64,000 bases of DNA from Candidatus Krumholzibacteriota bacterium. Lineage in GTDB: Bacteria > Krumholzibacteriota > Krumholzibacteriia > JAJRXK01. How positions within the stretch are numbered: position 1 is the first letter of the stretch; every line of letters starts with the position of its first letter. The stretch is taken from the NCBI GenBank assembly GCA_963727455.1, contig CAVSGG010000005.1, forward strand, positions 66,081-130,080. The letters run 5' to 3'. Made by a program: the position numbers and the translations under genes. The notes under the pieces are model-generated. The model was not told the origin of the DNA. It ran no database searches and saw only the letters and a list, made by a program, of their open reading frames with translations. Below, one piece after another: positions 1 through 64,000 of this stretch.

Positions 1-1
1 G

Positions 2-1150
2 CGCGTGGTGCCCGAGGCCTACCGTGAGATTTTGAAAGCCCATGAGGAACTCGAGCCAGTGGGCGAGCCCTTGGTGGACAAGCTGAGCCTGGAGGAAGGG
101 CAACCCGTGGGCTTCGACCTCCAGATCGAGGTGCGCCCGGAGATCGAGCTACAGGGTCTCCAGTCGTGCCAGGTCGACAAGGTCGAGATCGAGATCTCAG
201 AGCAGCGCGTGGAGGCCGCGCTGCAGGAGATTGCCGCGCGCAATGCCAGCTGGGCCCCGGTCGAACGGGAAGCACGCGACGGGGATGCCCTGATGATCGA
301 CTATGCCCCGCTTGGCGAGGATGGAACGCCCAACGAGGCCGAACGTACCAAGAACTACGCGATGGAGCTGGGAGGCACCAGCGTACTTCCCGAGTTCAAC
401 GCGGCCCTGACCGGCCTGCAACCGGGGGAGGATACCCAGGTCGAGGTGAGCTACCCCGAGGACTATCCCCGCGAGGATCTCGCCGGCAAGACCATGAGTT
501 TCGAAGTGCGCGTCAATGAGATCAAGGAGAAGCAGATCCCGCAGCTCGACGAAGACTTCGCGCAGAACCTCGGTCCGTACAAGACTCTCGAGGAGCTGAA
601 AGTAGCCGTGAGGGACGATCTGGTGAAGACCGCCGAAAACGAGAGCAAGCGGCATTTCCGCGAGTCCCTGATCGACGAGGTCCTCAAGCAGAACGCTGTC
701 GCGGTGCCGCCCACTCTCGAGGCACGCTACGTGCAAGCGATGATCGAGGATCTGAAGCACAGTTCCGGGCGGGATTTCGACGAAGAGACCCGCAAGAAGC
801 TCGCGGAGAGTTATGCGCCCTCGGCGCGCCGCGCGACGCAGCGCTGGCTGCTGATCGACCACATCAAGAAGGCACAGGGGATCGAGGTCGGGGACGAGGA
901 GCTTCAGGTGAGGATCGAGGAGATCGCGGCCGAGCGTGATGCCACACCCGAGCAGGTGCAGCAGGCGCTACAGAGCAAGAATGGGCTCGCCCATCTGCGC
1001 ATGGAACTCGAGGAGAACCGCGTTTTCGACTGGCTCTCCGAGCAGGTTCAGGTGAAAGTGGTGCACAAGAGCGCCGAGGAGCTGGACGAAGAAGCGGCCA
1101 GCGAGGCAGAGGCCGCTCAGGACGAATCGAAGGACGCGAGCGGGAAGTAG
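2..1150 (+). CDS. tig: trigger factor, 5'-truncated by the window edge (C-terminal ~380 aa present)
   Basis: The frame is open to the window start. It has a long acidic Lys/Glu-rich C-terminal arm. The canonical tig-clpP-clpX-lon order follows immediately. Confidence 0.85.
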   Translation, partial: RVVPEAYREILKAHEELEPVGEPLVDKLSLEEGQPVGFDLQIEVRPEIELQGLQSCQVDKVEIEISEQRVEAALQEIAARNASWAPVEREARDGDALMIDYAPLGEDGTPNEAERTKNYAMELGGTSVLPEFNAALTGLQPGEDTQVEVSYPEDYPREDLAGKTMSFEVRVNEIKEKQIPQLDEDFAQNLGPYKTLEELKVAVRDDLVKTAENESKRHFRESLIDEVLKQNAVAVPPTLEARYVQAMIEDLKHSSGRDFDEETRKKLAESYAPSARRATQRWLLIDHIKKAQGIEVGDEELQVRIEEIAAERDATPEQVQQALQSKNGLAHLRMELEENRVFDWLSEQVQVKVVHKSAEELDEEAASEAEAAQDESKDASGK

Positions 1151-1189
1151 AGCGGGCCTCCAAGCCCCTTACCCTCAAGGAGTTCACAG

Positions 1190-1798
1190 ATGCTGGTTCC
1201 CATGGTGGTGGAACAAACGGGTCGCGGCGAACGGGCGTACGATATCTACAGCCGTTTGCTGAAGGATCGGATCGTCTTCATTGGTTCGCCGATTGACGAC
1301 AGTGTGGCAAATTTGGTCATCGCGCAGATGTTGTTTCTACAGGCCGAGGATTCCGATCGCGACATCTACTTGTACATCAACTCGCCCGGTGGCGTGATTT
1401 CGGCCGGTTTGGCTATCTACGACACCATGCAGTACATTTCCAATGATGTCGCGACGATCTGCATGGGGCAGGCGGCCTCGATGGCGGCGGTCCTCATGGC
1501 AGCGGGCTCAGCCGGCAAGCGATCGGCGCTGCCCCACTCGCGCATCATGATCCACCAGCCCATGGGAGGTTCGCAGGGTCAAGCGGCCATGATCGAGATC
1601 TACGCCAGGGAAATCCTGTACATGCGGGATCGATTGAACGAGATTCTGGCTGGCCACACCAAGCAGTCACTCAAGAAGATCGCCAAGGACACCGACCGCG
1701 ACTTCTTTATGTCGGCGGAAGAGGCCAAGGAATACGGCATCGTCGACAAGGTTATCGAGAAGCGAGAAGAACTGGGTCGGGATAGCAAGGACGGCTGA
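1190..1798 (+). CDS. clpP: ATP-dependent Clp protease proteolytic subunit
   Basis: Contains [20 protein letters not shown]. Catalytic Ser context is GQAASMAA, His context is IMIHQP and the Asp region is [10 protein letters not shown]. An AAGGAG RBS lies upstream of the ATG. Confidence 0.97.
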
Positions 1799-1846
1799 GT
1801 CTAGTCTCAGCCGCCAGGATGCCATCCCCGGATGGAGCGAGTAGGA

Positions 1847-3103
1847 ATGAAGACCAAGAACGGTTCGCCTCAAGTCATCAAGTGCTCGTTCTGCGGACGG
1901 GGACAGGATGAGGTCGCCAAGCTGGTGTCCGGTCCCTCGGTGTACATCTGTAACGAGTGCATCAAGCTCTGCAACGACATTCTCGAGGATGAACTGCCCG
2001 CGATCAATACTCTGGACACCGGGGATTTTCCCAAGCCCCAGGACATGAAGGAGTTGATCGATCACTACGTGGTGGGGCAGGAGCAGGCCAAGCGCACGCT
2101 GGCCGTCGCGGTCTACAACCACTACAAGCGCATCAATCACCGCCGCGATGCGGACGACATTGAACTCGACAAGAGCAACATTCTTTTCGTTGGTCCCACC
2201 GGTACCGGCAAGACCCTACTCGCACAGACTTTGGCGCGCATTCTGAAGGTTCCGTTCGCCATCGTGGATGCGACGGCTCTGACCGAAGCCGGCTACGTGG
2301 GCGAGGACGTCGAGAACATCCTCGTGAAACTGCTGCAGAATGCCGATTACAATCTGGCCGCCGCCGAGCGCGGAATCATCTACATCGACGAGATCGACAA
2401 GATCTCCCGCAAGAGCGACAACCCCTCGATTACACGCGACGTGTCGGGAGAGGGCGTGCAGCAGGCGCTGCTCAAGCTCTTGGAGGGAACGGTGGCAAAC
2501 GTTCCGCCACAGGGTGGTCGGAAGCATCCTCAGCAGAAGTACCTGGAAGTGAACACGCGCGACATTCTGTTCATCTGCGGCGGCGCCTTCGAAGGGCTCG
2601 ATCGCATCATTCAGCAGCGCACTGGCGAAAAGATTCTGGGCTTCGAACGCACGAAGGGCGGAAGCAAGAGGGATAATCGCTTCAAGACTCTGCAGAAGAT
2701 GGAACCCGGCGACCTCATGAAGTTTGGGCTCATTCCCGAGCTCGTGGGACGACTCCCAGTCGTCGCTACTCTGGAAGAACTCGACGAGGATGCGATGGTT
2801 CGGATTCTCACCGAACCCAAGAACGCACTCGTGCGTCAGTACGAGAAACTCTTCGAGATGGAAGACGTGGAGTTGATTCTGGAAGAGGAAGCTCTGCGGG
2901 CGATCGCCAGAATGGCCATCGTGCGCAAGACAGGCGCGCGGGGTCTGCGCGCGATCCTCGAGGAGACCATGCTCAATCTGATGTTCGACATCCCCTCGTC
3001 GAAGGACGTGCAGAAGGTCGTCATCAACCGCCGCTGTATCGAGGAAGGCGAAGAGCCCATCGTCTATACTGGCCGCGATCAACTGCGAGTTCGCGAGGCT
3101 TGA
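1847..3103 (+). CDS. clpX: ATP-dependent Clp protease ATP-binding subunit ClpX
   Basis: Zinc ribbon CSFCGR...CNEC, Walker A GPTGTGKT and Walker [13 protein letters not shown] 1847 is preferred because a purine-rich RBS precedes it. The in-frame start at 1832 is the alternative. Confidence 0.96.
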
Positions 3104-3143
3104 GTGGCGCGTGCGGCTACGCGCCCGCCGCTCAGAAACAACC

Positions 3144-3166
3144 AAGGCCCGCCTCGTGCGGGCCTT
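3144..3166 (+). terminator. perfect 9-bp stem hairpin between clpX and lon (attenuator or terminator-like, no U-tract)
   Basis: AAGGCCCGC-ctcgt-GCGGGCCTT read directly. It is followed by gagtgtg rather than a T-run. Confidence 0.3.
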
Positions 3167-3186
3167 GAGTGTGTAGGAGAGCAAGG

Positions 3187-5604
3187 ATGAGCAAGAGCAC
3201 CAAGGACAGAACCACAGAGGAGCTGGAGCTTTTGCCCAACCGCTTACCGCTCTTGCCCCTGCGCGATGTGGTGATCTTCCCGGGTGCGATCGTGCCGCTC
3301 TTGGTGGGTCGCGAACGAAGCATCCTCGCTCTGAATGCGGCAGCCGATGAAGAGAAGCTGCTAGTGGTCGCCGCGCAGCGCGAGCCGGAAGTGTCCGATC
3401 CGGGCTCGGAGGACATCTACTCCGTGGGCACCCTGGTGCGGATCCACCAGGTGCTGCGGCTGCCCGACGGCACCACCAAGATCCTCATCGAGGGAGTTTC
3501 CCGCGCCGAGATCCTCGCGCATCATCAGAACGAGGGCTACCTCACCGTCGACTTCAGGCTGTGTGAGGTCATCACCGAACCCGCCAGCACGGAGCTGGAG
3601 GCTCTGTGCCGCCAAGTGGTGGAGCTCTTCGAGGACTACGTACACCTGCACAAACGCATCCCGGACGAAACCGTCGTGGCGGCACAGCGAATCGAGGACG
3701 CTGATTCTCTGGCCGATACGGTGGCCGCGCAGTTGGTGGTGGGCGTCGCCCTGCGTCAAGAACTCCTGGAGAACCAGAGAACTACTCCCCGCTTGCGCGA
3801 ACTCGCGAAGATCCTGCGGCGCGAGATCGAAATTCTCGGAGTCGAGCGGAGGATCGAGGGCGAGGTCAAACAGCAGGTGGAGAAGGGCCAGAAGGAGTTC
3901 TACCTCAACGAGCAGTTGCGCGCGATCCGCAAAGAACTCGGATACGGACCCGAGGAAGATGACGAAATCGAGGAGCTGATCAAGCGAATCGAACACGCCG
4001 AGATGAGCGACGAGGCGCACGAGGTTGCTCTCAAGGAAGTGGGTCGTCTTGCCAAGATGGCCCCGATGTCTCCCGAGAGTACCGTGGTTCGCACTTACCT
4101 CGACACCCTCGTGGGTCTGCCCTGGGCCCGCCGTAGCCAGGACCGACTCGACACGCGCCGCGCCCGGCGGCGTCTCGACGCCGACCACTACGGTCTGGAG
4201 AAGGTCAAGGAGCGCATTCTCGAGTTTCTCAGCGTGGTGAAGCTCACGGGTCGCCTCCAGGGCTCGATCCTCTGTCTGGTTGGACCTCCGGGGGTGGGGA
4301 AGACCAGCCTGGGCCGCAGCATTGCCGAGAGCATGGGCCGCAATTTCGTGCGAGTGAGCTTGGGTGGGGTGCGCGATGAGGCTGAGATCCGCGGTCATCG
4401 GCGCACCTACATCGGCAGTCGCCCGGGCAGGATCATGGAGGGTCTAAAACGCGCGGGAACGCGGAATCCAGTGTTTCTTTTGGATGAGATCGACAAGCTG
4501 GGGAGCGACTTCCGCGGCGACCCCGCCTCGGCGCTACTCGAGGTTCTTGATCCCGAACAGAACAAGAGCTACAGCGACCACTTCTTGGAAGTTCCCTTCG
4601 ACCTCAGCGAAGTGTTCTTCATCACCACCGCGAACGTCTTGCACCAAATTCCACCCGCGCTCGGTGATCGCATGGAGATCATTCGCATTCCTGGTTATCT
4701 CGAACATGAGAAAGTTCTCATCGCAAAGAACTTCCTACTGCCCAAGGTTCGCAAAAGTCACGGCCTGGAGCGCACGCGTTTCACGGTGAGCGAATCCGCC
4801 TTGAAGGACGCGGTAAATCTCTATACTCGCGAGGCGGGGGTACGCAACCTCGAGCGCGAACTGGCGACGCTCTGCCGCCGGGTCGCGCGCCGCAAGGCCG
4901 AGAGACGTCCCATGCCGCGCATCATCCAGCGCAGCAATCTACAGCGTTTCCTCGGAGCGCCCAAGTACCTGCACCGTATGGTGGAGGAGGAACCCGAAGT
5001 GGGCGTGGTCAATGGCCTCGCATGGACTCCGGTGGGCGGAGAAATTCTGGAGATCGAAGTGTCCGCTCTACCGGGCAAGGGCCGGCTGACCCTGACGGGC
5101 AATCTGAAGGAAGTGATGCGAGAAAGCGCGCGGACCGCTCTCAGCTACGCGCGCTCGGTGGTGCCGGAGAGCAAGGCCTTCCTCGACCAGCACGACATCC
5201 ACATCCATGTGCCCGAGGGAGCTGTGCCCAAGGACGGACCCAGCGCGGGAACCGCAATGGCCACTGCCCTGGTGTCCATGATGACCGAGCGGAAGGTGCG
5301 ACGCGAAATGGCCATGACCGGTGAGGTGACTCTGCGAGGAAAAGTGCTCCCCATCGGAGGCCTGCCGGAGAAGGCGGTGGCTGCGCAACGCTTCGGCTGC
5401 AAGCACATCATCATTCCCGCCGACAACGAGAAGGACTATCTCGAACTTCCGCGGGACGTGCGCAAGGGTCTGAAGTGGCATCTGGTGTCACGCGTGGAAG
5501 AGGTGCTCGAGCTCGTCCTGCTGCCGGCCAAGAAGAAGGAGACGAAGGAAGACTCCCTGTTGAACGCCGGACGCAGCCGTCCGACGGAGAGCCGGGCTCA
5601 CTGA
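3187..5604 (+). CDS. lon: ATP-dependent Lon protease (LonA type)
   Basis: N-terminal LON domain LPLLPLRDVVIFPG, Walker A GPPGVGKTS, catalytic Ser context PKDGPSAGTAM and Lys context GGLPEKAVAA. ATG 3187 follows an AGGAGAGCAAGG RBS. Confidence 0.97.
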   Translation: MSKSTKDRTTEELELLPNRLPLLPLRDVVIFPGAIVPLLVGRERSILALNAAADEEKLLVVAAQREPEVSDPGSEDIYSVGTLVRIHQVLRLPDGTTKILIEGVSRAEILAHHQNEGYLTVDFRLCEVITEPASTELEALCRQVVELFEDYVHLHKRIPDETVVAAQRIEDADSLADTVAAQLVVGVALRQELLENQRTTPRLRELAKILRREIEILGVERRIEGEVKQQVEKGQKEFYLNEQLRAIRKELGYGPEEDDEIEELIKRIEHAEMSDEAHEVALKEVGRLAKMAPMSPESTVVRTYLDTLVGLPWARRSQDRLDTRRARRRLDADHYGLEKVKERILEFLSVVKLTGRLQGSILCLVGPPGVGKTSLGRSIAESMGRNFVRVSLGGVRDEAEIRGHRRTYIGSRPGRIMEGLKRAGTRNPVFLLDEIDKLGSDFRGDPASALLEVLDPEQNKSYSDHFLEVPFDLSEVFFITTANVLHQIPPALGDRMEIIRIPGYLEHEKVLIAKNFLLPKVRKSHGLERTRFTVSESALKDAVNLYTREAGVRNLERELATLCRRVARRKAERRPMPRIIQRSNLQRFLGAPKYLHRMVEEEPEVGVVNGLAWTPVGGEILEIEVSALPGKGRLTLTGNLKEVMRESARTALSYARSVVPESKAFLDQHDIHIHVPEGAVPKDGPSAGTAMATALVSMMTERKVRREMAMTGEVTLRGKVLPIGGLPEKAVAAQRFGCKHIIIPADNEKDYLELPRDVRKGLKWHLVSRVEEVLELVLLPAKKKETKEDSLLNAGRSRPTESRAH

Positions 5605-5609
5605 AGCCG

Positions 5610-6227
5610 ATGCAGCACGAAGTCGAATTGATCACTTTGGCGCCCGATCTCGATCATTGTCCGGATTCGGAGTTGCCCGAAATGGCCTTCAGTGGCCGCT
5701 CGAACGTGGGGAAGTCCTCTCTCCTCAACCTGCTGGTGGGCCGGCGCCGCGTGGCGCACACGAGCGGACAGCCCGGCAAGACGCGCGCTCTCAGCTACTA
5801 CCTCGTCGATCAGAGCTGGCACCTGGTGGACATGCCGGGTTACGGCTATGCGCGCACTTCGCAAGCCGAACGGCGGCGCTGGGCCGGGGCCAGCCGGGCT
5901 TATCTCTCCACGCGCTCGCAACTGCGCGGGGTGTTCCAGCTCATCGACCTCAAGGTCGGAGTGACCCCGGACGACCGGGCCCGGCTGCGGGACTTGCTCC
6001 GCTTCCATCGCAATTTTTGTATTATTTTCACCAAAGCGGACAAGGTGCCCCCGACGAAGCGCGAAGAGAAAGTCGTGGAACACCTTTCAGGGCTGGGACT
6101 TCCGGCGACGACCGGGGTCATCGTGAGTTCCGCTCAAAATCGGTTGGGTCGCGAGGAGATCTGGGCCTGGGTGGAGGACCACCTGAGCCCGCAAAGTACG
6201 GAAAATCCCCCAGATGCGGGCGATTGA
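5610..6227 (+). CDS. engB: ribosome-biogenesis GTPase EngB/YihA
   Basis: G1 GRSNVGKSSLLN, G3 DMPGYGYA and G4 TKADK. ATG 5610 lies 5 nt after the lon stop. The longer track ORF from 5475 would overlap lon. Confidence 0.9.
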   Translation: MQHEVELITLAPDLDHCPDSELPEMAFSGRSNVGKSSLLNLLVGRRRVAHTSGQPGKTRALSYYLVDQSWHLVDMPGYGYARTSQAERRRWAGASRAYLSTRSQLRGVFQLIDLKVGVTPDDRARLRDLLRFHRNFCIIFTKADKVPPTKREEKVVEHLSGLGLPATTGVIVSSAQNRLGREEIWAWVEDHLSPQSTENPPDAGD

Positions 6228-6253
6228 CCTTTTGGGCCGAGCGGTTCTATACT
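6224..6253 (+). promoter_or_regulatory. sigma70-like promoter candidate (TTGACC-N18-TATACT)
   Basis: Hexamers read at 6224-6229 and 6248-6253, about 130 nt upstream of the 6385 gene. The assumption that this lineage uses E. coli-like promoters is unverified. Confidence 0.3.
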
Positions 6254-6384
6254 GGATACAAGTCCGCGGACTCCTTGGCATGCTTCTGGTAAGTGGTAGT
6301 GCAGAGTTCGCGCGCACTGCGGTGCGCTGAACCTGGACCGCCTCCGAGGAGTAGGGGGATACGAAACTGGCTACCGTACGAGTC

Positions 6385-6840
6385 ATGCGTCGAGGCCTCT
6401 TTCTGCTCTCGTGCCTACTGTTGTTCGGCATGCTGGTGCCAGGGTCCGCTCGGGCCACGCGCTCGGAGATGTGGAGTCTTCCCACCTATGAACCGGCACG
6501 TTGTCTGACCTGCCATACCTCTTCCGAGAGCGCACTCGACAACGATCCCTCTTTGGCAACGCAGTTGAATCCTTTCGGAGTCGACTGGAATTCGCTCGGT
6601 CGCGTCTGGGGCGAACAGATCGCCAAGCGTGACAGTGACGGTGACCAGTGTATCAACGGTGCCGAGCTGGGCGATTATACCGGGACGCAGTGGACGGGTC
6701 CTTACGTGGAGGATCCGACTCGCAATGAACAAAACAGCAATCCCGGCGTTGTCGACTGCACCCGTGCCTCGATCAACGATCGGAGCTGGGGTATTCTCAA
6801 GGCCGTGTTCGGAGAATCGAACAAGTTCAAATACCGATAA
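6385..6840 (+). CDS. small secreted protein with one CXXCH motif, an Asp-rich Ca-binding-like loop and an internal copy of the SWGxLKAxF tail motif
   Basis: Signal peptide MRRGLFLLSCLLLFGMLVPGSARA, CLTCH, DSDGDQCINGAELGD and SWGILKAVF, followed by 9 further residues. Confidence 0.6.
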   Translation: MRRGLFLLSCLLLFGMLVPGSARATRSEMWSLPTYEPARCLTCHTSSESALDNDPSLATQLNPFGVDWNSLGRVWGEQIAKRDSDGDQCINGAELGDYTGTQWTGPYVEDPTRNEQNSNPGVVDCTRASINDRSWGILKAVFGESNKFKYR

Positions 6841-6922
6841 TTCATCTGGGTGCAAACCCTTCTTGTCTCAGCCGACCAGCTTCGCGCTGGAGGCGTGTTT
6901 TTTTGCGAGGTGAAGCAAGGCG

Positions 6923-8212
6923 ATGCAGACGGTACGCGTTGTTCTGGGCGGCCAGTGGGGGGATGAGGGCAAGGGGAAGATCGTGGACTGCCTCGCGGCG
7001 GACGTGGATCTCGTGGCGCGCTTTCAGGGTGGCGCCAATGCCGGCCACACCGTGAAAGTGGGAGACCAGGAGTTCGTACTTCATCTGCTCCCCACCGGAG
7101 TGCTGCACGAGAGGGTGCGCTGCTTTCTTGGAGCGGCGATGGTGGTGGACACCTGGGCCCTGCTGGATGAGCTGGATGAGCTGAAGAAAGCCGGGATCGA
7201 TGTGGAGGATCGAGTTCACATCGCCACCTCGGCCCATTTGGTACTGCCTTTTCACCGTAGGGTCGACGAGCTGCGCGAGAAGAGCCTTCAGCGCAAGAGC
7301 ATCGGCACCACCGGCTGCGGCATCGGTCCCACCTACGAGGACAAGATGGCGCGCATGGGAATGCGTGCCTCCGATCTCCTTCGCACCGATGAGAACCTGA
7401 AGCGCTTGGTGATCGAGAAAGTGCTGCGCGCGAATCAATACATTGCGGCTCGCTTCGAGGCCCCGGCCTTGGCGGCGGAAGCCCTCGCGGTCGAATTGGT
7501 GGAGCAGGCCCAGCGTCTGCGACCGATGATCAAGAGCCCCTACGAGTTCATGGCACCCGTGCGCAACGGCGCCTGGAATGCGCTCTTGGAGGGGGCCCAG
7601 GGCACCCTCTTGGACATCGATCACGGTAGCTACCCCTTCGTGACCTCCAGCAGCTGTACTGTGGGAGGCGCTCTGATCGGCACTGGGCTTTCGCCGTGGC
7701 GCATCAGCGCGGTGACCTTGGTGATGAAGGCCTATTGCACACGCGTCGGGAATGGCCCGTTTCCCACCGAATTGCACGGTGACGAAGCCGAGGAGTTGCG
7801 CCGGCTCGGACACGAGTTTGGTGCGACGACCGGTCGTCCACGACGCCCAGGTTGGTTCGACGCGGTTGCCGCCAGGTACGCGGTCGATATCAATGGCGCC
7901 ACCGAACTCGCGCTGACGAAGCTGGACGTCCTCAGCGGGATGGAACGGATCAAAGTCTGCACGGGGTACACCATCGACGATGAGCCGGTCGATTCCTTCC
8001 CCGATGACGCCTTGCGGCTCGAGCGTTGCAAGCCACGCTTCATCGAGCTCCCCGGCTGGGAGGGCGAATTGTCCGAAGCCAAGAGCTTCGAGGACCTTCC
8101 GGAGAATACCCGCGGCTACATCAAAGAGCTGGAGAAGCTCACGGGCTGTCGGGCTCGCTACGTCTCCACCGGGCCCCAACGCGATCATTTCATCGATCGC
8201 GGCGAAGCCTGA
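6923..8212 (+). CDS. purA: adenylosuccinate synthetase
   Basis: QWGDEGKGKIVD P-loop, GGANAGHTV and GTTGCGIGPTYEDK. The protein is full length at 429 aa. Confidence 0.97.
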   Translation: MQTVRVVLGGQWGDEGKGKIVDCLAADVDLVARFQGGANAGHTVKVGDQEFVLHLLPTGVLHERVRCFLGAAMVVDTWALLDELDELKKAGIDVEDRVHIATSAHLVLPFHRRVDELREKSLQRKSIGTTGCGIGPTYEDKMARMGMRASDLLRTDENLKRLVIEKVLRANQYIAARFEAPALAAEALAVELVEQAQRLRPMIKSPYEFMAPVRNGAWNALLEGAQGTLLDIDHGSYPFVTSSSCTVGGALIGTGLSPWRISAVTLVMKAYCTRVGNGPFPTELHGDEAEELRRLGHEFGATTGRPRRPGWFDAVAARYAVDINGATELALTKLDVLSGMERIKVCTGYTIDDEPVDSFPDDALRLERCKPRFIELPGWEGELSEAKSFEDLPENTRGYIKELEKLTGCRARYVSTGPQRDHFIDRGEA

Positions 8213-8367
8213 AAATTTGCAGATTTCCAGCTTTGTTCCCACAGGCGGAGGGACAGTCCGCCCTCAGGACCTCATTCGCGGCACGACGAGAAGCAACTCG
8301 ACTCCACCGGGTTGCGATGCCCTTTTGGCACGTATCCTGTTCTGCTGCAATTTGAGGTCTGAAATCG

Positions 8368-9282
8368 ATGCACTGGCTCTACTGGATTACTCTCGCTCTC
8401 GCGATCGCGGCTCTCGGATCCTACGGCTTCCAATTCTGGCGGCGGCGTGGACGACTCGAGGCTCTGGCGCGGCGGCACCACATGCATCGCCCCAAGGGAG
8501 GCGAGTTTGAAACGGTCCTGAAGACACTCCCGGAAAATTGGACGAATGCCGGACTGCGAGACATCCTGGTGGGCACCGATGGGAGTGGACGTTACTTCTC
8601 CGCACGCAAGGGGTGGGGGGGAGAGATGCATGAGGTGTTTCTCGTCGAATTGAGTCAGCATACCCCCGCACGGGGACTTCAACTGCAGAGCAGACGAAAG
8701 AAAACCGACTCGGCCAGCTTGCACATGGGCTGGAATCTGACGCCGGAGCAAGCCCTGGATGCGACGGCACGCGAAGTCGTGCAGCGGGTACTCCGCGAAT
8801 TTGCCGCCTTCAAGATGCATCACCCCAGACCGCAGATCTCCTTGGAAGTGGGGGACAAGGGTGCGGTTCTCTACGCGCCGGCAGCAGGGGAGGAGCAGCG
8901 AATGCAATTCATTGCGGCCGCGCGCGTTCTGCGGGGAGATCTCCTGCACTGCCTCTTCCGACGCGCTTCCATCAGCACGAACCCTGCTTCTTCCTCCAAG
9001 CCCGAAGAACCGGCCCTTCCCGAGATCGAGGAAGTCCATCCCGACATCGAGCGTGCTCTGGGCAGCCTGGAGGCCGAGCCTGTCGTGAGCGCCAAGGAGC
9101 TGTTGGCGGAGAAACCGCCTCCGCCCAAGAAGGGCTGGCAACGGGTGAACGGCAAAGAGGTCTTCCAGATTCCCGAGCCCGAGGACAGAGTCGTGGTGCT
9201 CTCGGCCAGTGCCTCGCACACGAAAGCGATCAAGCCCATCAAGGGCGTGGATCAAGACAAGTCCAAGTTCTTCTTGCCCTGA
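8368..9282 (+). CDS. hypothetical membrane-anchored protein
   Basis: An N-terminal TM helix WITLALAIAALGSYGFQFW is followed by a Lys/Glu-containing soluble part. Third codon positions are G/C-rich in this frame. The overlapping 377-aa minus ORF is Arg/Gly/Ser-rich, as antisense frames are. I recognise no family. Confidence 0.5.
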   Translation: MHWLYWITLALAIAALGSYGFQFWRRRGRLEALARRHHMHRPKGGEFETVLKTLPENWTNAGLRDILVGTDGSGRYFSARKGWGGEMHEVFLVELSQHTPARGLQLQSRRKKTDSASLHMGWNLTPEQALDATAREVVQRVLREFAAFKMHHPRPQISLEVGDKGAVLYAPAAGEEQRMQFIAAARVLRGDLLHCLFRRASISTNPASSSKPEEPALPEIEEVHPDIERALGSLEAEPVVSAKELLAEKPPPPKKGWQRVNGKEVFQIPEPEDRVVVLSASASHTKAIKPIKGVDQDKSKFFLP

Positions 9283-9424
9283 GTGCGCTTCGCGCTCGTC
9301 TCTTGCCCTATCCGAGTTCTCACGGTTGCCTGCACGGGCCTTCCTGGCTACACTACCGGTCCGCCGCCGCCTCGAAAGCAGCGGCACCCCTCTGCAGTCT
9401 CGCACCCGCGAGGCAGTCTCAGGT

Positions 9425-9500
9425 GGGCCTCTAGCTCATCAGGTAGAGCAACGGACTTTTAATCCGTAGGTGCTGGGTTCGAGTCCCAGGGGGCCCACCA
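9425..9500 (+). tRNA. tRNA-Lys (anticodon UUU), CCA encoded
   Basis: Cloverleaf folded by hand. Acceptor GGGCCTC/GGGGCCC (one G-U pair), D stem GCTC/GAGC, anticodon stem ACGGA/TCCGT with loop CTTTTAA, T arm CTGGG-TTCGAGT-CCCAG, then discriminator A and CCA. Confidence 0.93.
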
Positions 9501-9520
9501 GGTAACTCTAGCGAGTTACC
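9501..9520 (+). terminator. perfect 8-bp hairpin directly after tRNA-Lys
   Basis: GGTAACTC-tagc-GAGTTACC. No clear T-run follows. Confidence 0.3.
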
Positions 9521-9616
9521 TAGCTTGTAGAATCGCCAGGAAAGCACCAACAAATGCGGTGTGAGAGTCGTAGCTTACTGACGGTGGCAAAGCGACGTCA
9601 CTGGAGGGGGAAGAGC

Positions 9617-11389
9617 ATGGATCGTGTGAAGAAGGCAGAATTCGGTGTTCTTCTGGCCCTACTCGCGATCTGCTCGTCTGTTCCGGAGACAACTTGCGCT
9701 GCCGCGGGTCCAGATGCGGCGTACTCCGAGTATGCGGGGATCTATCTGCACGGTCCGCTCGAGGTCCTGGAGGTTGGTGCGGTGGACGACTACCTCTCGG
9801 TGGTACCGCCATTCTGGGGATCGAAGCCGTACTTCGTGAAGGACGGCGCCGAGACTTTCTCGATGGCATTGCCGCGTCCGGAGCCCGGTCGGACCGTAAG
9901 CTTCGAGCGTAGTGCCGACGGCACCGTCGAGGCGCTGCTGATGTCGGGAGTGGATGATTCCTACGACGGCAAGCGATTCGTAAGAAGCACGAAGGAAGGA
10001 CTAACGCCAGGGCAACTCTTTCTCGCAAGAAAACCACATGAGGCCGCGAAAGCGGTGCTCGCCGATTCGTCGCTGACGGCAGACGATCTCTATCGCTTCG
10101 CCTTCCAGCATCTGCTTAGACATCCTTCCCGACAATCCGATGCTGCTGTTTTCCTGCAGGACCTGCTGGTGGCCCATCCGAAGCACGCCAAGCTCAGCGC
10201 GCTCTACGCCTATAGTCTCGTCGCCGCTGGCCGTCGCAGCGAAGCGCCAGCGGCTCTGGAAATCGCGTTGCGGCTGGATCCACAGAACAGTATCGCCCAG
10301 GAAACGTACCGACGTCTCACGCAGCGTGAACCGCCTCTAGGGGAGGGTTATCGCGCTGTTCTTCCCTTCTCACTTCAGGAAGCCTATGCGCCGCCGACCC
10401 GGGAGGAGATCAGAACAGTACGACGTGCATGGGCGGAGCGGGACCTCTCAGCGAAGGACGTGGAGGTGGTCCAGGAATTCCAGCTAAAGATTCCGCAGGC
10501 AAGCTTCCACGTCGCCATGTTGCGTCATCAGGTCGATGGCAACGAACACTACGGGGCAGTGCTCATTCCCGAAGGTGCGGCCGGTCCCCTGCCGGTGGTC
10601 GTCGCGGCGCGTGGCGTGGACTTCTACTACTCGCCGCTGGACATCTCCGAGGGCGTCGAGACGACGACGGCGCTCGGCGATGCCGCATCCAACTTCATGT
10701 ACCTCATCCCGTGCATGCGCGGCAATACCATCATCGTGAACGGAATGGAGTTCAGCTCCGGAGGGGACGCCTCCGACGCGTGGGACGGCGCAACGGACGA
10801 CACCCTGGCTTTTCTCAACGCGGCGCTGGAGACCTTTCCTCAGGCCGACCAGAGGCGGATTGCGATCGTCGGCAAAAGCCGCGGTGGCTCGGTCGCGCTT
10901 CTGGCCGGAGAGCGCGACCGCCGTATCAGTTTGGTCCAGAGCATTTCGGGCCCGACTGACCATTTCAAAGCAATGAATCCCTTCTATGGCTGGAGCTGGG
11001 CGGTTGTTCTCGCGGACGACATGCGGGACGAGGAGCCACCTTCCATGGAGGAGCGAGACGAGAGCAGCCAGGTGTTCGATCACTTCTTCGACCGTGCGCT
11101 GACGGAGAACGAAAATCTCGAAGACGTCCGCCAGCGAATGCTCGCTTCGTCTGCGCTGTATTTCCTCGAGAATTTGCCACGCACTGACGCTTACTACGGG
11201 GCGGAGGACCGGGCGGTGCCACTGGCCAACGCTATTCGGCTCCGCGAGCGAGATGCGGCGCTCGGCAACTCTGGTCCCGATTTGACGGTACACATTTTCG
11301 ACGGTCGAGGACACGACACGGACCCCTACCTCGTGAACCAGAGCATCAAGAAGCGACTCGTCCGCTGGGCAGGAGTTTCTGCGAGGTAG
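9617..11389 (+). CDS. secreted TPR-containing alpha/beta-hydrolase (prolyl oligopeptidase S9 or dienelactone-hydrolase-like)
   Basis: Signal peptide FGVLLALLAICSS, a TPR-like segment LSALYAYSLVAAGRRSEAPAALEIALRLDPQN, nucleophile elbow GKSRGG and distal GRGHD. A GGAGGGGG RBS precedes ATG 9617. Confidence 0.6.
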   Translation: MDRVKKAEFGVLLALLAICSSVPETTCAAAGPDAAYSEYAGIYLHGPLEVLEVGAVDDYLSVVPPFWGSKPYFVKDGAETFSMALPRPEPGRTVSFERSADGTVEALLMSGVDDSYDGKRFVRSTKEGLTPGQLFLARKPHEAAKAVLADSSLTADDLYRFAFQHLLRHPSRQSDAAVFLQDLLVAHPKHAKLSALYAYSLVAAGRRSEAPAALEIALRLDPQNSIAQETYRRLTQREPPLGEGYRAVLPFSLQEAYAPPTREEIRTVRRAWAERDLSAKDVEVVQEFQLKIPQASFHVAMLRHQVDGNEHYGAVLIPEGAAGPLPVVVAARGVDFYYSPLDISEGVETTTALGDAASNFMYLIPCMRGNTIIVNGMEFSSGGDASDAWDGATDDTLAFLNAALETFPQADQRRIAIVGKSRGGSVALLAGERDRRISLVQSISGPTDHFKAMNPFYGWSWAVVLADDMRDEEPPSMEERDESSQVFDHFFDRALTENENLEDVRQRMLASSALYFLENLPRTDAYYGAEDRAVPLANAIRLRERDAALGNSGPDLTVHIFDGRGHDTDPYLVNQSIKKRLVRWAGVSAR

Positions 11390-11415
11390 AATCTGGTACC
11401 ACCGGGAGTACTGCA

Positions 11416-11595
11416 ATGAAGGGACGAATTGTCTTGTCCCTTGTCTGCCTGCTCATCGCCGGTTGTTCGGAGAGTACCGAGCCTGGAAGCGTCAGAAAGC
11501 CCGGACGCCGTACAGCGACCGGGCTCGTTGGTATTCGGTTTTTCGAACGTGGATTCGGTCTCTGCTCGAGTCCGAACCCCAGAGAGCAGCTCTAG
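11416..11595 (+). CDS. possible 59-aa lipoprotein (below the ORF-track length cutoff)
   Basis: MKGRIVLSLVCLLIAGCSE has a lipobox LIAGC. The ORF ends at TAG 11593-11595 and overlaps the convergent gene's stop by 4 nt. Confidence 0.25.
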   Translation: MKGRIVLSLVCLLIAGCSESTEPGSVRKPGRRTATGLVGIRFFERGFGLCSSPNPREQL

Positions 11596-12287
11596 TAGCG
11601 CGCCTTGAGGGAACCCCAGGAGGTCTCCTCGGAAGTGACCTCACAGCTGGGGTAGATCACGATCGTCGCCTGCACCACATCACCCCAGGCTCCGGTCGTA
11701 GGGCCATTGCCGCAGTTGTCGTACATGAAGTACGGGTAGTCCGCGGGTAAGCCCATTAGCTGGGTGGTAGCAACGATCGCTGCGTTGCTGATGGTGTAGG
11801 TCATGCAGTTGATATACCCGTCAAAGGCTCCAAAGACGGAGATATCACTGACGACCCTCTGCAACACTCCACCCACGTACATATGCGTGGAGGTCACTAC
11901 CATCTGATCGACTTGAGCGGTGTAATCTTCATCACCCCAGGGTCCGGCCGCTGCGAACCAGAAGCTCCCGTTCTGGTAATGCGTCTCGTACTTGACATAG
12001 CCGGTGCCCGCGACGCGGGTATCCGAGGTGAGGGTCGGGGGGGCCATGATCGACGGACAGGTCAGAGTCCATTGCGTTCCCAGACTGCTTCCGTCCCAGG
12101 ATTGTGCGTTGATGGTGTTGCCGACCACGCCTTCATGGTAGGCGGGCGCCGGCCAGGATTCGCTGAAGTGACCCGGGAGCACTTGGCCCCCCAGATCGAT
12201 GGTGTCATAGGTACCGACCACTGGCGGTGCAGCGAGGGCCAGCGTCGGGAGAAGGAGGATTACGACGAACGGGACCAGTCGTCTCAT
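11592..12287 (-). CDS. secreted hypothetical protein ending in SWGSLKARY
   Basis: ATG 12287 follows an AAGGAG RBS. Signal peptide MRRLVPFVVILLLPTLALA. The C-terminal motif is encoded at 11595-11621. Confidence 0.7.
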   Translation of the reverse strand: MRRLVPFVVILLLPTLALAAPPVVGTYDTIDLGGQVLPGHFSESWPAPAYHEGVVGNTINAQSWDGSSLGTQWTLTCPSIMAPPTLTSDTRVAGTGYVKYETHYQNGSFWFAAAGPWGDEDYTAQVDQMVVTSTHMYVGGVLQRVVSDISVFGAFDGYINCMTYTISNAAIVATTQLMGLPADYPYFMYDNCGNGPTTGAWGDVVQATIVIYPSCEVTSEETSWGSLKARY

Positions 12288-12744
12288 GAACAGCTCCTTT
12301 CGCGGATTGCGATGATCTCTCGATCTAGTCCGATGAAGGACCATAGTGGGACTCGGGACACCAAGTGACCGCACCGTGGAGCCTGGCGATGGGACCTGAT
12401 GAACCAGGGTCAGTATAGAAGTTCCAGATCTTTATGTCGAGTATGTTTCTGGGAAGGAACGACCAAGTAGGGCACCCCGTCACCTAACGCCTCGATCCCA
12501 CCATCCACCGTCCAGGAGACGAGCCAATTCCCCGGGTTCTCGAATACGAATCGACTTGCGTGAGAGATCGAGGATCTTGCGGCGCTCGTGAGCGTTCAGC
12601 TCGCGCGAGAGTGTATGCAGAGCCGTACAGGCTCCGGGAGCGCGGCCATTCGGCGCTGCAGCCGAGTTCGCGACAACTTTCTGGGCCCGTTTCACGTAGG
12701 AAATATTCGTCGGGAACGATCCTCAGCATGACCCTCGTAAAGGA

Positions 12745-14028
12745 TTGAGAAGTAAGAAGATGAACCTAGGCAGAATCCTGAAGAAAAAAATCGTGCTGAT
12801 CGGCCTCGCGGTCGTCGTCCTGGGCTCTCTGGCCGGATTCATGGCGATCCGCAAGGGTGAGGAACCTCCCCAAACGGTGAAGACGGCCAAGGCCTCACGG
12901 CAGAAGATCATCCAGAAGGTGAGCGCCAACGGGAAGATCCGCGCGCGGACCGAAGTGAACATCAGCGCCGACGTCAGCGGCAAGATCACCAAGATCCATG
13001 TCAAAGAAGGCCAGGCGGTCAAGAAGGGCATGCTCCTGGTGGAACTCGACCGGGAGCGCTACCTGGCGGCGGTGGAGAACGCTGAAGCCTCGGTACGCTC
13101 GGCAACTGCGAACTCGAAGCTGGTGCATGAAAATGTCCTGAAGACCAAGCGAGAACTGGAGCGCGCTCAGGGCCTCATGGACCGCAACCTCCAATCGGAG
13201 TCGGAGTACGAAGACGCCAAGTCGGCCTATCAGATCGAACTCGCGCGTTACGCCTCTACACAGGACCAGGTAGAGCAGGCCAAGGCCACCCTCAAGCAGG
13301 TGAGAGACGACCTCTCCAAGACCATGATCTACTCGCCGATGGATGGAACGGTGAGCGATCTGCGCAAGGAGGAGGGCGAGATCGCCATCGGTTCGCAGTT
13401 CCAGGGTGACACCATTCTGGTCGTATCCGATCTCACCGAGATGGAAGCACGTGTCAACGTGGATGAGAACGACATCGTGTCGGTCAAGCTCGGACAGGAA
13501 GCCGAGATCGAAGTAGACGCGCTCTTGGGACAGAAGTTGAAGGGCGTCGTGTACGAGATCGCGAGCAGTGCGAACGCCACCGGTGAGGGCACCACGGAAC
13601 AGAAGACCGAATTCGAGGTGAAGATCAACATCGTGGATCCCGATCCGGCCTTGCGTCCAGGCATGACGGCCACTGCGGATATTCTCACCAAGACCAACCC
13701 CAACGCGCTTAGCGTGCCCATCCAGAGCGTGGCGGTGCGCACCGTCGATCAGCTCAGGGCGCCGGGAGAAAGTCGGGCCGAAGCCGAAGAGAAGTACAAA
13801 GCTGACAAGGACGGCTTCGTGGAGATCGTCTTCTGCATCGAGGACGGCAAAGCCATGGCCAAGCAGGTGAAGACAGGAATCCAGAGTGATGAGCTCATCG
13901 AGATCCAAGATGGCCTCAGCGAGGGAGATGAAGTGGTGACCGGCAGCTATCGGGCCATTTCCAAGGACCTGAGCAACGGCGATCTGGTTCGAATCGATAA
14001 CGACTCCAAGGCGAGCGACGGAGCATAG
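12745..14028 (+). CDS. efflux periplasmic adaptor subunit (HlyD/MacA family)
   Basis: N-terminal anchor helix, coiled-coil hairpin segments ([17 protein letters not shown] and [20 protein letters not shown]) and [11 protein letters not shown]. It sits immediately upstream of the ABC components. Confidence 0.85.
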
Positions 14029-14030
14029 AG

Positions 14031-14771
14031 ATGAAAGCGGTGACCGGAAACGGCAATGGAGTCGCTCTTGCTCTGCACGATGTCGAGAAGACTTACGTGA
14101 TGGGGACGGAGAAAGTCCACGCCCTACGCGGCGTCTCGCTGCAGGTGCGCAAGAACGAGTACGTGGCCATCATGGGGCCCTCGGGCTCGGGCAAATCCAC
14201 TCTGATGAACGTGATCGGCTGCCTCGACGTGCCCACCAAGGGTAACTATACGCTGGAGGGGCAGGCGGTCGCGGATATGACGCAGTCTGAACTGGCCGAG
14301 ATTCGAAACCTGAGGATCGGTTTCGTGTTCCAGACCTTCAATCTGATTCCACGCGCGGACGTCTTTCACAACGTCGAACTACCTCTGATCTACGGGGGAG
14401 TGCGCAGCCGGGAGCGACGTGAACGAGCGGAAAGCGCCATCGCGCGGGTGGGCCTGAGCGACCGCATGAAGCACAAACCGAACGAACTCTCTGGAGGTCA
14501 GCGTCAACGCGTCGCCATCGCGCGCGCCATCGTTCTAAATCCCTCCATCATTCTCGCGGACGAACCCACGGGAAATCTGGACAGCAGAACCGGTGACGAG
14601 ATCATGGCGATCTTCGACGAGTTGCACGCGGCCGGACATACCATCATCGTGGTCACGCACGAGGACTACATCGCCGACTACGCCTCACGATCGATCCGGC
14701 TGAAGGACGGCCTGGTTGAGAGCGATGAGGCCAAGGGGCGTAAGGCGATGGCCGGAGGCTTGATGTCGTGA
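14031..14771 (+). CDS. ABC transporter ATP-binding protein (MacB/LolD-type)
   Basis: Walker [10 protein letters not shown], signature [14 protein letters not shown], Walker [12 protein letters not shown] and H-loop VVTHE. Confidence 0.95.
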
Positions 14772-16018
14772 GAGGCTTGCGCATGGCCTTGGACCTCCAG
14801 GAGTCCGTCCGTATCGCTTTCGGCGCGCTACGCGCCAACAAGGCGCGCGGAGCGCTCACTACTCTGGGAATCATCATCGGCATCGTGGCTGTCATCACCA
14901 CCATGACTGCGGCCAATGGTCTGCGGAATACCTTCCGTGAGAGTTTCTCCTCGGTGGGGGCGGATGTGCTCTACATCTCGCGCATGCCCTGGGTCATTCA
15001 GGACGACTTCTTTCTTTACCGGAACCGGCCGCCGATCGACTACAAGGAGGCGCGCGAGCTGGAGAAGCACCTGCGCGGCTCCGCGGTAGCCAATCCGACC
15101 ATGAACGGGCGGCAGGACACCAAGTACCGCTCGGAGAGAATGGATGGAGTCACGATCATCGGAACCACTGAGAAGCAACTGTTGGTCTCGAATGCACAGC
15201 CGGCCGTCGGCCGCTTCATCTTGCCCTTCGAGGTGAACTACAAGCACAAGGTCTGCGTCATCGGCAACGACGTGCGCAAGGGCCTTTTCGGTGAGGTCGA
15301 TCCGCTGAACAAGGAGATGAAGATCGGTCGCACCACCTTCCGCGTCATCGGTGTGATGGAAGAGCAGGGAGGGGGAAGCTTCTTCGGGGGCCCCAATTTC
15401 GACCGGCAGATCTACATTCCGATCACGGCCTTCGTGGGTGCCTTCGGTGGGCTTCACGGACGACAGGACGTGAACATCGCGGTAAAGGCCCCGAGCGAGG
15501 CCGCGATGGGCGACCTCGAGTACAAGCTCATCGGAGAAATGCGCAAGCTCCGCGGTCTGCGTCCCACCGAGAAAGAGGACTTCAGCATCAACCGCTTGGA
15601 CACTCTGGTGGGCGCCTTCAACAACGTCATGGGTGTCGTGCTCTTGGTGGGTCTCTTGATCACGAGTATTTCGCTCTTCGTAGGAGGAGTGGGGGTGATG
15701 AACATCATGTTCGTGTCCATCACCGAGCGCACCCGCGAGATCGGCATTCGCAAGGCCATCGGGGCAAAGCCGCATAGCATCATGCTTCAGTTTCTCTTCG
15801 AGGCGGCCGTGATCTGCCTTCTGGGGGGTGTGATCGGCATCGTAATTTCAGCTGGGGTGACCGTTGCCATCAACGCCTCGCTGATGCCTGCGAACCTATC
15901 GCTGTCCATTCTCTTTATCGCGCTGGTGGTGGCCGTGAGCGTCGGATTGCTCGCAGGATTGGTCCCCGCCTGGCGCGGTGCGCGGCTCAACCCGATCGAA
16001 GCTTTGCGCTATGAGTAG
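14768..16018 (+). CDS. ABC transporter permease, MacB/FtsX family (1 of 2)
   Basis: TM1, a large periplasmic domain and a C-terminal FtsX bundle containing [14 protein letters not shown]. The protein ends in [10 protein letters not shown]. The GTG start overlaps the ATPase stop by 4 nt. Confidence 0.9.
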
Positions 16019-16026
16019 GTGAATCC

Positions 16027-17277
16027 ATGAGTAGCTTCGATACTCTCTCCATGTCCGTTGGCGCCATCTTCAGCAACAAGTTGCGGTCCAGCCTCACTCT
16101 GGTGGGGATCGTGGCCGGAGTGGCGTCCATCATTGCAGTGATGACCGCGATCTCGGTGGTGCAGGCCACCATGGAACAGGAGATGAGCGTCCTGGGGTCA
16201 CAGGTCTTTCAGGTACAGAAGTGGCCGGCCGGCGGATTCCACAGTTCCGAAGAGCGGCGCAAGGCCATGAAACGGCCGCCGCTGACCATAGAAGATGCGC
16301 AGTTGATCCGCGACAAGGTACCCACGGCTGATATTGTGGGGGCCGAGCTGTGGTCCTTCGGCTATACCGTGGAATACAAGGGCGAATCGACGAACCCGAA
16401 CATCACCATCTGCGGGGGGACACCCGAGTATGCGGCCAACAACACTCACTACGTGGGGTTGGGGCGCAACATCTCACAAATGGACGTACGCAGTGCGCGC
16501 CATGTGGTAGTGATCGGCAAGGCCATCGCCGGCAAGCTCTTTCCCTTCACTGATCCCATCGATAAGATCATTCGCCTAGACGGCCGCAAGTACAGGGTCA
16601 TCGGTGTGTTCGACGTGAAGAAGTCGGCGTTCCGCGGAGGAAGTTTCGAAAACTACTGCCTCATTCCGATCACTTGCTTTTTGAAAACCTACGGAATGGT
16701 CGATCCTCAGGGCTTTGATCGTTCGGTGAACATCACCATCAGGGCCAAGAGTCCAGAGCTGGTCGAAGATACCATCGAGCAGACGCGCCAAGTGTTGCGA
16801 CATGCGCGCGGAGTGAAGCCGAACGAACCGGACAACTTCGACTTCTTCAACAGCAAGAGCTTGATTACACAGTTCAACAACATGACCCGCGGGGTCAAAA
16901 TCGCCGCTTTCGTGGTGGGAATCATCGCCCTGGTCGTGGCGGGCATCGGAATCATGAACATCATGCTGGTCTCGGTGACCGAGCGCACCAAGGAGATCGG
17001 CATTCGCAAGTCGATCGGAGCCAAGCCCACGAACATTCTGGTGCAGTTCCTCCTGGAGGCGGTGATCCTGTGCAACTTGGGAGGCCTGGTGGGAGTTGCC
17101 GTCGGTTTCGGACTGGGAAACGTCTTTACTCTGTTCACCGCCTTCGAGGTCAACGTCCCTCTGCAGTGGACCTTCATCGGACTCGGCTTCTGTTCGATAG
17201 TGGGAATCGGCTTCGGCCTGTTGCCCGCGATCAAGGCCTCGCGCCTCAATCCCATCGACGCCTTGCGCTACGAATGA
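16027..17277 (+). CDS. ABC transporter permease, MacB/FtsX family (2 of 2)
   Basis: Same architecture and the same length (416 aa) as the preceding gene. Contains ERTKEIGIRKSIGA and ends in LNPIDALRYE. Confidence 0.9.
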   Translation: MSSFDTLSMSVGAIFSNKLRSSLTLVGIVAGVASIIAVMTAISVVQATMEQEMSVLGSQVFQVQKWPAGGFHSSEERRKAMKRPPLTIEDAQLIRDKVPTADIVGAELWSFGYTVEYKGESTNPNITICGGTPEYAANNTHYVGLGRNISQMDVRSARHVVVIGKAIAGKLFPFTDPIDKIIRLDGRKYRVIGVFDVKKSAFRGGSFENYCLIPITCFLKTYGMVDPQGFDRSVNITIRAKSPELVEDTIEQTRQVLRHARGVKPNEPDNFDFFNSKSLITQFNNMTRGVKIAAFVVGIIALVVAGIGIMNIMLVSVTERTKEIGIRKSIGAKPTNILVQFLLEAVILCNLGGLVGVAVGFGLGNVFTLFTAFEVNVPLQWTFIGLGFCSIVGIGFGLLPAIKASRLNPIDALRYE

Positions 17278-17353
17278 GTCACATCGTGTCAGCTTGTTTG
17301 CGAATTTCACAATGAGTTTGAATCCGACGCCCTTTTTTGGCTAAGCTGCGCTC

Positions 17354-19168
17354 ATGAGATCCAATCTTGCCATTTGCTTGATCGCGATGCTGATCGCACC
17401 CTTCCTCGCGCAGCCCGAAGCGTTCGCCACTTCGAAGTCCTACCACGTGAGTAGTCTCACGATCGAGGCTAACGCTCTGTCGAATGGGTCGATGAAGGTC
17501 GTCGAGAGCCGTAGCTATACATTTCGGGGCCGCTACCACTACGCCTATCGTAGCTTTTCCCGCTCGGGTGGCATCGACTACTCGGAATTTGTGGTCAGCG
17601 AGAATGGACGAGCCTACAAGCGCAACGATTCAGAGGATCCCGGTAGCTACAAGATCAGCGATAACGGTGACGGGATCGAATTGCGCTGGTACTTCAAGGC
17701 GAGCAACGAGACGCGCACCTTCACCATCTCCTACGAAGTCAACGATCTCATCCGCCGCCATCCCGACGCGGCAGTTCTGCACTATCAGTTCGTCGGTTCG
17801 GGCTTCGCGGTGTCGAGTTCCAAGGTGAGCCTGCAGCTGACGCCGCCTCGCGAGATCGATCCCGGGCAGATCCATCAGTGGTTGCACGGCCCTCTGTGGG
17901 CCGAGTCGAAGACCGAGTCGAACGGAGTCGTCATAGCCTGGTGCGATTTCCTTCCCGCACATCAGTACCTCGAGCTGAATGTGCTCTATCCAGCGGATGC
18001 GTTTCCGGATGCGCCGGCAGTTCCCGGACTGATCGTGGCTCGAGTGATGGAGAAGGAGGCGCAGCTCGCGAAGGAAGCCAATCAACGCAGAATCGAGGCC
18101 AAGGAGAAGGCGAAACAGCGCGCGGCAAGGATGGCTATGGGTAGCAAGGTGACACCGGTGTTGGGTTTCTTGGGGATCTTCGCTTGGGTGCTCATCTTCC
18201 TGCGCTACGGACGGAGGCCAGAGATCCCCTTGAGACTCGAACGCTCGGCTGAGATTCCTTCGGAATTGCCGCCAGCCCTGACCCAATTCCTGGTAGCCAA
18301 TCGCGTGATCAATGGCAATGCCTTGGTGGCGACTCTGCTCGATTTAGCCCGACGGGGATTCCTCGAGTTTCACGAAGATAGTGAGGATCGCCATTACATC
18401 CTGGGCATCAAGCGGAAAGTGAACAAGCACTACTGGGTCCTGCTGAGGAAGAAGTACGAGTCCGATCGCAAGGAGCTTCTTCCCTTCGAGTCCATGCTGA
18501 TCAACTTCGTCTTCGATGAACTGGCGGATAGCGATCGTGCTCCCATGGAGCTTTTCAAGAAGAACGCGCGAAAGTGCCGCCGCTTCTTCCGCCAGTGGAA
18601 GAAGGAGGTCGAGGCGGAAGGCAAGCGGCGCGAGTTCTACCTTGCTGAGAGCTATACGGGCAGGAATCTCGGCATGATGGTCGGTGGATTCATGGTCATT
18701 CTGGGCGTCGCGTTGGCTGCGTTCTTTTACGAGTGGGCCCTCGTTCCCGGGATCCTGGGACTGGTGCTCTTCGTGCTCTCGTTGCTAATCGTGCATCACA
18801 CGCGCAAGGGCGCGATCGAGGCCGCACGTTGGAAGAGCTTGAAGAACTATCTGAAAGAACTTGGATCGAGGCGTACGAGTCAGATGGACAGCGTCCCGCG
18901 CTATCTAGTGTATGGCGTTGCCTTGGGCGTCGGTAAGAAGGCCCTGACCGACCTGGCGAATGCCATCCCCGCGGGACAACAAAATGTCTACGTCCCCTGG
19001 TACTTCACTCAGGGAGAATACGGTGGCAGCTTTGGCGCGTCCTTCGGAGCCTCTTTCAGCACCGCGGTGGCTACGGTGAGTTCCAGCATGTCCAGCGCCA
19101 CCGGGGCGGGAGGCGGTGCTTCCGCGGGCGGTGGCGGCGCGGGTGGTGGTGGCGGCGGAGCTGGTTGA
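17354..19168 (+). CDS. DUF2207-like membrane protein with Gly-rich C-terminus
   Basis: A signal peptide and an N-terminal extracytoplasmic domain are followed by several TM helices. The tail is ATGAGGGASAGGGGAGGGGGGAG. The family call is from recalled architecture only. Confidence 0.55.
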   Translation: MRSNLAICLIAMLIAPFLAQPEAFATSKSYHVSSLTIEANALSNGSMKVVESRSYTFRGRYHYAYRSFSRSGGIDYSEFVVSENGRAYKRNDSEDPGSYKISDNGDGIELRWYFKASNETRTFTISYEVNDLIRRHPDAAVLHYQFVGSGFAVSSSKVSLQLTPPREIDPGQIHQWLHGPLWAESKTESNGVVIAWCDFLPAHQYLELNVLYPADAFPDAPAVPGLIVARVMEKEAQLAKEANQRRIEAKEKAKQRAARMAMGSKVTPVLGFLGIFAWVLIFLRYGRRPEIPLRLERSAEIPSELPPALTQFLVANRVINGNALVATLLDLARRGFLEFHEDSEDRHYILGIKRKVNKHYWVLLRKKYESDRKELLPFESMLINFVFDELADSDRAPMELFKKNARKCRRFFRQWKKEVEAEGKRREFYLAESYTGRNLGMMVGGFMVILGVALAAFFYEWALVPGILGLVLFVLSLLIVHHTRKGAIEAARWKSLKNYLKELGSRRTSQMDSVPRYLVYGVALGVGKKALTDLANAIPAGQQNVYVPWYFTQGEYGGSFGASFGASFSTAVATVSSSMSSATGAGGGASAGGGGAGGGGGGAG

Positions 19169-19289
19169 GTTGGAGAATCCAGTCACCACCCTGAGGCAGT
19201 CGATCACCCGCCGGGCTTCGCGCCTTCCAGGCCGTCGAAATTCTCAGCATTGAATCTGCCCGAATTCGCGCGCTCGAAGTTCGACTGGA

Positions 19290-19319
19290 TTGACAGCCCG
19301 ACCCGTCATCCTCTACAAT
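19290..19319 (+). promoter_or_regulatory. near-consensus sigma70-like promoter (TTGACA-N18-TACAAT)
   Basis: Hexamers at 19290-19295 and 19314-19319. This implies a leader of about 270 nt before ATG 19594. Confidence 0.4.
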
Positions 19320-19593
19320 CTCAAGCCATAGTTAGACTTGCTGTGATCAGCGGCTTTGGGCTCCCGCAGAGCGATTTTCACATCTTTGGCTTCGCAACTT
19401 CCAAGAGGAGTCTACTGGTGCTGCGCCAATGCGATTTCCCCCTGCGCGGATCATCCGTAGCGCAATTCAATACCCGCCCGCAATTCGTCTACCAGAACAA
19501 GAGATTTAGCTGCGACCGTTGTCCCGCGAATTCACGCGCAGTTCCAGCGTGTTGCCACCGCATCCAAGCCCCTCACCAAGGAGCATCGCGCCC

Positions 19594-20145
19594 ATGGACC
19601 ACCCACGTCCGTCTTTGAAATCTCTCGCCCTTCTCTCCGTAGTTCTTTGCTTGCTGATCGTCAACGCGGCGAACGCTCAAGAGTTGAGCGGCGTAACCAA
19701 TCCGGTGGGAGGGGGGTTCATCTGCCCTAACACCATACTCGTTGATCTTAACGTTGATGCGGCAGTGGTGGATCTTCGCGGTTTCTCACTCACGCTGAGT
19801 TACGATCCTGCCGTGCTCGATCCAATTTCCGTGAGCGCCGGATCACTAGTGGCTTCGGCGTCCTGTGCCAACACGCTGTATTGGATCGACGCCGGCACCA
19901 ACGATGGGAGTTTGGAAGTTGATCTAGCCCTCCTTGGATGTTCCGTGAACGGACCGGGGTCGGTTCTGAGCATCGAATTCGAAGGAGTCGGCGACGGGAC
20001 CACGACTCTGCAGTGTTCTAACAGTATCTTTCGGGACAGCGCGAATGCGGAAATCCCCGTGAGCTGTCTTCCCGTCGACATCAGCTATAGCTGCCCCGTG
20101 CCCGCGGCAGGACATTCCTGGGGCATGTTGAAGACCAGTTACTGA
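19594..20145 (+). CDS. secreted cohesin-like single-domain protein ending in SWGMLKTSY
   Basis: An AAGGAG RBS precedes ATG 19594. Signal peptide LALLSVVLCLLIVNAANA. The cohesin-like pattern runs LRGFSLTLSYDPAVLDPISVSAGSL...GSVLSIEFEGVGDGTTTL. The tail motif is at 20116-20142. Confidence 0.65.
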   Translation: MDHPRPSLKSLALLSVVLCLLIVNAANAQELSGVTNPVGGGFICPNTILVDLNVDAAVVDLRGFSLTLSYDPAVLDPISVSAGSLVASASCANTLYWIDAGTNDGSLEVDLALLGCSVNGPGSVLSIEFEGVGDGTTTLQCSNSIFRDSANAEIPVSCLPVDISYSCPVPAAGHSWGMLKTSY

Positions 20146-20187
20146 GTTCTTTTGTACTTGGGATTGAAAGTCCCGGAGAGGTAGATC

Positions 20188-23100
20188 ATGTCACGCGCCC
20201 GAGTCTTTTCGACAGTTCTTTCGTTCCTCGCTCTGATTGTCTTCGCTGCTGGTTCGGCCTGGGCTCAGAACGCAATCGTCACCGAAAACGCACTCCCGGG
20301 AAATCCCCCGAGCGAGTGGGACGTGAGTGGGGCCGGTGACCAGAGCATCCAGGGCTTCGCGACCGACATCAGCGTCGACCAGGGTGAGACCATCGACTTC
20401 AAGATCAGAACCGATGCCAGCAGCTATCGCATCGACATCTATCGGCTCGGCTTTTACGGGGGCGACGGCGCGCGCAAAGTCGCGACGGTTCTTCCCTCGG
20501 CCACCCTGCCCCAGACTCAACCCTCCTGCATCTCGGACTCTGCAACCGGTTGCCTGGACTGCGGAAACTGGGACGTATCCGCCTCGTGGGCCGTGCCCGT
20601 GGACGCCACTTCGGGCATCTACCTCGCCAAGCTAGTGCGTACCGATCCGGAAGACGGACGCGCCAGCCATATCGTCTTCATCGTGCGCGACGATGACGGT
20701 GGTAGCGATCTTCTCTTTCAGACCTCGGACACCACCTGGCAGGCCTACAATCGATGGGGCGAAAGCGATCCGACGGGGGGCTATAGCATCTACGAGGGTC
20801 CCACCGGCAAGGCCGACAAGATCAGTTACAACCGGCCATTCGGTACCCGCGCCTATCCCACCGAAGACTGGCTTTTCAATGCCGAATATCCGATGGTGCG
20901 CTGGCTCGAGCGCAACGGCTTCGATGTGAGCTACTTCACTGACGTCGATACCGATCGTCGTGGCGCCGAGATCCTGGAACACCAGGTCTTCATGTCGGTC
21001 GGCCATGACGAGTACTGGTCCCGTGCCGCCCGCGAGAACGTAACGGCAGCGCGGGATGCGGGCGTGAACCTGGCCTTCTTCAGCGGGAACGAGATCTACT
21101 GGAAGATTCGTTGGGAAGATAGCATCGACGGCAACGGAACACCGATGAGGACCCTCGTGTGTTACAAAGAGGGCGATCTCGGCGAGAACCAGTGTTTCGA
21201 CAAATGTGACCCCGTGTCCGACGTATGGACGGGTCTGTGGAGATCCGGCTGTGACTACACGCCGCCGGCCGACGGCTGTGAGCCCGAGAACGCCCTCTCG
21301 GGACAGATCAGCTGGCTGGGTACCACGGGTGCCATCACCGTGCCCAGCACTTACAAGGATTTACCCCTGTGGCGCAACACCTCCATCGCCACCCTGGGGC
21401 CCGAGGAGACCGCCACGTTTCCCAGCGGGACCCTGGGCTACGAGTGGGACTTCGAGCAGTACGAGGACTCCTATCCGGCGGGCCGGATTCGTATGTCCGA
21501 AACCCACCAGGATGGAGAGACGCATCAGCTCTCGCTGTATCGTCATAGCAGCGGGGCCCTGGTCTTTGGCGCGGGCACCGTCCAGTGGTCATGGGGTCTC
21601 GATGCGAATCACGATCGCTCGGGGGGCGCAGAGGACGCGCGCATGCAGCAAGCCACGGTAAACGTACTCGCGGACATGGGCGTGCAACCGGCGACCCTGC
21701 AGACGGGATTGGTGGCAGCAACTCCTCTTTCGGATTCCACCGCGCCCGTTTCCGTGATCGCATTTCCCACCGACGGCTCTTCGGTGGAAGTCGGTACTCC
21801 GGCCACCATCTCGGGGACCGCTTCGGATAGCGGTGGAGGCGCGGTCGCTTTGATCGAACTCTCCTTCGACGGGGGAGCCACCTGGCAGACGGCCCAGGGG
21901 CTTTCGAATTGGAGCTACCAGTGGACTCCCACCAGTACCGGTCCGGTCACCATCATGAGCCGGGCGACGGACGGAGCCTTCAACACCCAAACTCCCGGGG
22001 CGGGAATCAGCCTCACGGTCGATCCGCACGTCTGCCCCTGCACCCTCTGGAGTGACGCCGTCATTCCGGGAACCATCGATAGCGGCGATGCCTTGGCCGT
22101 GGAACTGGGGATGAAATTCCAGACCGAGGAGAACGGCTACATCACCGCCATTCGCTTCTACAAGGCCGCGACGAACACCGGCGTTCACGTGGGAAATCTG
22201 TGGGCTAGCGATGGCACCTTACTGGGTAGCGCGACCTTCTCGGCCGAGTCCGCTTCCGGTTGGCAGGAGGAGCCGCTCAATCCGCCGGTGGCCGTCACCG
22301 CCAACTCCACCTATGTCGTCTCGTACCACACGAATACGGGTTACTACTCGGTCGATAGCGGATACTTCGCCAGCACCGGTCTGAGCAATCCTCCTCTACG
22401 GGCCCTGGCCGAGGGAGAGGAAGGGAGCAACGGAGTCTACAAATACGGTGCCACCAGTGCCTTCCCGACCGACGCCTTCAACTCGTCCAACTACTGGGTA
22501 GACGTGCGCTTCCACACGAGCGCGGTCGACGATCAAGCGCCCTACCTGACAATTCACAGCCCCGCCACCGGCGCATTGGGAGTTGCGGTGGAAAGCAAGG
22601 TCACCGCGACCTTCAACGAATCGGTCGATCCGTTGAGCGTGGTTTTCGAGTTGCGCGATGCGGGCAACAATCTCGTCACGACCAACTTCAGCTATGACGG
22701 GCCCTCGCGTACGGCGATCCTCGACCCCGCGGTCGATTTGGATTATTCCAGTCAGTACACCGCTACTCTGAGCGACGCGACCGATCTGGCGTCGAACTCG
22801 CTATCCGCGCCGGTGAGTTGGTCGTTCAACACTGAAGATGTGCCGCCGCCGCCTCCCGATGAGGGCCCGGGCGGTCCCATCCTGGTGGTGGGCGATGCGG
22901 CCAATCCCTTCACTCGTTACCCTGCCGAGATTCTGCGCACTGAGGGCTTGAACGCCTTCACCGCCAGCGACATCACTCTCATCGACGCGAGTGTCTTGGC
23001 CAACTACGACGTGGTGATTCTGGGGGAGATGGCGCTCTCCGCCGCACAGGTCACCATGTTCAGCGACTGGGTGAACGCGGGCGGCAATCTCATCGCCCTA

Positions 23101-26100
23101 CGACCGGACAAGCAGCTGGCCTCACTCTTGGGACTGAGCGATGCCAGCGGTACGCTGGACGACGGATATCTGCTGGTAGATACCTCAGTGGGACCGGGAG
23201 TGGGAATTGTCGGTGAGACCATCCAGTACCACAGTAGCGCGGATCTCTACGATCTCGCGGGAGCGACCGCTCTGGCCACCCTCTATTCCGATGCGACCAC
23301 GGCCACGACGCATCCCGCGGTCTCGCTGGTGAGCGTGGGAAGCAACGGCGGTCAGGCAGCCGCCTTCAGCTATGATCTGGCGCGTTCGGTGGTCTACACA
23401 CGTCAGGGAAATCCCGCCTGGGCCGGTCAAGAACGCGACGGCACCACGCCAATCCGTTCGGACGATCTCTTCTTTGGCGATGCCGCAGGCGATCCGCAAG
23501 CGGATTGGGTCGACCTGAACAAGGTCGCGATCCCACAGGCCGACGAACAGCAGCGCCTGCTCGCGAACCTCGTCCTCACGATGAACGAAGATCGCAAACC
23601 TCTGCCGCGATTTTGGTATTTCCCAAGAGGATTGCGTGCGGTAGTGGTAATGACGGGTGACGACCATGGCTCGGGGAGCAACTCGGTTGGTCGTTTCGAC
23701 ATCTACAAGGCGAGTGATCCCTCCGGCTGTTCCGTAGCGGACTGGGAATGCGTGCGAGCGAGCACCTATCTTTATCCCGCGTCGGGGGGAATGACCGACG
23801 CTCAGGCGGTCTATTACCAATCCCTGGGATTCGAGATTGGAGTGCACGTCACAACCTCCTGTGGAGATTGGACCGAGTCCTCCTTGGCCTCGGACTACAC
23901 CCAGCAACTGGGTGACTTCTACACTCTGTTTCCCAGTATGCCCACGCCGGATTCGGAGCGTACGCACTGCATCGCCTGGAGCGAGTGGGCCACCCAACCC
24001 AAGATCGAGCTTCAGAACGGCATCCGCCTGGATACCAACTACTACTACTGGCCGGGAAGCTGGCTGCAGGATCGACCGGGCATGTTCACCGGCTCGGGAA
24101 TGCCCATGCGTTTCGCCGATCTCGATGGAACGATGATCGATGTATATCAGGCGACGACACAGATGACGGACGAGTCGGATCAGAGCTTCCCCTACACCAT
24201 CGACACGCTCCTCGATCGGGCCCAGGGACCCGAAGGATACTTCGGATTCTTCACCGCCAACATGCACAACGACAGCGTCACGCATGCCTCCGCATCGGCG
24301 ATCATCGCCTCCGCGCAAGCGCGCGGGGTGCCGGTGATCTCCGCTCGTCAATTGCTCACCTGGATCGATGCGCGCAACAGCTCGTCGTTCTCCAACCTGG
24401 TGTGGTCCTCGAATACCCTGAATTTCGACGTTGCCCGTTCCGCCTCGGCCCTGAATCTCGAAGGAATGATCCCTGTGCAGGTGGGGGCGGCAACTCTGCA
24501 GAGCCTCAGTGGGGACCTTGGATCGGTCTGGGAGCGCACGGAGATCATCAAGGGCATTCAGTACGCGATCTTTCCCGCCGAGAGTGGCAGCTACGTTGCC
24601 ACTTACGAAGTGGACACGACACCGCCGGTGATCAGCAACGTGAACGCGGCTCCCGCGATCGATGGAACTGCAGTGATCACCTGGGATACCGACGAAGCGG
24701 CTAGCTCGCGGGTGGACTATGGCACTGATGCGGGCAACCTGAATCTCAGCGTGTCCGACGCGACCCTGGAGAGCAGCCACAGTTTGACCCTGACCGGGCT
24801 GGCTTCCGCGACGACCTACTACTATCGGGTGAGCTCGGCCGACGCAGGCGCATTGCTCAGCACCGAACCGCCCACCGGAAACGCTCCGCTGAGCTTCCTG
24901 ACCCCGGTGGGGCCCTGTCTGAACGATGCCACGGTGGCCGATTTCGCGGCCGGAACGCCCGATGCCAATGTCTACATTTCCAAGATCTTCGACGGCGAGC
25001 TCACCCTCGCGCCGACCGAGGTGGCGGAATTTGATGGCAGCGCCGTGCCGGCAGGTTGGAACAGCGGACTGTGGGATCCCTCCGGCAGCGCGACGGTTTC
25101 CGGTGGAGTCCTCACGCTCGATGCGGCCTATACGGGCACTGACCAGGTCTACGGTCCTGATCGGGCAGTGGAGTTTGCGGGCACCTTCCAGAACGTCGGA
25201 GGCCAGCACTGTGGTTTTGGCGTGACCTTCAACGAAACCAACTGGGCGATCTTCAGCACCGGCGTCAGCGGGGGCACGCTCTACGCCAGGGTGGCCGATG
25301 GCGGCACGCTCATCGACTTCGACTTGGGCTCTTCCACGCTGGGAAGCGAGCATCTCTATCGCATCGAATGGGCAAGCTCCGAGGTGAGGTTCTACATCGA
25401 TGACGTTCTGGTTCATACCGAGTCCATCGTGCTCAGTACCTCCATGCGCCCTCTGGCCAGTGATCTCAACCCCGGCGGACCGGATCTTACGATCGACTGG
25501 ATGCGCATGTCGCCGTATGCATCCTCGGGTACCTATCTCTCGCGAGTGTACGATGGGGGGGAGGCAACCAACTGGGGCATGATCAACTGGGACGCCGTGG
25601 AACCGCTCAATACGAGCGTGAGTGTGGCGGTGCGCATTGGCAATACTGCAACCCCCGATGCTTCCTGGTCTCCCTTCGGTGTCATCGCCAATCCAGGTGA
25701 CGTGGTGGGCGGCAACAGTCGCTACGTACAGTACCGCGTCATTCTGACGAGCTCGAATCCTCTGAACAACCCCCTCCAGAAAGATGTGGTACTCGAGTGT
25801 GCCCCGGGACCGGATGTCGATCCTCCGGTGATCCTGAACGTGGTGGCAACACCATCCATCGACGGAACCGCGGCCACTGTAAGCTGGACCACCTTGGAGG
25901 CAGCGGATTCGCGGGTAGATTACGATACCTCACCGACGCCGCTGACACTGCAGGAAAGTGACGCCTCTCTGGTGTTCAATCACTCGGTGGATCTGACCGG
26001 ACTTACCCCGGGACAAACCTATTACTTCCGGGTCAGCTCGGCGGACGCAGCCAGCAACAGTGCCACCGAGCCGATCCTCGCGGATCCAGCGCTGAGCTTC

Positions 26101-28362
26101 ACGACACCGGCGCCCGCGTGCGCGATGGTGAGCACGAGCGGCGAATTCGCGGCGGGAAGTTCGGATGCCGGCATCACTGTGGCCGAGATCGACGATGGTG
26201 CCCTCATTTTGACCCCCACCGAGGGTTCAGATTTCAGCGGCACGAGCCTGCCTTCGGGTTGGCAGAGCACACCTTGGGTCGCCGGAGGCGGAGGAGTGGT
26301 GAGCGGGGGCGTCCTCTCGGTGGACGGTGCTCTTGTCGGTACGAACACGGTCTATTCGCCGGGACGGGTCCTGGAATTCCAGGCGACCTTCGGCCCCGAG
26401 ATTTTCCAACACGTGGGCTTTGCGGTGGATTTCGACACCGTGGATAGCTGGGCCATGTTCTCGACTTCCAATCAGACCAGCGATCTCTATGCTCGCACTT
26501 CTCCGGGAGGGGCCGACGTCAACCTGGGTAGTGGCTACGTGGGAAGTTCGCATCTCTATCGCATCGAGTGGAATGCCGATAGCGTCCTGTTCTACATCGA
26601 TGGAGTGCTGGTCAACACCCAGAACGTGAGTATCGCCACCGACATGCGGCCCGTCGCCAGCGACGTTCACTACAACGATGGCAATCTCATCGCAATTGAC
26701 TGGCTGCGGATGACGCCCTACGCCTCATCCGGCACTTGGGAATCGACGATTCACGATACGGGGCAGTCCAATTCCACCTGGCATACTCTGAGCTGGACGC
26801 AGAACGTGCCGGACGGAACTTCAGTTGTGGTGAGTTCTCGCGCTGGCGACACGCCGACACCCGATGGAAGTTGGAGCAGCTACACTCCGGTGGCCTCCTC
26901 CGGGACGGACCTCGCTCTCGCAGGGCAGTACCTGCAACTCCGGGTGCAGCTCTCCAGTCTCGATGGCACTGCGACCCCGGTCTTCGAGGACTACTCGGTC
27001 ACCTGCACCGGCTGTCTCGACAACACACCGCCGGACGCCTTGACGAACCTGACGGCGACTCAGGTCAAGTCGGGCAATCCGGTGGGCCAACTCACACAGA
27101 TCACCGTGAGTTGGAGCGGAAGTGAGCCGGGTTCTACCGTGGAAGTGTTCCGCAAAGGCTTCGGTGACTATCCCGCATACGATGACGGACCCACCCCAGG
27201 AGTTGCGCCCACGTTGCCGGCCGATCCGGCGGCGGCAGCGAGTGAGGGTTGGAGTTCGGTATATCAAGGCTCCGGTCTCGAGTTCACAGAGTTGCCTCCC
27301 TCGCGTGACTTCTGGTATTACGTCGCATTCGTCACTGACGCCTGCGAGAATGTCTCGGCCGTCTCGAACATGACGACAGGCACCTTGAGCTATCATCTGG
27401 GCGACGTGTCGGATGGAGTGACCGCAGGGACGGGAAACAACGATGTGGCCCTCGAGGACATCTCTTACCTCGGCGCTCATTACGGAACAAGCCGCGGCGA
27501 GGCCCTCTACGAAGCGGCCCTGGATGTGGGACCAACGAGCACGACGACCATCGATGGCCGTCCGACGACCGATGGTCTTATAGGCTTTGAGGATCTCATC
27601 CTGTTCGCGATCAACTTCGGCGTCGTTTCCAAACAGGAGACCGCTTGGACCCCGCCCAAGACGGCAGGCATCAACTCTCTGGTGTGGCAAGCGCCGGCGA
27701 CTCTGCCGGCGGCGGGAGAGGTGGTCGATCTACCGCTCGTCATGGATGGTAATGGGGCCGTGCTGGGACTCAGCACGCGATTGCAGTGGGATCATTCAGT
27801 CTTGGCCTTCCAGGGTTTCTACGCAGGAGAGCTTCTCTCCAAGCAGGAGGGCACGGAGCTTCTTTTGCAGCCGGAAGAGGGTGTGATGGATCTGACTCTG
27901 TTGGGCGTGCGAGAGAGGGGGATCCAGGGAAGGGGAATCCTTGCTCACGCGAGCTTCAAGGTGCTTAAACAGGCCGATCCAGGGTTTGCGACCGGAGAAG
28001 TCGTTGCGCGTGATCTCAACAACACAAAGGTGGATGTGACGGTGGAACTGTCGCATGACCAGGCGCCTGTGATCAGCAGACCGCTCGTGACGGCTCTTCA
28101 CCCGAACTATCCGAACCCCTTCAACCCCAGCACCTCGATCGCTTTCGATTTGGCCCGAAGTGGACCGGTCTCGCTGAAAATTTACAGCGTGAGCGGCCGC
28201 CTGGTAAGAACTCTGATCAACGAGCTCCGTCCGGCCGGCAGTTTCGTCGAGGTGTGGAATGGAACCGATGACACGGGGCGTGGAGTGGCCTCGGGCAGCT
28301 ACCTGGTGCGGCTCCACACCGAGGCGGGATCACAGATTCAGCGGATGATCCTGAGCAAGTAA
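20188..28362 (+). CDS. 2724-aa secreted multidomain surface protein
   Basis: Signal peptide. N-terminal segment IVTENALPGNPPSEWDV...YRIDIYRLGFYGGDGARKV. DUF4082-like CPCTLW...NYWVDVRF at 22033-22512. Two 400-aa tandem modules. Dockerin-like segment at 27397-27621 (GDVSDG...DGLIGFEDLILFAINFG). Cohesin-like segment at 27679-28050. C-terminal domain HPNYPNPFNPSTSIAFDL...GSYLVRLHTEAGSQIQRMILSK at 28084-28359. Confidence 0.85.
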   Translation: MSRARVFSTVLSFLALIVFAAGSAWAQNAIVTENALPGNPPSEWDVSGAGDQSIQGFATDISVDQGETIDFKIRTDASSYRIDIYRLGFYGGDGARKVATVLPSATLPQTQPSCISDSATGCLDCGNWDVSASWAVPVDATSGIYLAKLVRTDPEDGRASHIVFIVRDDDGGSDLLFQTSDTTWQAYNRWGESDPTGGYSIYEGPTGKADKISYNRPFGTRAYPTEDWLFNAEYPMVRWLERNGFDVSYFTDVDTDRRGAEILEHQVFMSVGHDEYWSRAARENVTAARDAGVNLAFFSGNEIYWKIRWEDSIDGNGTPMRTLVCYKEGDLGENQCFDKCDPVSDVWTGLWRSGCDYTPPADGCEPENALSGQISWLGTTGAITVPSTYKDLPLWRNTSIATLGPEETATFPSGTLGYEWDFEQYEDSYPAGRIRMSETHQDGETHQLSLYRHSSGALVFGAGTVQWSWGLDANHDRSGGAEDARMQQATVNVLADMGVQPATLQTGLVAATPLSDSTAPVSVIAFPTDGSSVEVGTPATISGTASDSGGGAVALIELSFDGGATWQTAQGLSNWSYQWTPTSTGPVTIMSRATDGAFNTQTPGAGISLTVDPHVCPCTLWSDAVIPGTIDSGDALAVELGMKFQTEENGYITAIRFYKAATNTGVHVGNLWASDGTLLGSATFSAESASGWQEEPLNPPVAVTANSTYVVSYHTNTGYYSVDSGYFASTGLSNPPLRALAEGEEGSNGVYKYGATSAFPTDAFNSSNYWVDVRFHTSAVDDQAPYLTIHSPATGALGVAVESKVTATFNESVDPLSVVFELRDAGNNLVTTNFSYDGPSRTAILDPAVDLDYSSQYTATLSDATDLASNSLSAPVSWSFNTEDVPPPPPDEGPGGPILVVGDAANPFTRYPAEILRTEGLNAFTASDITLIDASVLANYDVVILGEMALSAAQVTMFSDWVNAGGNLIALRPDKQLASLLGLSDASGTLDDGYLLVDTSVGPGVGIVGETIQYHSSADLYDLAGATALATLYSDATTATTHPAVSLVSVGSNGGQAAAFSYDLARSVVYTRQGNPAWAGQERDGTTPIRSDDLFFGDAAGDPQADWVDLNKVAIPQADEQQRLLANLVLTMNEDRKPLPRFWYFPRGLRAVVVMTGDDHGSGSNSVGRFDIYKASDPSGCSVADWECVRASTYLYPASGGMTDAQAVYYQSLGFEIGVHVTTSCGDWTESSLASDYTQQLGDFYTLFPSMPTPDSERTHCIAWSEWATQPKIELQNGIRLDTNYYYWPGSWLQDRPGMFTGSGMPMRFADLDGTMIDVYQATTQMTDESDQSFPYTIDTLLDRAQGPEGYFGFFTANMHNDSVTHASASAIIASAQARGVPVISARQLLTWIDARNSSSFSNLVWSSNTLNFDVARSASALNLEGMIPVQVGAATLQSLSGDLGSVWERTEIIKGIQYAIFPAESGSYVATYEVDTTPPVISNVNAAPAIDGTAVITWDTDEAASSRVDYGTDAGNLNLSVSDATLESSHSLTLTGLASATTYYYRVSSADAGALLSTEPPTGNAPLSFLTPVGPCLNDATVADFAAGTPDANVYISKIFDGELTLAPTEVAEFDGSAVPAGWNSGLWDPSGSATVSGGVLTLDAAYTGTDQVYGPDRAVEFAGTFQNVGGQHCGFGVTFNETNWAIFSTGVSGGTLYARVADGGTLIDFDLGSSTLGSEHLYRIEWASSEVRFYIDDVLVHTESIVLSTSMRPLASDLNPGGPDLTIDWMRMSPYASSGTYLSRVYDGGEATNWGMINWDAVEPLNTSVSVAVRIGNTATPDASWSPFGVIANPGDVVGGNSRYVQYRVILTSSNPLNNPLQKDVVLECAPGPDVDPPVILNVVATPSIDGTAATVSWTTLEAADSRVDYDTSPTPLTLQESDASLVFNHSVDLTGLTPGQTYYFRVSSADAASNSATEPILADPALSFTTPAPACAMVSTSGEFAAGSSDAGITVAEIDDGALILTPTEGSDFSGTSLPSGWQSTPWVAGGGGVVSGGVLSVDGALVGTNTVYSPGRVLEFQATFGPEIFQHVGFAVDFDTVDSWAMFSTSNQTSDLYARTSPGGADVNLGSGYVGSSHLYRIEWNADSVLFYIDGVLVNTQNVSIATDMRPVASDVHYNDGNLIAIDWLRMTPYASSGTWESTIHDTGQSNSTWHTLSWTQNVPDGTSVVVSSRAGDTPTPDGSWSSYTPVASSGTDLALAGQYLQLRVQLSSLDGTATPVFEDYSVTCTGCLDNTPPDALTNLTATQVKSGNPVGQLTQITVSWSGSEPGSTVEVFRKGFGDYPAYDDGPTPGVAPTLPADPAAAASEGWSSVYQGSGLEFTELPPSRDFWYYVAFVTDACENVSAVSNMTTGTLSYHLGDVSDGVTAGTGNNDVALEDISYLGAHYGTSRGEALYEAALDVGPTSTTTIDGRPTTDGLIGFEDLILFAINFGVVSKQETAWTPPKTAGINSLVWQAPATLPAAGEVVDLPLVMDGNGAVLGLSTRLQWDHSVLAFQGFYAGELLSKQEGTELLLQPEEGVMDLTLLGVRERGIQGRGILAHASFKVLKQADPGFATGEVVARDLNNTKVDVTVELSHDQAPVISRPLVTALHPNYPNPFNPSTSIAFDLARSGPVSLKIYSVSGRLVRTLINELRPAGSFVEVWNGTDDTGRGVASGSYLVRLHTEAGSQIQRMILSK
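24613..25812 (+). repeat. tandem 400-aa module, copy 1 (FN3-like + ConA/LamG-like + beta-sandwich) inside the giant ORF
   Basis: Starts at DTTPPVISNV. Contains YYYRVSSAD, HLYRIEWASSEVRFYIDDVLVHTE and IDWMRMSPYASSGT. Confidence 0.8.
25813..27018 (+). repeat. tandem 400-aa module, copy 2
   Basis: Starts at DVDPPVILNV, exactly 1200 nt after copy 1. Contains YYFRVSSAD, HLYRIEWNADSVLFYIDGVLVNTQ and IDWLRMTPYASSGT. The copies are divergent, so the repeat is at protein level rather than DNA level. Confidence 0.8.
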
Positions 28363-28370
28363 GCCAACCC

Positions 28371-29597
28371 TTGTCTGAACGCTCGACTCGATTGCACCGC
28401 AAGCTTCATCCGGGCGAATTCGTCGCCCTGATGGCTTTGATGACCTCCCTGGTGGCGTTGTCGATCGACGGAATGCTTCCCGCGCTGGCGCCGATTGGCC
28501 GCGATCTGGGCGCCAGCGCCGCCAACCAAACTCAATGGGTGGTCACGGCGCTTCTCATCGGATTGGCACTGGGACAGCTCGTCTACGGTCCCCTCAGTGA
28601 CAGCACTGGTCGCAAGGGCCCCGTGCACGTGGGCCTGATCCTCTTCGCCGTAGGTTGCCTACTCTGCATCGTGGCGGGCGACTTTCGTACCATGCTGGCG
28701 GGACGGTTGCTGCAGGGCCTGGGCGCGGCAGGGCCACGCAGCGTCTCCATCGCCCTCATCCGCGACCTTCACGCTGGTCGCGAGATGGCCAAGATCATGT
28801 CTCTCATCATGTCGGTGTTCATCCTGGTGCCCATCCTGGCACCGGCGGTGGGGGAGCTCATTCTGCTGCTCGTAAACTGGCGCGGGATCTTCGGGTTCTT
28901 TCTTTTGCTCTCGCTTCTGGTGTTGTTCTGGTTCGCGCTGCGTCAACCCGAGACGCTGCCGCGTCAACGCAGAAAGCCATTCACTTTCAGGAAACTCGGC
29001 AGGACAGTGGCAGTGGTCCTGCGGGACCGGGCCGCCATTGGCTTCACCTTGACTTCCGGGATCTCCTCGGGCGCCTTCATCGGCTATCTCAGTTCGGCCC
29101 AGCAGATCTTCCAGGACGTCTACCAAGTAGGCTCGCGCTTCGCCCTGTACTTTGCGATTCTGGCCGCGTCGATCGGCCTGGCTGCGCTACTGAACGGTCG
29201 GCTTGTGATGCGCTTGGGGATGATCCGGCTCTCCACCTGGGCATTACGCTCGATTTGCGTTTTGTCGGCTGCGTTTCTTCTGGCCTCATTCGGCTTGCCC
29301 GGCAAGCTGGGTCTCCTCTGGTTCATGGTCTACATGATTCTGACCTTCTTCTGTGTGGGGATCCTCTTTGGCAACATGAACGCGCTGGCCATGGAGACCC
29401 TGGGCGAAATCGCCGGCGTGGGAGCTGCGGTGGTGGCCTCCGTCTCGCTCTCGGTTTCGATCGTCTTGGGCGCAATCATCGGTCAGAGCTTCAACGGCAC
29501 CGTCATCCCCCTGGTGGGCGGATTTGCCCTGTTGAGTCTCTGCAGCCTACCTCTCATCGCCTGGGCGGACCGTGGCCGGATCACCCATGGCGTGTGA
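28371..29597 (+). CDS. MFS transporter, Bcr/CflA-like drug-resistance subfamily
   Basis: Multi-TM protein with LVALSIDGMLPALAPIGRDLG and GPLSDSTGRKGP. A TTG start at 28371 is needed to include TM1. Confidence 0.85.
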   Translation: MSERSTRLHRKLHPGEFVALMALMTSLVALSIDGMLPALAPIGRDLGASAANQTQWVVTALLIGLALGQLVYGPLSDSTGRKGPVHVGLILFAVGCLLCIVAGDFRTMLAGRLLQGLGAAGPRSVSIALIRDLHAGREMAKIMSLIMSVFILVPILAPAVGELILLLVNWRGIFGFFLLLSLLVLFWFALRQPETLPRQRRKPFTFRKLGRTVAVVLRDRAAIGFTLTSGISSGAFIGYLSSAQQIFQDVYQVGSRFALYFAILAASIGLAALLNGRLVMRLGMIRLSTWALRSICVLSAAFLLASFGLPGKLGLLWFMVYMILTFFCVGILFGNMNALAMETLGEIAGVGAAVVASVSLSVSIVLGAIIGQSFNGTVIPLVGGFALLSLCSLPLIAWADRGRITHGV

Positions 29598-29633
29598 AGC
29601 GAATTCACATGGACCGTGAAGATCGTGGCAAGA

Positions 29634-30746
29634 TCAGCGGGAGCCGAACTGCGCTTTCAATCGGCCGATTGTCGTCGTTTCGGAGGGCACGAGGTTCTCG
29701 AGGACCACGCTGGCGGCATCGTAGAGAATCACGACGAGATCGATCGGCGTTCCGTCATTCAGATTTCCGGTGAGGTGGTTTTCAGCCCCGAGTCCCTGGC
29801 TACCCTCGATCGAAAGATGATGTCCGGTCACCGTGAGCACAGAGCTTCCCCAGAGCACGATGTGGCCCTGGTAGTCGCCACCGGAGAGGAAGATCTTGGA
29901 GTTCTTGAAGGCCTCGATGCAGATGGGGGAAGCGCTCGAGGAAGTCCCGCCGATGAATTGACCTCCTTCGACGGCGACTTCCGCGTCTTCGTCCGTGCAG
30001 AGCGCGCGACCGCCCGCGGCGGAGCCGCTGGAAGCGCCCCCGGTGAAGCTGCCACCGGTGACGGTCAGCGAACCTCCACTCAAAAAGAGCGCGTCGCCCC
30101 CCGTGCTGGGGCCTCGTCCCCCCGCAAGAGTGCCTCCGGAGATCGTTCCCGTGCCGCCAGCGTACTTCAGGGCAACTCCACCCTTGCCGCTCGCCCCATC
30201 GCCGCCCTGGACCACGCCACCGCTCATTTGAAGGCTCCCCCATGCGTAGATTCCGAAGCAGCCATGGCGCAGGGTACCGCCCCCCACGATCGTCCCTCCC
30301 AGGATCCGGCAGACGTAGGCGGAGCTTCCACCGACAAAGAAGAGGGCGCTGGAGGTGTAGGTACTCGTGGAGTAGGCGGCGCGGATCTCCGCTCCCTCGT
30401 GAACTTCGACCTGACAGTAGGTGCTCGTCAGTCCTCCGGCTCCCAGCTCGCCGCCGGTGCCCTGAAGCAGGCCACCGCTGACCAGGATGGTCGATCCGCT
30501 AGCGCCGGTCACCGCAGTGCCGTTGAGCAGGGGCTGCACCTCGGCTCCCGCCATGATCTCCAGCGTGGTTCCGCTCTCGACGAAGATCTGTTCCTGCGCA
30601 TTGCCGTCGAGGAGGTGGGAGCCGCCGTCGGCGTAGATCACCGCGTGCGCGGTCTTGGATTGAGCGAGGAGGCATGTGCCGAACACGAGTACGGTGATTA
30701 GAACGGAGTATGCGTGGGAATCGACTGCATGCGTTCGGCGGAACAT
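29634..30746 (-). CDS. secreted Gly-rich beta-helix/passenger-like repeat protein ending in TIGRLKAQF-GSR
   Basis: Signal peptide VLITVLVFGTCLLAQSKTAHA. Repeated GGx(L/I)xxxGG coils, for example GGSLTVTGGSFTGGASSG and GGTISGGTLAGG. The tail motif is at 29646-29672. Confidence 0.7.
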   Translation of the reverse strand: MFRRTHAVDSHAYSVLITVLVFGTCLLAQSKTAHAVIYADGGSHLLDGNAQEQIFVESGTTLEIMAGAEVQPLLNGTAVTGASGSTILVSGGLLQGTGGELGAGGLTSTYCQVEVHEGAEIRAAYSTSTYTSSALFFVGGSSAYVCRILGGTIVGGGTLRHGCFGIYAWGSLQMSGGVVQGGDGASGKGGVALKYAGGTGTISGGTLAGGRGPSTGGDALFLSGGSLTVTGGSFTGGASSGSAAGGRALCTDEDAEVAVEGGQFIGGTSSSASPICIEAFKNSKIFLSGGDYQGHIVLWGSSVLTVTGHHLSIEGSQGLGAENHLTGNLNDGTPIDLVVILYDAASVVLENLVPSETTTIGRLKAQFGSR

Positions 30747-30994
30747 CAGGAGCCTCCTAGCTTGCGTCAGCCAGTACGACCAAGCGCAGTGTAATCCGAG
30801 AGGAGAGAGGAGGGAAGCGCCAAGGAATGGCAGAAACTGCTGGAAATCAAGAGCTCTGCCGCCTTAGACTTGAAGGGTCAGGAGAGCGGTCCCAAACTCG
30901 GCCCCGAATGGATCCTGCTGAACCGGGTCGCGCTCCGGCGCCGAATCAACGCCCTTGATTCCTGCCCATTACCAAAGCTAGCTGAGGAGCGTCC

Positions 30995-31498
30995 ATGAAG
31001 ACTCTGCGATATGTTCTTCTACCATTTATCATTCTTCTACTGTTCGCCGCACCGGCCCGGTCGCAGACGGTCGAATTTCCTTCCAGCTGGGAGGGAATCT
31101 GGGACTTCAACGTGACCGAGAAGGAATGCACCACGAGTGCCATTCTTGATAGTTATGCCGAGCGCGATACGTTCTGCGCGGGGTCAGCGATCAACGATCC
31201 AGGAGAAGTCTGTACCGGGTATATCAACGACACCGGAATCGATGTCGTCTGCGGACAGACCGCGGAGCCCTTCCCTGACTGTGGCTTGACGATCACTGTT
31301 ACCATTGAAGGATCGAGGAACGGGAATTCGATCGCGGGTACGACCACCACGACTTTCGAATACACTCCGAACTGCGGACTTCCCGATACCTGTACGAAAG
31401 AGGAACTCCAGGGGACTTTCGTTTCGACCAATCCGGACCTCTGCCCAAGTGTGGCAGTGGGGGACAAGAGCTGGGGGGCCTGGAAAGCGCGTTATTGA
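30995..31498 (+). CDS. small secreted Cys-rich protein ending in SWGAWKARY
   Basis: A GAGGAG RBS and signal peptide VLLPFIILLLFAAPARS. The mature part has 9 Cys. The tail motif is at 31469-31495. Confidence 0.7.
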   Translation: MKTLRYVLLPFIILLLFAAPARSQTVEFPSSWEGIWDFNVTEKECTTSAILDSYAERDTFCAGSAINDPGEVCTGYINDTGIDVVCGQTAEPFPDCGLTITVTIEGSRNGNSIAGTTTTTFEYTPNCGLPDTCTKEELQGTFVSTNPDLCPSVAVGDKSWGAWKARY

Positions 31499-31541
31499 GG
31501 GCTTTTTAAGCCGCAGAATCGCATCTTCACGTCCTCTTCAC

Positions 31542-31570
31542 TTGAAAATTCTGCCCAAAGGGTGTGTAAT
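31542..31570 (+). promoter_or_regulatory. promoter candidate TTGAAA-N17-TGTAAT
   Basis: Hexamers at 31542-31547 and 31565-31570, about 110 nt upstream of ATG 31678. Confidence 0.25.
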
Positions 31571-31677
31571 CAAAGTTGAACAGGCTCATTGGCCCCAGCC
31601 GGGAGGTTTCTCCGGGTCGCCGTTTGAGTCTGCTACCCTTCGTTTTTCTTCGAAGAGACAACATGGGAGCTGACACA

Positions 31678-32403
31678 ATGAAGCGTATGCTAACGATTTC
31701 CCTCTTCACCGCGATGGCCATTCTGGCCATGGCGAGTCTCGCATTCGGGCAGACCTGCCAGGATCTCCATGACTCCGCGAACGGCTGTGGGCCGTCCTCC
31801 TTTGACACACAGACTGTCACCGTGACAGGTGTCGTGTACGTGGAGAATGGGGTCTACAATGGTGGCTCCGTCTACATTCAGTGCCCCGGTGGCTCCGGCG
31901 GCATCACCATCTTTGACTATGACCTGGCTGGCGTCGTCTCCAACGGCGATGAGATCTCCGTCACGGGAGTCGTGGACGACTACAACGGCGAGATCGAGAT
32001 CATCGGCAATTATGGGGCGGATCCGGCGTCAGTTACGATCAACAGCAACGGCAACCCCGTAGCTGCGACTGCCATCGGAACGGCAGATCTGGCTGACGGC
32101 ACCAACCTTTTCGGAGACTACTTGGAGGTCACCGGAACTCTGGCGCTGGTGAGCTCGGGCTTCAACTCCACCTACACGGTGGATGACGGCAGCGGTCCAG
32201 TGACGGTATATGTCGACGGTACGACGGGCATCGACACCGCGGGCCACGTGGACAATTTCCTGGGCGACATCGTCACCGTCCGTGGCGCGTCGAAGTGCTA
32301 CAACGGCTCGGGCGAACTCCTGCCGCGCAACGATGCCGACGTGATCCTGACCGCAGTTCCCGCTCCAAGCGTGAGCTGGGGTTCGATGAAGGCGCAGTAC
32401 TAA
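31678..32403 (+). CDS. secreted protein with two OB-fold-like repeats, ending in SWGSMKAQY
   Basis: Signal peptide MLTISLFTAMAILAMASLAFG. The two similar halves are VTVTGVVYVENG...EISVTGVVDDYNGEIEI and YLEVTGTLALVSS...IVTVRGASKCYNGSGEL. The tail motif is at 32374-32400. Confidence 0.65.
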   Translation: MKRMLTISLFTAMAILAMASLAFGQTCQDLHDSANGCGPSSFDTQTVTVTGVVYVENGVYNGGSVYIQCPGGSGGITIFDYDLAGVVSNGDEISVTGVVDDYNGEIEIIGNYGADPASVTINSNGNPVAATAIGTADLADGTNLFGDYLEVTGTLALVSSGFNSTYTVDDGSGPVTVYVDGTTGIDTAGHVDNFLGDIVTVRGASKCYNGSGELLPRNDADVILTAVPAPSVSWGSMKAQY

Positions 32404-32435
32404 TCGCCCTTCGCGAATCGCGAGCGAAGCAAGTC

Positions 32436-32465
32436 GGGGACGCCTATGGCGCCCCCGATTTTTTT
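32436..32465 (+). terminator. rho-independent terminator
   Basis: GGGGACGCC-tat-GGCGCCCCC (one mismatch) followed by GATTTTTTT. It lies between convergent genes. Confidence 0.6.
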
Positions 32466-32499
32466 GGTGGTGTGCACCGAGCGAGTCACGAAGGCGAAC

Positions 32500-32940
32500 T
32501 CAGGGTCGTTGTGGCGTAACGAGACTGTCCGCCTCGGCTGTTCCTGCCTGAATCGACTCGATCTTTTCCTCCAACCGCCTGCGGTCGGCGACTTGCTCGT
32601 CGATGGTTCCCTCGATGACCGTCGCCAGGCCGATCGAGCCCAGGAGCACTGATCCCAGCGTGGGGAAATCCTCTTCGCGGAGTTCGGCAATGAGCGGAGT
32701 GAGCATGCTTCCGATGAGCAGGAACGCTCCTACCAGGAGTTGGGTGTCCGCTTGGTGACGGGCCTCCGAGAAGCTGAGCTGATGGGCCTGTGCCACCGCG
32801 TGCAAGCGCGCGATCCGCGCCGCTTCCGAGCTGGGTAATGCCTCGTCGCTTGCTCCGAGAACGGGTTTGGGCAGACACTGCCACAATAGAAGCGCCAGGA
32901 GGGAGCAGGCTGCGAGTTTTCTCATTCGCGACATCTTCAC
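32500..32940 (-). CDS. hypothetical exported or membrane protein
   Basis: Signal-like N-terminus KLAACSLLALLLWQC plus an internal hydrophobic segment LLVGAFLLIGSMLTPLI. I recognise no family. Confidence 0.4.
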   Translation of the reverse strand: MKMSRMRKLAACSLLALLLWQCLPKPVLGASDEALPSSEAARIARLHAVAQAHQLSFSEARHQADTQLLVGAFLLIGSMLTPLIAELREEDFPTLGSVLLGSIGLATVIEGTIDEQVADRRRLEEKIESIQAGTAEADSLVTPQRP

Positions 32941-32978
32941 GACCTCGATGGTACTTGCGGCACAGTTCTAGGCATCAC

Positions 32979-33009
32979 TTGACAGTAGGGGATCGCGAAG
33001 CCTTAATAA
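32979..33009 (+). promoter_or_regulatory. weak promoter candidate (TTGACA-N18/19-TTAATA/TAATAA)
   Basis: TTGACA lies at 32979-32984 and an AT-rich -10-like hexamer at 33003-33009, upstream of ATG 33082. Confidence 0.2.
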
Positions 33010-33081
33010 AGTGCGAAGTACGCGTTGTCTTTGCCCCGAAATCCAGGGTTTTTCCCCTTCGCACCATCCAGGAGGCCAGGA

Positions 33082-34857
33082 ATGTCCCGCGTGGATCCAC
33101 ATTCGTACACTGACATCGACCAGGGCCGTGTTCGTTCGATCGCGATCGATTGGGTTGTCGATTTTTCCGCGCGCCGGCTGCGCGGGGAGGTCACCCTGAA
33201 TCTCGAGGGAACCAAGGGCGGCGTTCTCGATCTGGACACGCGCGAGCTGGAGATCGAGAGCGTGAGAGGCCCCAAAGGAGAGACACTGGGCTGGGAGCTG
33301 GGCGAACGCGAGTCCTTCATGGGTCAATGCTTGCGCATTCAGCTCCCCGAAGGCAGTGATTCGGTCACCATAGCCTATCGGACCTCCCAGGAGGCCAGCG
33401 CCCTGCAGTGGCTGCAGCCGGCAAATACGGCAGGCAAAGTGCATCCGTACCTCTTTAGCCAGTGCCAACCGCACCACGCTCGCAGCATGCTGCCCCTGCA
33501 GGACAGCGCCAGCGTGCGCTTCAGCTATCAGGCGAAAGTCGACGTCCCGGAGGCCCTGGTGGCGGTCATGTCGGCCGCACCGGGCGAGAGCTCGCAGGGG
33601 GACAAGGGTCGCAAGGTCTATCACTTCGAGATGCCGCAGCCGATTCCCGGGTATCTTCTGGCCCTTGCCGTCGGCAACCTCGCCAGCCGCGATCTGGGCC
33701 CGCGCTCGCGCGTCTATACCGAGCCCGAGATGCTCGACGCCGCGGCCTGGGAGTTTCAGAGTGTCGACTCCATGCTGCAGAAGGCCGAGGCGCTCTTCGG
33801 GCCCTATCGCTGGGAGCGCTACGATTTTTTGGTGATGCCTCCAGCCTTTCCCTACGGGGGAATGGAGAACCCTCGCTTGACCTTCCTGACGCCCTCGCTA
33901 CTGGCGGGTGATCGCAGTCTGGTGAACGTGCTGGCGCACGAACTGGCCCACTCCTGGACCGGCAATCTCATCACCAACGCCACCATGAACGACTTTTGGC
34001 TCAACGAGGGTTTCACGGTGTGGGCCGAGCGACGCATTCTGGAAGCGCTGGAAGGAGAGGAGGCGGTGTCCCTCTCGGCGGCGATCGGCCGGGCCGATCT
34101 GGATGAAGCGATCGAAGACTTCGGCAAGAACTCACCGTTGACGCGCCTCAAGAACGACTTGGCTGGAGTCGATCCCGACGAGATCTACAGCGTGGTGCCC
34201 TACGAAAAGGGCTGCCTCTTCGTGCAGTTACTCGAGCGCACGGTGGGACGAAAGAAGTGGGATTCCTTCATGCGCAAGTACATGGACCGCTTCGAATTCA
34301 CCAGCATCACCACCGAGGACTTCCTGGCCTTCCTGGAAGAGCAATTACCCGGGACGGCGGAAAGGTGAATGCGAAGCAGTGGATCTACGAGCCAAACGTG
34401 CCCGCCAACGAGCCTCCGTTTCAATCTCCGCGGCGCGAGGAGTTGCAGCGACTGGGTAAGGTCTTCACCAAGGGCGAGCGCCCCGATCCGACGAAGGCCA
34501 AGAAATGGCGGGTCGACGAGTGGCTGGTGTGGTTTGCGGCGCTGCCCACCAAGCTCTCCAAGGAAGATTGCGATTGGCTGGAAAAGAGCTTCTCTCTTCA
34601 ACGAGAGTGGCAATGCCGAGATCCTGAACAAGTGGCTAGCGATCGCCGCTAGCTCATCCTACGAACCCAGCTACGAAAAATTGCGCGATTTCCTGGGGAC
34701 CTTTGGGCGCATGAAATATCTCAAGCCTCTGTACAAGGCCATGTACGAGAATCCGGATACGCGTGAACTCGCACTCTCGATCTACCAGCAACACAAGGAT
34801 CTGTATCATCCCATCGCGCGCGCCGGGCTGGAGAGCATCCTGAAGCTGAACAAATAA
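33082..34857 (+). pseudogene. M1-family aminopeptidase (leukotriene A4 hydrolase-like) interrupted by two compensating frameshifts
   Basis: GGMENP, HELAHSWTGN and WLNEGFTVW lie in frame 1 up to TGA 34366-34368. The LTA4H-like C-terminal domain continues in frame 3 (GKVNAKQWIYEPNVPA...DWLEKSFSL). It returns to frame 1 near 34590-34605 (NESGNAEILNKWL...GRMKYLKPLYKAMY). Confidence 0.75.
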
Positions 34858-34905
34858 GTGACTGCACTGCGCGCGTAGAACTGCGAGGCGAGCGGGAGGA
34901 AACGA

Positions 34906-36279
34906 GTGAAGACCATCATCGAGCCGTTCAAGATCAAGTCGGTTGAACCCATCCGCATGACCACCAGGGAAGAAAGGGAGAAGATCCTGGCCGAGGCCGG
35001 CTGGAATCCTTTCTTGGTGCATGCCGATGACGTCCTGATCGATTTGCTCACCGACAGCGGGACTTCCGCCATGAGCGCGAAACAGTGGGCCGGCGTGATG
35101 CAAGGAGATGAAGCATACGCCTGCAGTCGCTCCTTTTACCGTTTCGAGAAGACGGTGCAGGACATTATGGGATTCAAGTTCGTGATTCCCACCCACCAAG
35201 GGCGCGCGGCCGAGCGTATTCTCTTCAGCATTCTCTGCGACGAAAACTCGGTGGTGCCCAACAATACGCACTTCGATACCACGCGCGCGAACATCGAGTT
35301 TCGCGGGGCGAAGGCGATCGACGTGGTCATCGACGAAGCGCACGTGCCCAGCGAGATGCATCCCTTCAAGGGCAACCTCGATCTCGAGAAGCTGCGGGGT
35401 GTCATTAAGAAGTACGGCAGGGAGCGTGTTCCCGCCGTGATGATCACGGTGACGAACAACTCCGGCGGAGGGCAGCCGGTGAGCATGGCCAACATCAAGG
35501 CGGTGCGCGAGGTCTGCGACGAGTACAGTTTGCCGCTGTACTTCGACGCCTGTCGTTTTGCGGAGAACGCTTACTTCATCAAGTTGCGCGAAAAGGGCTA
35601 TGCCGAAAAGTCGGTGAAGGAGATCGCCCAGGAGATGTTCTCCTACGCCGACGGTTGCACCATGAGCGCCAAGAAGGACGCGTTGGTGAACATCGGCGGC
35701 TTTCTCTGCACCAACGACGACCTCCTGGCGCGCCAGGAACGCGATCTCTTGATTCTCACCGAGGGCTTTCCCACCTACGGTGGGCTGGCGGGGCGCGACC
35801 TGGAGGCGATGGCGCAGGGACTGGAAGAGGTGCTCGAGGAGGACTATCTACAGTACCGCATTGCGAGCACGCGCTACCTGGGGGAACGCATCTCGGAGGC
35901 CGGAGTTCCCATCGTGCAGCCTCCGGGCGGTCACGCCATCTACATCGACGCCAAGGGTATGCTGCCGCACCTGGAGCCCCTGCAGTATCCCGGTCAAGCT
36001 TTAACTTGCGAACTGTATTTGGAGGGTGGTATCCGCGCGGTGGAAATCGGCTCGGTCATGTTCGCGTCCAAGGACGAGAAGACCGGCGAGGAGATTCCCG
36101 CGCCGATGGAGCTGGTGCGCCTGGCCATTCCGCGCCGGGTGTACACCCAAAGCCACATCGACTACGTGATCGAGGTCATTCTCGCCCTCAATGAGAGGCG
36201 CGATTCCATCCGCGGCATGCGCATCGTGGAGCAGGCGCCCTACCTGCGCCACTTCAGCGCCAAGTTCGAGTGGCTGTAA
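34906..36279 (+). CDS. beta-eliminating lyase, tyrosine phenol-lyase/tryptophanase family
   Basis: EPFKIKSVEP, IDLLTDSGTSAMSAKQWAGVMQGDEAY, IPTHQGRAAE and PLP-lysine context SAKKDALVNIGGFLCTND. The last motif resembles the TPL pattern I recall more than the TnaA one. GTG start. Confidence 0.85.
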   Translation: MKTIIEPFKIKSVEPIRMTTREEREKILAEAGWNPFLVHADDVLIDLLTDSGTSAMSAKQWAGVMQGDEAYACSRSFYRFEKTVQDIMGFKFVIPTHQGRAAERILFSILCDENSVVPNNTHFDTTRANIEFRGAKAIDVVIDEAHVPSEMHPFKGNLDLEKLRGVIKKYGRERVPAVMITVTNNSGGGQPVSMANIKAVREVCDEYSLPLYFDACRFAENAYFIKLREKGYAEKSVKEIAQEMFSYADGCTMSAKKDALVNIGGFLCTNDDLLARQERDLLILTEGFPTYGGLAGRDLEAMAQGLEEVLEEDYLQYRIASTRYLGERISEAGVPIVQPPGGHAIYIDAKGMLPHLEPLQYPGQALTCELYLEGGIRAVEIGSVMFASKDEKTGEEIPAPMELVRLAIPRRVYTQSHIDYVIEVILALNERRDSIRGMRIVEQAPYLRHFSAKFEWL

Positions 36280-36300
36280 AGGAGCTTAGCGCGGGCCGAA

Positions 36301-36327
36301 GTATACCCGGGTAGACAATTCGCGGGG
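36301..36327 (+). repeat. copy A of the GTRTACCCGGGTAGAC(AATT) element
   Basis: GTATACCCGGGTAGACAATTCGCGGGG read directly. It lies just downstream of the 36376-37056 gene. Confidence 0.7.
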
Positions 36328-36375
36328 AAACGATTCTGCAGTTTCCGTGCCCGGCGCGCGCGCTTCGCTCGAGAC

Positions 36376-37056
36376 CTAGTACCAGGACTTCAACATCCCC
36401 ATCGTACTCTCGGGAACTGGGTCGGGGTAAAAGATCCCTACCTCCTTCCCGCCGTCCGCGATGGTCCACCGGTGGAGGCGCACATCGCTCGAGGAGCATA
36501 CGAAGTAGCCAACAGTCCCCGAGATGAGATCGTTGGTGGTTAGCCGGACGAAGAAAAAGAATCCGGGTGAATTCGCGACAACGACATCGAAGCTGCCGAG
36601 CACGAACAAGCCAACTGAAGAGATACAATCCGGTGGTTCGACTTCAAACTTCACCTGTTGCGTTCCGTCAGGTCCAGTTACACCGGGACTGAATGCGTAG
36701 TTTGTACCCTCTGGAAAGTGAGGGACGATCAGGCTGTAGCCTGAGATCTCCAAGCCCAAGTTGAACCTCTCTACGTCCGCGGAGAGATCTTTGGCCACGA
36801 CGTAGGCGGTGAAACCATCACGACCGTAGTCGTCTTGCCAGTAGTATTCCTGGCCACAGTCTTGGCCCGGACCGCAGGGTGAAATGTAATTCGCGGTTCC
36901 TTCGGGATTGAGATAGATCCCGATCTCGCCCGAGGCAGGTTGAGCGCGCGCGGGAAGCGAGGTCGTGAGGGAGAAAGTGAGAATGAGGGAGAAAACGAGA
37001 ACGACGGGAAGTGCAAGAAGGGCAAGGCGGCGCACTCGCGGGGAGGAAATGTCCAT
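36376..37056 (-). CDS. secreted hypothetical protein ending in TMGMLKSWY
   Basis: Signal peptide LALLALPVVLVFSLILTFSLTTSLPARA. The tail motif is at 36379-36405. G+C is lower than the surroundings. Confidence 0.65.
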   Translation of the reverse strand: MDISSPRVRRLALLALPVVLVFSLILTFSLTTSLPARAQPASGEIGIYLNPEGTANYISPCGPGQDCGQEYYWQDDYGRDGFTAYVVAKDLSADVERFNLGLEISGYSLIVPHFPEGTNYAFSPGVTGPDGTQQVKFEVEPPDCISSVGLFVLGSFDVVVANSPGFFFFVRLTTNDLISGTVGYFVCSSSDVRLHRWTIADGGKEVGIFYPDPVPESTMGMLKSWY

Positions 37057-37156
37057 GACAGGAACTCCTGCGCTGGAGTCTCAAAGGGAGCCTGCTCGAA
37101 TCGAGTGTAGCACCACGCACCCACCCGCTACCAGGCGAATGTACGCAAGCTGAGTT

Positions 37157-37183
37157 GTGTACCCGGGTAGACAATTGCGCGGG
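37157..37183 (+). repeat. copy B of the GTRTACCCGGGTAGAC(AATT) element
   Basis: GTGTACCCGGGTAGACAATTGCGCGGG. It is in direct orientation relative to copy A, on the other side of the gene. Confidence 0.7.
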
Positions 37184-37214
37184 ACACGCGCGACGCGCGC
37201 GCTCCCGGACAGGA

Positions 37215-37232
37215 TTTATAGCCGGCTATAAA
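37215..37232. promoter_or_regulatory. 18-bp perfect palindrome TTTATAGCCGGCTATAAA (candidate operator)
   Basis: Read directly. It is an AT-rich palindrome in the 450-bp divergent intergenic region, between repeat copies B and C. Confidence 0.4.
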
Positions 37233-37253
37233 ATTAGATTCGCTGGTTCTCGA

Positions 37254-37269
37254 GTCTACCCGGGTACAC
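37254..37269 (-). repeat. copy C (inverted) of the GTGTACCCGGGTAGAC element
   Basis: The plus strand reads GTCTACCCGGGTACAC, the exact reverse complement of the 16-nt core of copy B. Confidence 0.7.
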
Positions 37270-37506
37270 TCGCGAAGTTCCTCCGAACGCCCCTTCGATG
37301 TCCTGGGATGACGTGGACTGTCCCGGAATCGGGGCAACTGCCAGCTTCTGACCATCGAGTGCAATCGTTCACGAGCTTGCCTCAGGCTTCTCTCCCGCGC
37401 TGAGAGCAGATTTTAAGCCTGTTTCAAAGCTTGAAGCGCAGCTCGTAGCGTGCGGCATCCCTCATGCTAGCTCGCCACAGGATCGCCTCCGCAGGAGATC
37501 CTGCGC

Positions 37507-38133
37507 ATGTCTCGTGTCGTTGCTCTCGCCTGCCTTCTCGTGTTCTCGTGTTTGACCGCTTGTGGCAGGGAGCCCTCGAAAGAGCTGCTTGCCGCTCCCC
37601 CCGAGAGTGTCCGAAGCGCGACGGATTCACTGATGGGCATGGATCCGGGGGAGACACTTCCCGCGGATCGCCGTAGGGCGCTCTCCGCGGATCCCGAGCT
37701 GGAGGAGTTCCTCTGGCGCGCGCAGTTTCTGTTGCGGCGGCTCTCTGTCCATCCGCCCACGCCCGAGGAGATGCAGCGAGCGGTGCGCGCGGGGCCAGCG
37801 GGCTTCGCCGATCTTGCGGGGATCTCACCTGCCGAACTCAGCGCGCGCATGGATACCTTGCGCTGGCAAGGGGTAGTTCTTTTGCAGCGTTACTCTGCGC
37901 TAGCGGCCTGCCTTGAAGAGGTCGAACGCGAGGAGGGGCCTCCCTCTGATCCGAGCGATGCAGTTGGATTGGTACAGGAGCTGAGATCGCAGGCCAAGAG
38001 ACGCGGACAGCCGCGTCTGAACCGCGAAGATCTGCCCTATGTCGCTTCCCTCATCCTGAGCGCCGCCACTGGTAATCCAGTTCTCTATTTCATTGGTTCG
38101 GCGCTGGCCACGTGCACTTGGAGACGCGGCTGA
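37507..38133 (+). CDS. hypothetical lipoprotein
   Basis: MSRVVALACLLVFSCLTACG has a lipobox LTAC. I recognise no family. Confidence 0.55.
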   Translation: MSRVVALACLLVFSCLTACGREPSKELLAAPPESVRSATDSLMGMDPGETLPADRRRALSADPELEEFLWRAQFLLRRLSVHPPTPEEMQRAVRAGPAGFADLAGISPAELSARMDTLRWQGVVLLQRYSALAACLEEVEREEGPPSDPSDAVGLVQELRSQAKRRGQPRLNREDLPYVASLILSAATGNPVLYFIGSALATCTWRRG

Positions 38134-38173
38134 GGCCACAAACCTCCGAGAAACTGGACTTGAAATTTCCTTC

Positions 38174-38204
38174 TTGACATAATCTATGGGGGGGGGGGTA
38201 CATT
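38174..38204 (+). promoter_or_regulatory. promoter candidate TTGACA-N19-TACATT whose spacer contains a G11 homopolymer
   Basis: TTGACA at 38174-38179, G run at 38188-38198 (11 G counted) and TACATT at 38199-38204, about 190 nt upstream of ATG 38395. Confidence 0.35.
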
Positions 38205-38394
38205 GATCCTGTTTCACGGGGACTAAACCCGGCAATGAATTGGAATTTGCAGCGCGGCTCCTACCTTTGCGCTGCGGCTGCTTTGAGCAGCCCATGAATG
38301 ATCAGAGTGGGACCAATGTCCACGGGCAGGAATAACCTCGTCACTGATTTTGCCTGCGCGCCGTACTCGGACCGTGAAACGACTGGAGATTGCA

Positions 38395-39549
38395 ATGCAA
38401 GCTGAGAGACTCCGCTTTCTCGTCATGCTCCTTCTTCTACTTTCCTCGAGTTCTGCCCTGGCTAACACCCTCACCGTGAGTAAGTGGGGAACCCCAGACT
38501 ACCAGGTATTGCAGGAGGCGCTCGACGCCGCGGCACCTGGCGATACGATTCTGATCCAGGGTGGTACGTTCGCGGAGACCACGACACGCTACTGGGATAG
38601 CAGGAACCGGGAAGCAGTAGGATGGATCGATAAACCGCTCACGGTCATAGGCAGTGAGCAGGCCTGGCTGGATGGGCCGGATGGTACTGAGAACTATTGT
38701 CTCTTCACAAACCATGACTGTTCATTTCAAGGAATTCAGATCAAGGACGGTGGAGGATACGGCATTCTGATTTGGGCGGGCACGTCTAAAGTTCGGGATT
38801 GCAAACTTCAGGACCTCGGGGATGGAGTTTTCTGTGGAAATCCAGGGGCGCACGTGTCGGTTTCAGACAGTGAGTTCTATCGATGCTACTATTCGTGTAT
38901 TGGCGTGACGATCAGCGCTATCGCCGAGGCGGATAGTTGCTACTTCGAGGCCAGGACGGGTCCTGGTGCTGTAAGCAAGGCGTGCTATGTCTCATGGGAT
39001 GGTAGCATCACTCTGTCCAACTCGGAGTTCATCCGCTATGGGATGGTGGAGATCTATGGCCCGGGAATCGCCAATGTTACCGGGTGCACGGCACGCGACT
39101 TAAGAGTCTCCGCCCTTCTCGCTTGGAATGGAGGGGTGATCCATGCTTCCCAGTGTTCGTGTGCAGGCGGTGATTCACTTCCTGGGCCCAACGGAATGGA
39201 GGTTTCCAGCGGTGGTCGGATCATCGCTGATAGCTGTAGGTTCGATGATATGACGTATGGAGCGGTGGGAAGCACTTCCGGATTTGTTGAGCTCCATGAC
39301 TCTGAGATCACGAATTCGCGTCTGTACGCCGTGCTCTTGGATTCGTATACGTATGGGCCGAAAGTAACTCTCGATTTTACAGGCAACTGGTGGGGGACCA
39401 CCGACTCCACCGCTATCGCAGCAAGTATCTATGATGGCCACGATGACCCTGTCAAAGACCCATTGGGTTTTGTTGAGTTCTGGCCGATACGGGATGTTCC
39501 CTTGCCGGCTCAGGAAGGCTCCTTCGGGAGACTGAAAGCACAGTACTGA
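38395..39549 (+). CDS. secreted right-handed parallel beta-helix repeat protein ending in SFGRLKAQY
   Basis: Signal peptide FLVMLLLLLSSSSALA. Beta-helix N-cap pattern PDYQVLQEALDAAAPGDTILIQGGTFAE. The tail motif is at 39520-39546. Confidence 0.7.
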   Translation: MQAERLRFLVMLLLLLSSSSALANTLTVSKWGTPDYQVLQEALDAAAPGDTILIQGGTFAETTTRYWDSRNREAVGWIDKPLTVIGSEQAWLDGPDGTENYCLFTNHDCSFQGIQIKDGGGYGILIWAGTSKVRDCKLQDLGDGVFCGNPGAHVSVSDSEFYRCYYSCIGVTISAIAEADSCYFEARTGPGAVSKACYVSWDGSITLSNSEFIRYGMVEIYGPGIANVTGCTARDLRVSALLAWNGGVIHASQCSCAGGDSLPGPNGMEVSSGGRIIADSCRFDDMTYGAVGSTSGFVELHDSEITNSRLYAVLLDSYTYGPKVTLDFTGNWWGTTDSTAIAASIYDGHDDPVKDPLGFVEFWPIRDVPLPAQEGSFGRLKAQY

Positions 39550-39560
39550 GGAGGTTTATC

Positions 39561-41459
39561 ATGAAGAGAAGTGGAGAGGCACTCGTGCTACCTCTCGCCA
39601 TATTCTTCCTTTTTGCATTCATCGAGAACTGTTACGCCACTGCCCGTTTCGCTGACAAGACATCCGAGATCAACATCACCTTGGCTGGCGGAACGGTGAG
39701 CGGGATCGCCACCTTCGATTACGATGGCGATGGATACCTGGAGCTTCAGGTGTCCTACGATAGTTCTCATGGACAGTTCTTCGAAGGCAACACCACGTAC
39801 AACGGATTTCCGCAATGGACTAACGCGACGGTCGCCGCTTACCCCCAGAGCTCTTGGCCTCCAGCCCACTCCGCAACCCCTCTTCCCGCCGACTATGACA
39901 ACGATGGAGATATGGACCTGTACGTCGGTTCAGCCTACAGCTACCAGCGATTGTATCGAAATAACGGAGACGGCACGTTTACCGAGGTCGGAGCGTCCGT
40001 CGGAATCCAGGATCCTGGGATTTACGCAGGAAATGTGGCAGCGTGGGGAGACTACGACGGTGATGGCTGGAATGATCTAGTCATCGATGGGTACGGCGAC
40101 ATGCGTCTCTTCCACAACGAGGGTGCTTCGGGGACAGTGACCCTCACCCGAACCACCAATGTCCTTCAAGGCACCAGGCATGTGGCAATACCCGGAGATT
40201 TTGTTTGGATCGATCTCGATCATGACGGTGATTTGGATCTCTTCGAGCTCCTTGCCGACTATGCCTTGCCCGCGACCTCCGACGTCTATATCAACAGCGG
40301 AGGTTCTTCACCAACACTAACGACTTCCACGGAATCGAAGTGGGACGAGTTGAGGAGTCTATTCGCAAACGCAGTGAGTGTAGCCCAGGTCACGGACAAC
40401 CGGTCAAGTGGTTATGCCGATTTCTTTAGCTCTGCCTGGTTTGGAGGTATTATCGTCCGGACGAACGCTTCAGGTTCATATTTTGGAGGCCAGGTACCAG
40501 GCGGTGGGGGTGACACCTTCATCCTAGACTACGATCTCGACGGAGCCTTGGATCTCTATCTGTACGGCGATGGTAGTCACGAAGCCGTGCTGATGCGAAA
40601 TGTGGGAGGCGCGAGTTTCACCGATGTGAGCAGCAACGCGCAGCTCAATGCTCTGGGTATTACGCGTGGTGTCGCGGCGGATTTTGATGGTGACGGCGAC
40701 TTGGACCTATTCCAAGGTGATCCCGTGGGGAATACTCGGCTTTTCATGGAGAGCTTCGACACGAGTGTTTGTACCAACTGTGCCCCCGGTGCTGACAATC
40801 CGTACAACCATTTCTTGGAGGTGCGCCTCGAAGGGCACCCGGTGGGACAATACCATGTCGACAGGACCACGAATACTGATCTGATTGGCACCTACTTGGA
40901 GGACCAGGAGACAGGAAAAGGCCAGTGGGTACAAGGTCATAGAAGTACCAGCACCGGGCCATCGGTTCCGATCGTCTTTGGAGCGGGTCAGGCGAGTGAA
41001 TTCTCTTTGACGGTCAAGTGGCCCAATGGCGTGTCCACGGACTTCGAGAACCTGGATGTCAATCAGATCGTCACCATCGAGGATCAAAGCGTTCCCTACG
41101 TCGAGTCGAGTACGGTGTCTGGAGTCAAGGTCTACGACCAAGATACCATCAATCTCGTCTTCGAATGGGACACGGTGGGGCCCTCCAGCGAGGACGAAAT
41201 CGAGATCTCGGTGGCATCGGGCTCACCCGGTCAGAACTGCGGTGTCTATGCTACCACGATCAGTTCGCAGGATCTGGACGTAACGCACACCGTCACACAG
41301 ACTGATCTCAATACCTACCATCACACTCTGACCTGGGAAGATCAGGTGTGCTACCAAATCTGTAAGCTCCAGTACGTGGTGCATTCGAAGAACACCGTAG
41401 CGGAATCCTGGAGCGACACGAAGCTCATTACCGTCAAGAACTGCATAAGAGGTCTCTGA
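39561..41459 (+). CDS. FG-GAP/VCBS repeat protein with ASPIC/UnbV-like C-terminal region (CRTAC1-like)
   Basis: Repeated DxDxDG loops: FDYDGDGYLE, DYDNDGDMDLYVG, WGDYDGDGWNDL, LDHDGDLDLF, YDLDGALDLYLY and DFDGDGDLDLF. These are followed by NHFLEVRLEG...VKWPNGVSTDFENLDVNQIVTIED. Confidence 0.75.
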   Translation: MKRSGEALVLPLAIFFLFAFIENCYATARFADKTSEINITLAGGTVSGIATFDYDGDGYLELQVSYDSSHGQFFEGNTTYNGFPQWTNATVAAYPQSSWPPAHSATPLPADYDNDGDMDLYVGSAYSYQRLYRNNGDGTFTEVGASVGIQDPGIYAGNVAAWGDYDGDGWNDLVIDGYGDMRLFHNEGASGTVTLTRTTNVLQGTRHVAIPGDFVWIDLDHDGDLDLFELLADYALPATSDVYINSGGSSPTLTTSTESKWDELRSLFANAVSVAQVTDNRSSGYADFFSSAWFGGIIVRTNASGSYFGGQVPGGGGDTFILDYDLDGALDLYLYGDGSHEAVLMRNVGGASFTDVSSNAQLNALGITRGVAADFDGDGDLDLFQGDPVGNTRLFMESFDTSVCTNCAPGADNPYNHFLEVRLEGHPVGQYHVDRTTNTDLIGTYLEDQETGKGQWVQGHRSTSTGPSVPIVFGAGQASEFSLTVKWPNGVSTDFENLDVNQIVTIEDQSVPYVESSTVSGVKVYDQDTINLVFEWDTVGPSSEDEIEISVASGSPGQNCGVYATTISSQDLDVTHTVTQTDLNTYHHTLTWEDQVCYQICKLQYVVHSKNTVAESWSDTKLITVKNCIRGL

Positions 41460-41460
41460 G

Positions 41461-42330
41461 ATGCTAAGAAAACTCTCATTTCTGTTGATTATTTCTGTCA
41501 TCACCTCCGCAGTCTTCATTCCTGCATCGGACGCCGTCGATGGCGTTCTCAGCTACGACTCGTCTGCGGAGAGTCCGCTGTACCTACGAGCCTTCGATTT
41601 GCCCGCTGGGGCAGGGGTCAGCGGAGCCACTCTCTACATAAATGACAGCATGGCGCCGCCAGTTGCGGCCTACCTGCTGCCTTCAGACTTGTCAGGGTTA
41701 CCTGACTGGGAGCGAGCCAGCAAATCGAGCATCAGTCCCATGGTGTCGGATGGTGATCTGCTTTCAGTCGACCTGAGCATGACCGCAGCGGAGAACCGAA
41801 GAAGAGTCTGGTTGGCCGTTCAATTCAACCATGGCGATGATTCTCCGGCTGAGGGCCGCGGAGGTGGCCCTGCGATGGGGTACTATGCAAGGCCTTGCCA
41901 TGTGGGAGATCAGCTCATTTCGGCCGATGGGGGCAAGAGCTACGACTATCTCAGCTCGAAACTGAGTCTTGCCATGGATATCACGGTCGATTCCTCCAGC
42001 AGCGCTCAAGTCGGTTCTCTCGCGTCGATGCGAGCCAGCACGGAAACATCTCGTCAGCCGGTTGGGTTGCATGCCGCACCTAATCCCTTCAATCCAAGAA
42101 CTGAGGTGTTCTTTGATCTTCCCGCCGCCGGTAGGGTCAGCCTCATCCTCTACGATTCAAGGGGTCGAAGAGTGAGGACTCTGATCCACGGCGACCGCTC
42201 CGCCGGTACCCAACGCGTGAGCTGGGATGGGCGCGACGAGAATGGTCAGAGAGTCGCTTCAGGAACGTTCTTTGCGCGTCTCGTGGCGTCTGGCATCACT
42301 CAGAGTACGCGACTCGTTTTGATCCAATAG
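41461..42330 (+). CDS. secreted hypothetical protein with FlgD-Ig/T9SS-like C-terminal domain
   Basis: AT-rich signal peptide LSFLLIISVITSAVFIPASDA. C-terminal domain LHAAPNPFNPRTEVFFDLPAAGRVSLILYDSRGRRVRTL...GTFFARLVASGITQSTRLVLIQ. The start lies 1 nt after the previous stop. Confidence 0.7.
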   Translation: MLRKLSFLLIISVITSAVFIPASDAVDGVLSYDSSAESPLYLRAFDLPAGAGVSGATLYINDSMAPPVAAYLLPSDLSGLPDWERASKSSISPMVSDGDLLSVDLSMTAAENRRRVWLAVQFNHGDDSPAEGRGGGPAMGYYARPCHVGDQLISADGGKSYDYLSSKLSLAMDITVDSSSSAQVGSLASMRASTETSRQPVGLHAAPNPFNPRTEVFFDLPAAGRVSLILYDSRGRRVRTLIHGDRSAGTQRVSWDGRDENGQRVASGTFFARLVASGITQSTRLVLIQ

Positions 42331-42406
42331 GAACGGTCAGAGGTTTCAGCGGCCCAGAAAGTGCGGCCGGCTCCGATTGGGGTCGGCCGCCCCCTTGATC
42401 GGCAGC

Positions 42407-43243
42407 TCACCTTCCCGCAGGGTCTAATTGTCCGTAGAGCCGTATGGCTTCGTTGAGGAGCTGCACGGTGCTCGTGAAGCGCTGCTTGCCCAACGCTTCC
42501 AGCACGTCCCGGGTTCTTTGGATGTACCAGTCCCGGCGGTTCTCAAAATCGAAAAGACGGTTCTTTCTGGCCCATATCGTGGTGGCGTTCTCGGGCTTGT
42601 CGCCGAAACCATTCGCCACCGCGTTGCGGAGCGCAGTCTCGTACTGTGCTTTGCTTCCCGTGGGGTCCTGGCCTCGGGCCACCGTGAGCAGGTAGTTGGA
42701 TTCGGTGATGGCCGCCTCGGCGGCGCTGATCTCTTTGTGGTCGGTGGGGGAAAGCGTTCCGTCCTGCTTCATGTATTTCCGGGCCTGCTCGAGGGCCTGC
42801 ATCGTCAGGTTGATGAGAATCTCGAAGCGTTCCTGATAGGTGGAATTCAGGGCGAGTAGTCCGTAGCCTACCGTCCCCACCGGAGTTCGGGCGATGTCCA
42901 GCGCATTCGGGGCAGCAAATCTGTAAAGAGCCTGCTCGCACTTCAGGAGTTCGGACTGGTAGTTGTTTGCGTTGATCTCGGAAATTCTGTTGAAGAACTC
43001 GTATTGCAGTCGGTCGGTTACGCTGAAGACGAGTTGGTCTTCCGTGCTCCTGTCCACGCGCATGCCCGGTACGATGCCCTGCGTGGCGAGAGTATCCGCA
43101 ATGGCGGATTCGTCCTGACCATTGCCCTCCAGGCTGTACCGGTAGCCCTGACTCGAGCTGCAGGAAGCGATGACGGCGATGATCAAGAGTGGTGCCACAA
43201 GCGTGGCAATGCGCTTCTTGGGATAAGAGCGAGCAAGACTCAT
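42407..43243 (-). CDS. hypothetical lipoprotein
   Basis: LVAPLLIIAVIASCSSS contains a lipobox. The rest is helical and Lys/Glu/Gln-rich. I recognise no family. Confidence 0.55.
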   Translation of the reverse strand: MSLARSYPKKRIATLVAPLLIIAVIASCSSSQGYRYSLEGNGQDESAIADTLATQGIVPGMRVDRSTEDQLVFSVTDRLQYEFFNRISEINANNYQSELLKCEQALYRFAAPNALDIARTPVGTVGYGLLALNSTYQERFEILINLTMQALEQARKYMKQDGTLSPTDHKEISAAEAAITESNYLLTVARGQDPTGSKAQYETALRNAVANGFGDKPENATTIWARKNRLFDFENRRDWYIQRTRDVLEALGKQRFTSTVQLLNEAIRLYGQLDPAGR

Positions 43244-43252
43244 ATCAATCGC

Positions 43253-44641
43253 TCACTTCCATACCTTCCCAAAGAAATTTTGGATCTCCGGCACCCCGCC
43301 CTGGAACACGAGGTAGCCGTCGTGCGGTTCGCGTTCGGTCATTTCGCCGGCCAGGGGCGTCTTCATGAGTTCTTTGACTTTCTCCGGGTCGTTGGGGTGC
43401 ATCCCCAAAGCCCAGCCCAGCTTGATGTAGGCGACCTCGGGCAGCATGTTTGCCAGGGGCACCACGCCCAACTCCAGAATCTCGCGACCCGTCTCGTAGA
43501 CGTGCATCTGCACGAAGCCCCACAGGGTCTGCAAGGTCATGAACACGCACACTCCCGCCTCGCGAGCTTTGCGCAGTGCGGGATAGACTCCCCGGTTGAC
43601 GTGCCCCAGGCCGGTTCCGGCGATCACGATTCCCTTGTAACCACAATCGATGAGCGATTCCAGAATATCGGGCTGCATGTTGGGATAGTAATAGACCAGG
43701 CTGACTTTCTCCTGGAAGGTCGCGTGCACTTCCGCCTCGCCGTTCTCGCGGCGATGTTGGTAGTCCTCCTTGAGCGGCGTGATGAGCCCGTCTTCCACCA
43801 TGGCCAGGGGAATGTCTCCGATGGTGCGGAAGGTGCTGCGATAGCTGCTGTGCATCTTGCGCACCCGCGTGCCGCGGTGCAGAAGATTGTAGCGGTCGCT
43901 GGTGGGCCCGAACATGCAGACCATCACCTCGGCGATGTCGCCGGTGGCTGCGGCCCAAGTTGCATTGATGAGATTCTGCGCCGCATCGGAGGAAGGTCGA
44001 TCGCTCGAGCGCTGGCTGCCCACCATGACGATGGGCACTGGCGGCGACTGCACCATGAACGACAGCGCCGCCGCGGTATGGTGCATGGTGTCGGTACCGT
44101 GGCCGATCACTACGCCCGCATATCCGTCTCGGATCGCCTCGCCGGTGCGCTCCGCCAGCACAAGATACTGCTCGGGACCCATGTTCTCGCTGAACACGCC
44201 AAAAAGTTTCTCGGTCTCCAGATTGCAGATGTCCGCCAGCTCGGGAACCGATCCATAGAGTTCCCCGGGCGAGAAAGCGGGGATGACGGCGCCGGTGCGG
44301 TAGTCCAGGCGGGAGGCGATGGTTCCCCCGGTACCGAAGAGTTTCACGCGCGGCTTGTTCTCACTGACGGGAAATTCCTTTTCGGGAATTTGATAGTGCG
44401 CTTCACGGTACCCAATCTGCTCTAGCTTCTCGATGGTGTCGTGCCGCAGTCCGATGTTGTAGCCGGTATTGAGCTTCAGCACGATGTGCTCGGCGTCGGC
44501 AGTTTCGCTGCGGGGCAGAAGCAGGCCCTCGAAGCTACCGGTTTTCGTGGTGGCGCGCACCTCGCACCACACGCCCACTCCGAACTTCTTCATGAGCCCC
44601 TTGCAGGGATCGCGGTAGCCCTTGAAGCGCTCCTCGTTCAT
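43253..44641 (-). CDS. gatD: Glu-tRNA(Gln) amidotransferase subunit D (archaeal GatDE type)
   Basis: GatD-specific N-terminal domain (FEGLLLPRSETADAEHIVLKLNTGYNIGL) followed by an asparaginase-like core, LFGTGGTIAS and GHGTDTMHHTAAALSF. The ATG overlaps the gatE stop by 4 nt (ATGA). Confidence 0.8.
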   Translation of the reverse strand: MNEERFKGYRDPCKGLMKKFGVGVWCEVRATTKTGSFEGLLLPRSETADAEHIVLKLNTGYNIGLRHDTIEKLEQIGYREAHYQIPEKEFPVSENKPRVKLFGTGGTIASRLDYRTGAVIPAFSPGELYGSVPELADICNLETEKLFGVFSENMGPEQYLVLAERTGEAIRDGYAGVVIGHGTDTMHHTAAALSFMVQSPPVPIVMVGSQRSSDRPSSDAAQNLINATWAAATGDIAEVMVCMFGPTSDRYNLLHRGTRVRKMHSSYRSTFRTIGDIPLAMVEDGLITPLKEDYQHRRENGEAEVHATFQEKVSLVYYYPNMQPDILESLIDCGYKGIVIAGTGLGHVNRGVYPALRKAREAGVCVFMTLQTLWGFVQMHVYETGREILELGVVPLANMLPEVAYIKLGWALGMHPNDPEKVKELMKTPLAGEMTEREPHDGYLVFQGGVPEIQNFFGKVWK

Positions 44642-46701
44642 CGCGATTCTCCCAGCAGTAGGGGGCGCAGGCGCTGCAGCAGGTCTTGGGGATCCAGTTT
44701 CCCCAAATACTTTGGCATGATCTCTCCCATGGCCCAGCGCAGGCGCGCATCGGGATCATCCTCACGCAAGCTAGCGGCTTTTGCCTCGAGCTGCCGCAGA
44801 AGCTCGGTCAGCGGCGGCTCGCTTCCGTTGCCAGATTCAAATGTGTGCAGGATTTCGTCGGCTCCGCGCTGCGGTTCGCACAGCAATCGGTCGAAAGTGG
44901 CCTCCGTCGCCTCGAGCCGCACGCGTCCGGAGCTGAGTGCCTCGACCCAGGGCGTGAGCCTGGATACCGTCGGCAGTTCGTCAATCCCGCCGCTACGGCG
45001 ATGATGGGGGATTCTCTTTTCCAGTGCATAGGCCACGCGTCGCGCGACTTCGCCTTCTCCTGGATGCAGAGCGTCGAAGAGCTCGCACCAGGGCGCGTCG
45101 CTGAGGCGGCGACACAGTGCGAAGGGCAAGCCCAGCTTTGCAAAGCGCGCTTCCTTCTCCCAGGGACGCTCTGTGCTGAGAGCGCTGACGCGCTCGATCA
45201 AGCCATCCCCCAAGGGCACCGGTGGGGTGTCGGTATCGGGATACATACGGTCGGCCCCGGGCAGGATGCGCTCGAAGCCGTTCGTGCCGCCGACGAAGGC
45301 CTGGCGCGTCTCGGCCGGCACCCCGACCAGGCAATCTTGCGCCCGCAAGAAGACCTCCTGTACCGCGGTCTGCAGATCGCGCTTCTTTCCCCACAATACG
45401 AGGATCGCGTCGCCCGACTCCGCGCGCAGCGCAGTGCGCAGTTGCTTCCAGTGCGCGTGTTCGAAGCCGTAGCCCTCGATGTCGCTGTGGATGAGGAAGG
45501 GCCGCGAGGTGAGGCAGGCAATCACGCGCACCCGGTCGGCGAATTCGTTGGCCAGGGTGAGACCGGGTTGAGTGCGACGTCCGAGCAGGCCACCAAATCC
45601 CTGGAGGCGTACCGCGACCGCTTCCTCGTCCCGCTCGAGGCAGTCGCGCAGGGGAGTGAAGTCGCTGGACGAGAGAATTCCGGTCGCGTCCAGCACCTTC
45701 GCTGAATCGTAAACGTCGTCGCTGCTCTCGGACAGGGCGAACATCTCGTGTGTTACCCCGCGCCGCAGGAGTTCGGCCCGTACTCGAAGCAAATTGAGCT
45801 GCCGATAGGCTTCGATGTGTACGAGTTGGGGAAGACCGCGGTGATAGTGCACGCCCTTGATCTCCACGCGCCTTCCGCCGGCCACCGAGACGTTCACGTC
45901 CTGCCGTGCCGCACCCGCCCCCCGGCGTACGCGGCCACTGGCGCGCGTGGTGCGTGCGAGCAAACGAGCGCCCGCCTGCAACTCGAGGGGGGAGTACAGT
46001 TCGGGCTCGGTCACGACTTCGGTCAGGGGCACCCCGAGCCGGTCGGTGCGGAAGGTGACGCGGTGTCCGATGTCGCTGATTTCGCGACAGGAATCCTCTT
46101 CGAGCGAGAGCTGTCGAATGTGCAGCTCACGTTCGATCTCGAGCTGTGGCTCGACGAAGGGAATCGCGCCGCCCAGTCCCACCATCGCCGTGCGTTGAAA
46201 ACCGGTGGGAATGGAACCGTCGAGGTACTGCTTACGCATCACGTGCAATTCGGAGACGAGATTCAAATCGAAGAGCCGGCTCACTTCCAGGGCGATCTCG
46301 ACCGCCTCGAGGTTGATCGGAAAGGGAGGGGTGTCGTCGATTTCGTAGGTGCAGACAGTGCCGCGCTCCAATTGGTAGACGATCTCCTTGCGCGTTTTGA
46401 ATTCCATGAGCGCGCAGCCGTCATACTCTCCTAGTTCACTCAGGGTAGGGCGCATGTGCCGTAACACTTCGGCGTCGAAGTGGTCCACGAACACACCGGA
46501 GGGGCAGCGGCAGAAGAGCTTCTTCTTCGTGTCGAGCTGTTGATGAACCTCGAGGCCGGAGAGGAATCCCAGCTCCCGGTAATCGGCCTCGCTCAACCCG
46601 CCGAAGTCGCGATCGGGGAAATCGAGGACCGCCTCGGCGCGCGGATTGACGTCGCTGGGCGGCTTCAGATTGGGTTGGTTGATGTCGCGCTCTGAGGCCA
46701 A
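44638..46701 (-). CDS. gatE: Glu-tRNA(Gln) amidotransferase subunit E (archaeal GatDE type)
   Basis: GLEVHQQLDTKKKLFCRCPS, MRKQYLDGSIPTGFQRT, RQDVNVSV...VEIKGV and a large AspRS-like insertion ahead of RMYPDTDTPPVPL. The length (687 aa) fits GatE, not GatB. TTG start after an AGGAG. Confidence 0.8.
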   Translation of the reverse strand: MASERDINQPNLKPPSDVNPRAEAVLDFPDRDFGGLSEADYRELGFLSGLEVHQQLDTKKKLFCRCPSGVFVDHFDAEVLRHMRPTLSELGEYDGCALMEFKTRKEIVYQLERGTVCTYEIDDTPPFPINLEAVEIALEVSRLFDLNLVSELHVMRKQYLDGSIPTGFQRTAMVGLGGAIPFVEPQLEIERELHIRQLSLEEDSCREISDIGHRVTFRTDRLGVPLTEVVTEPELYSPLELQAGARLLARTTRASGRVRRGAGAARQDVNVSVAGGRRVEIKGVHYHRGLPQLVHIEAYRQLNLLRVRAELLRRGVTHEMFALSESSDDVYDSAKVLDATGILSSSDFTPLRDCLERDEEAVAVRLQGFGGLLGRRTQPGLTLANEFADRVRVIACLTSRPFLIHSDIEGYGFEHAHWKQLRTALRAESGDAILVLWGKKRDLQTAVQEVFLRAQDCLVGVPAETRQAFVGGTNGFERILPGADRMYPDTDTPPVPLGDGLIERVSALSTERPWEKEARFAKLGLPFALCRRLSDAPWCELFDALHPGEGEVARRVAYALEKRIPHHRRSGGIDELPTVSRLTPWVEALSSGRVRLEATEATFDRLLCEPQRGADEILHTFESGNGSEPPLTELLRQLEAKAASLREDDPDARLRWAMGEIMPKYLGKLDPQDLLQRLRPLLLGESR

Positions 46702-46811
46702 AGCTGAGTGACTCCTGTACAGAGGGGGCTGCCATCCGGCTTACCGGCCAGGCGCTTCAATATAGCAGCTGCCTGGTCGGGTGAAAGCTCTCCCTGCCCT
46801 TGGGCCCGTCT

Positions 46812-47297
46812 CTAGCTGCCGAAGATCCCGTCCAGCTGCAGACAGTGCTCATCGCGGACGAAATCTTGCCGCAGGTGCTTGGTCTGTTCTAGCGGCACCG
46901 GCATGTAGCGGCCGCTCCCGCGGGCGTAGACCGTGCCTGCCTCGTCTTTTATCCACGACTCCGTGTCGAAGACCCGCCGTCGGCCGCTGACCATCCGGGC
47001 CACCGCGACGCAGTGGGTCTTTGGCGGCAGCGGCTTCAGCAAGCGGACGGTGAACTCCGCCGCGAAGCAGGGCTTGTCCGAGCCCAAAATCGCGGCCCAG
47101 GTCATCACCTCGTCCAGCAGGGTCGCGATGATGCCACCGTGGATGACTTGATTCCAGCCGGCGAATCGCTTCTCGGCCACGAAGGGCAGCTCGATCCGCT
47201 CGCCGACTTTGAAACTGCGCGCGCGGAAGCCGTCGGGATTGGCCTCCCCGCACACGTAACAGGAGCGGCTCCAGGGAAGGGGGATTCGTTCGTTCAC
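46812..47297 (-). CDS. PaaI-family hotdog-fold thioesterase
   Basis: CYVCGEANPDGFRARS and VIHGGIIATLLDEVMTWAA. Confidence 0.7.
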   Translation of the reverse strand: MNERIPLPWSRSCYVCGEANPDGFRARSFKVGERIELPFVAEKRFAGWNQVIHGGIIATLLDEVMTWAAILGSDKPCFAAEFTVRLLKPLPPKTHCVAVARMVSGRRRVFDTESWIKDEAGTVYARGSGRYMPVPLEQTKHLRQDFVRDEHCLQLDGIFGS

Positions 47298-47356
47298 GCT
47301 GGCTCTCCTTCGCCAAGAATCGAAGCGTTCACGGTATCAGAGTCCTCATCGCGCTT

Positions 47357-48592
47357 CTAGATTTTCCAGTACCTGCGGCGGCGGTGTAGCTCGCCGCAGA
47401 TTACGGCCCACAATACGACCACCCCCAGTGCATACAGAAGCGATCCCCAGAGCGGCCCGGCCCAGCTCGCAAAGTACTGTTCGTAGAGGAAACGCTTGAT
47501 AGCCTGTCCGGTGTGTGACCCGAAGGGCACGCGCAGGTACACGCTGGCGGTCGCGAGCAGGCTAGAGAAGAAGAAGGCGGTGATGGCATTGCGGCCGTAC
47601 CACACGAAGGGCTGCACGAGTTTGACGGGCCCGCGCCTATCCAACCACGCCCGCAGAAGGGCGAAGACCAAAAGCGCCGCGCCGGCCGTTGCCACTACGT
47701 AACTCGGTGTCCACAGGCGCTTGTTCCAGTCGATCCAGTGGCGGCTCAGGACTCCAAGAGCGATGAGACAGCACGAAGAGAGAATCCAACGCAGCAAGAA
47801 AGGTGGCAGCGCCCCATCCTTGGCGCCCTCTTCCCCGTGTATGGATGCGAGCAAGGCACGGCCGGTAGCAACTCCCAAAAGCGATGTGACCACAGCGCCC
47901 AGGGTGCTCACGAGGCCTTCGGGATCGAAGGCCCACAGCAGGACGCCGGTCTTGGGATCACTCACGTGGAGCAGGCAGTGGATCCCGAAGACTCTGGTGT
48001 CGACATAGGCGCACAGGTTGGAGTAGACCGCGTGGTAGCTGCCGTCGCTTGCGCGTAGTGGAATCGAGAGATCCGGCATGCCGAAGCCCGGGATGCTGAC
48101 GCGCGTGAGGAGCAGACCGTATCCCAGAAGGAGCACGAGGGAGAGCGCGAACATACTGCGCCAACGAGGCAAGTACAGCTGGACCAGGCTGGCCAAGAAA
48201 TACACCAGTCCGATGCGAAAGAGTACGCTGGGAATCCGCGCGTCCAACAGCGCGTGAGGACTCGAAAGGCCACCCGAGAGGAGAATCCCGAAGCGGTTCT
48301 GCACCAGACCCAGGCCCACGAGGATCGCGCTGCGACTGAGGACGTGTCGTAGAAGTCTCCGCCGATTCTCTCCCTCTTGCAAACGACGCTCGAAGGAAAG
48401 CACCAGCGAGATGCCGACTGCGAAGAGAAAGAAGGGAAAGATCAGATCGGTGAAGGTGAGGCCGTTCCAGGGCGCGTGCCGCAACTGCGCAAACTGCGTC
48501 GCCTCACCCCAGTGCCCGGGGTTGTTCACCAGCAGCATGGCGGCCACCGTCGCGCCGCGAAAGACGTCGAGCGAGGGGAGGCGGTGGCTCAT
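47357..48592 (-). CDS. DUF5009/DUF1624 acyltransferase-like membrane protein (heparan-alpha-glucosaminide N-acetyltransferase-like)
   Basis: LPSLDVFRGATVAAMLLVNNPG, HAPWNGLTFTDLIFPFFLFAVGISL and about 10 TM helices. Confidence 0.6.
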   Translation of the reverse strand: MSHRLPSLDVFRGATVAAMLLVNNPGHWGEATQFAQLRHAPWNGLTFTDLIFPFFLFAVGISLVLSFERRLQEGENRRRLLRHVLSRSAILVGLGLVQNRFGILLSGGLSSPHALLDARIPSVLFRIGLVYFLASLVQLYLPRWRSMFALSLVLLLGYGLLLTRVSIPGFGMPDLSIPLRASDGSYHAVYSNLCAYVDTRVFGIHCLLHVSDPKTGVLLWAFDPEGLVSTLGAVVTSLLGVATGRALLASIHGEEGAKDGALPPFLLRWILSSCCLIALGVLSRHWIDWNKRLWTPSYVVATAGAALLVFALLRAWLDRRGPVKLVQPFVWYGRNAITAFFFSSLLATASVYLRVPFGSHTGQAIKRFLYEQYFASWAGPLWGSLLYALGVVVLWAVICGELHRRRRYWKI

Positions 48593-48608
48593 ACCTGCTG
48601 GAGCCGGT

Positions 48609-49316
48609 TCAGTCCGCGCGGGAGATTTTCAGGGATTCCATTCTCTCGCGTAGATCCGAGTATTCCTGCGCCGGGAGGATCTCCTCGGCGAGGGTCCAGG
48701 CGTCCGAATACCGTTCGGAGTTGAGGCCCTTGCTCAGAGTCTGAAAGAGACTGACGCGTTCGTGCGGAGCCAGGGCGGGAACGATGTCACGCAGCTCCTC
48801 CAGCTCCTGCTCCTCGGTCATGCTCGATCGCATCTGCAAAAGGACTTCCTGCAGTTCTTCCTTCGTGCACGACTGCCAGAGTTTGGTCATCGTGCGTTCC
48901 TCTTCGTCCATGTGATCGAGATAGCGCGAGATGAAGCGCTGCAAAGCACGGTAGAACTCATGGCCGAAGACCCGGCAGTGCTGCATTTTTCCCGGGTTGG
49001 AATTGATGTCGTCATAGAATGCTTCCAGTTCGGCCAGATTCGTGCGCAGGTCGGAGTGCTCTCCCTCGAGAAACTCCGCCTCGCCGGGAAACTTCGACTG
49101 CAGAAAGGGATGAATGAACTCGCTCTCGTGACGCGCGTGCATGCGAAGCATACGGCTGATGCGCCGGAACTCCGCCCCGAGATCATCGACCGCATCCGGG
49201 TCGCAGAATTCGGTGATTCCCACTCGCTCGGAAAAGTTGAAGAGTCGCCGCCGATGGCCTTTGTGGGTGGCAGTATAGAAGTCCAGGCGGTCCTCATGAT
49301 CACGATCGTTCATCAT
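48609..49316 (-). CDS. hemerythrin-like metal-binding domain protein
   Basis: Spaced His/Glu ligand pattern: HKGHRR, HARHESEFIHP, EHSDL, HEFY and YLDHMDEEE. ATG 49316 follows a GGAGAG RBS. The longer ORF to 49481 is unsupported. Confidence 0.55.
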   Translation of the reverse strand: MMNDRDHEDRLDFYTATHKGHRRRLFNFSERVGITEFCDPDAVDDLGAEFRRISRMLRMHARHESEFIHPFLQSKFPGEAEFLEGEHSDLRTNLAELEAFYDDINSNPGKMQHCRVFGHEFYRALQRFISRYLDHMDEEERTMTKLWQSCTKEELQEVLLQMRSSMTEEQELEELRDIVPALAPHERVSLFQTLSKGLNSERYSDAWTLAEEILPAQEYSDLRERMESLKISRAD

Positions 49317-49496
49317 CACTCTCCAGAGGCGGGCCGGGCGTCGAGGCGCCCACAAGAAGCGTTCTCTCGGCTCGAGACAGTCCGAGGGGACAATCTGAGT
49401 GGGGATAAGATGCAACACCCCCGCAGGCTTCGCCACCGGGCTGCCCGCGTCGGGGAGCGCCCTGAAAACGACAATTTTCATTTCTTCCCTTTACAG

Positions 49497-49512
49497 CCAA
49501 ACGATTGTTTCG
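49497..49512. promoter_or_regulatory. imperfect palindrome CCAAACGATTGTTTCG (AAAC-N4-GTTT), candidate LexA operator 1
   Basis: Read directly upstream of dinB. It has the same half-site spacing as the CGAAC-N4-GTTCG SOS box of Firmicutes. Confidence 0.3.
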
Positions 49513-49525
49513 TATTGTAGGCTCT

Positions 49526-49541
49526 ACAAACAGGAGTTTGT
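49526..49541. promoter_or_regulatory. perfect-arm palindrome ACAAAC-AGGA-GTTTGT, candidate LexA operator 2
   Basis: The 6-nt arms are perfectly complementary. It lies 65 nt upstream of the dinB GTG. Confidence 0.35.
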
Positions 49542-49605
49542 GATACCTCGCGGCTCCGTTTGTGGCCCGAGGAACGCCCCAACTCGTTGTGGAAGAGGAT
49601 CTTCC

Positions 49606-50886
49606 GTGAATTTCCCGGCTCAGAGCCCTTGGTTTGCACACGTCGATTTGGACGCCTTCTACGCCTCGGTGGAGGTTTTGGACTTTCCGCAGCTTCGAGG
49701 GCTTCCCGTGGCTGTGGGAGGCCCAGCTCAGGGCCGTGGGGTCATCGCGGCCGCCTCCTACGAAGCACGCCAATTCGGCGTGCGCAGTGCGATGCCCACG
49801 GCCCGCGCGCTCTCCCTCTGTCCGCAGCTCGTGCTGCGCGCGGGCCGCATGGGTCGCTACCAGGAGCTCAGCGAGCGGGTGTTTGGCATCGTGCGCGAGC
49901 TCAGCCCTCGCATCGAGATGGTCTCACTCGACGAGGCCTTCCTAGATCTGGCCGGCTGCGAGCGACTGCATGCACCCTGGAACGAGTTTGCGTTGCGCCT
50001 ACGACGACGCGTCCATGCCGAAACGGGGCTGTGGATGTCCATAGGAATCGGGGAGACGCGACGGATCGCCAAGATCGGCAGCGCCCTGCGCAAGCCACGC
50101 GGAGTGGTGCTGGTTCCCCGTGGCGCCGGGCGTTCCTTTCTGGCGCCCCTGCCGGTCGAGTATCTCTGGGGCGTGGGAGCCAAACTCGGTGCGCGGCTCC
50201 ACGAACATGGTTATGCCACCATCGGTGATCTCGCCGCAAGTTCGCACGCGGTTTTACGTGCGCAGTTCGGCAAGATGGGCAGTAGCCTCCTGGAAATGGC
50301 CCAGGCGCGCGAGTTGGGACACATCGATCCCGCGCGCCGCGCCAAGAGCGTGAGCCACGAACTCACCTTCGCGCGCGATCTTCACGGTGAGGCCGAGCTT
50401 CTGCCGGTGCTCTTGAAGTTCAGCGAAAAGATCGCCTACCGTCTGCGCCGGTCCGGCTGCGTAGGACGCGTCGTGCAGCTCAAGATCCGCGACAACACTT
50501 TCCATACCCTCACGCGCCGCGTCACCCTGACTGCCCCCAGCTCTTCGGAAAATGAAATCTACAAAACGGCCCAAGTTCTCCTGCGTCAGCTGAGCTGGGG
50601 TCAACGCCCCGTGCGCCTCATTGGATTGGGAATGCACGAGATCAGCCACGAGAGGGTGTCACAGGGAGAATTGTTCGCTCAAGGAAACGATCAGCTCGAC
50701 TCGAAGCTCGCGAAGACCCTCGACCGCCTGCATACCCGCTACGGCGGTGATGCCATCGGCCGCGCGCGCACCTTGCTGCGTCACACCGATAATTCCGCTT
50801 CCTGGGAAGCCGTCGCCTGGGAAAAGTCTCCAAGCCAAGTTCTCCCGTCCCGTGACGAACGAGGAGCAGACCATGATGGAAAGTAG
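49606..50886 (+). CDS. dinB: DNA polymerase IV (Y-family)
   Basis: HVDLDAFYASVE and VSLDEAFLDL catalytic motifs. The little finger ends in RLIGLGMHEIS...QGELF. No ATG precedes the conserved N-terminus, so GTG 49606 with a GGAAGAGGA RBS is used. Confidence 0.9.
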   Translation: MNFPAQSPWFAHVDLDAFYASVEVLDFPQLRGLPVAVGGPAQGRGVIAAASYEARQFGVRSAMPTARALSLCPQLVLRAGRMGRYQELSERVFGIVRELSPRIEMVSLDEAFLDLAGCERLHAPWNEFALRLRRRVHAETGLWMSIGIGETRRIAKIGSALRKPRGVVLVPRGAGRSFLAPLPVEYLWGVGAKLGARLHEHGYATIGDLAASSHAVLRAQFGKMGSSLLEMAQARELGHIDPARRAKSVSHELTFARDLHGEAELLPVLLKFSEKIAYRLRRSGCVGRVVQLKIRDNTFHTLTRRVTLTAPSSSENEIYKTAQVLLRQLSWGQRPVRLIGLGMHEISHERVSQGELFAQGNDQLDSKLAKTLDRLHTRYGGDAIGRARTLLRHTDNSASWEAVAWEKSPSQVLPSRDERGADHDGK

Positions 50887-52252
50887 CCCCACGCTGCCCA
50901 CTCTCTTGCGTCTCGACCGCGCCTGGCTCGAACTCCATGGACGAGAGGAGGCTGCGCACAAGATGCGAGAGAGCTCATGCCAGGGAATTCTCCTCGAGTG
51001 GGGTGATACCCCCAGCGGCCTCTTTTCTTTGCTGGAGATGGCGACGAGAGTTCCCTGCACGCTCTTGCCCGGGAGATGGATGCCAGCGCGGCCCGAGGCC
51101 AACGGCGGTTTCGGTGATACGGCCAAGATTCTCTGGCTGGCGCGCAGCGACGCGGCTCTGCAGGGTTTGCTCAGCGGAGTGAAACTCAGCGAGGACGAGC
51201 TCGACGGTGTGGCGCGCGCTCACGAACCACTCGCTCTCCTGGGAGTTCCCGGCGACGTGCTTCGCCCGGCCACGTCCTTTCACGACGAGGGGATTCGTCA
51301 GCGCGCGCAGAAGTGGATCGGGAGCCTGGGAGCCGATCGCGTGGCTCTGGCCATCCTCCGGCGCGAGGGCGATCCCCTGGAGGGATTGGCCCGGGAGTGG
51401 GGACTGCCGGCACTGCGCCTGACGAACGTCGACGAGGAGGAGTCCGCGGACTCGCCGAAGTCTGCCGCACTGGCTCCCATTCTGTGCACCGACTTTCAAC
51501 TCGATCGCGAGTACCGATTGCCCGACGATGCCTACGTTCCCACGCTGCGGGACCTACTGCATCGCGGGAGCCTTCTGCGGGAGCGCTGCCTCTACGAGAG
51601 TCTGCCCGAAAATTGGCGACAAAGCGCGAACGCGGAGCTTGAACTCCTCAACGAATGGATGCTCGGACCCTTGATGCGGCGGGCCGGAGCGTTGATCCAG
51701 ACCTTGCTGCCGGTGGCAGGGGTGACGGTGGAGGCGCCCTTGGCCCAGGTGGGAGGGATCTGTGCCTGGCTGCTCGGACTGAGCGAACGCCGACCCGCGC
51801 GAGAAGGCCGCCTCCCCGATCCCGAGGTGACGGCCACCGCACTGGCCCGCTCGCTGGCGGAATGGGAGCGGCGGCTGACCGCGCAAGTGAACACCGAGGC
51901 CTGGCCGCGGCTTCAGGGCCGGCTTCTTCCGTGGCTCGAGGGCGGGCTTTTGGCCGCGTGCCCGGAAACACCGCAGGGCGGAAGGCGCTTCTGCTTCAGT
52001 GGACGTGCACTTTGGTCGCGTCTTCCGCTCCTGCGCGATCACGACGGAATTCCGCGGGTACGGCTTTTCGAAGCGGACCGCCGTGCCTTAGGATGGTTCG
52101 AGCTGGAGCTGCGTGCGGCCGTAAGTAGCAAATCCCCGCGGGTGTCCACGGGGAACTCCGGCCGGACCGCAACGGTTCGCGAACTGGCACCGCCCTGCTT
52201 CGGTGCGTCGGAGCAACTAGAGCTCGGCCTGAGACTCGAACACTCGGGCTGA
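50873..52252 (+). CDS. degenerate, truncated DnaE-like (PHP plus start of palm) protein with C-terminal QLELGL motif
   Basis: By-eye colinearity with the DnaE N-terminal ~400 aa: ILWLARSDAALQGLL, WGLPALRLTNVDEE, ILCT, NAELELLNEWMLGP and GVTVEAPLAQVGGICAWLLGLS. The PHP His motif and the PDFDVDF Asp motif are not conserved. A GAGGAG RBS precedes the start, which overlaps the dinB end by 14 nt. Confidence 0.4.
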   Translation: MMESSPTLPTLLRLDRAWLELHGREEAAHKMRESSCQGILLEWGDTPSGLFSLLEMATRVPCTLLPGRWMPARPEANGGFGDTAKILWLARSDAALQGLLSGVKLSEDELDGVARAHEPLALLGVPGDVLRPATSFHDEGIRQRAQKWIGSLGADRVALAILRREGDPLEGLAREWGLPALRLTNVDEEESADSPKSAALAPILCTDFQLDREYRLPDDAYVPTLRDLLHRGSLLRERCLYESLPENWRQSANAELELLNEWMLGPLMRRAGALIQTLLPVAGVTVEAPLAQVGGICAWLLGLSERRPAREGRLPDPEVTATALARSLAEWERRLTAQVNTEAWPRLQGRLLPWLEGGLLAACPETPQGGRRFCFSGRALWSRLPLLRDHDGIPRVRLFEADRRALGWFELELRAAVSSKSPRVSTGNSGRTATVRELAPPCFGASEQLELGLRLEHSG

Positions 52253-52280
52253 AGGGAAATCTCATCTGGAGGGGAAACGA

Positions 52281-52943
52281 GTGAGAAAACCAACTCGAGA
52301 ATTGACGTCGCGCCAAGGAGAGGTTCTCGAGGCGCTCTGCCAGTGGATGAAAGACCACGGCTACCCTCCGAGTATCCGTGAGTTGGGAGAGGCGGTCGGT
52401 CTCTTGAGCACGCGCAGCGTGCACGACCATCTTCGCCAGCTGGAACGGAAGGGGTTTATCCGCCGTCGCCGTGATCACTCGCGTGCGATCGAGATCCTGA
52501 AGATGCCGAAGGGAACCCGAAAGCCGCGTCGCGCTCCGGTTGTCCGGGAAGGGCGACACGTGAGAGTTCCGATCATTGGGGAGGTGGCGGCGGGTAGCCC
52601 CATCCTCGCCGAGGAGCGGATCGACGGCGAACTCGAGTGCGATGTCTCGATGGTACCCGACCCCAACTGTTATCTTCTGCGGGTGCGGGGAGAGTCGATG
52701 ATCGGCGCACACGTGTGCGACGGCGACCTCATTCTGGTGCGGCCCCAGCAGGAGGCCCGCAACGGCGAGATCGTGGTGGTGCTCATCGAGGACTCGGTGA
52801 CTTTGAAGCGTTTTTACCGCCGCGAGGGCTACGTCGAGCTGAAGCCCGAAAACGGCCAGATGGCGTCCATCCTCCTCACGCCGGAGATGGGGCACGCGCG
52901 TATTTTGGGGAAGCTCATGGGAGTGATCCGGCGCTATTACTGA
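52281..52943 (+). CDS. lexA: LexA repressor
   Basis: Winged-HTH region YPPSIRELGEAVGLLSTRSVHDHLRQLERKGFIRR, Ala-Gly cleavage site in GEVAAGSP, Ser in GESMIGA and Lys in TLKRFY. The GTG start follows a GGAGGGG RBS, 28 nt after the preceding stop. Confidence 0.93.
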   Translation: MRKPTRELTSRQGEVLEALCQWMKDHGYPPSIRELGEAVGLLSTRSVHDHLRQLERKGFIRRRRDHSRAIEILKMPKGTRKPRRAPVVREGRHVRVPIIGEVAAGSPILAEERIDGELECDVSMVPDPNCYLLRVRGESMIGAHVCDGDLILVRPQQEARNGEIVVVLIEDSVTLKRFYRREGYVELKPENGQMASILLTPEMGHARILGKLMGVIRRYY

Positions 52944-53057
52944 ATGCGCGGGTCTTCCAGCAGAAGAACGGTCCCGCCGGGCGCGACTTCGGGAGCGGAA
53001 GCCAGTCCTTGCGCTCAATGGACCTTCTGTCTAGCCTAGGGGCCCATTGCCTTGGGC

Positions 53058-53134
53058 GGCCCCATCGTCTAGTCAGGTCAGGACACCACCCTTTCAAGGT
53101 GGGTACACGGGTTCGAATCCCGTTGGGGCTGCCA
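53058..53134 (+). tRNA. tRNA-Glu (anticodon UUC), CCA encoded
   Basis: Hand fold. Acceptor GGCCCCA/TGGGGCT (G1-U72 wobble), anticodon stem CCACC/GGTGG with loop CTTTCAA, T arm ACGGG-TTCGAAT-CCCGT, then discriminator G and CCA. Confidence 0.9.
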
Positions 53135-53166
53135 ACCTACCCTCTGCTGCACACGCGGACTCGCCC

Positions 53167-53790
53167 TCAGAACACCCAGTTGACGATGGGGAGGATCGGC
53201 AGCTTCTCCTTGCTCTTGATGACGTTCACCAGCCCGATCTGCAGCCCGTGCATGTTGTTGGTCATGTTCACCAGTCCGAACTGCAGCCCATTCATGTCCT
53301 CGGTCATGTTCACGAACCCCAGCATGAGGCCTTTGCTGTGGCCATTTTGCACCAAGTTCGCCGCACCCCACTGCCAGCCCTGGAAATCTGCATCGGCGAG
53401 GTTGATGAAGCCCCACTGGATTCCCTCCATGCCGGCGGCCTGGTTGTAAAAGCCCCACTGCATCCCCTGCACGTCTCCCTTGGTGTAGTTGACGAAGCTC
53501 CACTGGAGTCCAGCGGCGGTGCCGTCCACCACATTCGCGATCCCCAAGGCCACTCCGGTGAAGGGGCCGGTGGTCAACAGCCCCAGACCGAAGTCGATGC
53601 CCTGAACCTCGGAATTGCGGCCCACGATGGCCAGGCGCACCCCGTGGATGGCAGTCTGCTCGGAGAAGAGCTGGACCGAGGGGACCAGGGAGAGCTGGAT
53701 GGGACGGGCCTCCTCTGCCTTCGCCGGACCGGGCAGGAGCAGTCCGGCAAGCAGCGTAAGAGCCAGCGCAAAGCGAGCGGCACGTTTCAT
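53167..53790 (-). CDS. secreted repeat protein with about ten 12-18-aa xxGxQ(W/F/I)G(F/L)xN repeats, C-terminal Phe
   Basis: ATG 53790 follows a GGAGGA RBS. Signal peptide FALALTLLAGLLLPGPAKA. Repeats include VQGMQWGFYNQAAG, MEGIQWGFINLADAD, MNGLQFGLVNMTNN and MHGLQIGLVNVIK. The protein ends in NWVF. Confidence 0.7.
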   Translation of the reverse strand: MKRAARFALALTLLAGLLLPGPAKAEEARPIQLSLVPSVQLFSEQTAIHGVRLAIVGRNSEVQGIDFGLGLLTTGPFTGVALGIANVVDGTAAGLQWSFVNYTKGDVQGMQWGFYNQAAGMEGIQWGFINLADADFQGWQWGAANLVQNGHSKGLMLGFVNMTEDMNGLQFGLVNMTNNMHGLQIGLVNVIKSKEKLPILPIVNWVF

Positions 53791-53949
53791 GGGATGATCC
53801 TCCAAAGGAATGGTGTTGGTCGATGCGACCGGGGAACTCCGGCAGGCTAGCACGCAGTGCTTTGTCCGCATAGGGCAATGAGTGGGCGACGCGGCAGCCG
53901 TATTCCATTCGTTGACAGCAAGCATTGCCACTGGCAGGATCGGTCCATC

Positions 53950-54576
53950 ATGATCGACCTGAGAACTTACGCATTTCTTGACGTACTCCAGCCACAGCTC
54001 GCGGCCGCAGTGGGCACCACCTGCCGTGGCTTTCAGCCCGTTCCCGGGGTAGCTTCTCTCTGGGTGGAGATCGCGCCGGCGATCCGTATCCACGAGGTTC
54101 TCGACGCGGCGCTCAAGAGTACCGCGGTTCGCCCCGCCACCATCGCTACCGAGCGCGCCTTCGGGCTGTGCGAGGTGAATCACTTCGATCAGGGAGAGGT
54201 TCGCGAAGCTGGCGCGAGCATCCTGCGAGCCCTGGGGAAGTCGGAAAGCGACCGCGCGAAGCCCCGGCTCGTCTCCTCCACCGTGATTCGTGGGGTGGAG
54301 CCCTACCACACCCAGCTCATCAACCGCACGCGCTTCGGCGCCATGATCGTGCCCGGGGAATCGCTGCTCATTCTGGAGACGGAACCGGCCGCGTACTGCA
54401 TGCTCGCAGCCAACGAAGCCGAGAAGGCGGCTCCGGTGCGATTGGTCGACTCCAATCCCATCGGCGCCTTCGGCCGCCTCTACATGTGCGGGGGAGAGGC
54501 CGAGATCGACGCGGCACGAGCGGCGGCGGAAAAGGCCCTGAAGAGTCTCAACGGTCGCGACCTCCAGCACTCCTAG
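53950..54576 (+). CDS. tandem BMC-domain-like protein (BMC-T-like shell protein homologue)
   Basis: There are two halves, each with a BMC-like pattern: [28 protein letters not shown]...[11 protein letters not shown] and [30 protein letters not shown]...[17 protein letters not shown]. The family call is by pattern memory only. Confidence 0.45.
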
Positions 54577-54591
54577 ACCCGTCGAGCAATC

Positions 54592-55854
54592 CTAGACGCT
54601 GATGGCGGGCTCCTCCGCGTAAATCTGTACGAGATTCAAGAGAGTTGCCGTCGCCAGCGCCATGGCGCGGTCGCTCACCCACTCTTTTGGCCCGTGGAAG
54701 TTCATGCCCCCCGCGAAGAGATTCGGAGTGGGCAGTCCCATCGCGGTGAGCTGCGATCCGTCCGTTCCACCACGGACCGCCACCGTGCGCGGAGTCAGTC
54801 CGGTGGCCTCGATGGCCTGGCGCAAGGTTTCCGCAATCTTGGGATGCTTGGCCAGATCGTCGTGCATGTTGCGGTATTGCTCACTGATCGCGACTTCGAC
54901 CCGCAGTTTCGGTTCCTCAGCCATCAGGCCCTCGGCCATCGCCCGCAGCCGCTGTCCCCTGAGCTTCAATTGCTCGGTGTCGAAGTCTCTGAGGATGAGT
55001 TCAAGGCTGCACTCGGCGGCATCTCCTTTGGCCGCGGTGGGGTGGTAGAATCCCTCCTTCTCGTGGGTGCACTCCGGACTCTCGGCCCAAGGCAGGCGAT
55101 CGAGGAATTTTCCCAGCCAGGTCAGCGCATTCACCATCTTGCCTCGCGCGGTTCCCGGATGCACGGAAACCCCGGTAAACTTCAGCATGGCCTTGTCCGC
55201 GGAGAAGGTCTCCACGTTCATCTCGCCGGGGAAGCCGCCGTCGACGGTGAAACAGAGATCGGCGGCGAAGCGCTCGAGGGGGAAGCGGTGCGGACCGCGT
55301 CCGATCTCTTCGTCGGGATTGAAGCAGATTTTAAGGGTGGGATGCGCGATCGACGGATCCCGCTTCAGAATTTCCAGCATGCTCATGATCGCCGCGATAC
55401 CCGACTTGTCGTCGGCGCCCAAGAGGGTGGTACCATCGGAAGTGATGATCGTGTCGCCCAGGCATTCCAGCAGTTCGGGGTTCTCGACGGAATCGACCAC
55501 CACGCCATTCTTCAAGCTGATCGCGGTCCCGTCGTAGTCCTCGTGCATCTGCGGTTTCACCTGAGTTCCCGAAAAGGCGGGGGCGGTATCGAGATGCGCG
55601 CACAGGCCCAGGACCATGTCGCCGCTTCCCTCGAGGGTTGCCAGTACGTAACCGTTTTCGTCCAGCTCGACTTCGCTCAGACCGAGCTGGGTGAGTTCCT
55701 CCGCCAAGAGCCGCGCCAGATCGAGCTGCTTCGCAGTGGAGGGACAGCTATCGCTCTCCTCGGAAGACTGGGTGTCGATCTGAACATACCTTAGAAAACG
55801 GTCGACTAATCCTGTTGTCTGCAAGATCTCGGCTGGATCACGATGTGCGCGCAT
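54592..55854 (-). CDS. pepT: peptidase T (tripeptide aminopeptidase, M20B)
   Basis: VDRFLRYVQIDTQS, CAHLDTAP and LLGADDKSGIAAIMS. ATG 55854 follows an AGGAG RBS. The intergenic hairpin excludes the longer start at 55896. Confidence 0.9.
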   Translation of the reverse strand: MRAHRDPAEILQTTGLVDRFLRYVQIDTQSSEESDSCPSTAKQLDLARLLAEELTQLGLSEVELDENGYVLATLEGSGDMVLGLCAHLDTAPAFSGTQVKPQMHEDYDGTAISLKNGVVVDSVENPELLECLGDTIITSDGTTLLGADDKSGIAAIMSMLEILKRDPSIAHPTLKICFNPDEEIGRGPHRFPLERFAADLCFTVDGGFPGEMNVETFSADKAMLKFTGVSVHPGTARGKMVNALTWLGKFLDRLPWAESPECTHEKEGFYHPTAAKGDAAECSLELILRDFDTEQLKLRGQRLRAMAEGLMAEEPKLRVEVAISEQYRNMHDDLAKHPKIAETLRQAIEATGLTPRTVAVRGGTDGSQLTAMGLPTPNLFAGGMNFHGPKEWVSDRAMALATATLLNLVQIYAEEPAISV

Positions 55855-55886
55855 GGTGGAAACTCCTGGAAGAAGGGAACGAGAGA

Positions 55887-55913
55887 GGCCCGTCACGCTC
55901 CGCGTGACGGGCC
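55887..55913 (-). terminator. 12-bp perfect hairpin between the POT transporter stop and the pepT start
   Basis: GGCCCGTCACGC-tcc-GCGTGACGGGCC read directly. On the minus strand it is followed by a pyrimidine-rich stretch without a clean U-tract. Confidence 0.4.
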
Positions 55914-55920
55914 CTTTGAG

Positions 55921-57687
55921 CTAGGCCGAGGCTCGCTCGGTCGGTCGATGTCGAATGACGATCTTGTCGTACAAGAAGAGGATTAGCGCGGTGGCGACTC
56001 CGATGATGCCGAAGATGAGCCACATGGTTCCCGGTTTGTCGATGCCGCCCCGGTCAGCCGGCCCGAAGTGGCCGTAGAGTTGGCCGGAGAGGATACCCGC
56101 GAAGAGATTGCCAAGCGCTACGCTCACGAAGTAATAGCCCATGTACATTGCCGTCTTGCTCTTGGGTGCAATGAGCGCCACGTACTCCTGGCTCTTCGGA
56201 CTGGCCATCATCTCGCCGATTGCGAAGACGAAAATCGCCATGACCACGACCCAACCCATTCCCCCGTAGATGTTCATTGCCATTCCCACGCCGGTGAGAA
56301 TCGTGCCGACGATCATGGTGGTGAAGGGCTTACGCTTGGCGAAGATCGCGGAAATCAACACCTGGAAGATGATGATTGCCCCCGCGTCGATGTTGATGAG
56401 GAACTCAGGATTGATGTTGTGGACTACATTCACGCCCTCGGCGCGAGTCATATTGTCCAGGAAACCCTGCCAACTCCCGCTCAGCCCCAGAGTGTGGAAC
56501 ATTCCCTGCAGGGTCCGGAGGATGTCGTTGGTGTTCGTGTAGTCGCGGATGTATTCGGGAAGCGTGATGAAGAGCTGATTGAATTCGGTCCAGAAGCCCG
56601 ATAGCACCAGCAGGTAGAGGGCGAAGCGCCAGTCGCCGACCTTCGCACTCTGCCAGAGCCCCTCGGCATCGCTTCGCTTCTTCAAGAACATGTCAACGAT
56701 GAGATTGCCCACGATCAAAACTGCGATGAGGATGCCCATATCCCCCCACGAGATCCACTCGCCGCCCGCCAACATGAGCAAAAAGATTGTCCCCACCGTG
56801 CTCACGAAAAACGCGCCGTTGCCGAGTACTTCGACCACGTCCTCGCCCGACTTGCGTAGAAGCAAGCGAACTTCGTTGGGCACTACCGCGACCAAAATCC
56901 GGATGGCCACGCTCAGAATCACGAGTCCGGCCAGGGCATAGAGAGTAGGCGTCCAGCCCAGCACGAATCCGGCGACGATGAATGTCGGTCCGCCTCGAAG
57001 CAGGGCTGCGAGAATTTGAGGAGGGCCGCCTGTTGTGGGAGCCTGAACTACCCCTGCCAGCTTGGCCTTGGCCTCCTCGAGTTCCTTGGTCAATGCTGCC
57101 TTCCGAGCGGCGGGCTCCTTGTAGAAGGCCAGCCAGATGAAATTGCAGGCGATCCAGATCGAGCTCATGCGGAAGACCCAGGGCCATCCGAGGTCGTTAC
57201 GGACGATCCCCGCCACGATGGGTCCGAGGAATCCGCCGACGTTCACCATCATGTAGAAGATCCCGAAGCCCAGCGACTTGTACTTGTCGTCGATGACGTG
57301 GCTCACGGTGCCGACGACCACCGGCTTGAAGGTGGCGGCACCGACCGCGACCAAGAGGAAGCAGAAGAAGAAGCCCCAGAATCCATCGGGCTGGCCCAAA
57401 AGGAAATAGGCCGGCGTCATGATGGCGTAGGCGGTGAAGAAGGTGCGCTTGTAGCCGAACTTGTCGGCCAGGGCACCGGTCACCACCGGGAAGAGGTAGA
57501 GCAGGAAGGGGATGATCCCCTGAATGATGCCTCGCTTTTCGCTGGAGAGTCCTAGACCGCCGGTTTCCACCGAGCCGGTGAGGTACAGGGTGGAGACGGC
57601 ATAAAAGCCGTACCACGCCATACGCTCGAAGATCTCCATGGTGTTCGCGAGCCAGAAGGCGCTCGGGAATTTCTGAAAGAATGGCAT
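55921..57687 (-). CDS. proton-dependent oligopeptide transporter (POT/PTR2 family)
   Basis: ExxERFxYY-like MEIFERMAWYGFY and the PTR2 region GLSSEKRGIIQGIIPFLLYLFPVVTGALADKFGYKRTF. Many TM helices. ATG 57687 follows a GGAGG RBS. Confidence 0.9.
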   Translation of the reverse strand: MPFFQKFPSAFWLANTMEIFERMAWYGFYAVSTLYLTGSVETGGLGLSSEKRGIIQGIIPFLLYLFPVVTGALADKFGYKRTFFTAYAIMTPAYFLLGQPDGFWGFFFCFLLVAVGAATFKPVVVGTVSHVIDDKYKSLGFGIFYMMVNVGGFLGPIVAGIVRNDLGWPWVFRMSSIWIACNFIWLAFYKEPAARKAALTKELEEAKAKLAGVVQAPTTGGPPQILAALLRGGPTFIVAGFVLGWTPTLYALAGLVILSVAIRILVAVVPNEVRLLLRKSGEDVVEVLGNGAFFVSTVGTIFLLMLAGGEWISWGDMGILIAVLIVGNLIVDMFLKKRSDAEGLWQSAKVGDWRFALYLLVLSGFWTEFNQLFITLPEYIRDYTNTNDILRTLQGMFHTLGLSGSWQGFLDNMTRAEGVNVVHNINPEFLINIDAGAIIIFQVLISAIFAKRKPFTTMIVGTILTGVGMAMNIYGGMGWVVVMAIFVFAIGEMMASPKSQEYVALIAPKSKTAMYMGYYFVSVALGNLFAGILSGQLYGHFGPADRGGIDKPGTMWLIFGIIGVATALILFLYDKIVIRHRPTERASA

Positions 57688-57864
57688 GAACGAAACGCCT
57701 CCAAGGCTGAAATCTCTAGGCGGGGCCCCGTGGACATTGGAGAAAAGACGGCCAAAGGTCAAGAAGGAGCAGAAACTCAGTCTCAGATGGAATGAGGGAG
57801 CCGGCGGGGGGCCGTCGACTCGGGCGCGCGATCGAATCGTAGCTGGACTGCTTGGATGGCGCTC

Positions 57865-60144
57865 TCAACTTCGGAAGAGGTACTGGACCTTGAAGAAGAA
57901 CTGGCGTTGGTCTTCGCGGAACTCGGTCCGATAGGGGGGGGCACCACCCCCCGTGAGTTCGACATCCTGGGCGCGGTGGCTGCTGCCCAGGTAGATGGCG
58001 GAAAAGGCGTTGATTCGGTAGGAGAGCAAAGGCTCGAGGGTGAGACTTCGCCGGAAGCTGTCGTACTGCGCGACCAGGCGCAGGAACCACTCCCGGCTGA
58101 ATTGCAGATTGAGTTTGTTGCGCAGCACGTAGCCCGCGAAGATCTCGTCGCCGTGTTCTTGGTAATGCAGTTCCTGGTAGTCCCAGTTGGTCTCGAGGGT
58201 CAGTCTCTCTGTCGGCTTCAAGGTGCTCCAGGCCGAAGCATCCAGGCCGTCACCCAGTACCGGTACGTCGAGATTACGGGCGATACGACTCCCATACGAA
58301 GCGAGAGCCCCCAGGCCCAGGGTCTCGCTGAACTTGCTGTCGACGTTGATCTCCCAGCGGCGAATTCCCCGGTAATCATGACCGCGAAAGCGCTCGTTGG
58401 AGAAGATCCAATCCGCGCTGACCGAGGTTTGTCCCTTCAGATTGAGAGAAATCTGGGGCACCACCCACTCGTCCTTGCGTAGCCCTTCCCAGTTCCAGAC
58501 CCGGCCGATGGCCACATTGGGTTGCCACTCGTCCACCAGCGGGCTGTTCGCGGGGTAGAAACTGTAGCCACTCCAGAGATCCATTTCGTGCCGGTCGTTG
58601 CGGTACACGAACCCATTGTCCGAGCGGAATGTCGGGGAAGTGGCCCACCAATCGGTATCGAAATTCCAGTGGCGTGCACTACGCTCCAGGCTCAAGTAGT
58701 GCGCATAACCGCTGTAGATCTCGCCATCGAAAGAGGCGGTGTGTCGTCCCCTGTCGAAGCTGAGGCCCTCGAGTTCCTTGGTGAGCTCGGGATCGTTGGG
58801 CTCTTCCGTGTGACTACCCACCAGCTGATACTCGAAGCTGTAACTGTGGAAAAACCGTTGTCTCCCGTCGATGCCAAGGGTCGTCCCCGCGCCGCCTCTC
58901 TCTTGCCGGCGGTCGGTGCCCAGCACTCCGATCATGTTGTCATCGCCATAGCTGTGTTTCACCCGGAACAAGTTCGACCAGGAACGTCCGGCCACGAGGA
59001 ACTCGCTTCGCTCCTGGAAGGGGAGGGTGTAGGGAGTATTTTCGTCCTGGGCGACGAGGTAACCCGCACTCTCATGGGAAGTGCGGGCCGTGAGTTTTCC
59101 GGCCCACTGAGGATCATTGATCGAGCGGGTGTACACCTGATCCACCCAGGTGTCATAGAGGTCGCTTCCCTCTTGAAAGAAGGGCCGCTGCTCGGGGTAG
59201 AAAAGCGCGAAGGTCGTGTTGACGGAAATCTGCGCTGCGTCCGATTCAACCTGTGAAAAATCAGGATTGAAGGTACCCTCGGCCGCCAGGCTCGAGGAGA
59301 TGGAATACCGGGCGCCGACGCCAAGGTCGAGGCCACTGTCCACGCTCTTCAGTCTGGGATTTTGTGGATCGTCGTTCAGTTCCTGGGCATCGTAGCCCAC
59401 CACCGAAGGCAGAATCTCCAAGGCTCCACCAGCGCTCACGCCTTCGATTCCCTTCAGGTAGCCGAATTGGCAGAGCCAGCATGGTTCGTTGCGATCGACG
59501 GCCGCCCAGCCGTAGCGCCGTCGGCTGGCACGCGGTTGGTTACGCCAGAAAGTAGCGCGCCACTCCTGTACCTCACGATTCGGAAACCGCAGGCTCTTGA
59601 AGGGCACCTCCATTTCTACCGACCAGCCGTCTTCACTCATTCTAGCCTCGGTCTTGAAGACGATGTTGAAGCTGAGATCTTCACCGTTCGGGGTCCAACG
59701 GAGATCGCCCTGCACGCCGAGTGGATTCACGAAGAGCTCGTAAGCCCAGGCGCTCGAGCCGTAGGTGTCCAAGATGATGCCGACGTAGTCGTCATCCCAG
59801 ATGTGATCCCGTTCGGTGAGCGTGGCGCGCACCATTTTGGGATCGTCTTGCAAGAGGAATGCAATGTATAGGTTCTCATCGTCGTAGCTGATCCAAGCCT
59901 GCGAATCGACGGGTGGCTTTGACTGTTCTCCTGGCCAGTTTTCGCTCCAATCGAGCGCTTTGGCAGCGCCGACCCATCCCTCGTCGTCGAGTTTGCCATC
60001 GACCACGATGGTCCCCTGTCTGCGGTGGACGGTGAGTTCGGGTTTTACGTGCGCTCGGAACTGCGCACTCGCGCTCGTGGGGAGTGAACACACCGAAGGC
60101 ACCGCAGCAAGGAAAATTGCGAGAGGATAAAATTGGGAGCGCAT
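57865..60144 (-). CDS. DUF5916 / CBM9-like domain outer-membrane protein
   Basis: A signal peptide, then VVDGKLDDEGW...WISYDDENLYIAF...DDYVGIILDTY, followed by a ~500-aa beta-rich region ending in FFFKVQYLFRS. Confidence 0.6.
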   Translation of the reverse strand: MRSQFYPLAIFLAAVPSVCSLPTSASAQFRAHVKPELTVHRRQGTIVVDGKLDDEGWVGAAKALDWSENWPGEQSKPPVDSQAWISYDDENLYIAFLLQDDPKMVRATLTERDHIWDDDYVGIILDTYGSSAWAYELFVNPLGVQGDLRWTPNGEDLSFNIVFKTEARMSEDGWSVEMEVPFKSLRFPNREVQEWRATFWRNQPRASRRRYGWAAVDRNEPCWLCQFGYLKGIEGVSAGGALEILPSVVGYDAQELNDDPQNPRLKSVDSGLDLGVGARYSISSSLAAEGTFNPDFSQVESDAAQISVNTTFALFYPEQRPFFQEGSDLYDTWVDQVYTRSINDPQWAGKLTARTSHESAGYLVAQDENTPYTLPFQERSEFLVAGRSWSNLFRVKHSYGDDNMIGVLGTDRRQERGGAGTTLGIDGRQRFFHSYSFEYQLVGSHTEEPNDPELTKELEGLSFDRGRHTASFDGEIYSGYAHYLSLERSARHWNFDTDWWATSPTFRSDNGFVYRNDRHEMDLWSGYSFYPANSPLVDEWQPNVAIGRVWNWEGLRKDEWVVPQISLNLKGQTSVSADWIFSNERFRGHDYRGIRRWEINVDSKFSETLGLGALASYGSRIARNLDVPVLGDGLDASAWSTLKPTERLTLETNWDYQELHYQEHGDEIFAGYVLRNKLNLQFSREWFLRLVAQYDSFRRSLTLEPLLSYRINAFSAIYLGSSHRAQDVELTGGGAPPYRTEFREDQRQFFFKVQYLFRS

Positions 60145-60167
60145 GCATCGATTGGGTTGAAGGAGTG

Positions 60168-60956
60168 CTACTCTTCGAAAATACGTGAGATGCCGCCCAG
60201 AATGGACCCCTCTCCCTTGCTGCTGCCGCCGGTCCGCGGCGCATGGGCGATCACGCGGTCGGCCAAACGCGAGAAGGGGAGACTCTGCAGCCAGACTTTA
60301 CCGTAGCCCTTCAGGGTAGCAAGGAAGAGCCCTTCGCCTCCGAAGACCATGCTCTTGAGATTTCCCGCCCGCTCGATGTCGTAGTTGATCCCTGGTGTGA
60401 AGGCGACGAGACAACCGGTGTCCACGCGCAGTGTCTCCCCGTGCAGTTCGCGCTCCAAGACGGTTCCCCCCGCGTGAAGGAAGACGAGACCATCTCCCAC
60501 CAAGCGTTCCAGAATGAACCCTTCGCCCCCGAAGAGACCCGCCCCGAGGCGCTTGTTCAGAGCAATGTCCAACTTCGTGCCGAAGGCCGCGCACAAGAAC
60601 GAGTCCTTTTGACAGATCAGTTCTCCCCTGAGCTTGCTCATGTCGACTGCGATGATCTTGCCGGGATAAGGCGCTGCGAAGGAAACGTGGGATTTTCCGC
60701 TTCCGAGCGCATTGGTGAAATGCGTGATGAAGAGGGATTCCCCGGTGATCACGCGTTTGCCAGCGCTGAAGAGCTTTCCCATGAGGGTTTCGTTGGCCGC
60801 GGATCCGTCTCCCATGTGAGCTTGGAAGTCGATGCCGTCCTCCATGTAGTTCATGGCGCCGGCCTCGGCGATGATCGTCTCGCCCGGATCGAGCTCGATT
60901 TCGACCATCTGTAGATCGTCGCCAATGATCTCGTAATCGACTTCGTGACAGCGCAT
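60168..60956 (-). CDS. TIGR00266/AIM24 family protein
   Basis: [38 protein letters not shown] and [11 protein letters not shown] match the remembered family signature. Confidence 0.75.
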
Positions 60957-61131
60957 GATGGCTCCTAGATTCTGGGGTTCTTGATTCCGCGTGAGTGCAG
61001 CCGTCTCATCCTACTCGTCCCAATCCGCCGGCGAAAGTCTCGATTCGGCGCCGCTTCGCGCCCCCGCTGGCCAAGCCGGGCGGCTCTGATATCTTCTGCA
61101 AATCCGAGCTCCTCCATCGGCAGGCAAAACA

Positions 61132-61815
61132 GTGCGAGAGAACTTCGACCATCTGCTTGGGGCCCCCCCGAGAGTTCGTACCCTGGCAAAATCGCTGCGG
61201 GGCTCTCTGCCCGGCCAGCGGGGTCAGCGCCTGATGTGGCCGCGAGATCTCTCATCGGACCGTTTCAACCGTCCGCCCGGAGACGCCAGGCTAGCTGCCG
61301 TGCTCATTCTCCTCTACGAGCATGAGGGCAGGATCTGTTTCCCTCTTCAGCGCAGAAAAGAGGTCATCGGAGATCCTCACGGCGGTCAGATCAGCCTGCC
61401 TGGGGGGAGTCGCGAGGGCAATGAGAGGGTGGAGGCGACCGCGCTGCGGGAAGCGCAGGAGGAGCTTGGAATCGATCCGGACCGCGTGCGTGTGCTGGGA
61501 CGGCTGAGCCGGCTTTGGATTCCGGTGAGCCACTTCAAGGTGCGTCCCGTCGTGGCCTGGACCGATTCGGAACCGGCCTACCGGCTGGATCCCAAGGAAG
61601 TGGAACAGCTCATTCTGTGTTCGCTGGAAGAACTCGAGAACCCGAAGCGGATGGTGAGCTTCGCTCGGAAGATCAGAGGTCGCAGCCGACGCGTACCGGC
61701 ATGGCGTCTCGACGATGGCTATCTGTGGGGCGCGACAGCGATGATCCTGGCCGAGCTCATCTCGATTGTACGCGCGGCGGAAGGTCTTCCTTCGCTTCTT
61801 CTGCCACCAGACTGA
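61132..61815 (+). CDS. Nudix hydrolase, CoA pyrophosphatase-like
   Basis: Nudix box GGSREGNERVEATALREAQEELGI preceded by AAVLILLYE. The start is uncertain: GTG 61132 or ATG 61234. Confidence 0.75.
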   Translation: MRENFDHLLGAPPRVRTLAKSLRGSLPGQRGQRLMWPRDLSSDRFNRPPGDARLAAVLILLYEHEGRICFPLQRRKEVIGDPHGGQISLPGGSREGNERVEATALREAQEELGIDPDRVRVLGRLSRLWIPVSHFKVRPVVAWTDSEPAYRLDPKEVEQLILCSLEELENPKRMVSFARKIRGRSRRVPAWRLDDGYLWGATAMILAELISIVRAAEGLPSLLLPPD

Positions 61816-64000
61816 AGTCGACCACCAGCGGCAGATGATCCGAGGCCACTCGCGTCAGACGGTTCCGCGGAACGATGACTCGATCCGTGCGCACGAAATC
61901 CGTGGTGTAGACGTGATCGATGCGGCGGAGAGGTAAGCGTCCACTCCAGGTTCGAGGCACCACCACCCGGGTGGGTCCGCTCCCGACGTTGGAAAGAACT
62001 TCGCTGAGCCGGCGACAGGTCCAGCTGGACATGCCGGCATTGAGATCTCCGCAGAGAATCAACGGTACGCGGTCCAGTTCTGCCCCGAGCCATCCTCGCT
62101 GCAGGAGGAACTCGACCTGGAGCCGTCGCTCGCGTTCGAGAATGCTGAGGTGCGTGTTGAGCACCTGAATCTTCGAGCCTTCGATATCCGCTTCCACCCA
62201 GAGGATGCCACGCTCTTCCAGGCCCGGAAAACCCTTGAGCGAGGGCAGGCCGGCTTGATCGACCATCCGCAAGGGGTAGTGGCTCAGGATCGCGTTTCCG
62301 AACTTCCCGTCGACGAAGCTGTTCACTGCATGAAAGCGAAAGTCCGTCTGCAAGCTCCGTGAAATCAGCTCCACTTGGCGCACGCTGCCCGAGCGCTCAC
62401 GTTTGTCGTCGAGTTCCTGCAGACAGATGATGTCCGCCTGGAGCCGCGAGAGAACACGCGCGATGCGCTGCGGAGAAAACTTGCCGTCCATGCCGCGACA
62501 GCCGTGAACGTTGTAGCTCGCCACGCGCAAGTGGAGGCGCGGCTTTCGCTCGTAGCGGGGCGGTTGACGCACCCGCGCCAGTCGCCGCGTCAGTTTCCGG
62601 TCGGGCAAAATGATGCCCGCCAAGGAGCGCAGGGCCATTTCGCGCAGGTGGATTGGTCGGAGCACCCCTTCCATGGGCTGGCCGAGTGTGGCTTCCTTGG
62701 GAAGCAGCACGAAGGCCGTGCACTCGCGCGGTCCGGGCCCGCCGTGTGCGCCGTTCTCGGTTTGCAGAGACATGGGCTTGCCCGGTTGATATCCGAAGAG
62801 CGCCAGAGGCCCGGCATCGGGGTGGTGCAGAAGGCGAAGAGAGTCGGAAGTCACGTGCTTGAGGTAGGGATGGTCGCTGCCGAAAACTTCGGCGGCATCC
62901 TCGGGAAGTCTGCAGGCCGGGCCTTTGCGCCGGAAGACCACCGCACCGTCCCCTTCGGCTACCATCACCATGGGCACTGCAGCCGTCTTTGCGATGAGTC
63001 TCGCGAGTCGCAGATGAGCTTCGTGGGTCATCTCGTGGGCGGGATACACGAATCCCGTCGGACCCTGGTGAGCGACCCGCAGGACCTTGGGCGGTGTGGG
63101 CGCAGGGCCCATCTCGACCCGGGAGGCGAGCTCGGCACCGCGCCGGCCCTGCATCCAGAGCGGCAATTCGGTACGCAACCACTGGGAACGGCCCATTTCG
63201 GGGGGCATGTGCGGCGCACGTTTCCTCTTTAGCTCATAGTCCTGCGCTTCATTCAACTCGAAGCGACGCACAACTCTCTCCACGGCACGCCCGAGATCCT
63301 CCGGGCGCTCTCTCGGATAGGGAACGGTGGGCTCCTGTCCGTGGTCGGAGTAGATCCAGACCTGGTAGTCGCGATGCTTGGAGCGGTGCGCCGCCAACCA
63401 GACACGGCGCAGAGAGTGGTCGATCCCCTTCAGAGTCCAACGCGCGAAGCGCGAATCGGGGCCGCGGCGGTGCGCATGCTCGTCGTAGCCCAGGAAGTTG
63501 AGCTGGATGATCGGTAGTCCGCGTTCACAGTCGATCGACGCTCCTGCGGTGACGATCTCACGCATGACAGCGCTGACGATGACGCGGGTGGGAACGAAAC
63601 GCAATTCGGCGAAGAAGCTGTGGCCGGCCAGAGTTCCGAGGGTGAAATCGTAGGTCGCCAGTGCGAGCTCGACTAGAGTGTAGGCGAAGATTCGGACCAG
63701 GCTCCAGCCGTACCAGAGTACCAAGCCCAGCATGCGAAAGGGATTCAGGGCCTGCCAGATCATCTCCAGGCCCGCGGTCGATGCGCAGAGATGAGGTTCG
63801 TCCGCGTCACCGTGAAAGATGTTGGACCAGGAAGATCCGCCGCGCATGAGCCCTTCGGCCTCTTTTTGCAGCTTGTCCTCGACCGCCGACGCAGCGGTGG
63901 GGTCGTTCATACTCACGATGCGTCCGAGACTGGAATTGAAGTAGCCGAAGGCAGGGACGGCGCCTTTGACTCCGTAGAAGAACTCGGCCTGGAAACCCGG
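61757..64000 (-). CDS. fusion protein: alkaline-phosphatase/phosphodiesterase-like region + C-terminal endonuclease/exonuclease/phosphatase (EEP) domain, possibly 5'-partial
   Basis: AlkP-like segment GYDEHAHRRGPDS...VWIYSDHGQE. EEP segment LRVASYNVHGCRG...ADIICLQELD...SDHLPLVVDF. The frame stays open from the GTG at 63916 to the window end, with no stop in the 28 upstream codons. Confidence 0.7.
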   Translation of the reverse strand, partial: PGFQAEFFYGVKGAVPAFGYFNSSLGRIVSMNDPTAASAVEDKLQKEAEGLMRGGSSWSNIFHGDADEPHLCASTAGLEMIWQALNPFRMLGLVLWYGWSLVRIFAYTLVELALATYDFTLGTLAGHSFFAELRFVPTRVIVSAVMREIVTAGASIDCERGLPIIQLNFLGYDEHAHRRGPDSRFARWTLKGIDHSLRRVWLAAHRSKHRDYQVWIYSDHGQEPTVPYPRERPEDLGRAVERVVRRFELNEAQDYELKRKRAPHMPPEMGRSQWLRTELPLWMQGRRGAELASRVEMGPAPTPPKVLRVAHQGPTGFVYPAHEMTHEAHLRLARLIAKTAAVPMVMVAEGDGAVVFRRKGPACRLPEDAAEVFGSDHPYLKHVTSDSLRLLHHPDAGPLALFGYQPGKPMSLQTENGAHGGPGPRECTAFVLLPKEATLGQPMEGVLRPIHLREMALRSLAGIILPDRKLTRRLARVRQPPRYERKPRLHLRVASYNVHGCRGMDGKFSPQRIARVLSRLQADIICLQELDDKRERSGSVRQVELISRSLQTDFRFHAVNSFVDGKFGNAILSHYPLRMVDQAGLPSLKGFPGLEERGILWVEADIEGSKIQVLNTHLSILERERRLQVEFLLQRGWLGAELDRVPLILCGDLNAGMSSWTCRRLSEVLSNVGSGPTRVVVPRTWSGRLPLRRIDHVYTTDFVRTDRVIVPRNRLTRVASDHLPLVVDFSLVAEEAKEDLPPRVQSR

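Follow-up and report, generated by a model that had tools for sequence, protein, structure and literature searches.

Eight genes in the window (the whole stretch of 64,000 nucleotides analysed here) encoded proteins with a signal peptide and a shared short tail at or near the C-terminus. Two further genes, given for context, encoded secreted proteins with a different C-terminal domain (CTD):

Gene 1, 6385..6840, + strand: signal peptide, CxxCH/Temptin_C-like body (Temptin_C, E 5e-11), tail and 9 more residues; tail SWGILKAVF at 6784..6810 (+), then GESNKFKYR and stop
Gene 2, 11592..12287, - strand: signal peptide, beta-rich body of unknown fold, linker and tail; tail SWGSLKARY at 11595..11621 (-), then stop
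Gene 3, 19594..20145, + strand: signal peptide, single cohesin module (Cohesin, 25.2 bits, cut-off 24.1) and tail; tail SWGMLKTSY at 20116..20142 (+), then stop
2724-aa secreted protein, 20188..28362, + strand: FlgD_ig / T9SS type A-like CTD
Gene 4, 29634..30746, - strand: signal peptide, Gly-rich body, tail and GSR; tail TIGRLKAQF at 29646..29672 (-), then GSR and stop
Gene 5, 30995..31498, + strand: signal peptide, Cys-rich body and tail; tail SWGAWKARY at 31469..31495 (+), then stop
Gene 6, 31678..32403, + strand: signal peptide, OB-fold-like body (OB-fold, 27.3 bits, two stretches) and tail; tail SWGSMKAQY at 32374..32400 (+), then stop
Gene 7, 36376..37056, - strand: signal peptide, body and tail; tail TMGMLKSWY at 36379..36405 (-), then stop
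Gene 8, 38395..39549, + strand: signal peptide, right-handed beta-helix (Beta_helix, E 1e-11) and tail; tail SFGRLKAQY at 39520..39546 (+), then stop
289-aa secreted protein, 41461..42330, + strand: C-terminal FlgD_ig-type CTD (FlgD_ig, 44 bits)

All eight tails lay at the coordinates and on the strands reported in the preliminary description. Its regular expression matched eight times among the six-frame ORFs of the window that were 40 aa or longer, always with a stop codon within 0-9 residues (8 of 8), against a mean of 0.002 matches in residue shuffles of the same 902 ORFs (maximum 1 in 2000 shuffles). Different codons were used in 74 of the 124 identical residue pairs compared between tails (W and M excluded), and the 27-nt tail stretches shared a mean nucleotide identity of 57%; conservation was, as proposed, at the protein level and not that of a DNA repeat. 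Sec type I features (basic n-region, hydrophobic h-region and AxA-like site) were read directly from the sequence in all eight proteins, by rule and by eye. GGAG-like ribosome-binding sites preceded seven of the eight starts; that of gene 6 was most likely the ATG at 31678, a small correction to the earlier reading.

The bodies were also unrelated, as had been claimed: BLASTP between the eight proteins aligned the tails alone, except for one marginal Gly-rich alignment between genes 4 and 6 (29634-30746 vs. 31678-32403; 22% identity over 212 columns, E 7e-4 within a database of 8 sequences). Four proteins matched Pfam families (Temptin_C with CxxCH, Cohesin, OB-fold and Beta_helix) and the other four had no Pfam match; the Gly-rich body of gene 4 had none in NCBIfam either. 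Gene 7 belonged to the Krumholzibacteriota “IG.TFDEAGT” family, whose fold is cohesin-like, as a remote member with 24-25% identity. The two proteins said to carry a separate CTD did so (about 80 aa, FlgD_ig / TIGR04183), the similarity of the 289-aa protein to the T9SS type A model being weak (TIGR04183, 19.7 bits, under the 23-bit cut-off). The 2724-aa protein also had a cohesin module (about 27694-27984), and gene 3 was located directly upstream of it, a synteny found again in locus L061.

Tails were retained in relatives of these genes. The orthologues of genes 1 and 5 in locus L007 (98% and 44% identity) kept the same tail and SWGTLKASY, respectively, and homologues of gene 8 with 26-28% identity ended in tails such as SLGEVKALYR and VWGNLKAMYR. 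The gene 2 family was the basis of the homologue and structure analyses: the tail was present in 79 of 85 homologues (33-97% identity), with [ST] in 77, W in 79, G in 73, [VIL] in 74, K in 77 and [YF] in 77 of the 79, while mean column identity over the whole alignment was 43%. Judged by these counts, the tail is under purifying selection; it was the most conserved part of the proteins bearing it, and the beta-helix and cohesin-like families showed conservation like that of the gene 2 family.

The core of the tail was [ST]-W-G-x-[LIV]-K-[AST]-x-[YF], followed by polar residues, usually 0-3 and rarely up to about 10. The core was joined by a disordered linker, some 8-20 residues long and with conserved V/P, to a folded body often closed by Cys. 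The nine-residue core described at first was correct, but the motif is longer than nine residues, because the linker with its conserved V/P belongs to it. The aromatic was terminal in only 10 of the 79 gene 2 family tails and was followed by 1-3 more residues (R, GE, SE, TD) in the other 69, and some Poribacteria variants had no aromatic (e.g. ...TTWGSIKSK); a position near the C-terminus was shown to be required, the terminus itself not. AF2 models of two unrelated families gave bodies with pLDDT above 90, and a linker and tail with pLDDT of 43-75, the tail forming a 7-residue helix of low confidence that did not pack on the body. The tail is thus modelled as a free peptide tethered by a disordered linker. 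In Krumholzibacteriota, the commonest tail family resembled cohesin in its fold (Foldseek probability 1.00).

The pattern [ST]WGxLKAxY-stop matched 74 times in 185,579 species genomes, and about 55 of the matches were the ends of real ORFs. These belonged to Poribacteria, Krumholzibacteriota, Eisenbacteria, one Gemmatimonadales MAG, one Planctomycetota-labelled MAG with Poribacteria-type tails, high-GC MAGs labelled Fibrobacter(aceae), and unclassified MAGs, the GC content of tail-bearing genomes ranging from 39% to 72%. About 19 matches in other taxa were in ORFs of 10-67 aa with no signal peptide, the single match in IMG/VR was in a 12-aa ORF, and no true tail was found in the Bacteroidota scanned. 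The tail is limited to a few lineages and is not specific to the source genome. It went with export beyond the window as well: a crude signal-peptide rule was positive for 59 of 70 tail genes vs. 81 of 349 neighbouring genes, and several of the 11 rule-negative tail genes showed obvious signal peptides by eye. In the gene neighbourhoods of tail loci, neither a conserved neighbour common to several phyla nor a receptor or processing enzyme was found.

The tail had no match in Pfam and NCBIfam scans at E<=1, the NCBIfam library having detected (E<=0.1) the 24-aa PEP-CTERM domain in control proteins, and no paper covering it was found in the searchable literature. It is distinct, as stated in the preliminary description, from PEP-CTERM, LPXTG, GlyGly-CTERM and the T9SS CTD. 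Other C-terminal signals were found at the same position in remote homologues. An exhaustive profile search for the gene 2 family gave 332 representatives at E<=0.001, and C-termini were inspected for 144 of the best 150: the tail expression matched 106 of the 144, and at least 2 had a truncated or variant tail by eye. Among the best 150 of the 332, 13 remote homologues ended in PEP-CTERM (by regular expression and eye); TIGR02595 was run on 9 of the 13, with 7 above the cut-off and 2 just under it (15.4 and 14.3 bits). One remote homologue of 985 aa (P0159) had a C-terminal T9SS type A CTD (TIGR04183, 35.5 bits). A PEP-CTERM or a T9SS CTD was thus shown by sequence comparison to replace the tail in homologues, a positional argument from one family. 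Of the functions first suggested for the tail, sorting or anchoring gained support from these replacements, while a quality-control tag gained none.

The tail is best explained, with a probability of roughly 0.6, as an undescribed C-terminal sorting or anchoring signal of Sec-exported proteins, which has no transmembrane segment and is read by an envelope factor. After Sec export and removal of the signal peptide, the tethered tail would be recognised by one dedicated envelope protein, which may be a receptor, a shuttle or a sortase-like enzyme of the periplasm or outer membrane. Recognition could involve a two-turn amphipathic helix or an added beta-strand; in a helical tail, W, Φ and Y would share one face, K and R would flank it, G and A would provide small residues, and positions 2 and 6 would be exposed. 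The reader would deliver its cargo to the cell surface or retain it there, and we infer that tail proteins are located at the surface or held there. Most of the cargo consisted of small modules of lectin-like, cohesin-like, Ig-like or beta-helix type, and this points to surface or matrix proteins. A T9SS component was one candidate for the receptor and was not favoured; the sole suggestive neighbour was a PorU-like sortase gene operonic with three tail genes, seen in Krumholzibacteriota only and in 1 of 80 PorU loci.

Among the known systems closest to such a signal, PEP-CTERM/exosortase (TIGR02595) also places a short C-terminal signal on unrelated Sec-exported proteins, repeatedly within one genome, is found where the tail would be in the remote gene 2 homologues, and has a VPEP[ST] motif resembled by the gene 2 family linker (C-x-V-P-x-E-P-[ST]-[ST]-W-G). 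Unlike PEP-CTERM, the tail had no transmembrane helix, no Arg-rich cluster and no TIGR02595 match, and, lacking a transmembrane segment, it could not be held in the same way by an integral-membrane exosortase; 612 kb of DNA from tail lineages contained no PEP-CTERM proteins. In mechanism, a tethered helical tail is most like the secretin S-domain with its pilotin (PulD-PulS, OutD-OutS), in which a disordered C-terminal peptide turns into a short amphipathic helix on a dedicated partner, which then takes the secretin to the outer membrane. That system serves one family, the secretins, whereas the tail is common to dozens of unrelated cargo proteins, and no pilotin-like partner was identified for it. 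Anchoring scaffoldins, which combine cohesin with SLH (SdbA/OlpB) or with LPXTG (ScaE), give positional support to a sorting or anchoring signal: in gene 3 and the cohesin-like family a single cohesin-type module is likewise combined with an element at the anchor position, and by analogy the tail may correspond to these surface anchors. In contrast to the scaffoldins, the tail hosts are diderm, the element is a 9-residue peptide with no SLH domain or sortase signal, and for a dockerin partner on the tail side there is one weak match only.

An alternative, which we consider unlikely, is that the tail is an assembly tag with no role in transport, a non-covalent docking peptide or “mini-dockerin” plugging into a protein scaffold. 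Its partners would be the abundant cohesin-like modules, including that of the T9SS-anchored 2724-aa protein, and the outcome would be surface complexes or head-to-tail polymers of cohesin-like tail proteins. The tethered-peptide anatomy is compatible with this, gene 3 is a Pfam cohesin next to the giant CTD protein with its own cohesin module, and a cohesin-like fold is also that of the largest tail family in Krumholzibacteriota. A dockerin-like gene (weak Dockerin_1 match, 18.9 bits) was found in L035 upstream of three tail genes and a PorU-like gene. However, the AF2 tail did not fold back on its own cohesin-like body despite a linker of about 20 residues, and the sampled Poribacteria loci, with mostly LamG or NPCBM cargo, had no cohesin partner. 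Docking would also leave unexplained how tail proteins cross the outer membrane and why PEP-CTERM takes the place of the tail, because PEP-CTERM is a sorting signal and no docking module.

It is quite improbable that the tail keeps its proteins on a membrane leaflet as an in-plane amphipathic anchor that needs no protein receptor, with W, L and Y inserted and Lys/Arg snorkelling. The C-terminal helices of PBP5/PBP6 and the membrane-targeting sequence of MinD are anchors of this type; like tail proteins under this reading, PBP5/PBP6 are exported by Sec and held by an amphipathic helix at the C-terminus, with no transmembrane segment. The short helix predicted by AF2 in both families and a helical-wheel face of W0, Φ3, (L6) and Y7 flanked by K4 and R8 (from position counts) fit this idea, as does the rarity of lipobox-like signal peptides (5 crude regular-expression matches among 59 signal-peptide-like tail genes, one of them clear by eye), a rarity to be expected of a tail that stands in for a lipid anchor. 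Residue identity, however, was too strict for it (W in 79, G in 73 and K in 77 of 79 tails in one family), the same residues recurred across phyla over the whole GC range, and conservation extended to the small G1 and A5 of the other face. The PBP5/PBP6 helices are longer and have no sequence motif conserved among unrelated proteins; the known monomeric in-plane anchors exceed the 7-9 residues of the tail.

A minimal T9SS-linked signal, recognised by e.g. PorV or processed by a PorU-like sortase with cleavage or ligation at the invariant Lys or the [ST]-W junction, is very unlikely. Known T9SS signals are folded Ig-like domains that bear motifs B, D and E and measure at least about 60 aa, the type A CTD being a sandwich of 60-100 aa (PMC11969387); neither these motifs nor the CTD fold were shared by the tail, a 9-18-aa unstructured or helical peptide. 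The type A CTD (TIGR04183 / FlgD_ig-like) of FCB-group bacteria is, like the tail, C-terminal, without a transmembrane segment and read post-Sec, stands in the place of the tail in P0159, and co-exists with it in the same genomes: among tail lineages, FlgD/T9SS-type CTD proteins were seen in Krumholzibacteriota, Eisenbacteria, Poribacteria and one unclassified high-GC MAG. PorU-like genes (NF033707, E 1e-102 and 1e-47) adjoined tail genes in Krumholzibacteriota loci L012, L019, L035 and L075, and one was a few genes from tail genes in Poribacteria loci L058 and L063, but separated from them by housekeeping genes. A general T9SS link was not found across 80 PorU-like loci and the genome scan: of the 80 unrelated PorU-bearing loci from metagenomes (883 kb), 79 had no tail genes, the 2 true tails were both in one Krumholzibacteriota-like locus, and 1 further C-terminal match was by chance; the genome scan gave no true tail in Bacteroidota.

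Least probable of all is that the tail mimics a beta-signal, serves as a PDZ or C-terminal-protease ligand, or acts as a quality-control degron, its Φ-x-aromatic-COOH end binding to BamA/BamD, to a PDZ domain of the DegS/DegP type or to a Tsp/Ctp protease: 6 of the 8 window tails, and most Krumholzibacteriota and Poribacteria tails from the stop-anchored pattern, end at Y or F, the tail is, like the OMP beta-signal, a short motif with alternating hydrophobics (-2 and -4) and an aromatic near the end, and its W...K...aromatic spacing is loosely like darobactin (WNWSKSF), but it is difficult to see why a degron would be kept under strong purifying selection across dozens of unrelated proteins, and the OMP beta-signal and PDZ likeness noted in the preliminary description is disfavoured because most members of the gene 2 family, an unbiased sample, extend past the aromatic. 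Two window tails extend by 3 and 9 residues, the Poribacteria variants have no aromatic, and the bodies are no barrels but soluble domains of beta-sandwich, cohesin-like or beta-helix type, with a disordered linker before a tail that is not a last strand.

Eight window proteins end in a short peptide, here called the tail, with the core [ST]-W-G-x-[LIV]-K-[AST]-x-[YF]. It is best interpreted as a new signal for sorting or anchoring, placed at the C-terminus and lacking a transmembrane segment: it is restricted to C-termini, associated with signal peptides, confined to a few lineages and matched by no described model. All eight tails of the preliminary description were found exactly where they had been placed. 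The approximately 80-aa FlgD_ig / T9SS type A-like domain (CTD) attributed to two further window proteins was confirmed at their ends (PF13860 above cut-off for both, TIGR04183 only for 20188-28362).

6385-6840 (+), gene 1, tail at 6784-6810
11592-12287 (-), gene 2, tail at 11595-11621
19594-20145 (+), gene 3, tail at 20116-20142
20188-28362 (+), protein with CTD
29634-30746 (-), gene 4, tail at 29646-29672
30995-31498 (+), gene 5, tail at 31469-31495
31678-32403 (+), gene 6, tail at 32374-32400
36376-37056 (-), gene 7, tail at 36379-36405
38395-39549 (+), gene 8 (beta-helix), tail at 39520-39546
41461-42330 (+), protein with CTD

Across the six reading frames of the window, in ORFs of 40 aa or more, the regular expression first proposed for the tail matched eight times, always 0-9 residues from the stop codon and never internally. 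The comparison with shuffled sequence suggested earlier was run, and residue shuffles within 902 ORFs gave a mean of 0.002 matches (maximum 1, 2000 shuffles). Synonymous differences between copies, noted from a few examples, proved general: 74 of 124 identical residue pairs other than W and M use different codons, and the 27-nt tail-coding segments have a mean identity of 57%; conservation is therefore at the protein level and does not reflect a DNA repeat. All eight proteins carry, as claimed, N-terminal signal peptides, judged from the sequences to be of the classical Sec type I (cleavage sites read as ARA|T, ALA|A, ANA|Q, AHA|V, ARS|Q, AFG|Q, ARA|Q and ALA|N), and a GGAG-type ribosome-binding site is present before the start codon of seven of the eight genes. 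The start of gene 6 is at 31678. The bodies are unrelated, as had been stated: BLASTP among the eight aligned C-termini only, save that genes 4 and 6 also align, marginally, over a Gly-rich stretch, and Pfam recognized Temptin_C (with CxxCH), Cohesin, OB-fold and Beta_helix on four proteins and nothing on the other four. The aromatic is the last residue in six of the eight tails. MAGs named Candidatus Krumholzibacteriota hold orthologues of window genes at 79-98% identity (L007, L041, L061); the window belongs to a close relative.

A DNA pattern for [ST]-W-G-x-L(CTN)-K-A-x-Y-stop, scanned against one genome per species (185,579 species), gave 74 matches at 71 loci. In about 55 cases the match closes a real ORF, which nearly always encodes a signal peptide; these come only from Candidatus Poribacteria, Krumholzibacteriota, Eisenbacteria/Eiseniibacteriota, Gemmatimonadales (one MAG), a Planctomycetota-labelled MAG whose tails are of the Poribacteria type, and Fibrobacter(aceae)-labelled and unclassified MAGs. 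The approximately 19 matches elsewhere (Bdellovibrio, Dyadobacter, Veillonella, Pseudomonas, Halobacillus and others, together with out-of-frame sites in Poribacteria) lie in ORFs of 10-67 aa and were attributed to chance. The same scan found no true tail in Bacteroidota, and a viral collection gave one match, a 12-aa ORF. GC content of the tail-carrying genomes ranges from 39% to 72%; three contigs labelled Fibrobacter sp. or Fibrobacteraceae (L011, L038, L060) have 67-72%, far from cultured Fibrobacter, and their label is probably unreliable. When the proposed check for signal peptides was extended to the wider matches, a crude rule was passed by 59 of 70 tail genes vs. 81 of 349 neighbouring genes, and several of the tail genes failing it have a clear signal peptide by eye. 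Lipoprotein signal peptides were seen by eye in one clear case, with five flagged by a crude lipobox regex. Cargo domains in other phyla include LamG, NPCBM and Big_5, plus families without a Pfam match.

Tails beyond the strict pattern were abundant in the fetched loci (83 distinct tails in total). Three elements make up their consensus: a linker in which V/P is conserved 6-10 residues before the core (VPxxxx in Krumholzibacteriota, [AS]V-x-P-x-x-K-L-[AST]-T-[TS] in Poribacteria), the core itself, and 0-3 following residues, rarely up to about 10. The final aromatic is missing in some Poribacteria variants, such as KLTTTWGSIKSK and TTWSAIKMVVER. At four loci from Poribacteria and the Planctomycetota-labelled MAG (L006, L034, L042, L062) the motif reaches upstream, P-x-x-K-L-[AST]-T-[TS]-W-G-x-[LI]-K, and copies without the aromatic read ...TTWGSIKSK and ...TTWSAIKMVVER. 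Because some copies end without it, the minimal core is apparently [ST]-W-[GS]-x-[LIV]-K.

Purifying selection acts on the tail. A word-indexed search with gene 2 gave 85 homologues of 33-97% identity, mostly about 230-250 aa, of which 79 carry the tail; among the other six, four look frameshifted and two have variant tails. In the 79 tails, [ST] is kept in 77, W in 79, G in 73, [VIL] in 74, K in 77, [AST] in 70 and [YF] in 77; mean column identity over the whole alignment is 43%. Relatives of gene 8 (beta-helix; 26-28% identity) and a cohesin-like family also retain the tail; the family searches returned 7 and 27 matches respectively, and nearly all full-length members are tailed. As a source of alternative anchors, both families were too lineage-restricted to inform.

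The likeness to an OMP beta-signal or a PDZ ligand, suggested in the preliminary description, does not hold up, because the terminal aromatic carboxylate that defines both (for carboxylate ligands, compare DegS YxF and Tsp/Ctp substrates) is not generally kept in this unbiased family sample: the aromatic is terminal in 10 of the 79 tails, while 69 add 1-3 residues (R, GE, SE, TD and similar). What follows the aromatic varies at the very end and often carries a charge (R, E, D, K), and some Poribacteria variants lack the aromatic altogether. A beta-signal is, moreover, the last strand of a transmembrane barrel, which is its cargo, whereas AlphaFold2 predicts the tail to be detached behind a low-pLDDT linker and the bodies to be soluble and beta-rich or cohesin-like, and Pfam likewise recognizes soluble domains.

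Distinctness from the named sorting signals, originally asserted from the sequence, withstood the database searches. PEP-CTERM combines a PEP motif, a hydrophobic transmembrane helix and a basic cluster, a combination that the tail does not show: TIGR02595 gave no match at E<=1 on the 8 window proteins and 65 family members, and there is no hydrophobic stretch. The silence of NCBIfam at this threshold on these proteins is meaningful because, in a positive control with PEP-CTERM homologues, the library detected 24-residue sorting domains. The T9SS type A CTD is Ig-like, spans no less than about 60 aa and contains motifs B, D and E; the tail has 9-18 aa, and no tail protein matched TIGR04183, PF18962 or PF13860; published "short" CTDs of the Prevotella T9SS are still domains of about 60 aa (PMC11969387). 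LPXTG and GlyGly-CTERM, and also MYXO-CTERM and other sortase-type signals, are set apart by the lack of a transmembrane helix and of any NCBIfam match. Neither a Pfam nor an NCBIfam model covers the tail, and a literature search by motif strings and by combinations of phylum and sorting terms found no description of it, which bears out the earlier view that it is not a named signal.

The proposal that the tail serves in sorting or anchoring is supported by the presence of PEP-CTERM and T9SS CTD at the same position in relatives of gene 2. An exhaustive profile search with this family against 1.84 billion representatives gave 332 proteins at E<=0.001. Among the best 150 of the 332, 144 were not among the earlier homologues; the tail regex fits 106 of these, and on inspection by eye at least two others end in a truncated or variant form of the tail. 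Thirteen remote relatives among the same best 150 carry a canonical PEP-CTERM directly after the body (e.g. ...ITPEPATLSLVALGGALALLRRRRK); 9 of the 13 were scanned with NCBIfam, and TIGR02595 scored above the curated cut-off in 7 and just below it in 2 (15.4 and 14.3 bits). One further member of 985 aa (P0159) ends in a T9SS type A CTD (TIGR04183 35.5 bits, cut-off 23). In this one family, the tail takes the slot held by known C-terminal sorting signals in homologous proteins. As with sorting signals generally, a single genome has many unrelated signal-peptide proteins that share the motif at their ends and, in the gene 2 family only, other known signals stand at its position in other lineages.

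Linkers of the gene 2 family (P0045, P0049, P0070, P0071 and others) read C-x-V-P-x-E-P-[ST]-[ST]-W-G, like the VPEP[ST] start of PEP-CTERM, and the PEP-CTERM variants of the family have ...[IV]-[TV]-P-E-P-[AS]-T-L... at this place. The tail may derive from PEP-CTERM after loss of the transmembrane helix, or the reverse. No PEP-CTERM-like ends were present in 612 kb of tail-lineage DNA.

Two unrelated families were modelled with AlphaFold2, and in both predictions the tail is detached and flexible. The gene 2 model (65-sequence alignment, mean pLDDT 90.9) has a beta-rich body to about residue 212, a low-confidence linker (residues 213-223) and a 7-residue helix, WGSLKAR, unpacked against the body (pLDDT about 47-58); Foldseek found no significant match of this body in the PDB. 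The second family, QNIG.TFDEAGT (P0244), the commonest Krumholzibacteriota tail family, has no Pfam match and includes gene 7 as a distant member. Its predicted body (pLDDT >90) appears cohesin-like (Foldseek matches it to many cohesin modules with probability 1.00 and E as low as 3e-4), and is followed by a linker of about 20 residues (<57) and a detached tail helix (about 45). With W0 as the first position, a helical wheel puts W0, Φ3 (a hydrophobic residue), L6 and Y7 on one face, flanked by K4 and R8, with G1 and A5 as the small residues; the variable positions 2 and 6 have i, i+4 spacing. A beta-strand would suit the Thr-rich Poribacteria extension equally well, the helix being a low-confidence prediction. 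The tail may instead be an in-plane membrane anchor: the 7-residue helix predicted in both models (pLDDT 43-58) is consistent with it, but the sequence is kept in the gene 2 family far more strictly than an amphipathic property requires.

The cohesin-like cargo gives another alternative some room, namely that the tail may be a docking peptide for cohesin-like scaffolds. It would not be a dockerin, which is a duplicated Ca-binding module of about 60-70 aa, for which the tail is far too short; Pfam found no Dockerin (PF00404) on tail proteins. Gene 3, a single-cohesin tail protein, lies directly upstream of the 2724-aa CTD protein (the pair spanning 19594-28362, +), and the pairing is kept at L061, in another Krumholzibacteriota MAG. 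The larger protein contains DMFA2_C, DUF4082, Big_5, fn3, an internal cohesin module and the T9SS-type CTD, and the two proteins may form a cohesin-based surface complex; a dockerin plausible by eye in the larger one was undetected by Pfam.

PorU-like T9SS sortase genes adjoin tail genes at three Krumholzibacteriota loci (L012, L019, L035) and lie near them at two Poribacteria loci (L058, L063). Their NF033707 matches (E 1e-102 and 1e-47) stay below the curated cut-off, and the proteins have their own CTD. The Krumholzibacteriota PorU-like gene and three tail genes form a compact, co-directional run; those of Poribacteria are separated by housekeeping genes. A metagenome scan with a PorU alignment (80 loci, 883 kb) found tail genes at 1 of the 80, the Krumholzibacteriota-like L075; adjacency is therefore specific to the lineage, and the tail does not belong to T9SS in general. 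A tie to PorU may exist in Krumholzibacteriota specifically. L012, L019, L035 and L075 share a conserved cluster of two or three tail genes immediately upstream of the sortase with its own CTD, an arrangement absent from the 79 other PorU loci. At L035 a weakly dockerin-like gene precedes the tail genes.

Neighbourhood analysis found no partner common across phyla: all-vs-all clustering of 566 ORFs from the 71 tail loci and the window returned only CTD proteins, PorU and generic families, and neither the lipoprotein at 37507-38133 nor further window genes without a known function had homologues near tails elsewhere. The 20-kb contexts of tail loci held housekeeping genes only, plus a PMT_2 glycosyltransferase. 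In two Krumholzibacteriota MAGs (L158, 14124-16194; L159, 5523-7315), three or four cohesin-like tail genes stand in tandem, with genes for a PMT_2 (GT-C) glycosyltransferase and an acetyltransferase on their flanks. The [ST][ST] before W could be a glycosylation site.

Under the sorting or anchoring interpretation, the exported protein would present a tethered recognition peptide, with no transmembrane segment, to be read after Sec export by a dedicated envelope factor. From the strictness of residue identity, too great for simple lipid binding, we infer a protein receptor. The cell surface or matrix would be the destination, to judge from cargo with lectin-like, cohesin-like, Ig-like and beta-helix modules, from the analogy to anchoring scaffoldins and from the swap with PEP-CTERM. 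C-terminal sorting signals are a known kind of signal, and there is a substantial chance that the tail marks a new sorting system. We put somewhat below one half (about 0.45) the probability that it is the signal of an undescribed system in Krumholzibacteriota, Eisenbacteria, Poribacteria and related uncultured lineages, in which this transmembrane-less peptide and a putative receptor/sortase serve dozens of surface proteins per genome, in parallel to T9SS and replacing PEP-CTERM/exosortase.

With LPXTG, PEP-CTERM, GlyGly-CTERM and the T9SS CTD, the signal in each case opened the way to a dedicated sorting machine, and C-terminal sorting signals are used to predict surface proteomes. The tail, to which annotation pipelines are blind, occurs on about one gene in six or seven in the window and probably on dozens per genome; the several phyla that carry it are almost entirely uncultured and include the Poribacteria, symbionts of sponges. 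A definition of the tail flags many "hypothetical proteins" with lectin-like, cohesin-like or beta-helix modules as envelope or surface proteins, and provides a concrete starting point for tracing its receptor, by phylogenetic profiling and by modelling peptide and receptor together. As a very small tag (about 16 residues), it might serve surface display in these lineages.

Other window genes also deserve mention. Two adjacent genes match archaeal-type models above the curated cut-offs, one GatD (43256-44641, -; 499 bits, NCBIfam cut-off 324), the other GatE (44641-46701, -; 468 bits, cut-off 456); it is unusual for a bacterium to encode a GatDE Glu-tRNA(Gln) amidotransferase. Two consecutive ORFs, 33079-34368 (+) and 34369-34857 (+), share between them the sequence of a leukotriene-A4-hydrolase-like M1 aminopeptidase, covering model positions 1-418 and 520-595; this split could reflect a frameshift, a pseudogene or an assembly error. 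The 467-aa product of 53170-54570 (-), with neither tail nor CTD, matches the VC2662 family and LA_2272 surface-repeat models and is a probable further envelope protein.

Follow-up and report, generated by a model that had tools for sequence, protein, structure and literature searches.

Related two-polymerase systems

One bacterial cassette that couples a Y-family to a C-family polymerase protein is the ImuA-ImuB-DnaE2 (ImuC) SOS mutasome, for which models place the main interface with ImuB-C in the PHP domain of DnaE2 (PMC12926913). In the Bacteroidetes, modules of an active PolY, DnaE2 and RecA have been described, with operons that often include lexA (PMC12926913; PMC6511836). Dead polymerase scaffolds are known for the Y family (ImuB), and dead polymerase paralogues act as scaffolds in eukaryotes as well. 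No C-family case appears in the surveys of C-family polymerases that we consulted; by their own account, these surveys left out fragments whose active site was not intact (PMC3919608) or sequences that were truncated (PMC12926913).

The dinB-X-lexA locus analysed here resembles the ImuA-ImuB-DnaE2 system in being a LexA-linked cassette with a pair of Y-family and C-family proteins, in having one dead member that bears a clamp-binding motif, and in carrying a RecA-NT motif on the Y-family member. It differs in that the roles are swapped, the Y-family protein being active and the C-family protein (X) being dead and cut to a PHP domain and a palm. There is neither ImuA nor an ImuB-C domain, X has no neighbours of this kind other than an active dinB and lexA, and DnaE HMMs do not see it. 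In contrast to ImuB, X has a C-family fold and no RecA-NT motif, a RecA-NT-like motif being found on DinB instead. The PolY2-DnaE2B-RecA module of the Cellulophaga algicola type (PMC6511836, PMC12926913) is similar in that an active PolY with RecA-NT lies beside a C-family gene, often together with lexA. However, DnaE2B is full-length and apparently active, whereas X is dead and has about 40% of the length of DnaE2B. The FCB group includes both Krumholzibacteriota and Bacteroidetes. Of the known arrangements, this module is the most plausible ancestor of dinB-X-lexA; descent of X from DnaE2B could not be demonstrated. A helper of the X type, as a variant of mutasome-type systems, seems to be undescribed so far.

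The dinB-X-lexA operon

Within the window (the whole 64-kb stretch of DNA that was analysed), the genes and the translation signal of X are as follows.

49606..50886, + strand: dinB, active Y-family polymerase (Pol IV), 426 aa from a GTG start; Pfam IMS, IMS_C and IMS_HHH, NCBIfam PRK02406
50861..50866, + strand: GAGGAG ribosome-binding site of X, within the 3' end of dinB, six bases 5' of the ATG
50873..52252, + strand: gene X, catalytically dead C-family polymerase remnant, 459 aa; new family, no Pfam match
52281..52943, + strand: lexA, canonical SOS repressor, 220 aa; TIGR00498 at 215.7 bits (cutoff 111), Pfam LexA_DNA_bind and Peptidase_S24

The X protein begins with MMESS. The dinB stop codon ends at 50886, giving a 14-nt overlap of dinB and X, and lexA starts with GTG at 52281, 28 nt past the stop of X. 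An earlier note, made by reading the sequence, had reported the ORF coordinates, the overlap, the GAGGAG site, the 28-nt gap and a QLELGL hexapeptide at 52214-52231, and all of these held. GC content at codon positions 1, 2 and 3 of X is 0.72, 0.52 and 0.74, with a like pattern in dinB and lexA. DinB retains VDLDAFYASVE and SLDEAF, including the catalytic D, D and E residues, is matched by IMS (4.4e-43), IMS_C (6.9e-28) and PRK02406 (306 bits, cutoff 256), and is 100% identical to a 426-aa protein already in the database. LexA has the VAAG and Ser/Lys motifs.

The order dinB-X-lexA was found to recur across loci with several distinct flanking contexts. The gene directly after X is lexA in every locus, and this adjacency is the most constant link. 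In eight of 10 loci the end of dinB runs 1-14 nt into X, and in the other two the dinB stop and the X start are separated by gaps of 2 nt and 26 nt. The three genes dinB, X and lexA thus form an operon with translational coupling, in which X takes the middle place. In one lineage, represented by three independent assemblies, the promoter, X and lexA are kept and dinB is cleanly absent from the operon; thus X is retained there without a DinB encoded in cis. An outgroup DinB gene with 48% identity is adjoined by neither X nor lexA, and in a second outgroup PolY is fused to DUF6504 and the next gene encodes a protein of 416 aa that has no relationship to X. No evolutionary intermediate toward X was found among the outgroup DinB loci examined.

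Upstream of dinB lies the only promoter-like site in 49300-53300, in a layout kept in all related loci.

49490..49518, + strand: sigma-70-like operon promoter, TTTACA, 17-nt spacer, TATTGT
49498..49511, + strand: putative LexA operator 1 (CAAACGATTGTTTC), within the promoter spacer, proposed on position and conservation
49527..49540, + strand: putative LexA operator 2 (CAAACAGGAGTTTG), just 3' of the -10 element, conserved in related loci

Two conserved CAAAC-N4-GTTTG palindromes overlap the operon promoter or lie just downstream of it; that LexA binds them is inferred from position and conservation only. Operator 2 is the single perfect match to CAAAC-N4-GTTTG in the window. The shorter AAAC-N4-GTTT is confined to the operon promoter in every Krumholzibacteriota locus, and none of the unrelated loci carries it. 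We consider CAAAC-N4-GTTTG a candidate LexA operator (SOS box) for Krumholzibacteriota, an uncultured phylum, with no binding data at hand.

Structural relationship of X to DnaE

Pfam and NCBIfam HMMs retrieved zero families for X at E<=1, including Pfam PHP and DNA_pol3_alpha and NCBIfam dnaE, and neither X nor its family profile matched anything in Pfam, NCBIfam, PHROGs, PADLOC or the PDB sequences. Searched against 1.84 billion representative proteins, the family profile retrieved only the family itself and no DnaE. A lone extra match in that search, a repeat protein at E 3.6e-4, was treated as spurious.

Structure prediction placed X among the C-family polymerases. The AlphaFold model of whole X (pLDDT 78.7, pTM 0.76) retrieved 20 PDB matches at E<=0.001 with Foldseek, all of them Pol III alpha, DnaE1 or PolC (best E 2.6e-11, probability 1.00; TMq up to 0.49). 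Against the viral library, the 17 top matches were phage DnaE (best E 6.6e-11). Significant matches in both libraries were thus to C-family polymerases only, and they cover DnaE starting at its N-terminus; PHP constructs of an alpha-epsilon chimera (4gx8) matched at E 2e-4. Residues 222-422 modelled alone (pLDDT 88.7, pTM 0.83) gave six best PDB matches that are all Pol III alpha of Taq or M. tuberculosis (E 5e-3, probability 0.93-1.00, TMq 0.40-0.51), followed at non-significant E-values by Pol beta, Pol lambda, TdT, OAS and alarmone synthetases. Because the models match C-family polymerases only, X is read as a PHP-like barrel followed by a degenerate palm, and its fold, by AlphaFold model and Foldseek, is that of the PHP domain and palm found in C-family polymerases (Pol III alpha/DnaE). 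The parts of X are as follows.

50873..51472, + strand: (beta/alpha)7 barrel of PHP-like type, X residues 1-200, lacking the histidines that bind metal; seven strand/helix alternations, pLDDT about 90; aligns with E. coli DnaE 1-206
51476..51526, + strand: near-invariant loop PLLWTDFQLDxEHRLPD, X residues 202-218, predicted at low confidence (pLDDT about 50); aligns with E. coli DnaE 216-226
51536..52126, + strand: degenerate palm, X residues 222-418, folded like the Pol-beta-like nucleotidyltransferases but without Asp triad or thumb, from the sub-model, Foldseek and residue mapping
52130..52210, + strand: disordered variable linker, X residues 420-446 (pLDDT about 39), where the homologues cannot be aligned
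52214..52231, + strand: QLELGL, beta-clamp-binding-type hexapeptide (QLxLxL), X residues 448-453, from the family alignment

The seven strand-helix units of the barrel span residues 10-191 in the model. In the loop, P202, L204, F208, Q209, D211, E213, R215, P217 and D218 are invariant.

Compared with the N-terminal region of Pol III alpha/DnaE1 (PDB 2hpi, 4iqj, 2hnh, 7pu7), which gives the best structural matches, X has the same succession of PHP barrel and palm and colinear blocks such as X 247-305 with E. coli 320-378. The structural alignments show just 9-15% identity, and X lacks the catalytic residues, the PHP ligands and everything after about residue 560; its clamp motif is terminal, whereas that of DnaE1 is internal.

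We also compared X by hhalign to a profile of 14 DnaE N-terminal sequences. The best path is colinear and joins X 22-419 to E. coli DnaE 22-562. This path scores 34.7, whereas the reversed profile reaches 17.5. Of 12 block-shuffled profiles, with scores of 24.5-35.3, one exceeded the real score. Sequence similarity of X to DnaE is therefore not significant by hhalign against block-shuffled controls, so homology is not rested on sequence, and structure comparison carries the relationship. Profiles split by type (DnaE1, DnaE2 and plasmid-type) could not assign the origin of X by hhalign (DnaE2 P 0.04, DnaE1 P 0.0056). The most likely source would be a dnaE2-type gene of a polY-dnaE2-lexA operon. 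Since there is no preference for DnaE2 over DnaE1, such a descent is conjecture.

Loss of the active sites

The E. coli catalytic residues D401, D403 and D555 fall on X D316 (kept in 21 of 27 homologues), E318 (a variable position, V in 10, E in 6, and others) and E412 (19 of 27), and the DnaE GRGS motif is replaced by P-L-A; the Asp triad and GRGS are invariant across the 14 reference DnaE sequences. None of the nine PHP metal ligands (HHDHEH[C/H]DH) of canonical DnaE1 is kept, there being no conserved His or Cys at the corresponding X positions. In the profile alignment, X has gaps where E. coli has residues of about 228-274 and 410-456. Read from these gaps and the secondary structure of the model, the thumb has probably been lost, with the reservation that the alignment is uncertain there. 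Fingers, beta-binding (HhH)2 and OB domains are absent from X; the folded part ends at residue ~419 (~E. coli 562), about the palm/fingers boundary, and beyond it there is only a 40-residue disordered tail. With the PHP ligands and Asp triad lost and the thumb, fingers, beta-binding and OB domains missing, X cannot polymerise, and by alignment and AlphaFold model it is catalytically dead as a polymerase.

The earlier note had described X as a truncated, catalytically degenerate DnaE-like protein, and this held. The DnaE likeness is supported by Foldseek of the AlphaFold model in two libraries and of the C-terminal half alone, the truncation by an end near E. coli residue 560, and the degeneracy by the lost Asp triad, GRGS and PHP ligands. 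Five colinear blocks with DnaE that it had picked by eye were reproduced by the best hhalign path, though the sequence signal is weak alone. Other details did not hold: the palm core, said to be missing, is present, X running through the last palm strand (the E. coli D555 position). Two motif placements were off by 4-8 residues, since the position of HxH, placed at WLELHGREE, is X 10-15 (TLLRLD), and PDFDVDF, placed at TATALAR, aligns with X 315-318 (PDPE).

The loss of these residues bears on two other explanations. X could be the N-terminal piece of a split, active C-family polymerase, as in phages with Pol III alpha in pieces, and the viral-library matches do include short Pol III alpha-like proteins of 447-536 aa. 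Against this, the Asp triad and GRGS are lost in X itself, the gene after X is lexA and no fingers/OB fragment, and the profile search of 1.84 billion proteins yielded no partner-like relatives. We consider a split polymerase virtually excluded, being ruled out by the lost catalytic residues of X.

Alternatively, the PHP pocket of X could have been rebuilt so that the protein is an enzyme or binds a ligand, for example in 3'-end or nucleotide handling in aid of DinB, with a new site made from the invariant R91/D93, D128 and D155/R156 at the ends of barrel strands. These charged residues directly follow strands 4 and 5 and precede strand 6, which is the usual place of a PHP active site, and the retention of D316 at the E. 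coli D401 position can be counted in favour as well. On the other hand, no canonical PHP ligand is kept (0/9), the family alignment has no invariant His, stand-alone PHP phosphoesterases match the X model merely at E about 0.04-0.09, and no enzyme family matches X by sequence. A rebuilt pocket is thus improbable.

The C-terminal clamp-type motif

X ends in a disordered tail with a QLxLxL peptide that hardly varies. In the family alignment Q448 is invariant, conservation of L449 and L453 is at least 90%, and QLxLx[LF] occurs in 25 of 27 homologue tails that are otherwise unalignable. The C-terminal QLVLGL of E. coli Pol IV and other QLxLx[LF] peptides bind the clamp. The X motif shares with QLVLGL the hexapeptide pattern, the position at the extreme C-terminus and the flexible linker before it (pLDDT at QLELGL about 39). 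It differs in being on a non-polymerase, and clamp binding by X is inferred from sequence alone. The earlier claim of a Pol IV-style clamp motif accordingly held as a motif.

Conservation and selection

We retrieved 31 homologues of X, 39-88% identical to it and all without names; those with organism names all come from Candidatus Krumholzibacteriota genomes. An exact look-up of the X protein itself retrieved no contig. X might be a decaying dnaE2 remnant, or a spurious ORF held open by high GC. The region around X is indeed GC-rich (0.63-0.68), no annotated family matches X, and X is labelled hypothetical in all sources. However, dN/dS of X is 0.15-0.16 at dS 0.49-0.95, equal to that of the adjoining dinB (0.11-0.16). 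Even homologues with as little as 39% identity are full-length, 56 alignment columns do not vary and the terminal motif is conserved. The AlphaFold models are confident as well, and the ribosome-binding site and start-stop coupling are conserved. X is a conserved protein under purifying selection, and its conservation pattern and dN/dS rule out a pseudogene or chance ORF, a reading of which next to nothing remains. The earlier note had proposed that absence or disruption of X in relatives, with neutral dN/dS, would refute a functional X; this refutation failed, as synteny in all relatives and purifying selection were found.

Possible roles of X

Two further motifs lie in the neighbouring DinB.

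50662..50676, + strand: clamp-binding-type motif QGELF of DinB; Q, L and F invariant in 8 family members, pattern Q[GA][ED]LF
50698..50766, + strand: RecA-NT-like motif in the DinB tail (DSKLAKTLDRLHTRYGGDAIGRA); hhalign to E. coli RecA residues 8-30, P=0.0014

The only Pfam match of the RecA-NT-like motif is DUF4113 at E=0.1. In X a RecA-NT motif is absent, hhalign giving a 9-column match with P 0.052. That DinB has intact catalytic motifs and a QGELF motif of its own had been claimed earlier and held.

Our preferred explanation is that X is an SOS-induced, clamp-tethered, non-catalytic accessory of translesion synthesis, although we judge its truth to be evenly balanced; this role is inferred, without interaction data. 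In this view, LexA would repress the operon via the CAAAC-N4-GTTTG palindromes, DNA damage would lead to joint induction of DinB, X and new LexA, and the X tail would dock on the beta sliding clamp. X would then assist the RecA-NT-bearing DinB in translesion synthesis without catalysis of its own, either as a scaffold or as a factor for polymerase switching. Such a system would be a mirror of the ImuB/DnaE2 mutasome, where a live C-family polymerase is tethered by a dead Y-family protein, with a dead C-family remnant beside a live Y-family polymerase. Against the accessory reading, DinB has no ImuB-C/DUF6504 domain by Pfam, the ImuB-C domain being what contacts the DnaE2 PHP in known mutasomes. 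DinB has its own clamp motif and hence no obvious need of X for clamp access. A strict reading of X as a partner of DinB is also weakened by the lineage in which X and lexA have no adjacent dinB.

The earlier note had seen an inverted mutasome logic here. In its boldest form, a true 'inverted mutasome', the dead C-family remnant would be a clamp-tethering regulatory subunit of the active Y-family polymerase (with RecA), or alternatively an SOS-induced Pol III alpha mimic evicting the replicase from the clamp. We lean slightly against it, and the function remains inference, with neither activity nor interaction data. If true, the inverted mutasome would be the twelfth type of bacterial multi-subunit translesion polymerase and the first pseudo-enzyme scaffold supplied by the replicative-polymerase lineage. 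If X works with DinB or the clamp, the design of a live polymerase with a dead polymerase scaffold would have evolved in both directions, and X would be a compact model for PHP/palm surfaces in polymerase traffic at the clamp.

A less likely possibility is that X serves as a decoy for Pol III alpha or as a brake on the replisome. As an SOS-induced mimic it would compete with the replicase for the cleft of the clamp, and perhaps also for proteins that bind PHP (e.g. a proofreader), so that replication would be slowed, or the clamp freed for any repair polymerase, independent of DinB. In favour of a decoy, X keeps a clamp motif without any domain for DNA synthesis or DNA grip, is under putative SOS control, persists with lexA in the lineage whose operon lost dinB, and has lexA rather than dinB as its most constant neighbour. 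Against it, there are no competition data, and the tau-binding and beta-binding domains, the anchors of alpha in the replisome, are missing from X. In the loci examined, X is tightly coupled to dinB at the level of translation, which suggests a stoichiometric partner. The association of X with one DinB clade, defined by an extra motif in the tail, likewise counts against a decoy.

50794..50823, + strand: DinB tail motif SASWEAVAWE, clade-specific and conserved; W52 of the tail alignment invariant

SASWEAVAWE may be a contact for X, though no interaction data exist. In the loci examined, DinB of the clade with this extra motif always has X downstream.

The gene encoding X

X, the 459-aa protein encoded between dinB and lexA, is the product of a real gene under selection and founds a narrow new protein family that is currently unannotated. 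The gene and its marked features are as follows:

50873-52252, + strand: X gene, ORF of 459 aa
six bases 5' of the X ATG, + strand: GAGGAG
52214-52231, + strand: QLELGL, in the C-terminal tail of X

The earlier note's position for the ORF held exactly, as did its ribosome-binding site, its location of QLELGL, the 14-nt overlap of the dinB stop with the X start, and the 28 nt between the X stop and the GTG start of lexA. GC content at codon positions 1, 2 and 3 of X is 0.72, 0.52 and 0.74, and dinB and lexA are alike. Comparing the window with two relatives, pairwise dN/dS is 0.15-0.16 for X (at dS 0.49-0.95) and 0.11-0.16 for the adjacent dinB. A decaying remnant with neutral dN/dS, the case that the earlier note had said would refute it, is thus excluded, and the reading of X as a pseudogene is close to untenable.

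Neither X itself nor its family profile retrieved a match in Pfam, NCBIfam, PHROGs, PADLOC or PDB sequences. Word-indexed searching across 5.8 billion proteins yielded 31 homologues (39-88% identity), all carrying no name or only "hypothetical", and an exhaustive search of 1.84 billion cluster representatives with the X HMM yielded only 15 proteins, essentially the X family itself. Seven matches were found in species-representative genomes, all MAGs, of which five bear the label Candidatus Krumholzibacteriota or Krumholzibacteriia and the other two only "uncultured bacterium". The family alignment (27 sequences) contains 56 invariant columns.

Predicted structure of X

AlphaFold, run on the family alignment, gave a confident model of X (pLDDT 78.7, pTM 0.76), with disorder limited to residues 420-459 and a few loops. 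All 20 PDB matches to this model with E<=0.001 are C-family polymerases (Taq Pol III alpha, M. tuberculosis DnaE1, E. coli alpha and PolC), with a best E of 2.6e-11 and TMq <=0.49 across ~600 alignment columns, while stand-alone PHP phosphoesterases match only at E ~0.04-0.09. Against an independent library of viral models, 17 phage DnaE proteins rank top (best E 6.6e-11). To probe the region past the PHP domain, residues 222-422 were modelled separately (pLDDT 88.7, pTM 0.83). The top six PDB matches of this model are Taq and M. tuberculosis Pol III alpha (E 5e-3 to 7e-2, probability 0.93-1.00, TMq 0.40-0.51), followed by non-significant matches to alarmone synthetases, Pol beta, Pol lambda, TdT and OAS. 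These proteins belong to the Pol-beta-like nucleotidyltransferase superfamily, which includes the C-family palm. The C-family matches of whole X and of residues 222-422 alone therefore establish X, as a predicted structure, as the PHP domain plus palm of a C-family polymerase, and the earlier claim that the protein stops before the palm core failed.

Among the viral-library (BFVD) matches to the X model, several phages encode short Pol III alpha-like proteins (447-536 aa), and one such phage has a 175-aa PHP protein adjoining its Pol III alpha-like gene. C-family polymerases do occur in pieces elsewhere.

Sequence comparison with DnaE

Using hhalign, the X family aligned to 14 reference DnaE N-termini (DnaE1, DnaE2 and plasmid DnaE) along a single colinear path that pairs X 22-419 with E. 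coli 22-562 (P 0.0023), and E. coli DnaE as a lone sequence still recovered X 247-312 as DnaE 320-385. The score against the DnaE profile was 34.7, versus 17.5 for a reversed-profile control and 24.5-35.3 for twelve block-shuffled profiles. Since one of the twelve exceeded the real score, the sequence likeness alone is merely suggestive, and it is the structure comparisons that bear the claim. All five blocks that had been matched to DnaE by eye lie on the path; two motif placements failed, as the HxH position, previously assigned to WLELHGREE, is X 10-15, and PDFDVDF, previously set against TATALAR, aligns with X 315-318.

None of the 14 references varies at E. coli D401, D403, D555 or the GRGS motif. 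The X counterparts of these positions are D316 (21/27), E318 (variable), E412 (19/27) and P-L-A. None of the canonical PHP histidines is kept in X, and no His is invariant in the 27-sequence alignment. That X has a rebuilt PHP pocket carrying some new activity seems to us improbable. On the hhalign path, E. coli ~228-274, ~387-398 and ~410-456 have no counterpart in X. Read alongside the order of secondary-structure elements in the model, the last gap probably represents loss of the thumb, with the alignment uncertain there. Everything past E. coli ~560 is missing, namely the fingers, beta-binding domain, OB and C-terminal domain. We regard the reading of X as one piece of a split active polymerase as virtually ruled out.

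The C-terminal tail of X

After a linker of ~27 residues that is unalignable and of low model confidence, 25 of the 27 X homologues carry QLxLx[LF], with an invariant Q448 and with L449 and L453 conserved in at least 90%. A hexapeptide class of beta-clamp-binding motifs is known from E. coli Pol IV, and the X tail motif fits this class; clamp binding itself is inferred from sequence alone.

Beyond QLxLxL (window 52232-52249), X C-termini mostly read LEGxGA, QENTA or ERSA, with a final Ala in 20/27, and a semi-conserved aromatic patch (AFPF, PFPF or TFPL) lies ~10-15 residues N-terminal to the QL motif. These could conceivably be extra contact or degradation signals.

The dinB-X-lexA operon

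A single sigma-70-like promoter, TTTACA-17-TATTGT, lies 5' of dinB and is overlapped by a tandem pair of palindromes:

49498-49511: CAAAC-N4-GTTTC, inside the promoter spacer
49527-49540: CAAAC-N4-GTTTG, just past the -10 element

Within the 64-kb window the CAAAC-N4-GTTTG-type motif is confined to this promoter. AAAC-N4-GTTT is found in every related locus, at the promoter position only (L001-L012, L027-L030 and L034-L036), and is absent from all 18 other loci compared. From position and conservation alone, CAAAC-N4-GTTTG, which is a GAAC-N4-GTTC-type variant, is proposed as a candidate SOS box in Candidatus Krumholzibacteriota. With conserved boxes at the promoter and lexA as the last gene, dinB-X-lexA is most simply inferred to be an autoregulated SOS operon.

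The dinB-X-lexA order recurs in every locus examined, in several distinct flanking contexts, except in the lineage typified by comparison locus L009. Ten loci were compared at the dinB-X junction: in eight the two genes overlap by 1-14 nt, and in the other two the dinB stop and X start stand 2 nt and 26 nt apart, a closeness that indicates translational coupling. Judged by its sequence, DinB is a bona fide active Pol IV. Its tail has three conserved elements:

Q[GA][ED]LF: DinB's own motif
RecA-NT-like motif: placed on RecA 8-30 by hhalign (P 0.0014); sole Pfam match DUF4113 (E 0.1)
SASWExxAW: clade-specific, role unknown; SASWEAVAWE at window 50794-50823, C-terminal to the RecA-NT-like motif

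The Trp-containing SASWExxAW motif is a tentative candidate for a peptide that docks X.

In one related MAG locus (L012 5500-5504), dinB is interrupted by one in-frame TGA at a codon that is Phe in all relatives (RDRG*HTF) and is otherwise intact and conserved; either an error in sequencing or a nonsense mutation of very recent date could account for this. 3' of lexA, at window 53167-54576, two long ORFs overlap, a - strand ORF for a signal-peptide protein with GLQ(F/I)GLVN(M/V)-type repeats and a + strand ORF that is the counterpart of a CsoS1D_N/BMC-domain protein in the syntenic L001; the coding strand is unresolved.

Proposed role of X

The most likely reading, which we hold with as much doubt as confidence, makes X a non-catalytic accessory of translesion synthesis that is SOS-induced and clamp-tethered and works with RecA-NT DinB, the upstream-encoded Pol IV. 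DNA damage would induce X through SOS control, and X would tether to the clamp and, without catalysis of its own, assist translesion synthesis alongside this DinB. In published AlphaFold models the DnaE2 PHP domain is the main ImuB contact (PMC12926913). Because operons with an active PolY and DnaE2 are known in Bacteroidetes, and lexA is often part of PolY-DnaE2/ImuB-C operons (PMC6511836), descent of X by truncation of a dnaE2 from such an operon is, by analogy, a plausible if unproven origin.

In the L009-type lineage the flanking genes, promoter and boxes are unchanged, dinB is cleanly absent and X-lexA is retained; this arrangement was seen in three independent assemblies, one MAG from NCBI and one contig each from JGI and ENA. 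The order there is hemerythrin (- strand), promoter and boxes, X, lexA (L009 5740-6040; also L034, L035 and L036). GCA_029932915.1 is one assembly with no dinB in this operon. Its X keeps all family invariants, so X is maintained without a cis-encoded DinB, as far as the operon is concerned; the rest of the genome was not covered. This lineage favours a rival reading, which we consider unlikely, in which X acts independently of DinB as a competitor for the clamp or a decoy of Pol III alpha.

No description of an X-like protein was found in the full-text literature searched. Of the two comprehensive surveys covering C-family polymerases in bacteria, one left out fragments without an intact active site (PMC3919608) and the other truncated sequences (PMC12926913); the latter, from 2026, was restricted to complete genomes, and its 11 mutasome module types are not known to include a dead C-family component. 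The accessory reading would place X, as seems likely, with SOS-linked multi-subunit translesion systems, here centred on a new unannotated protein family.

An outgroup locus (L032 6001-8874) encodes an active PolY fused to DUF6504 (ImuB-C-type) and, after it, a 416-aa protein that lacks any Pfam match and is unrelated to X by hhalign; this second protein might be another uncharacterised PolY accessory.
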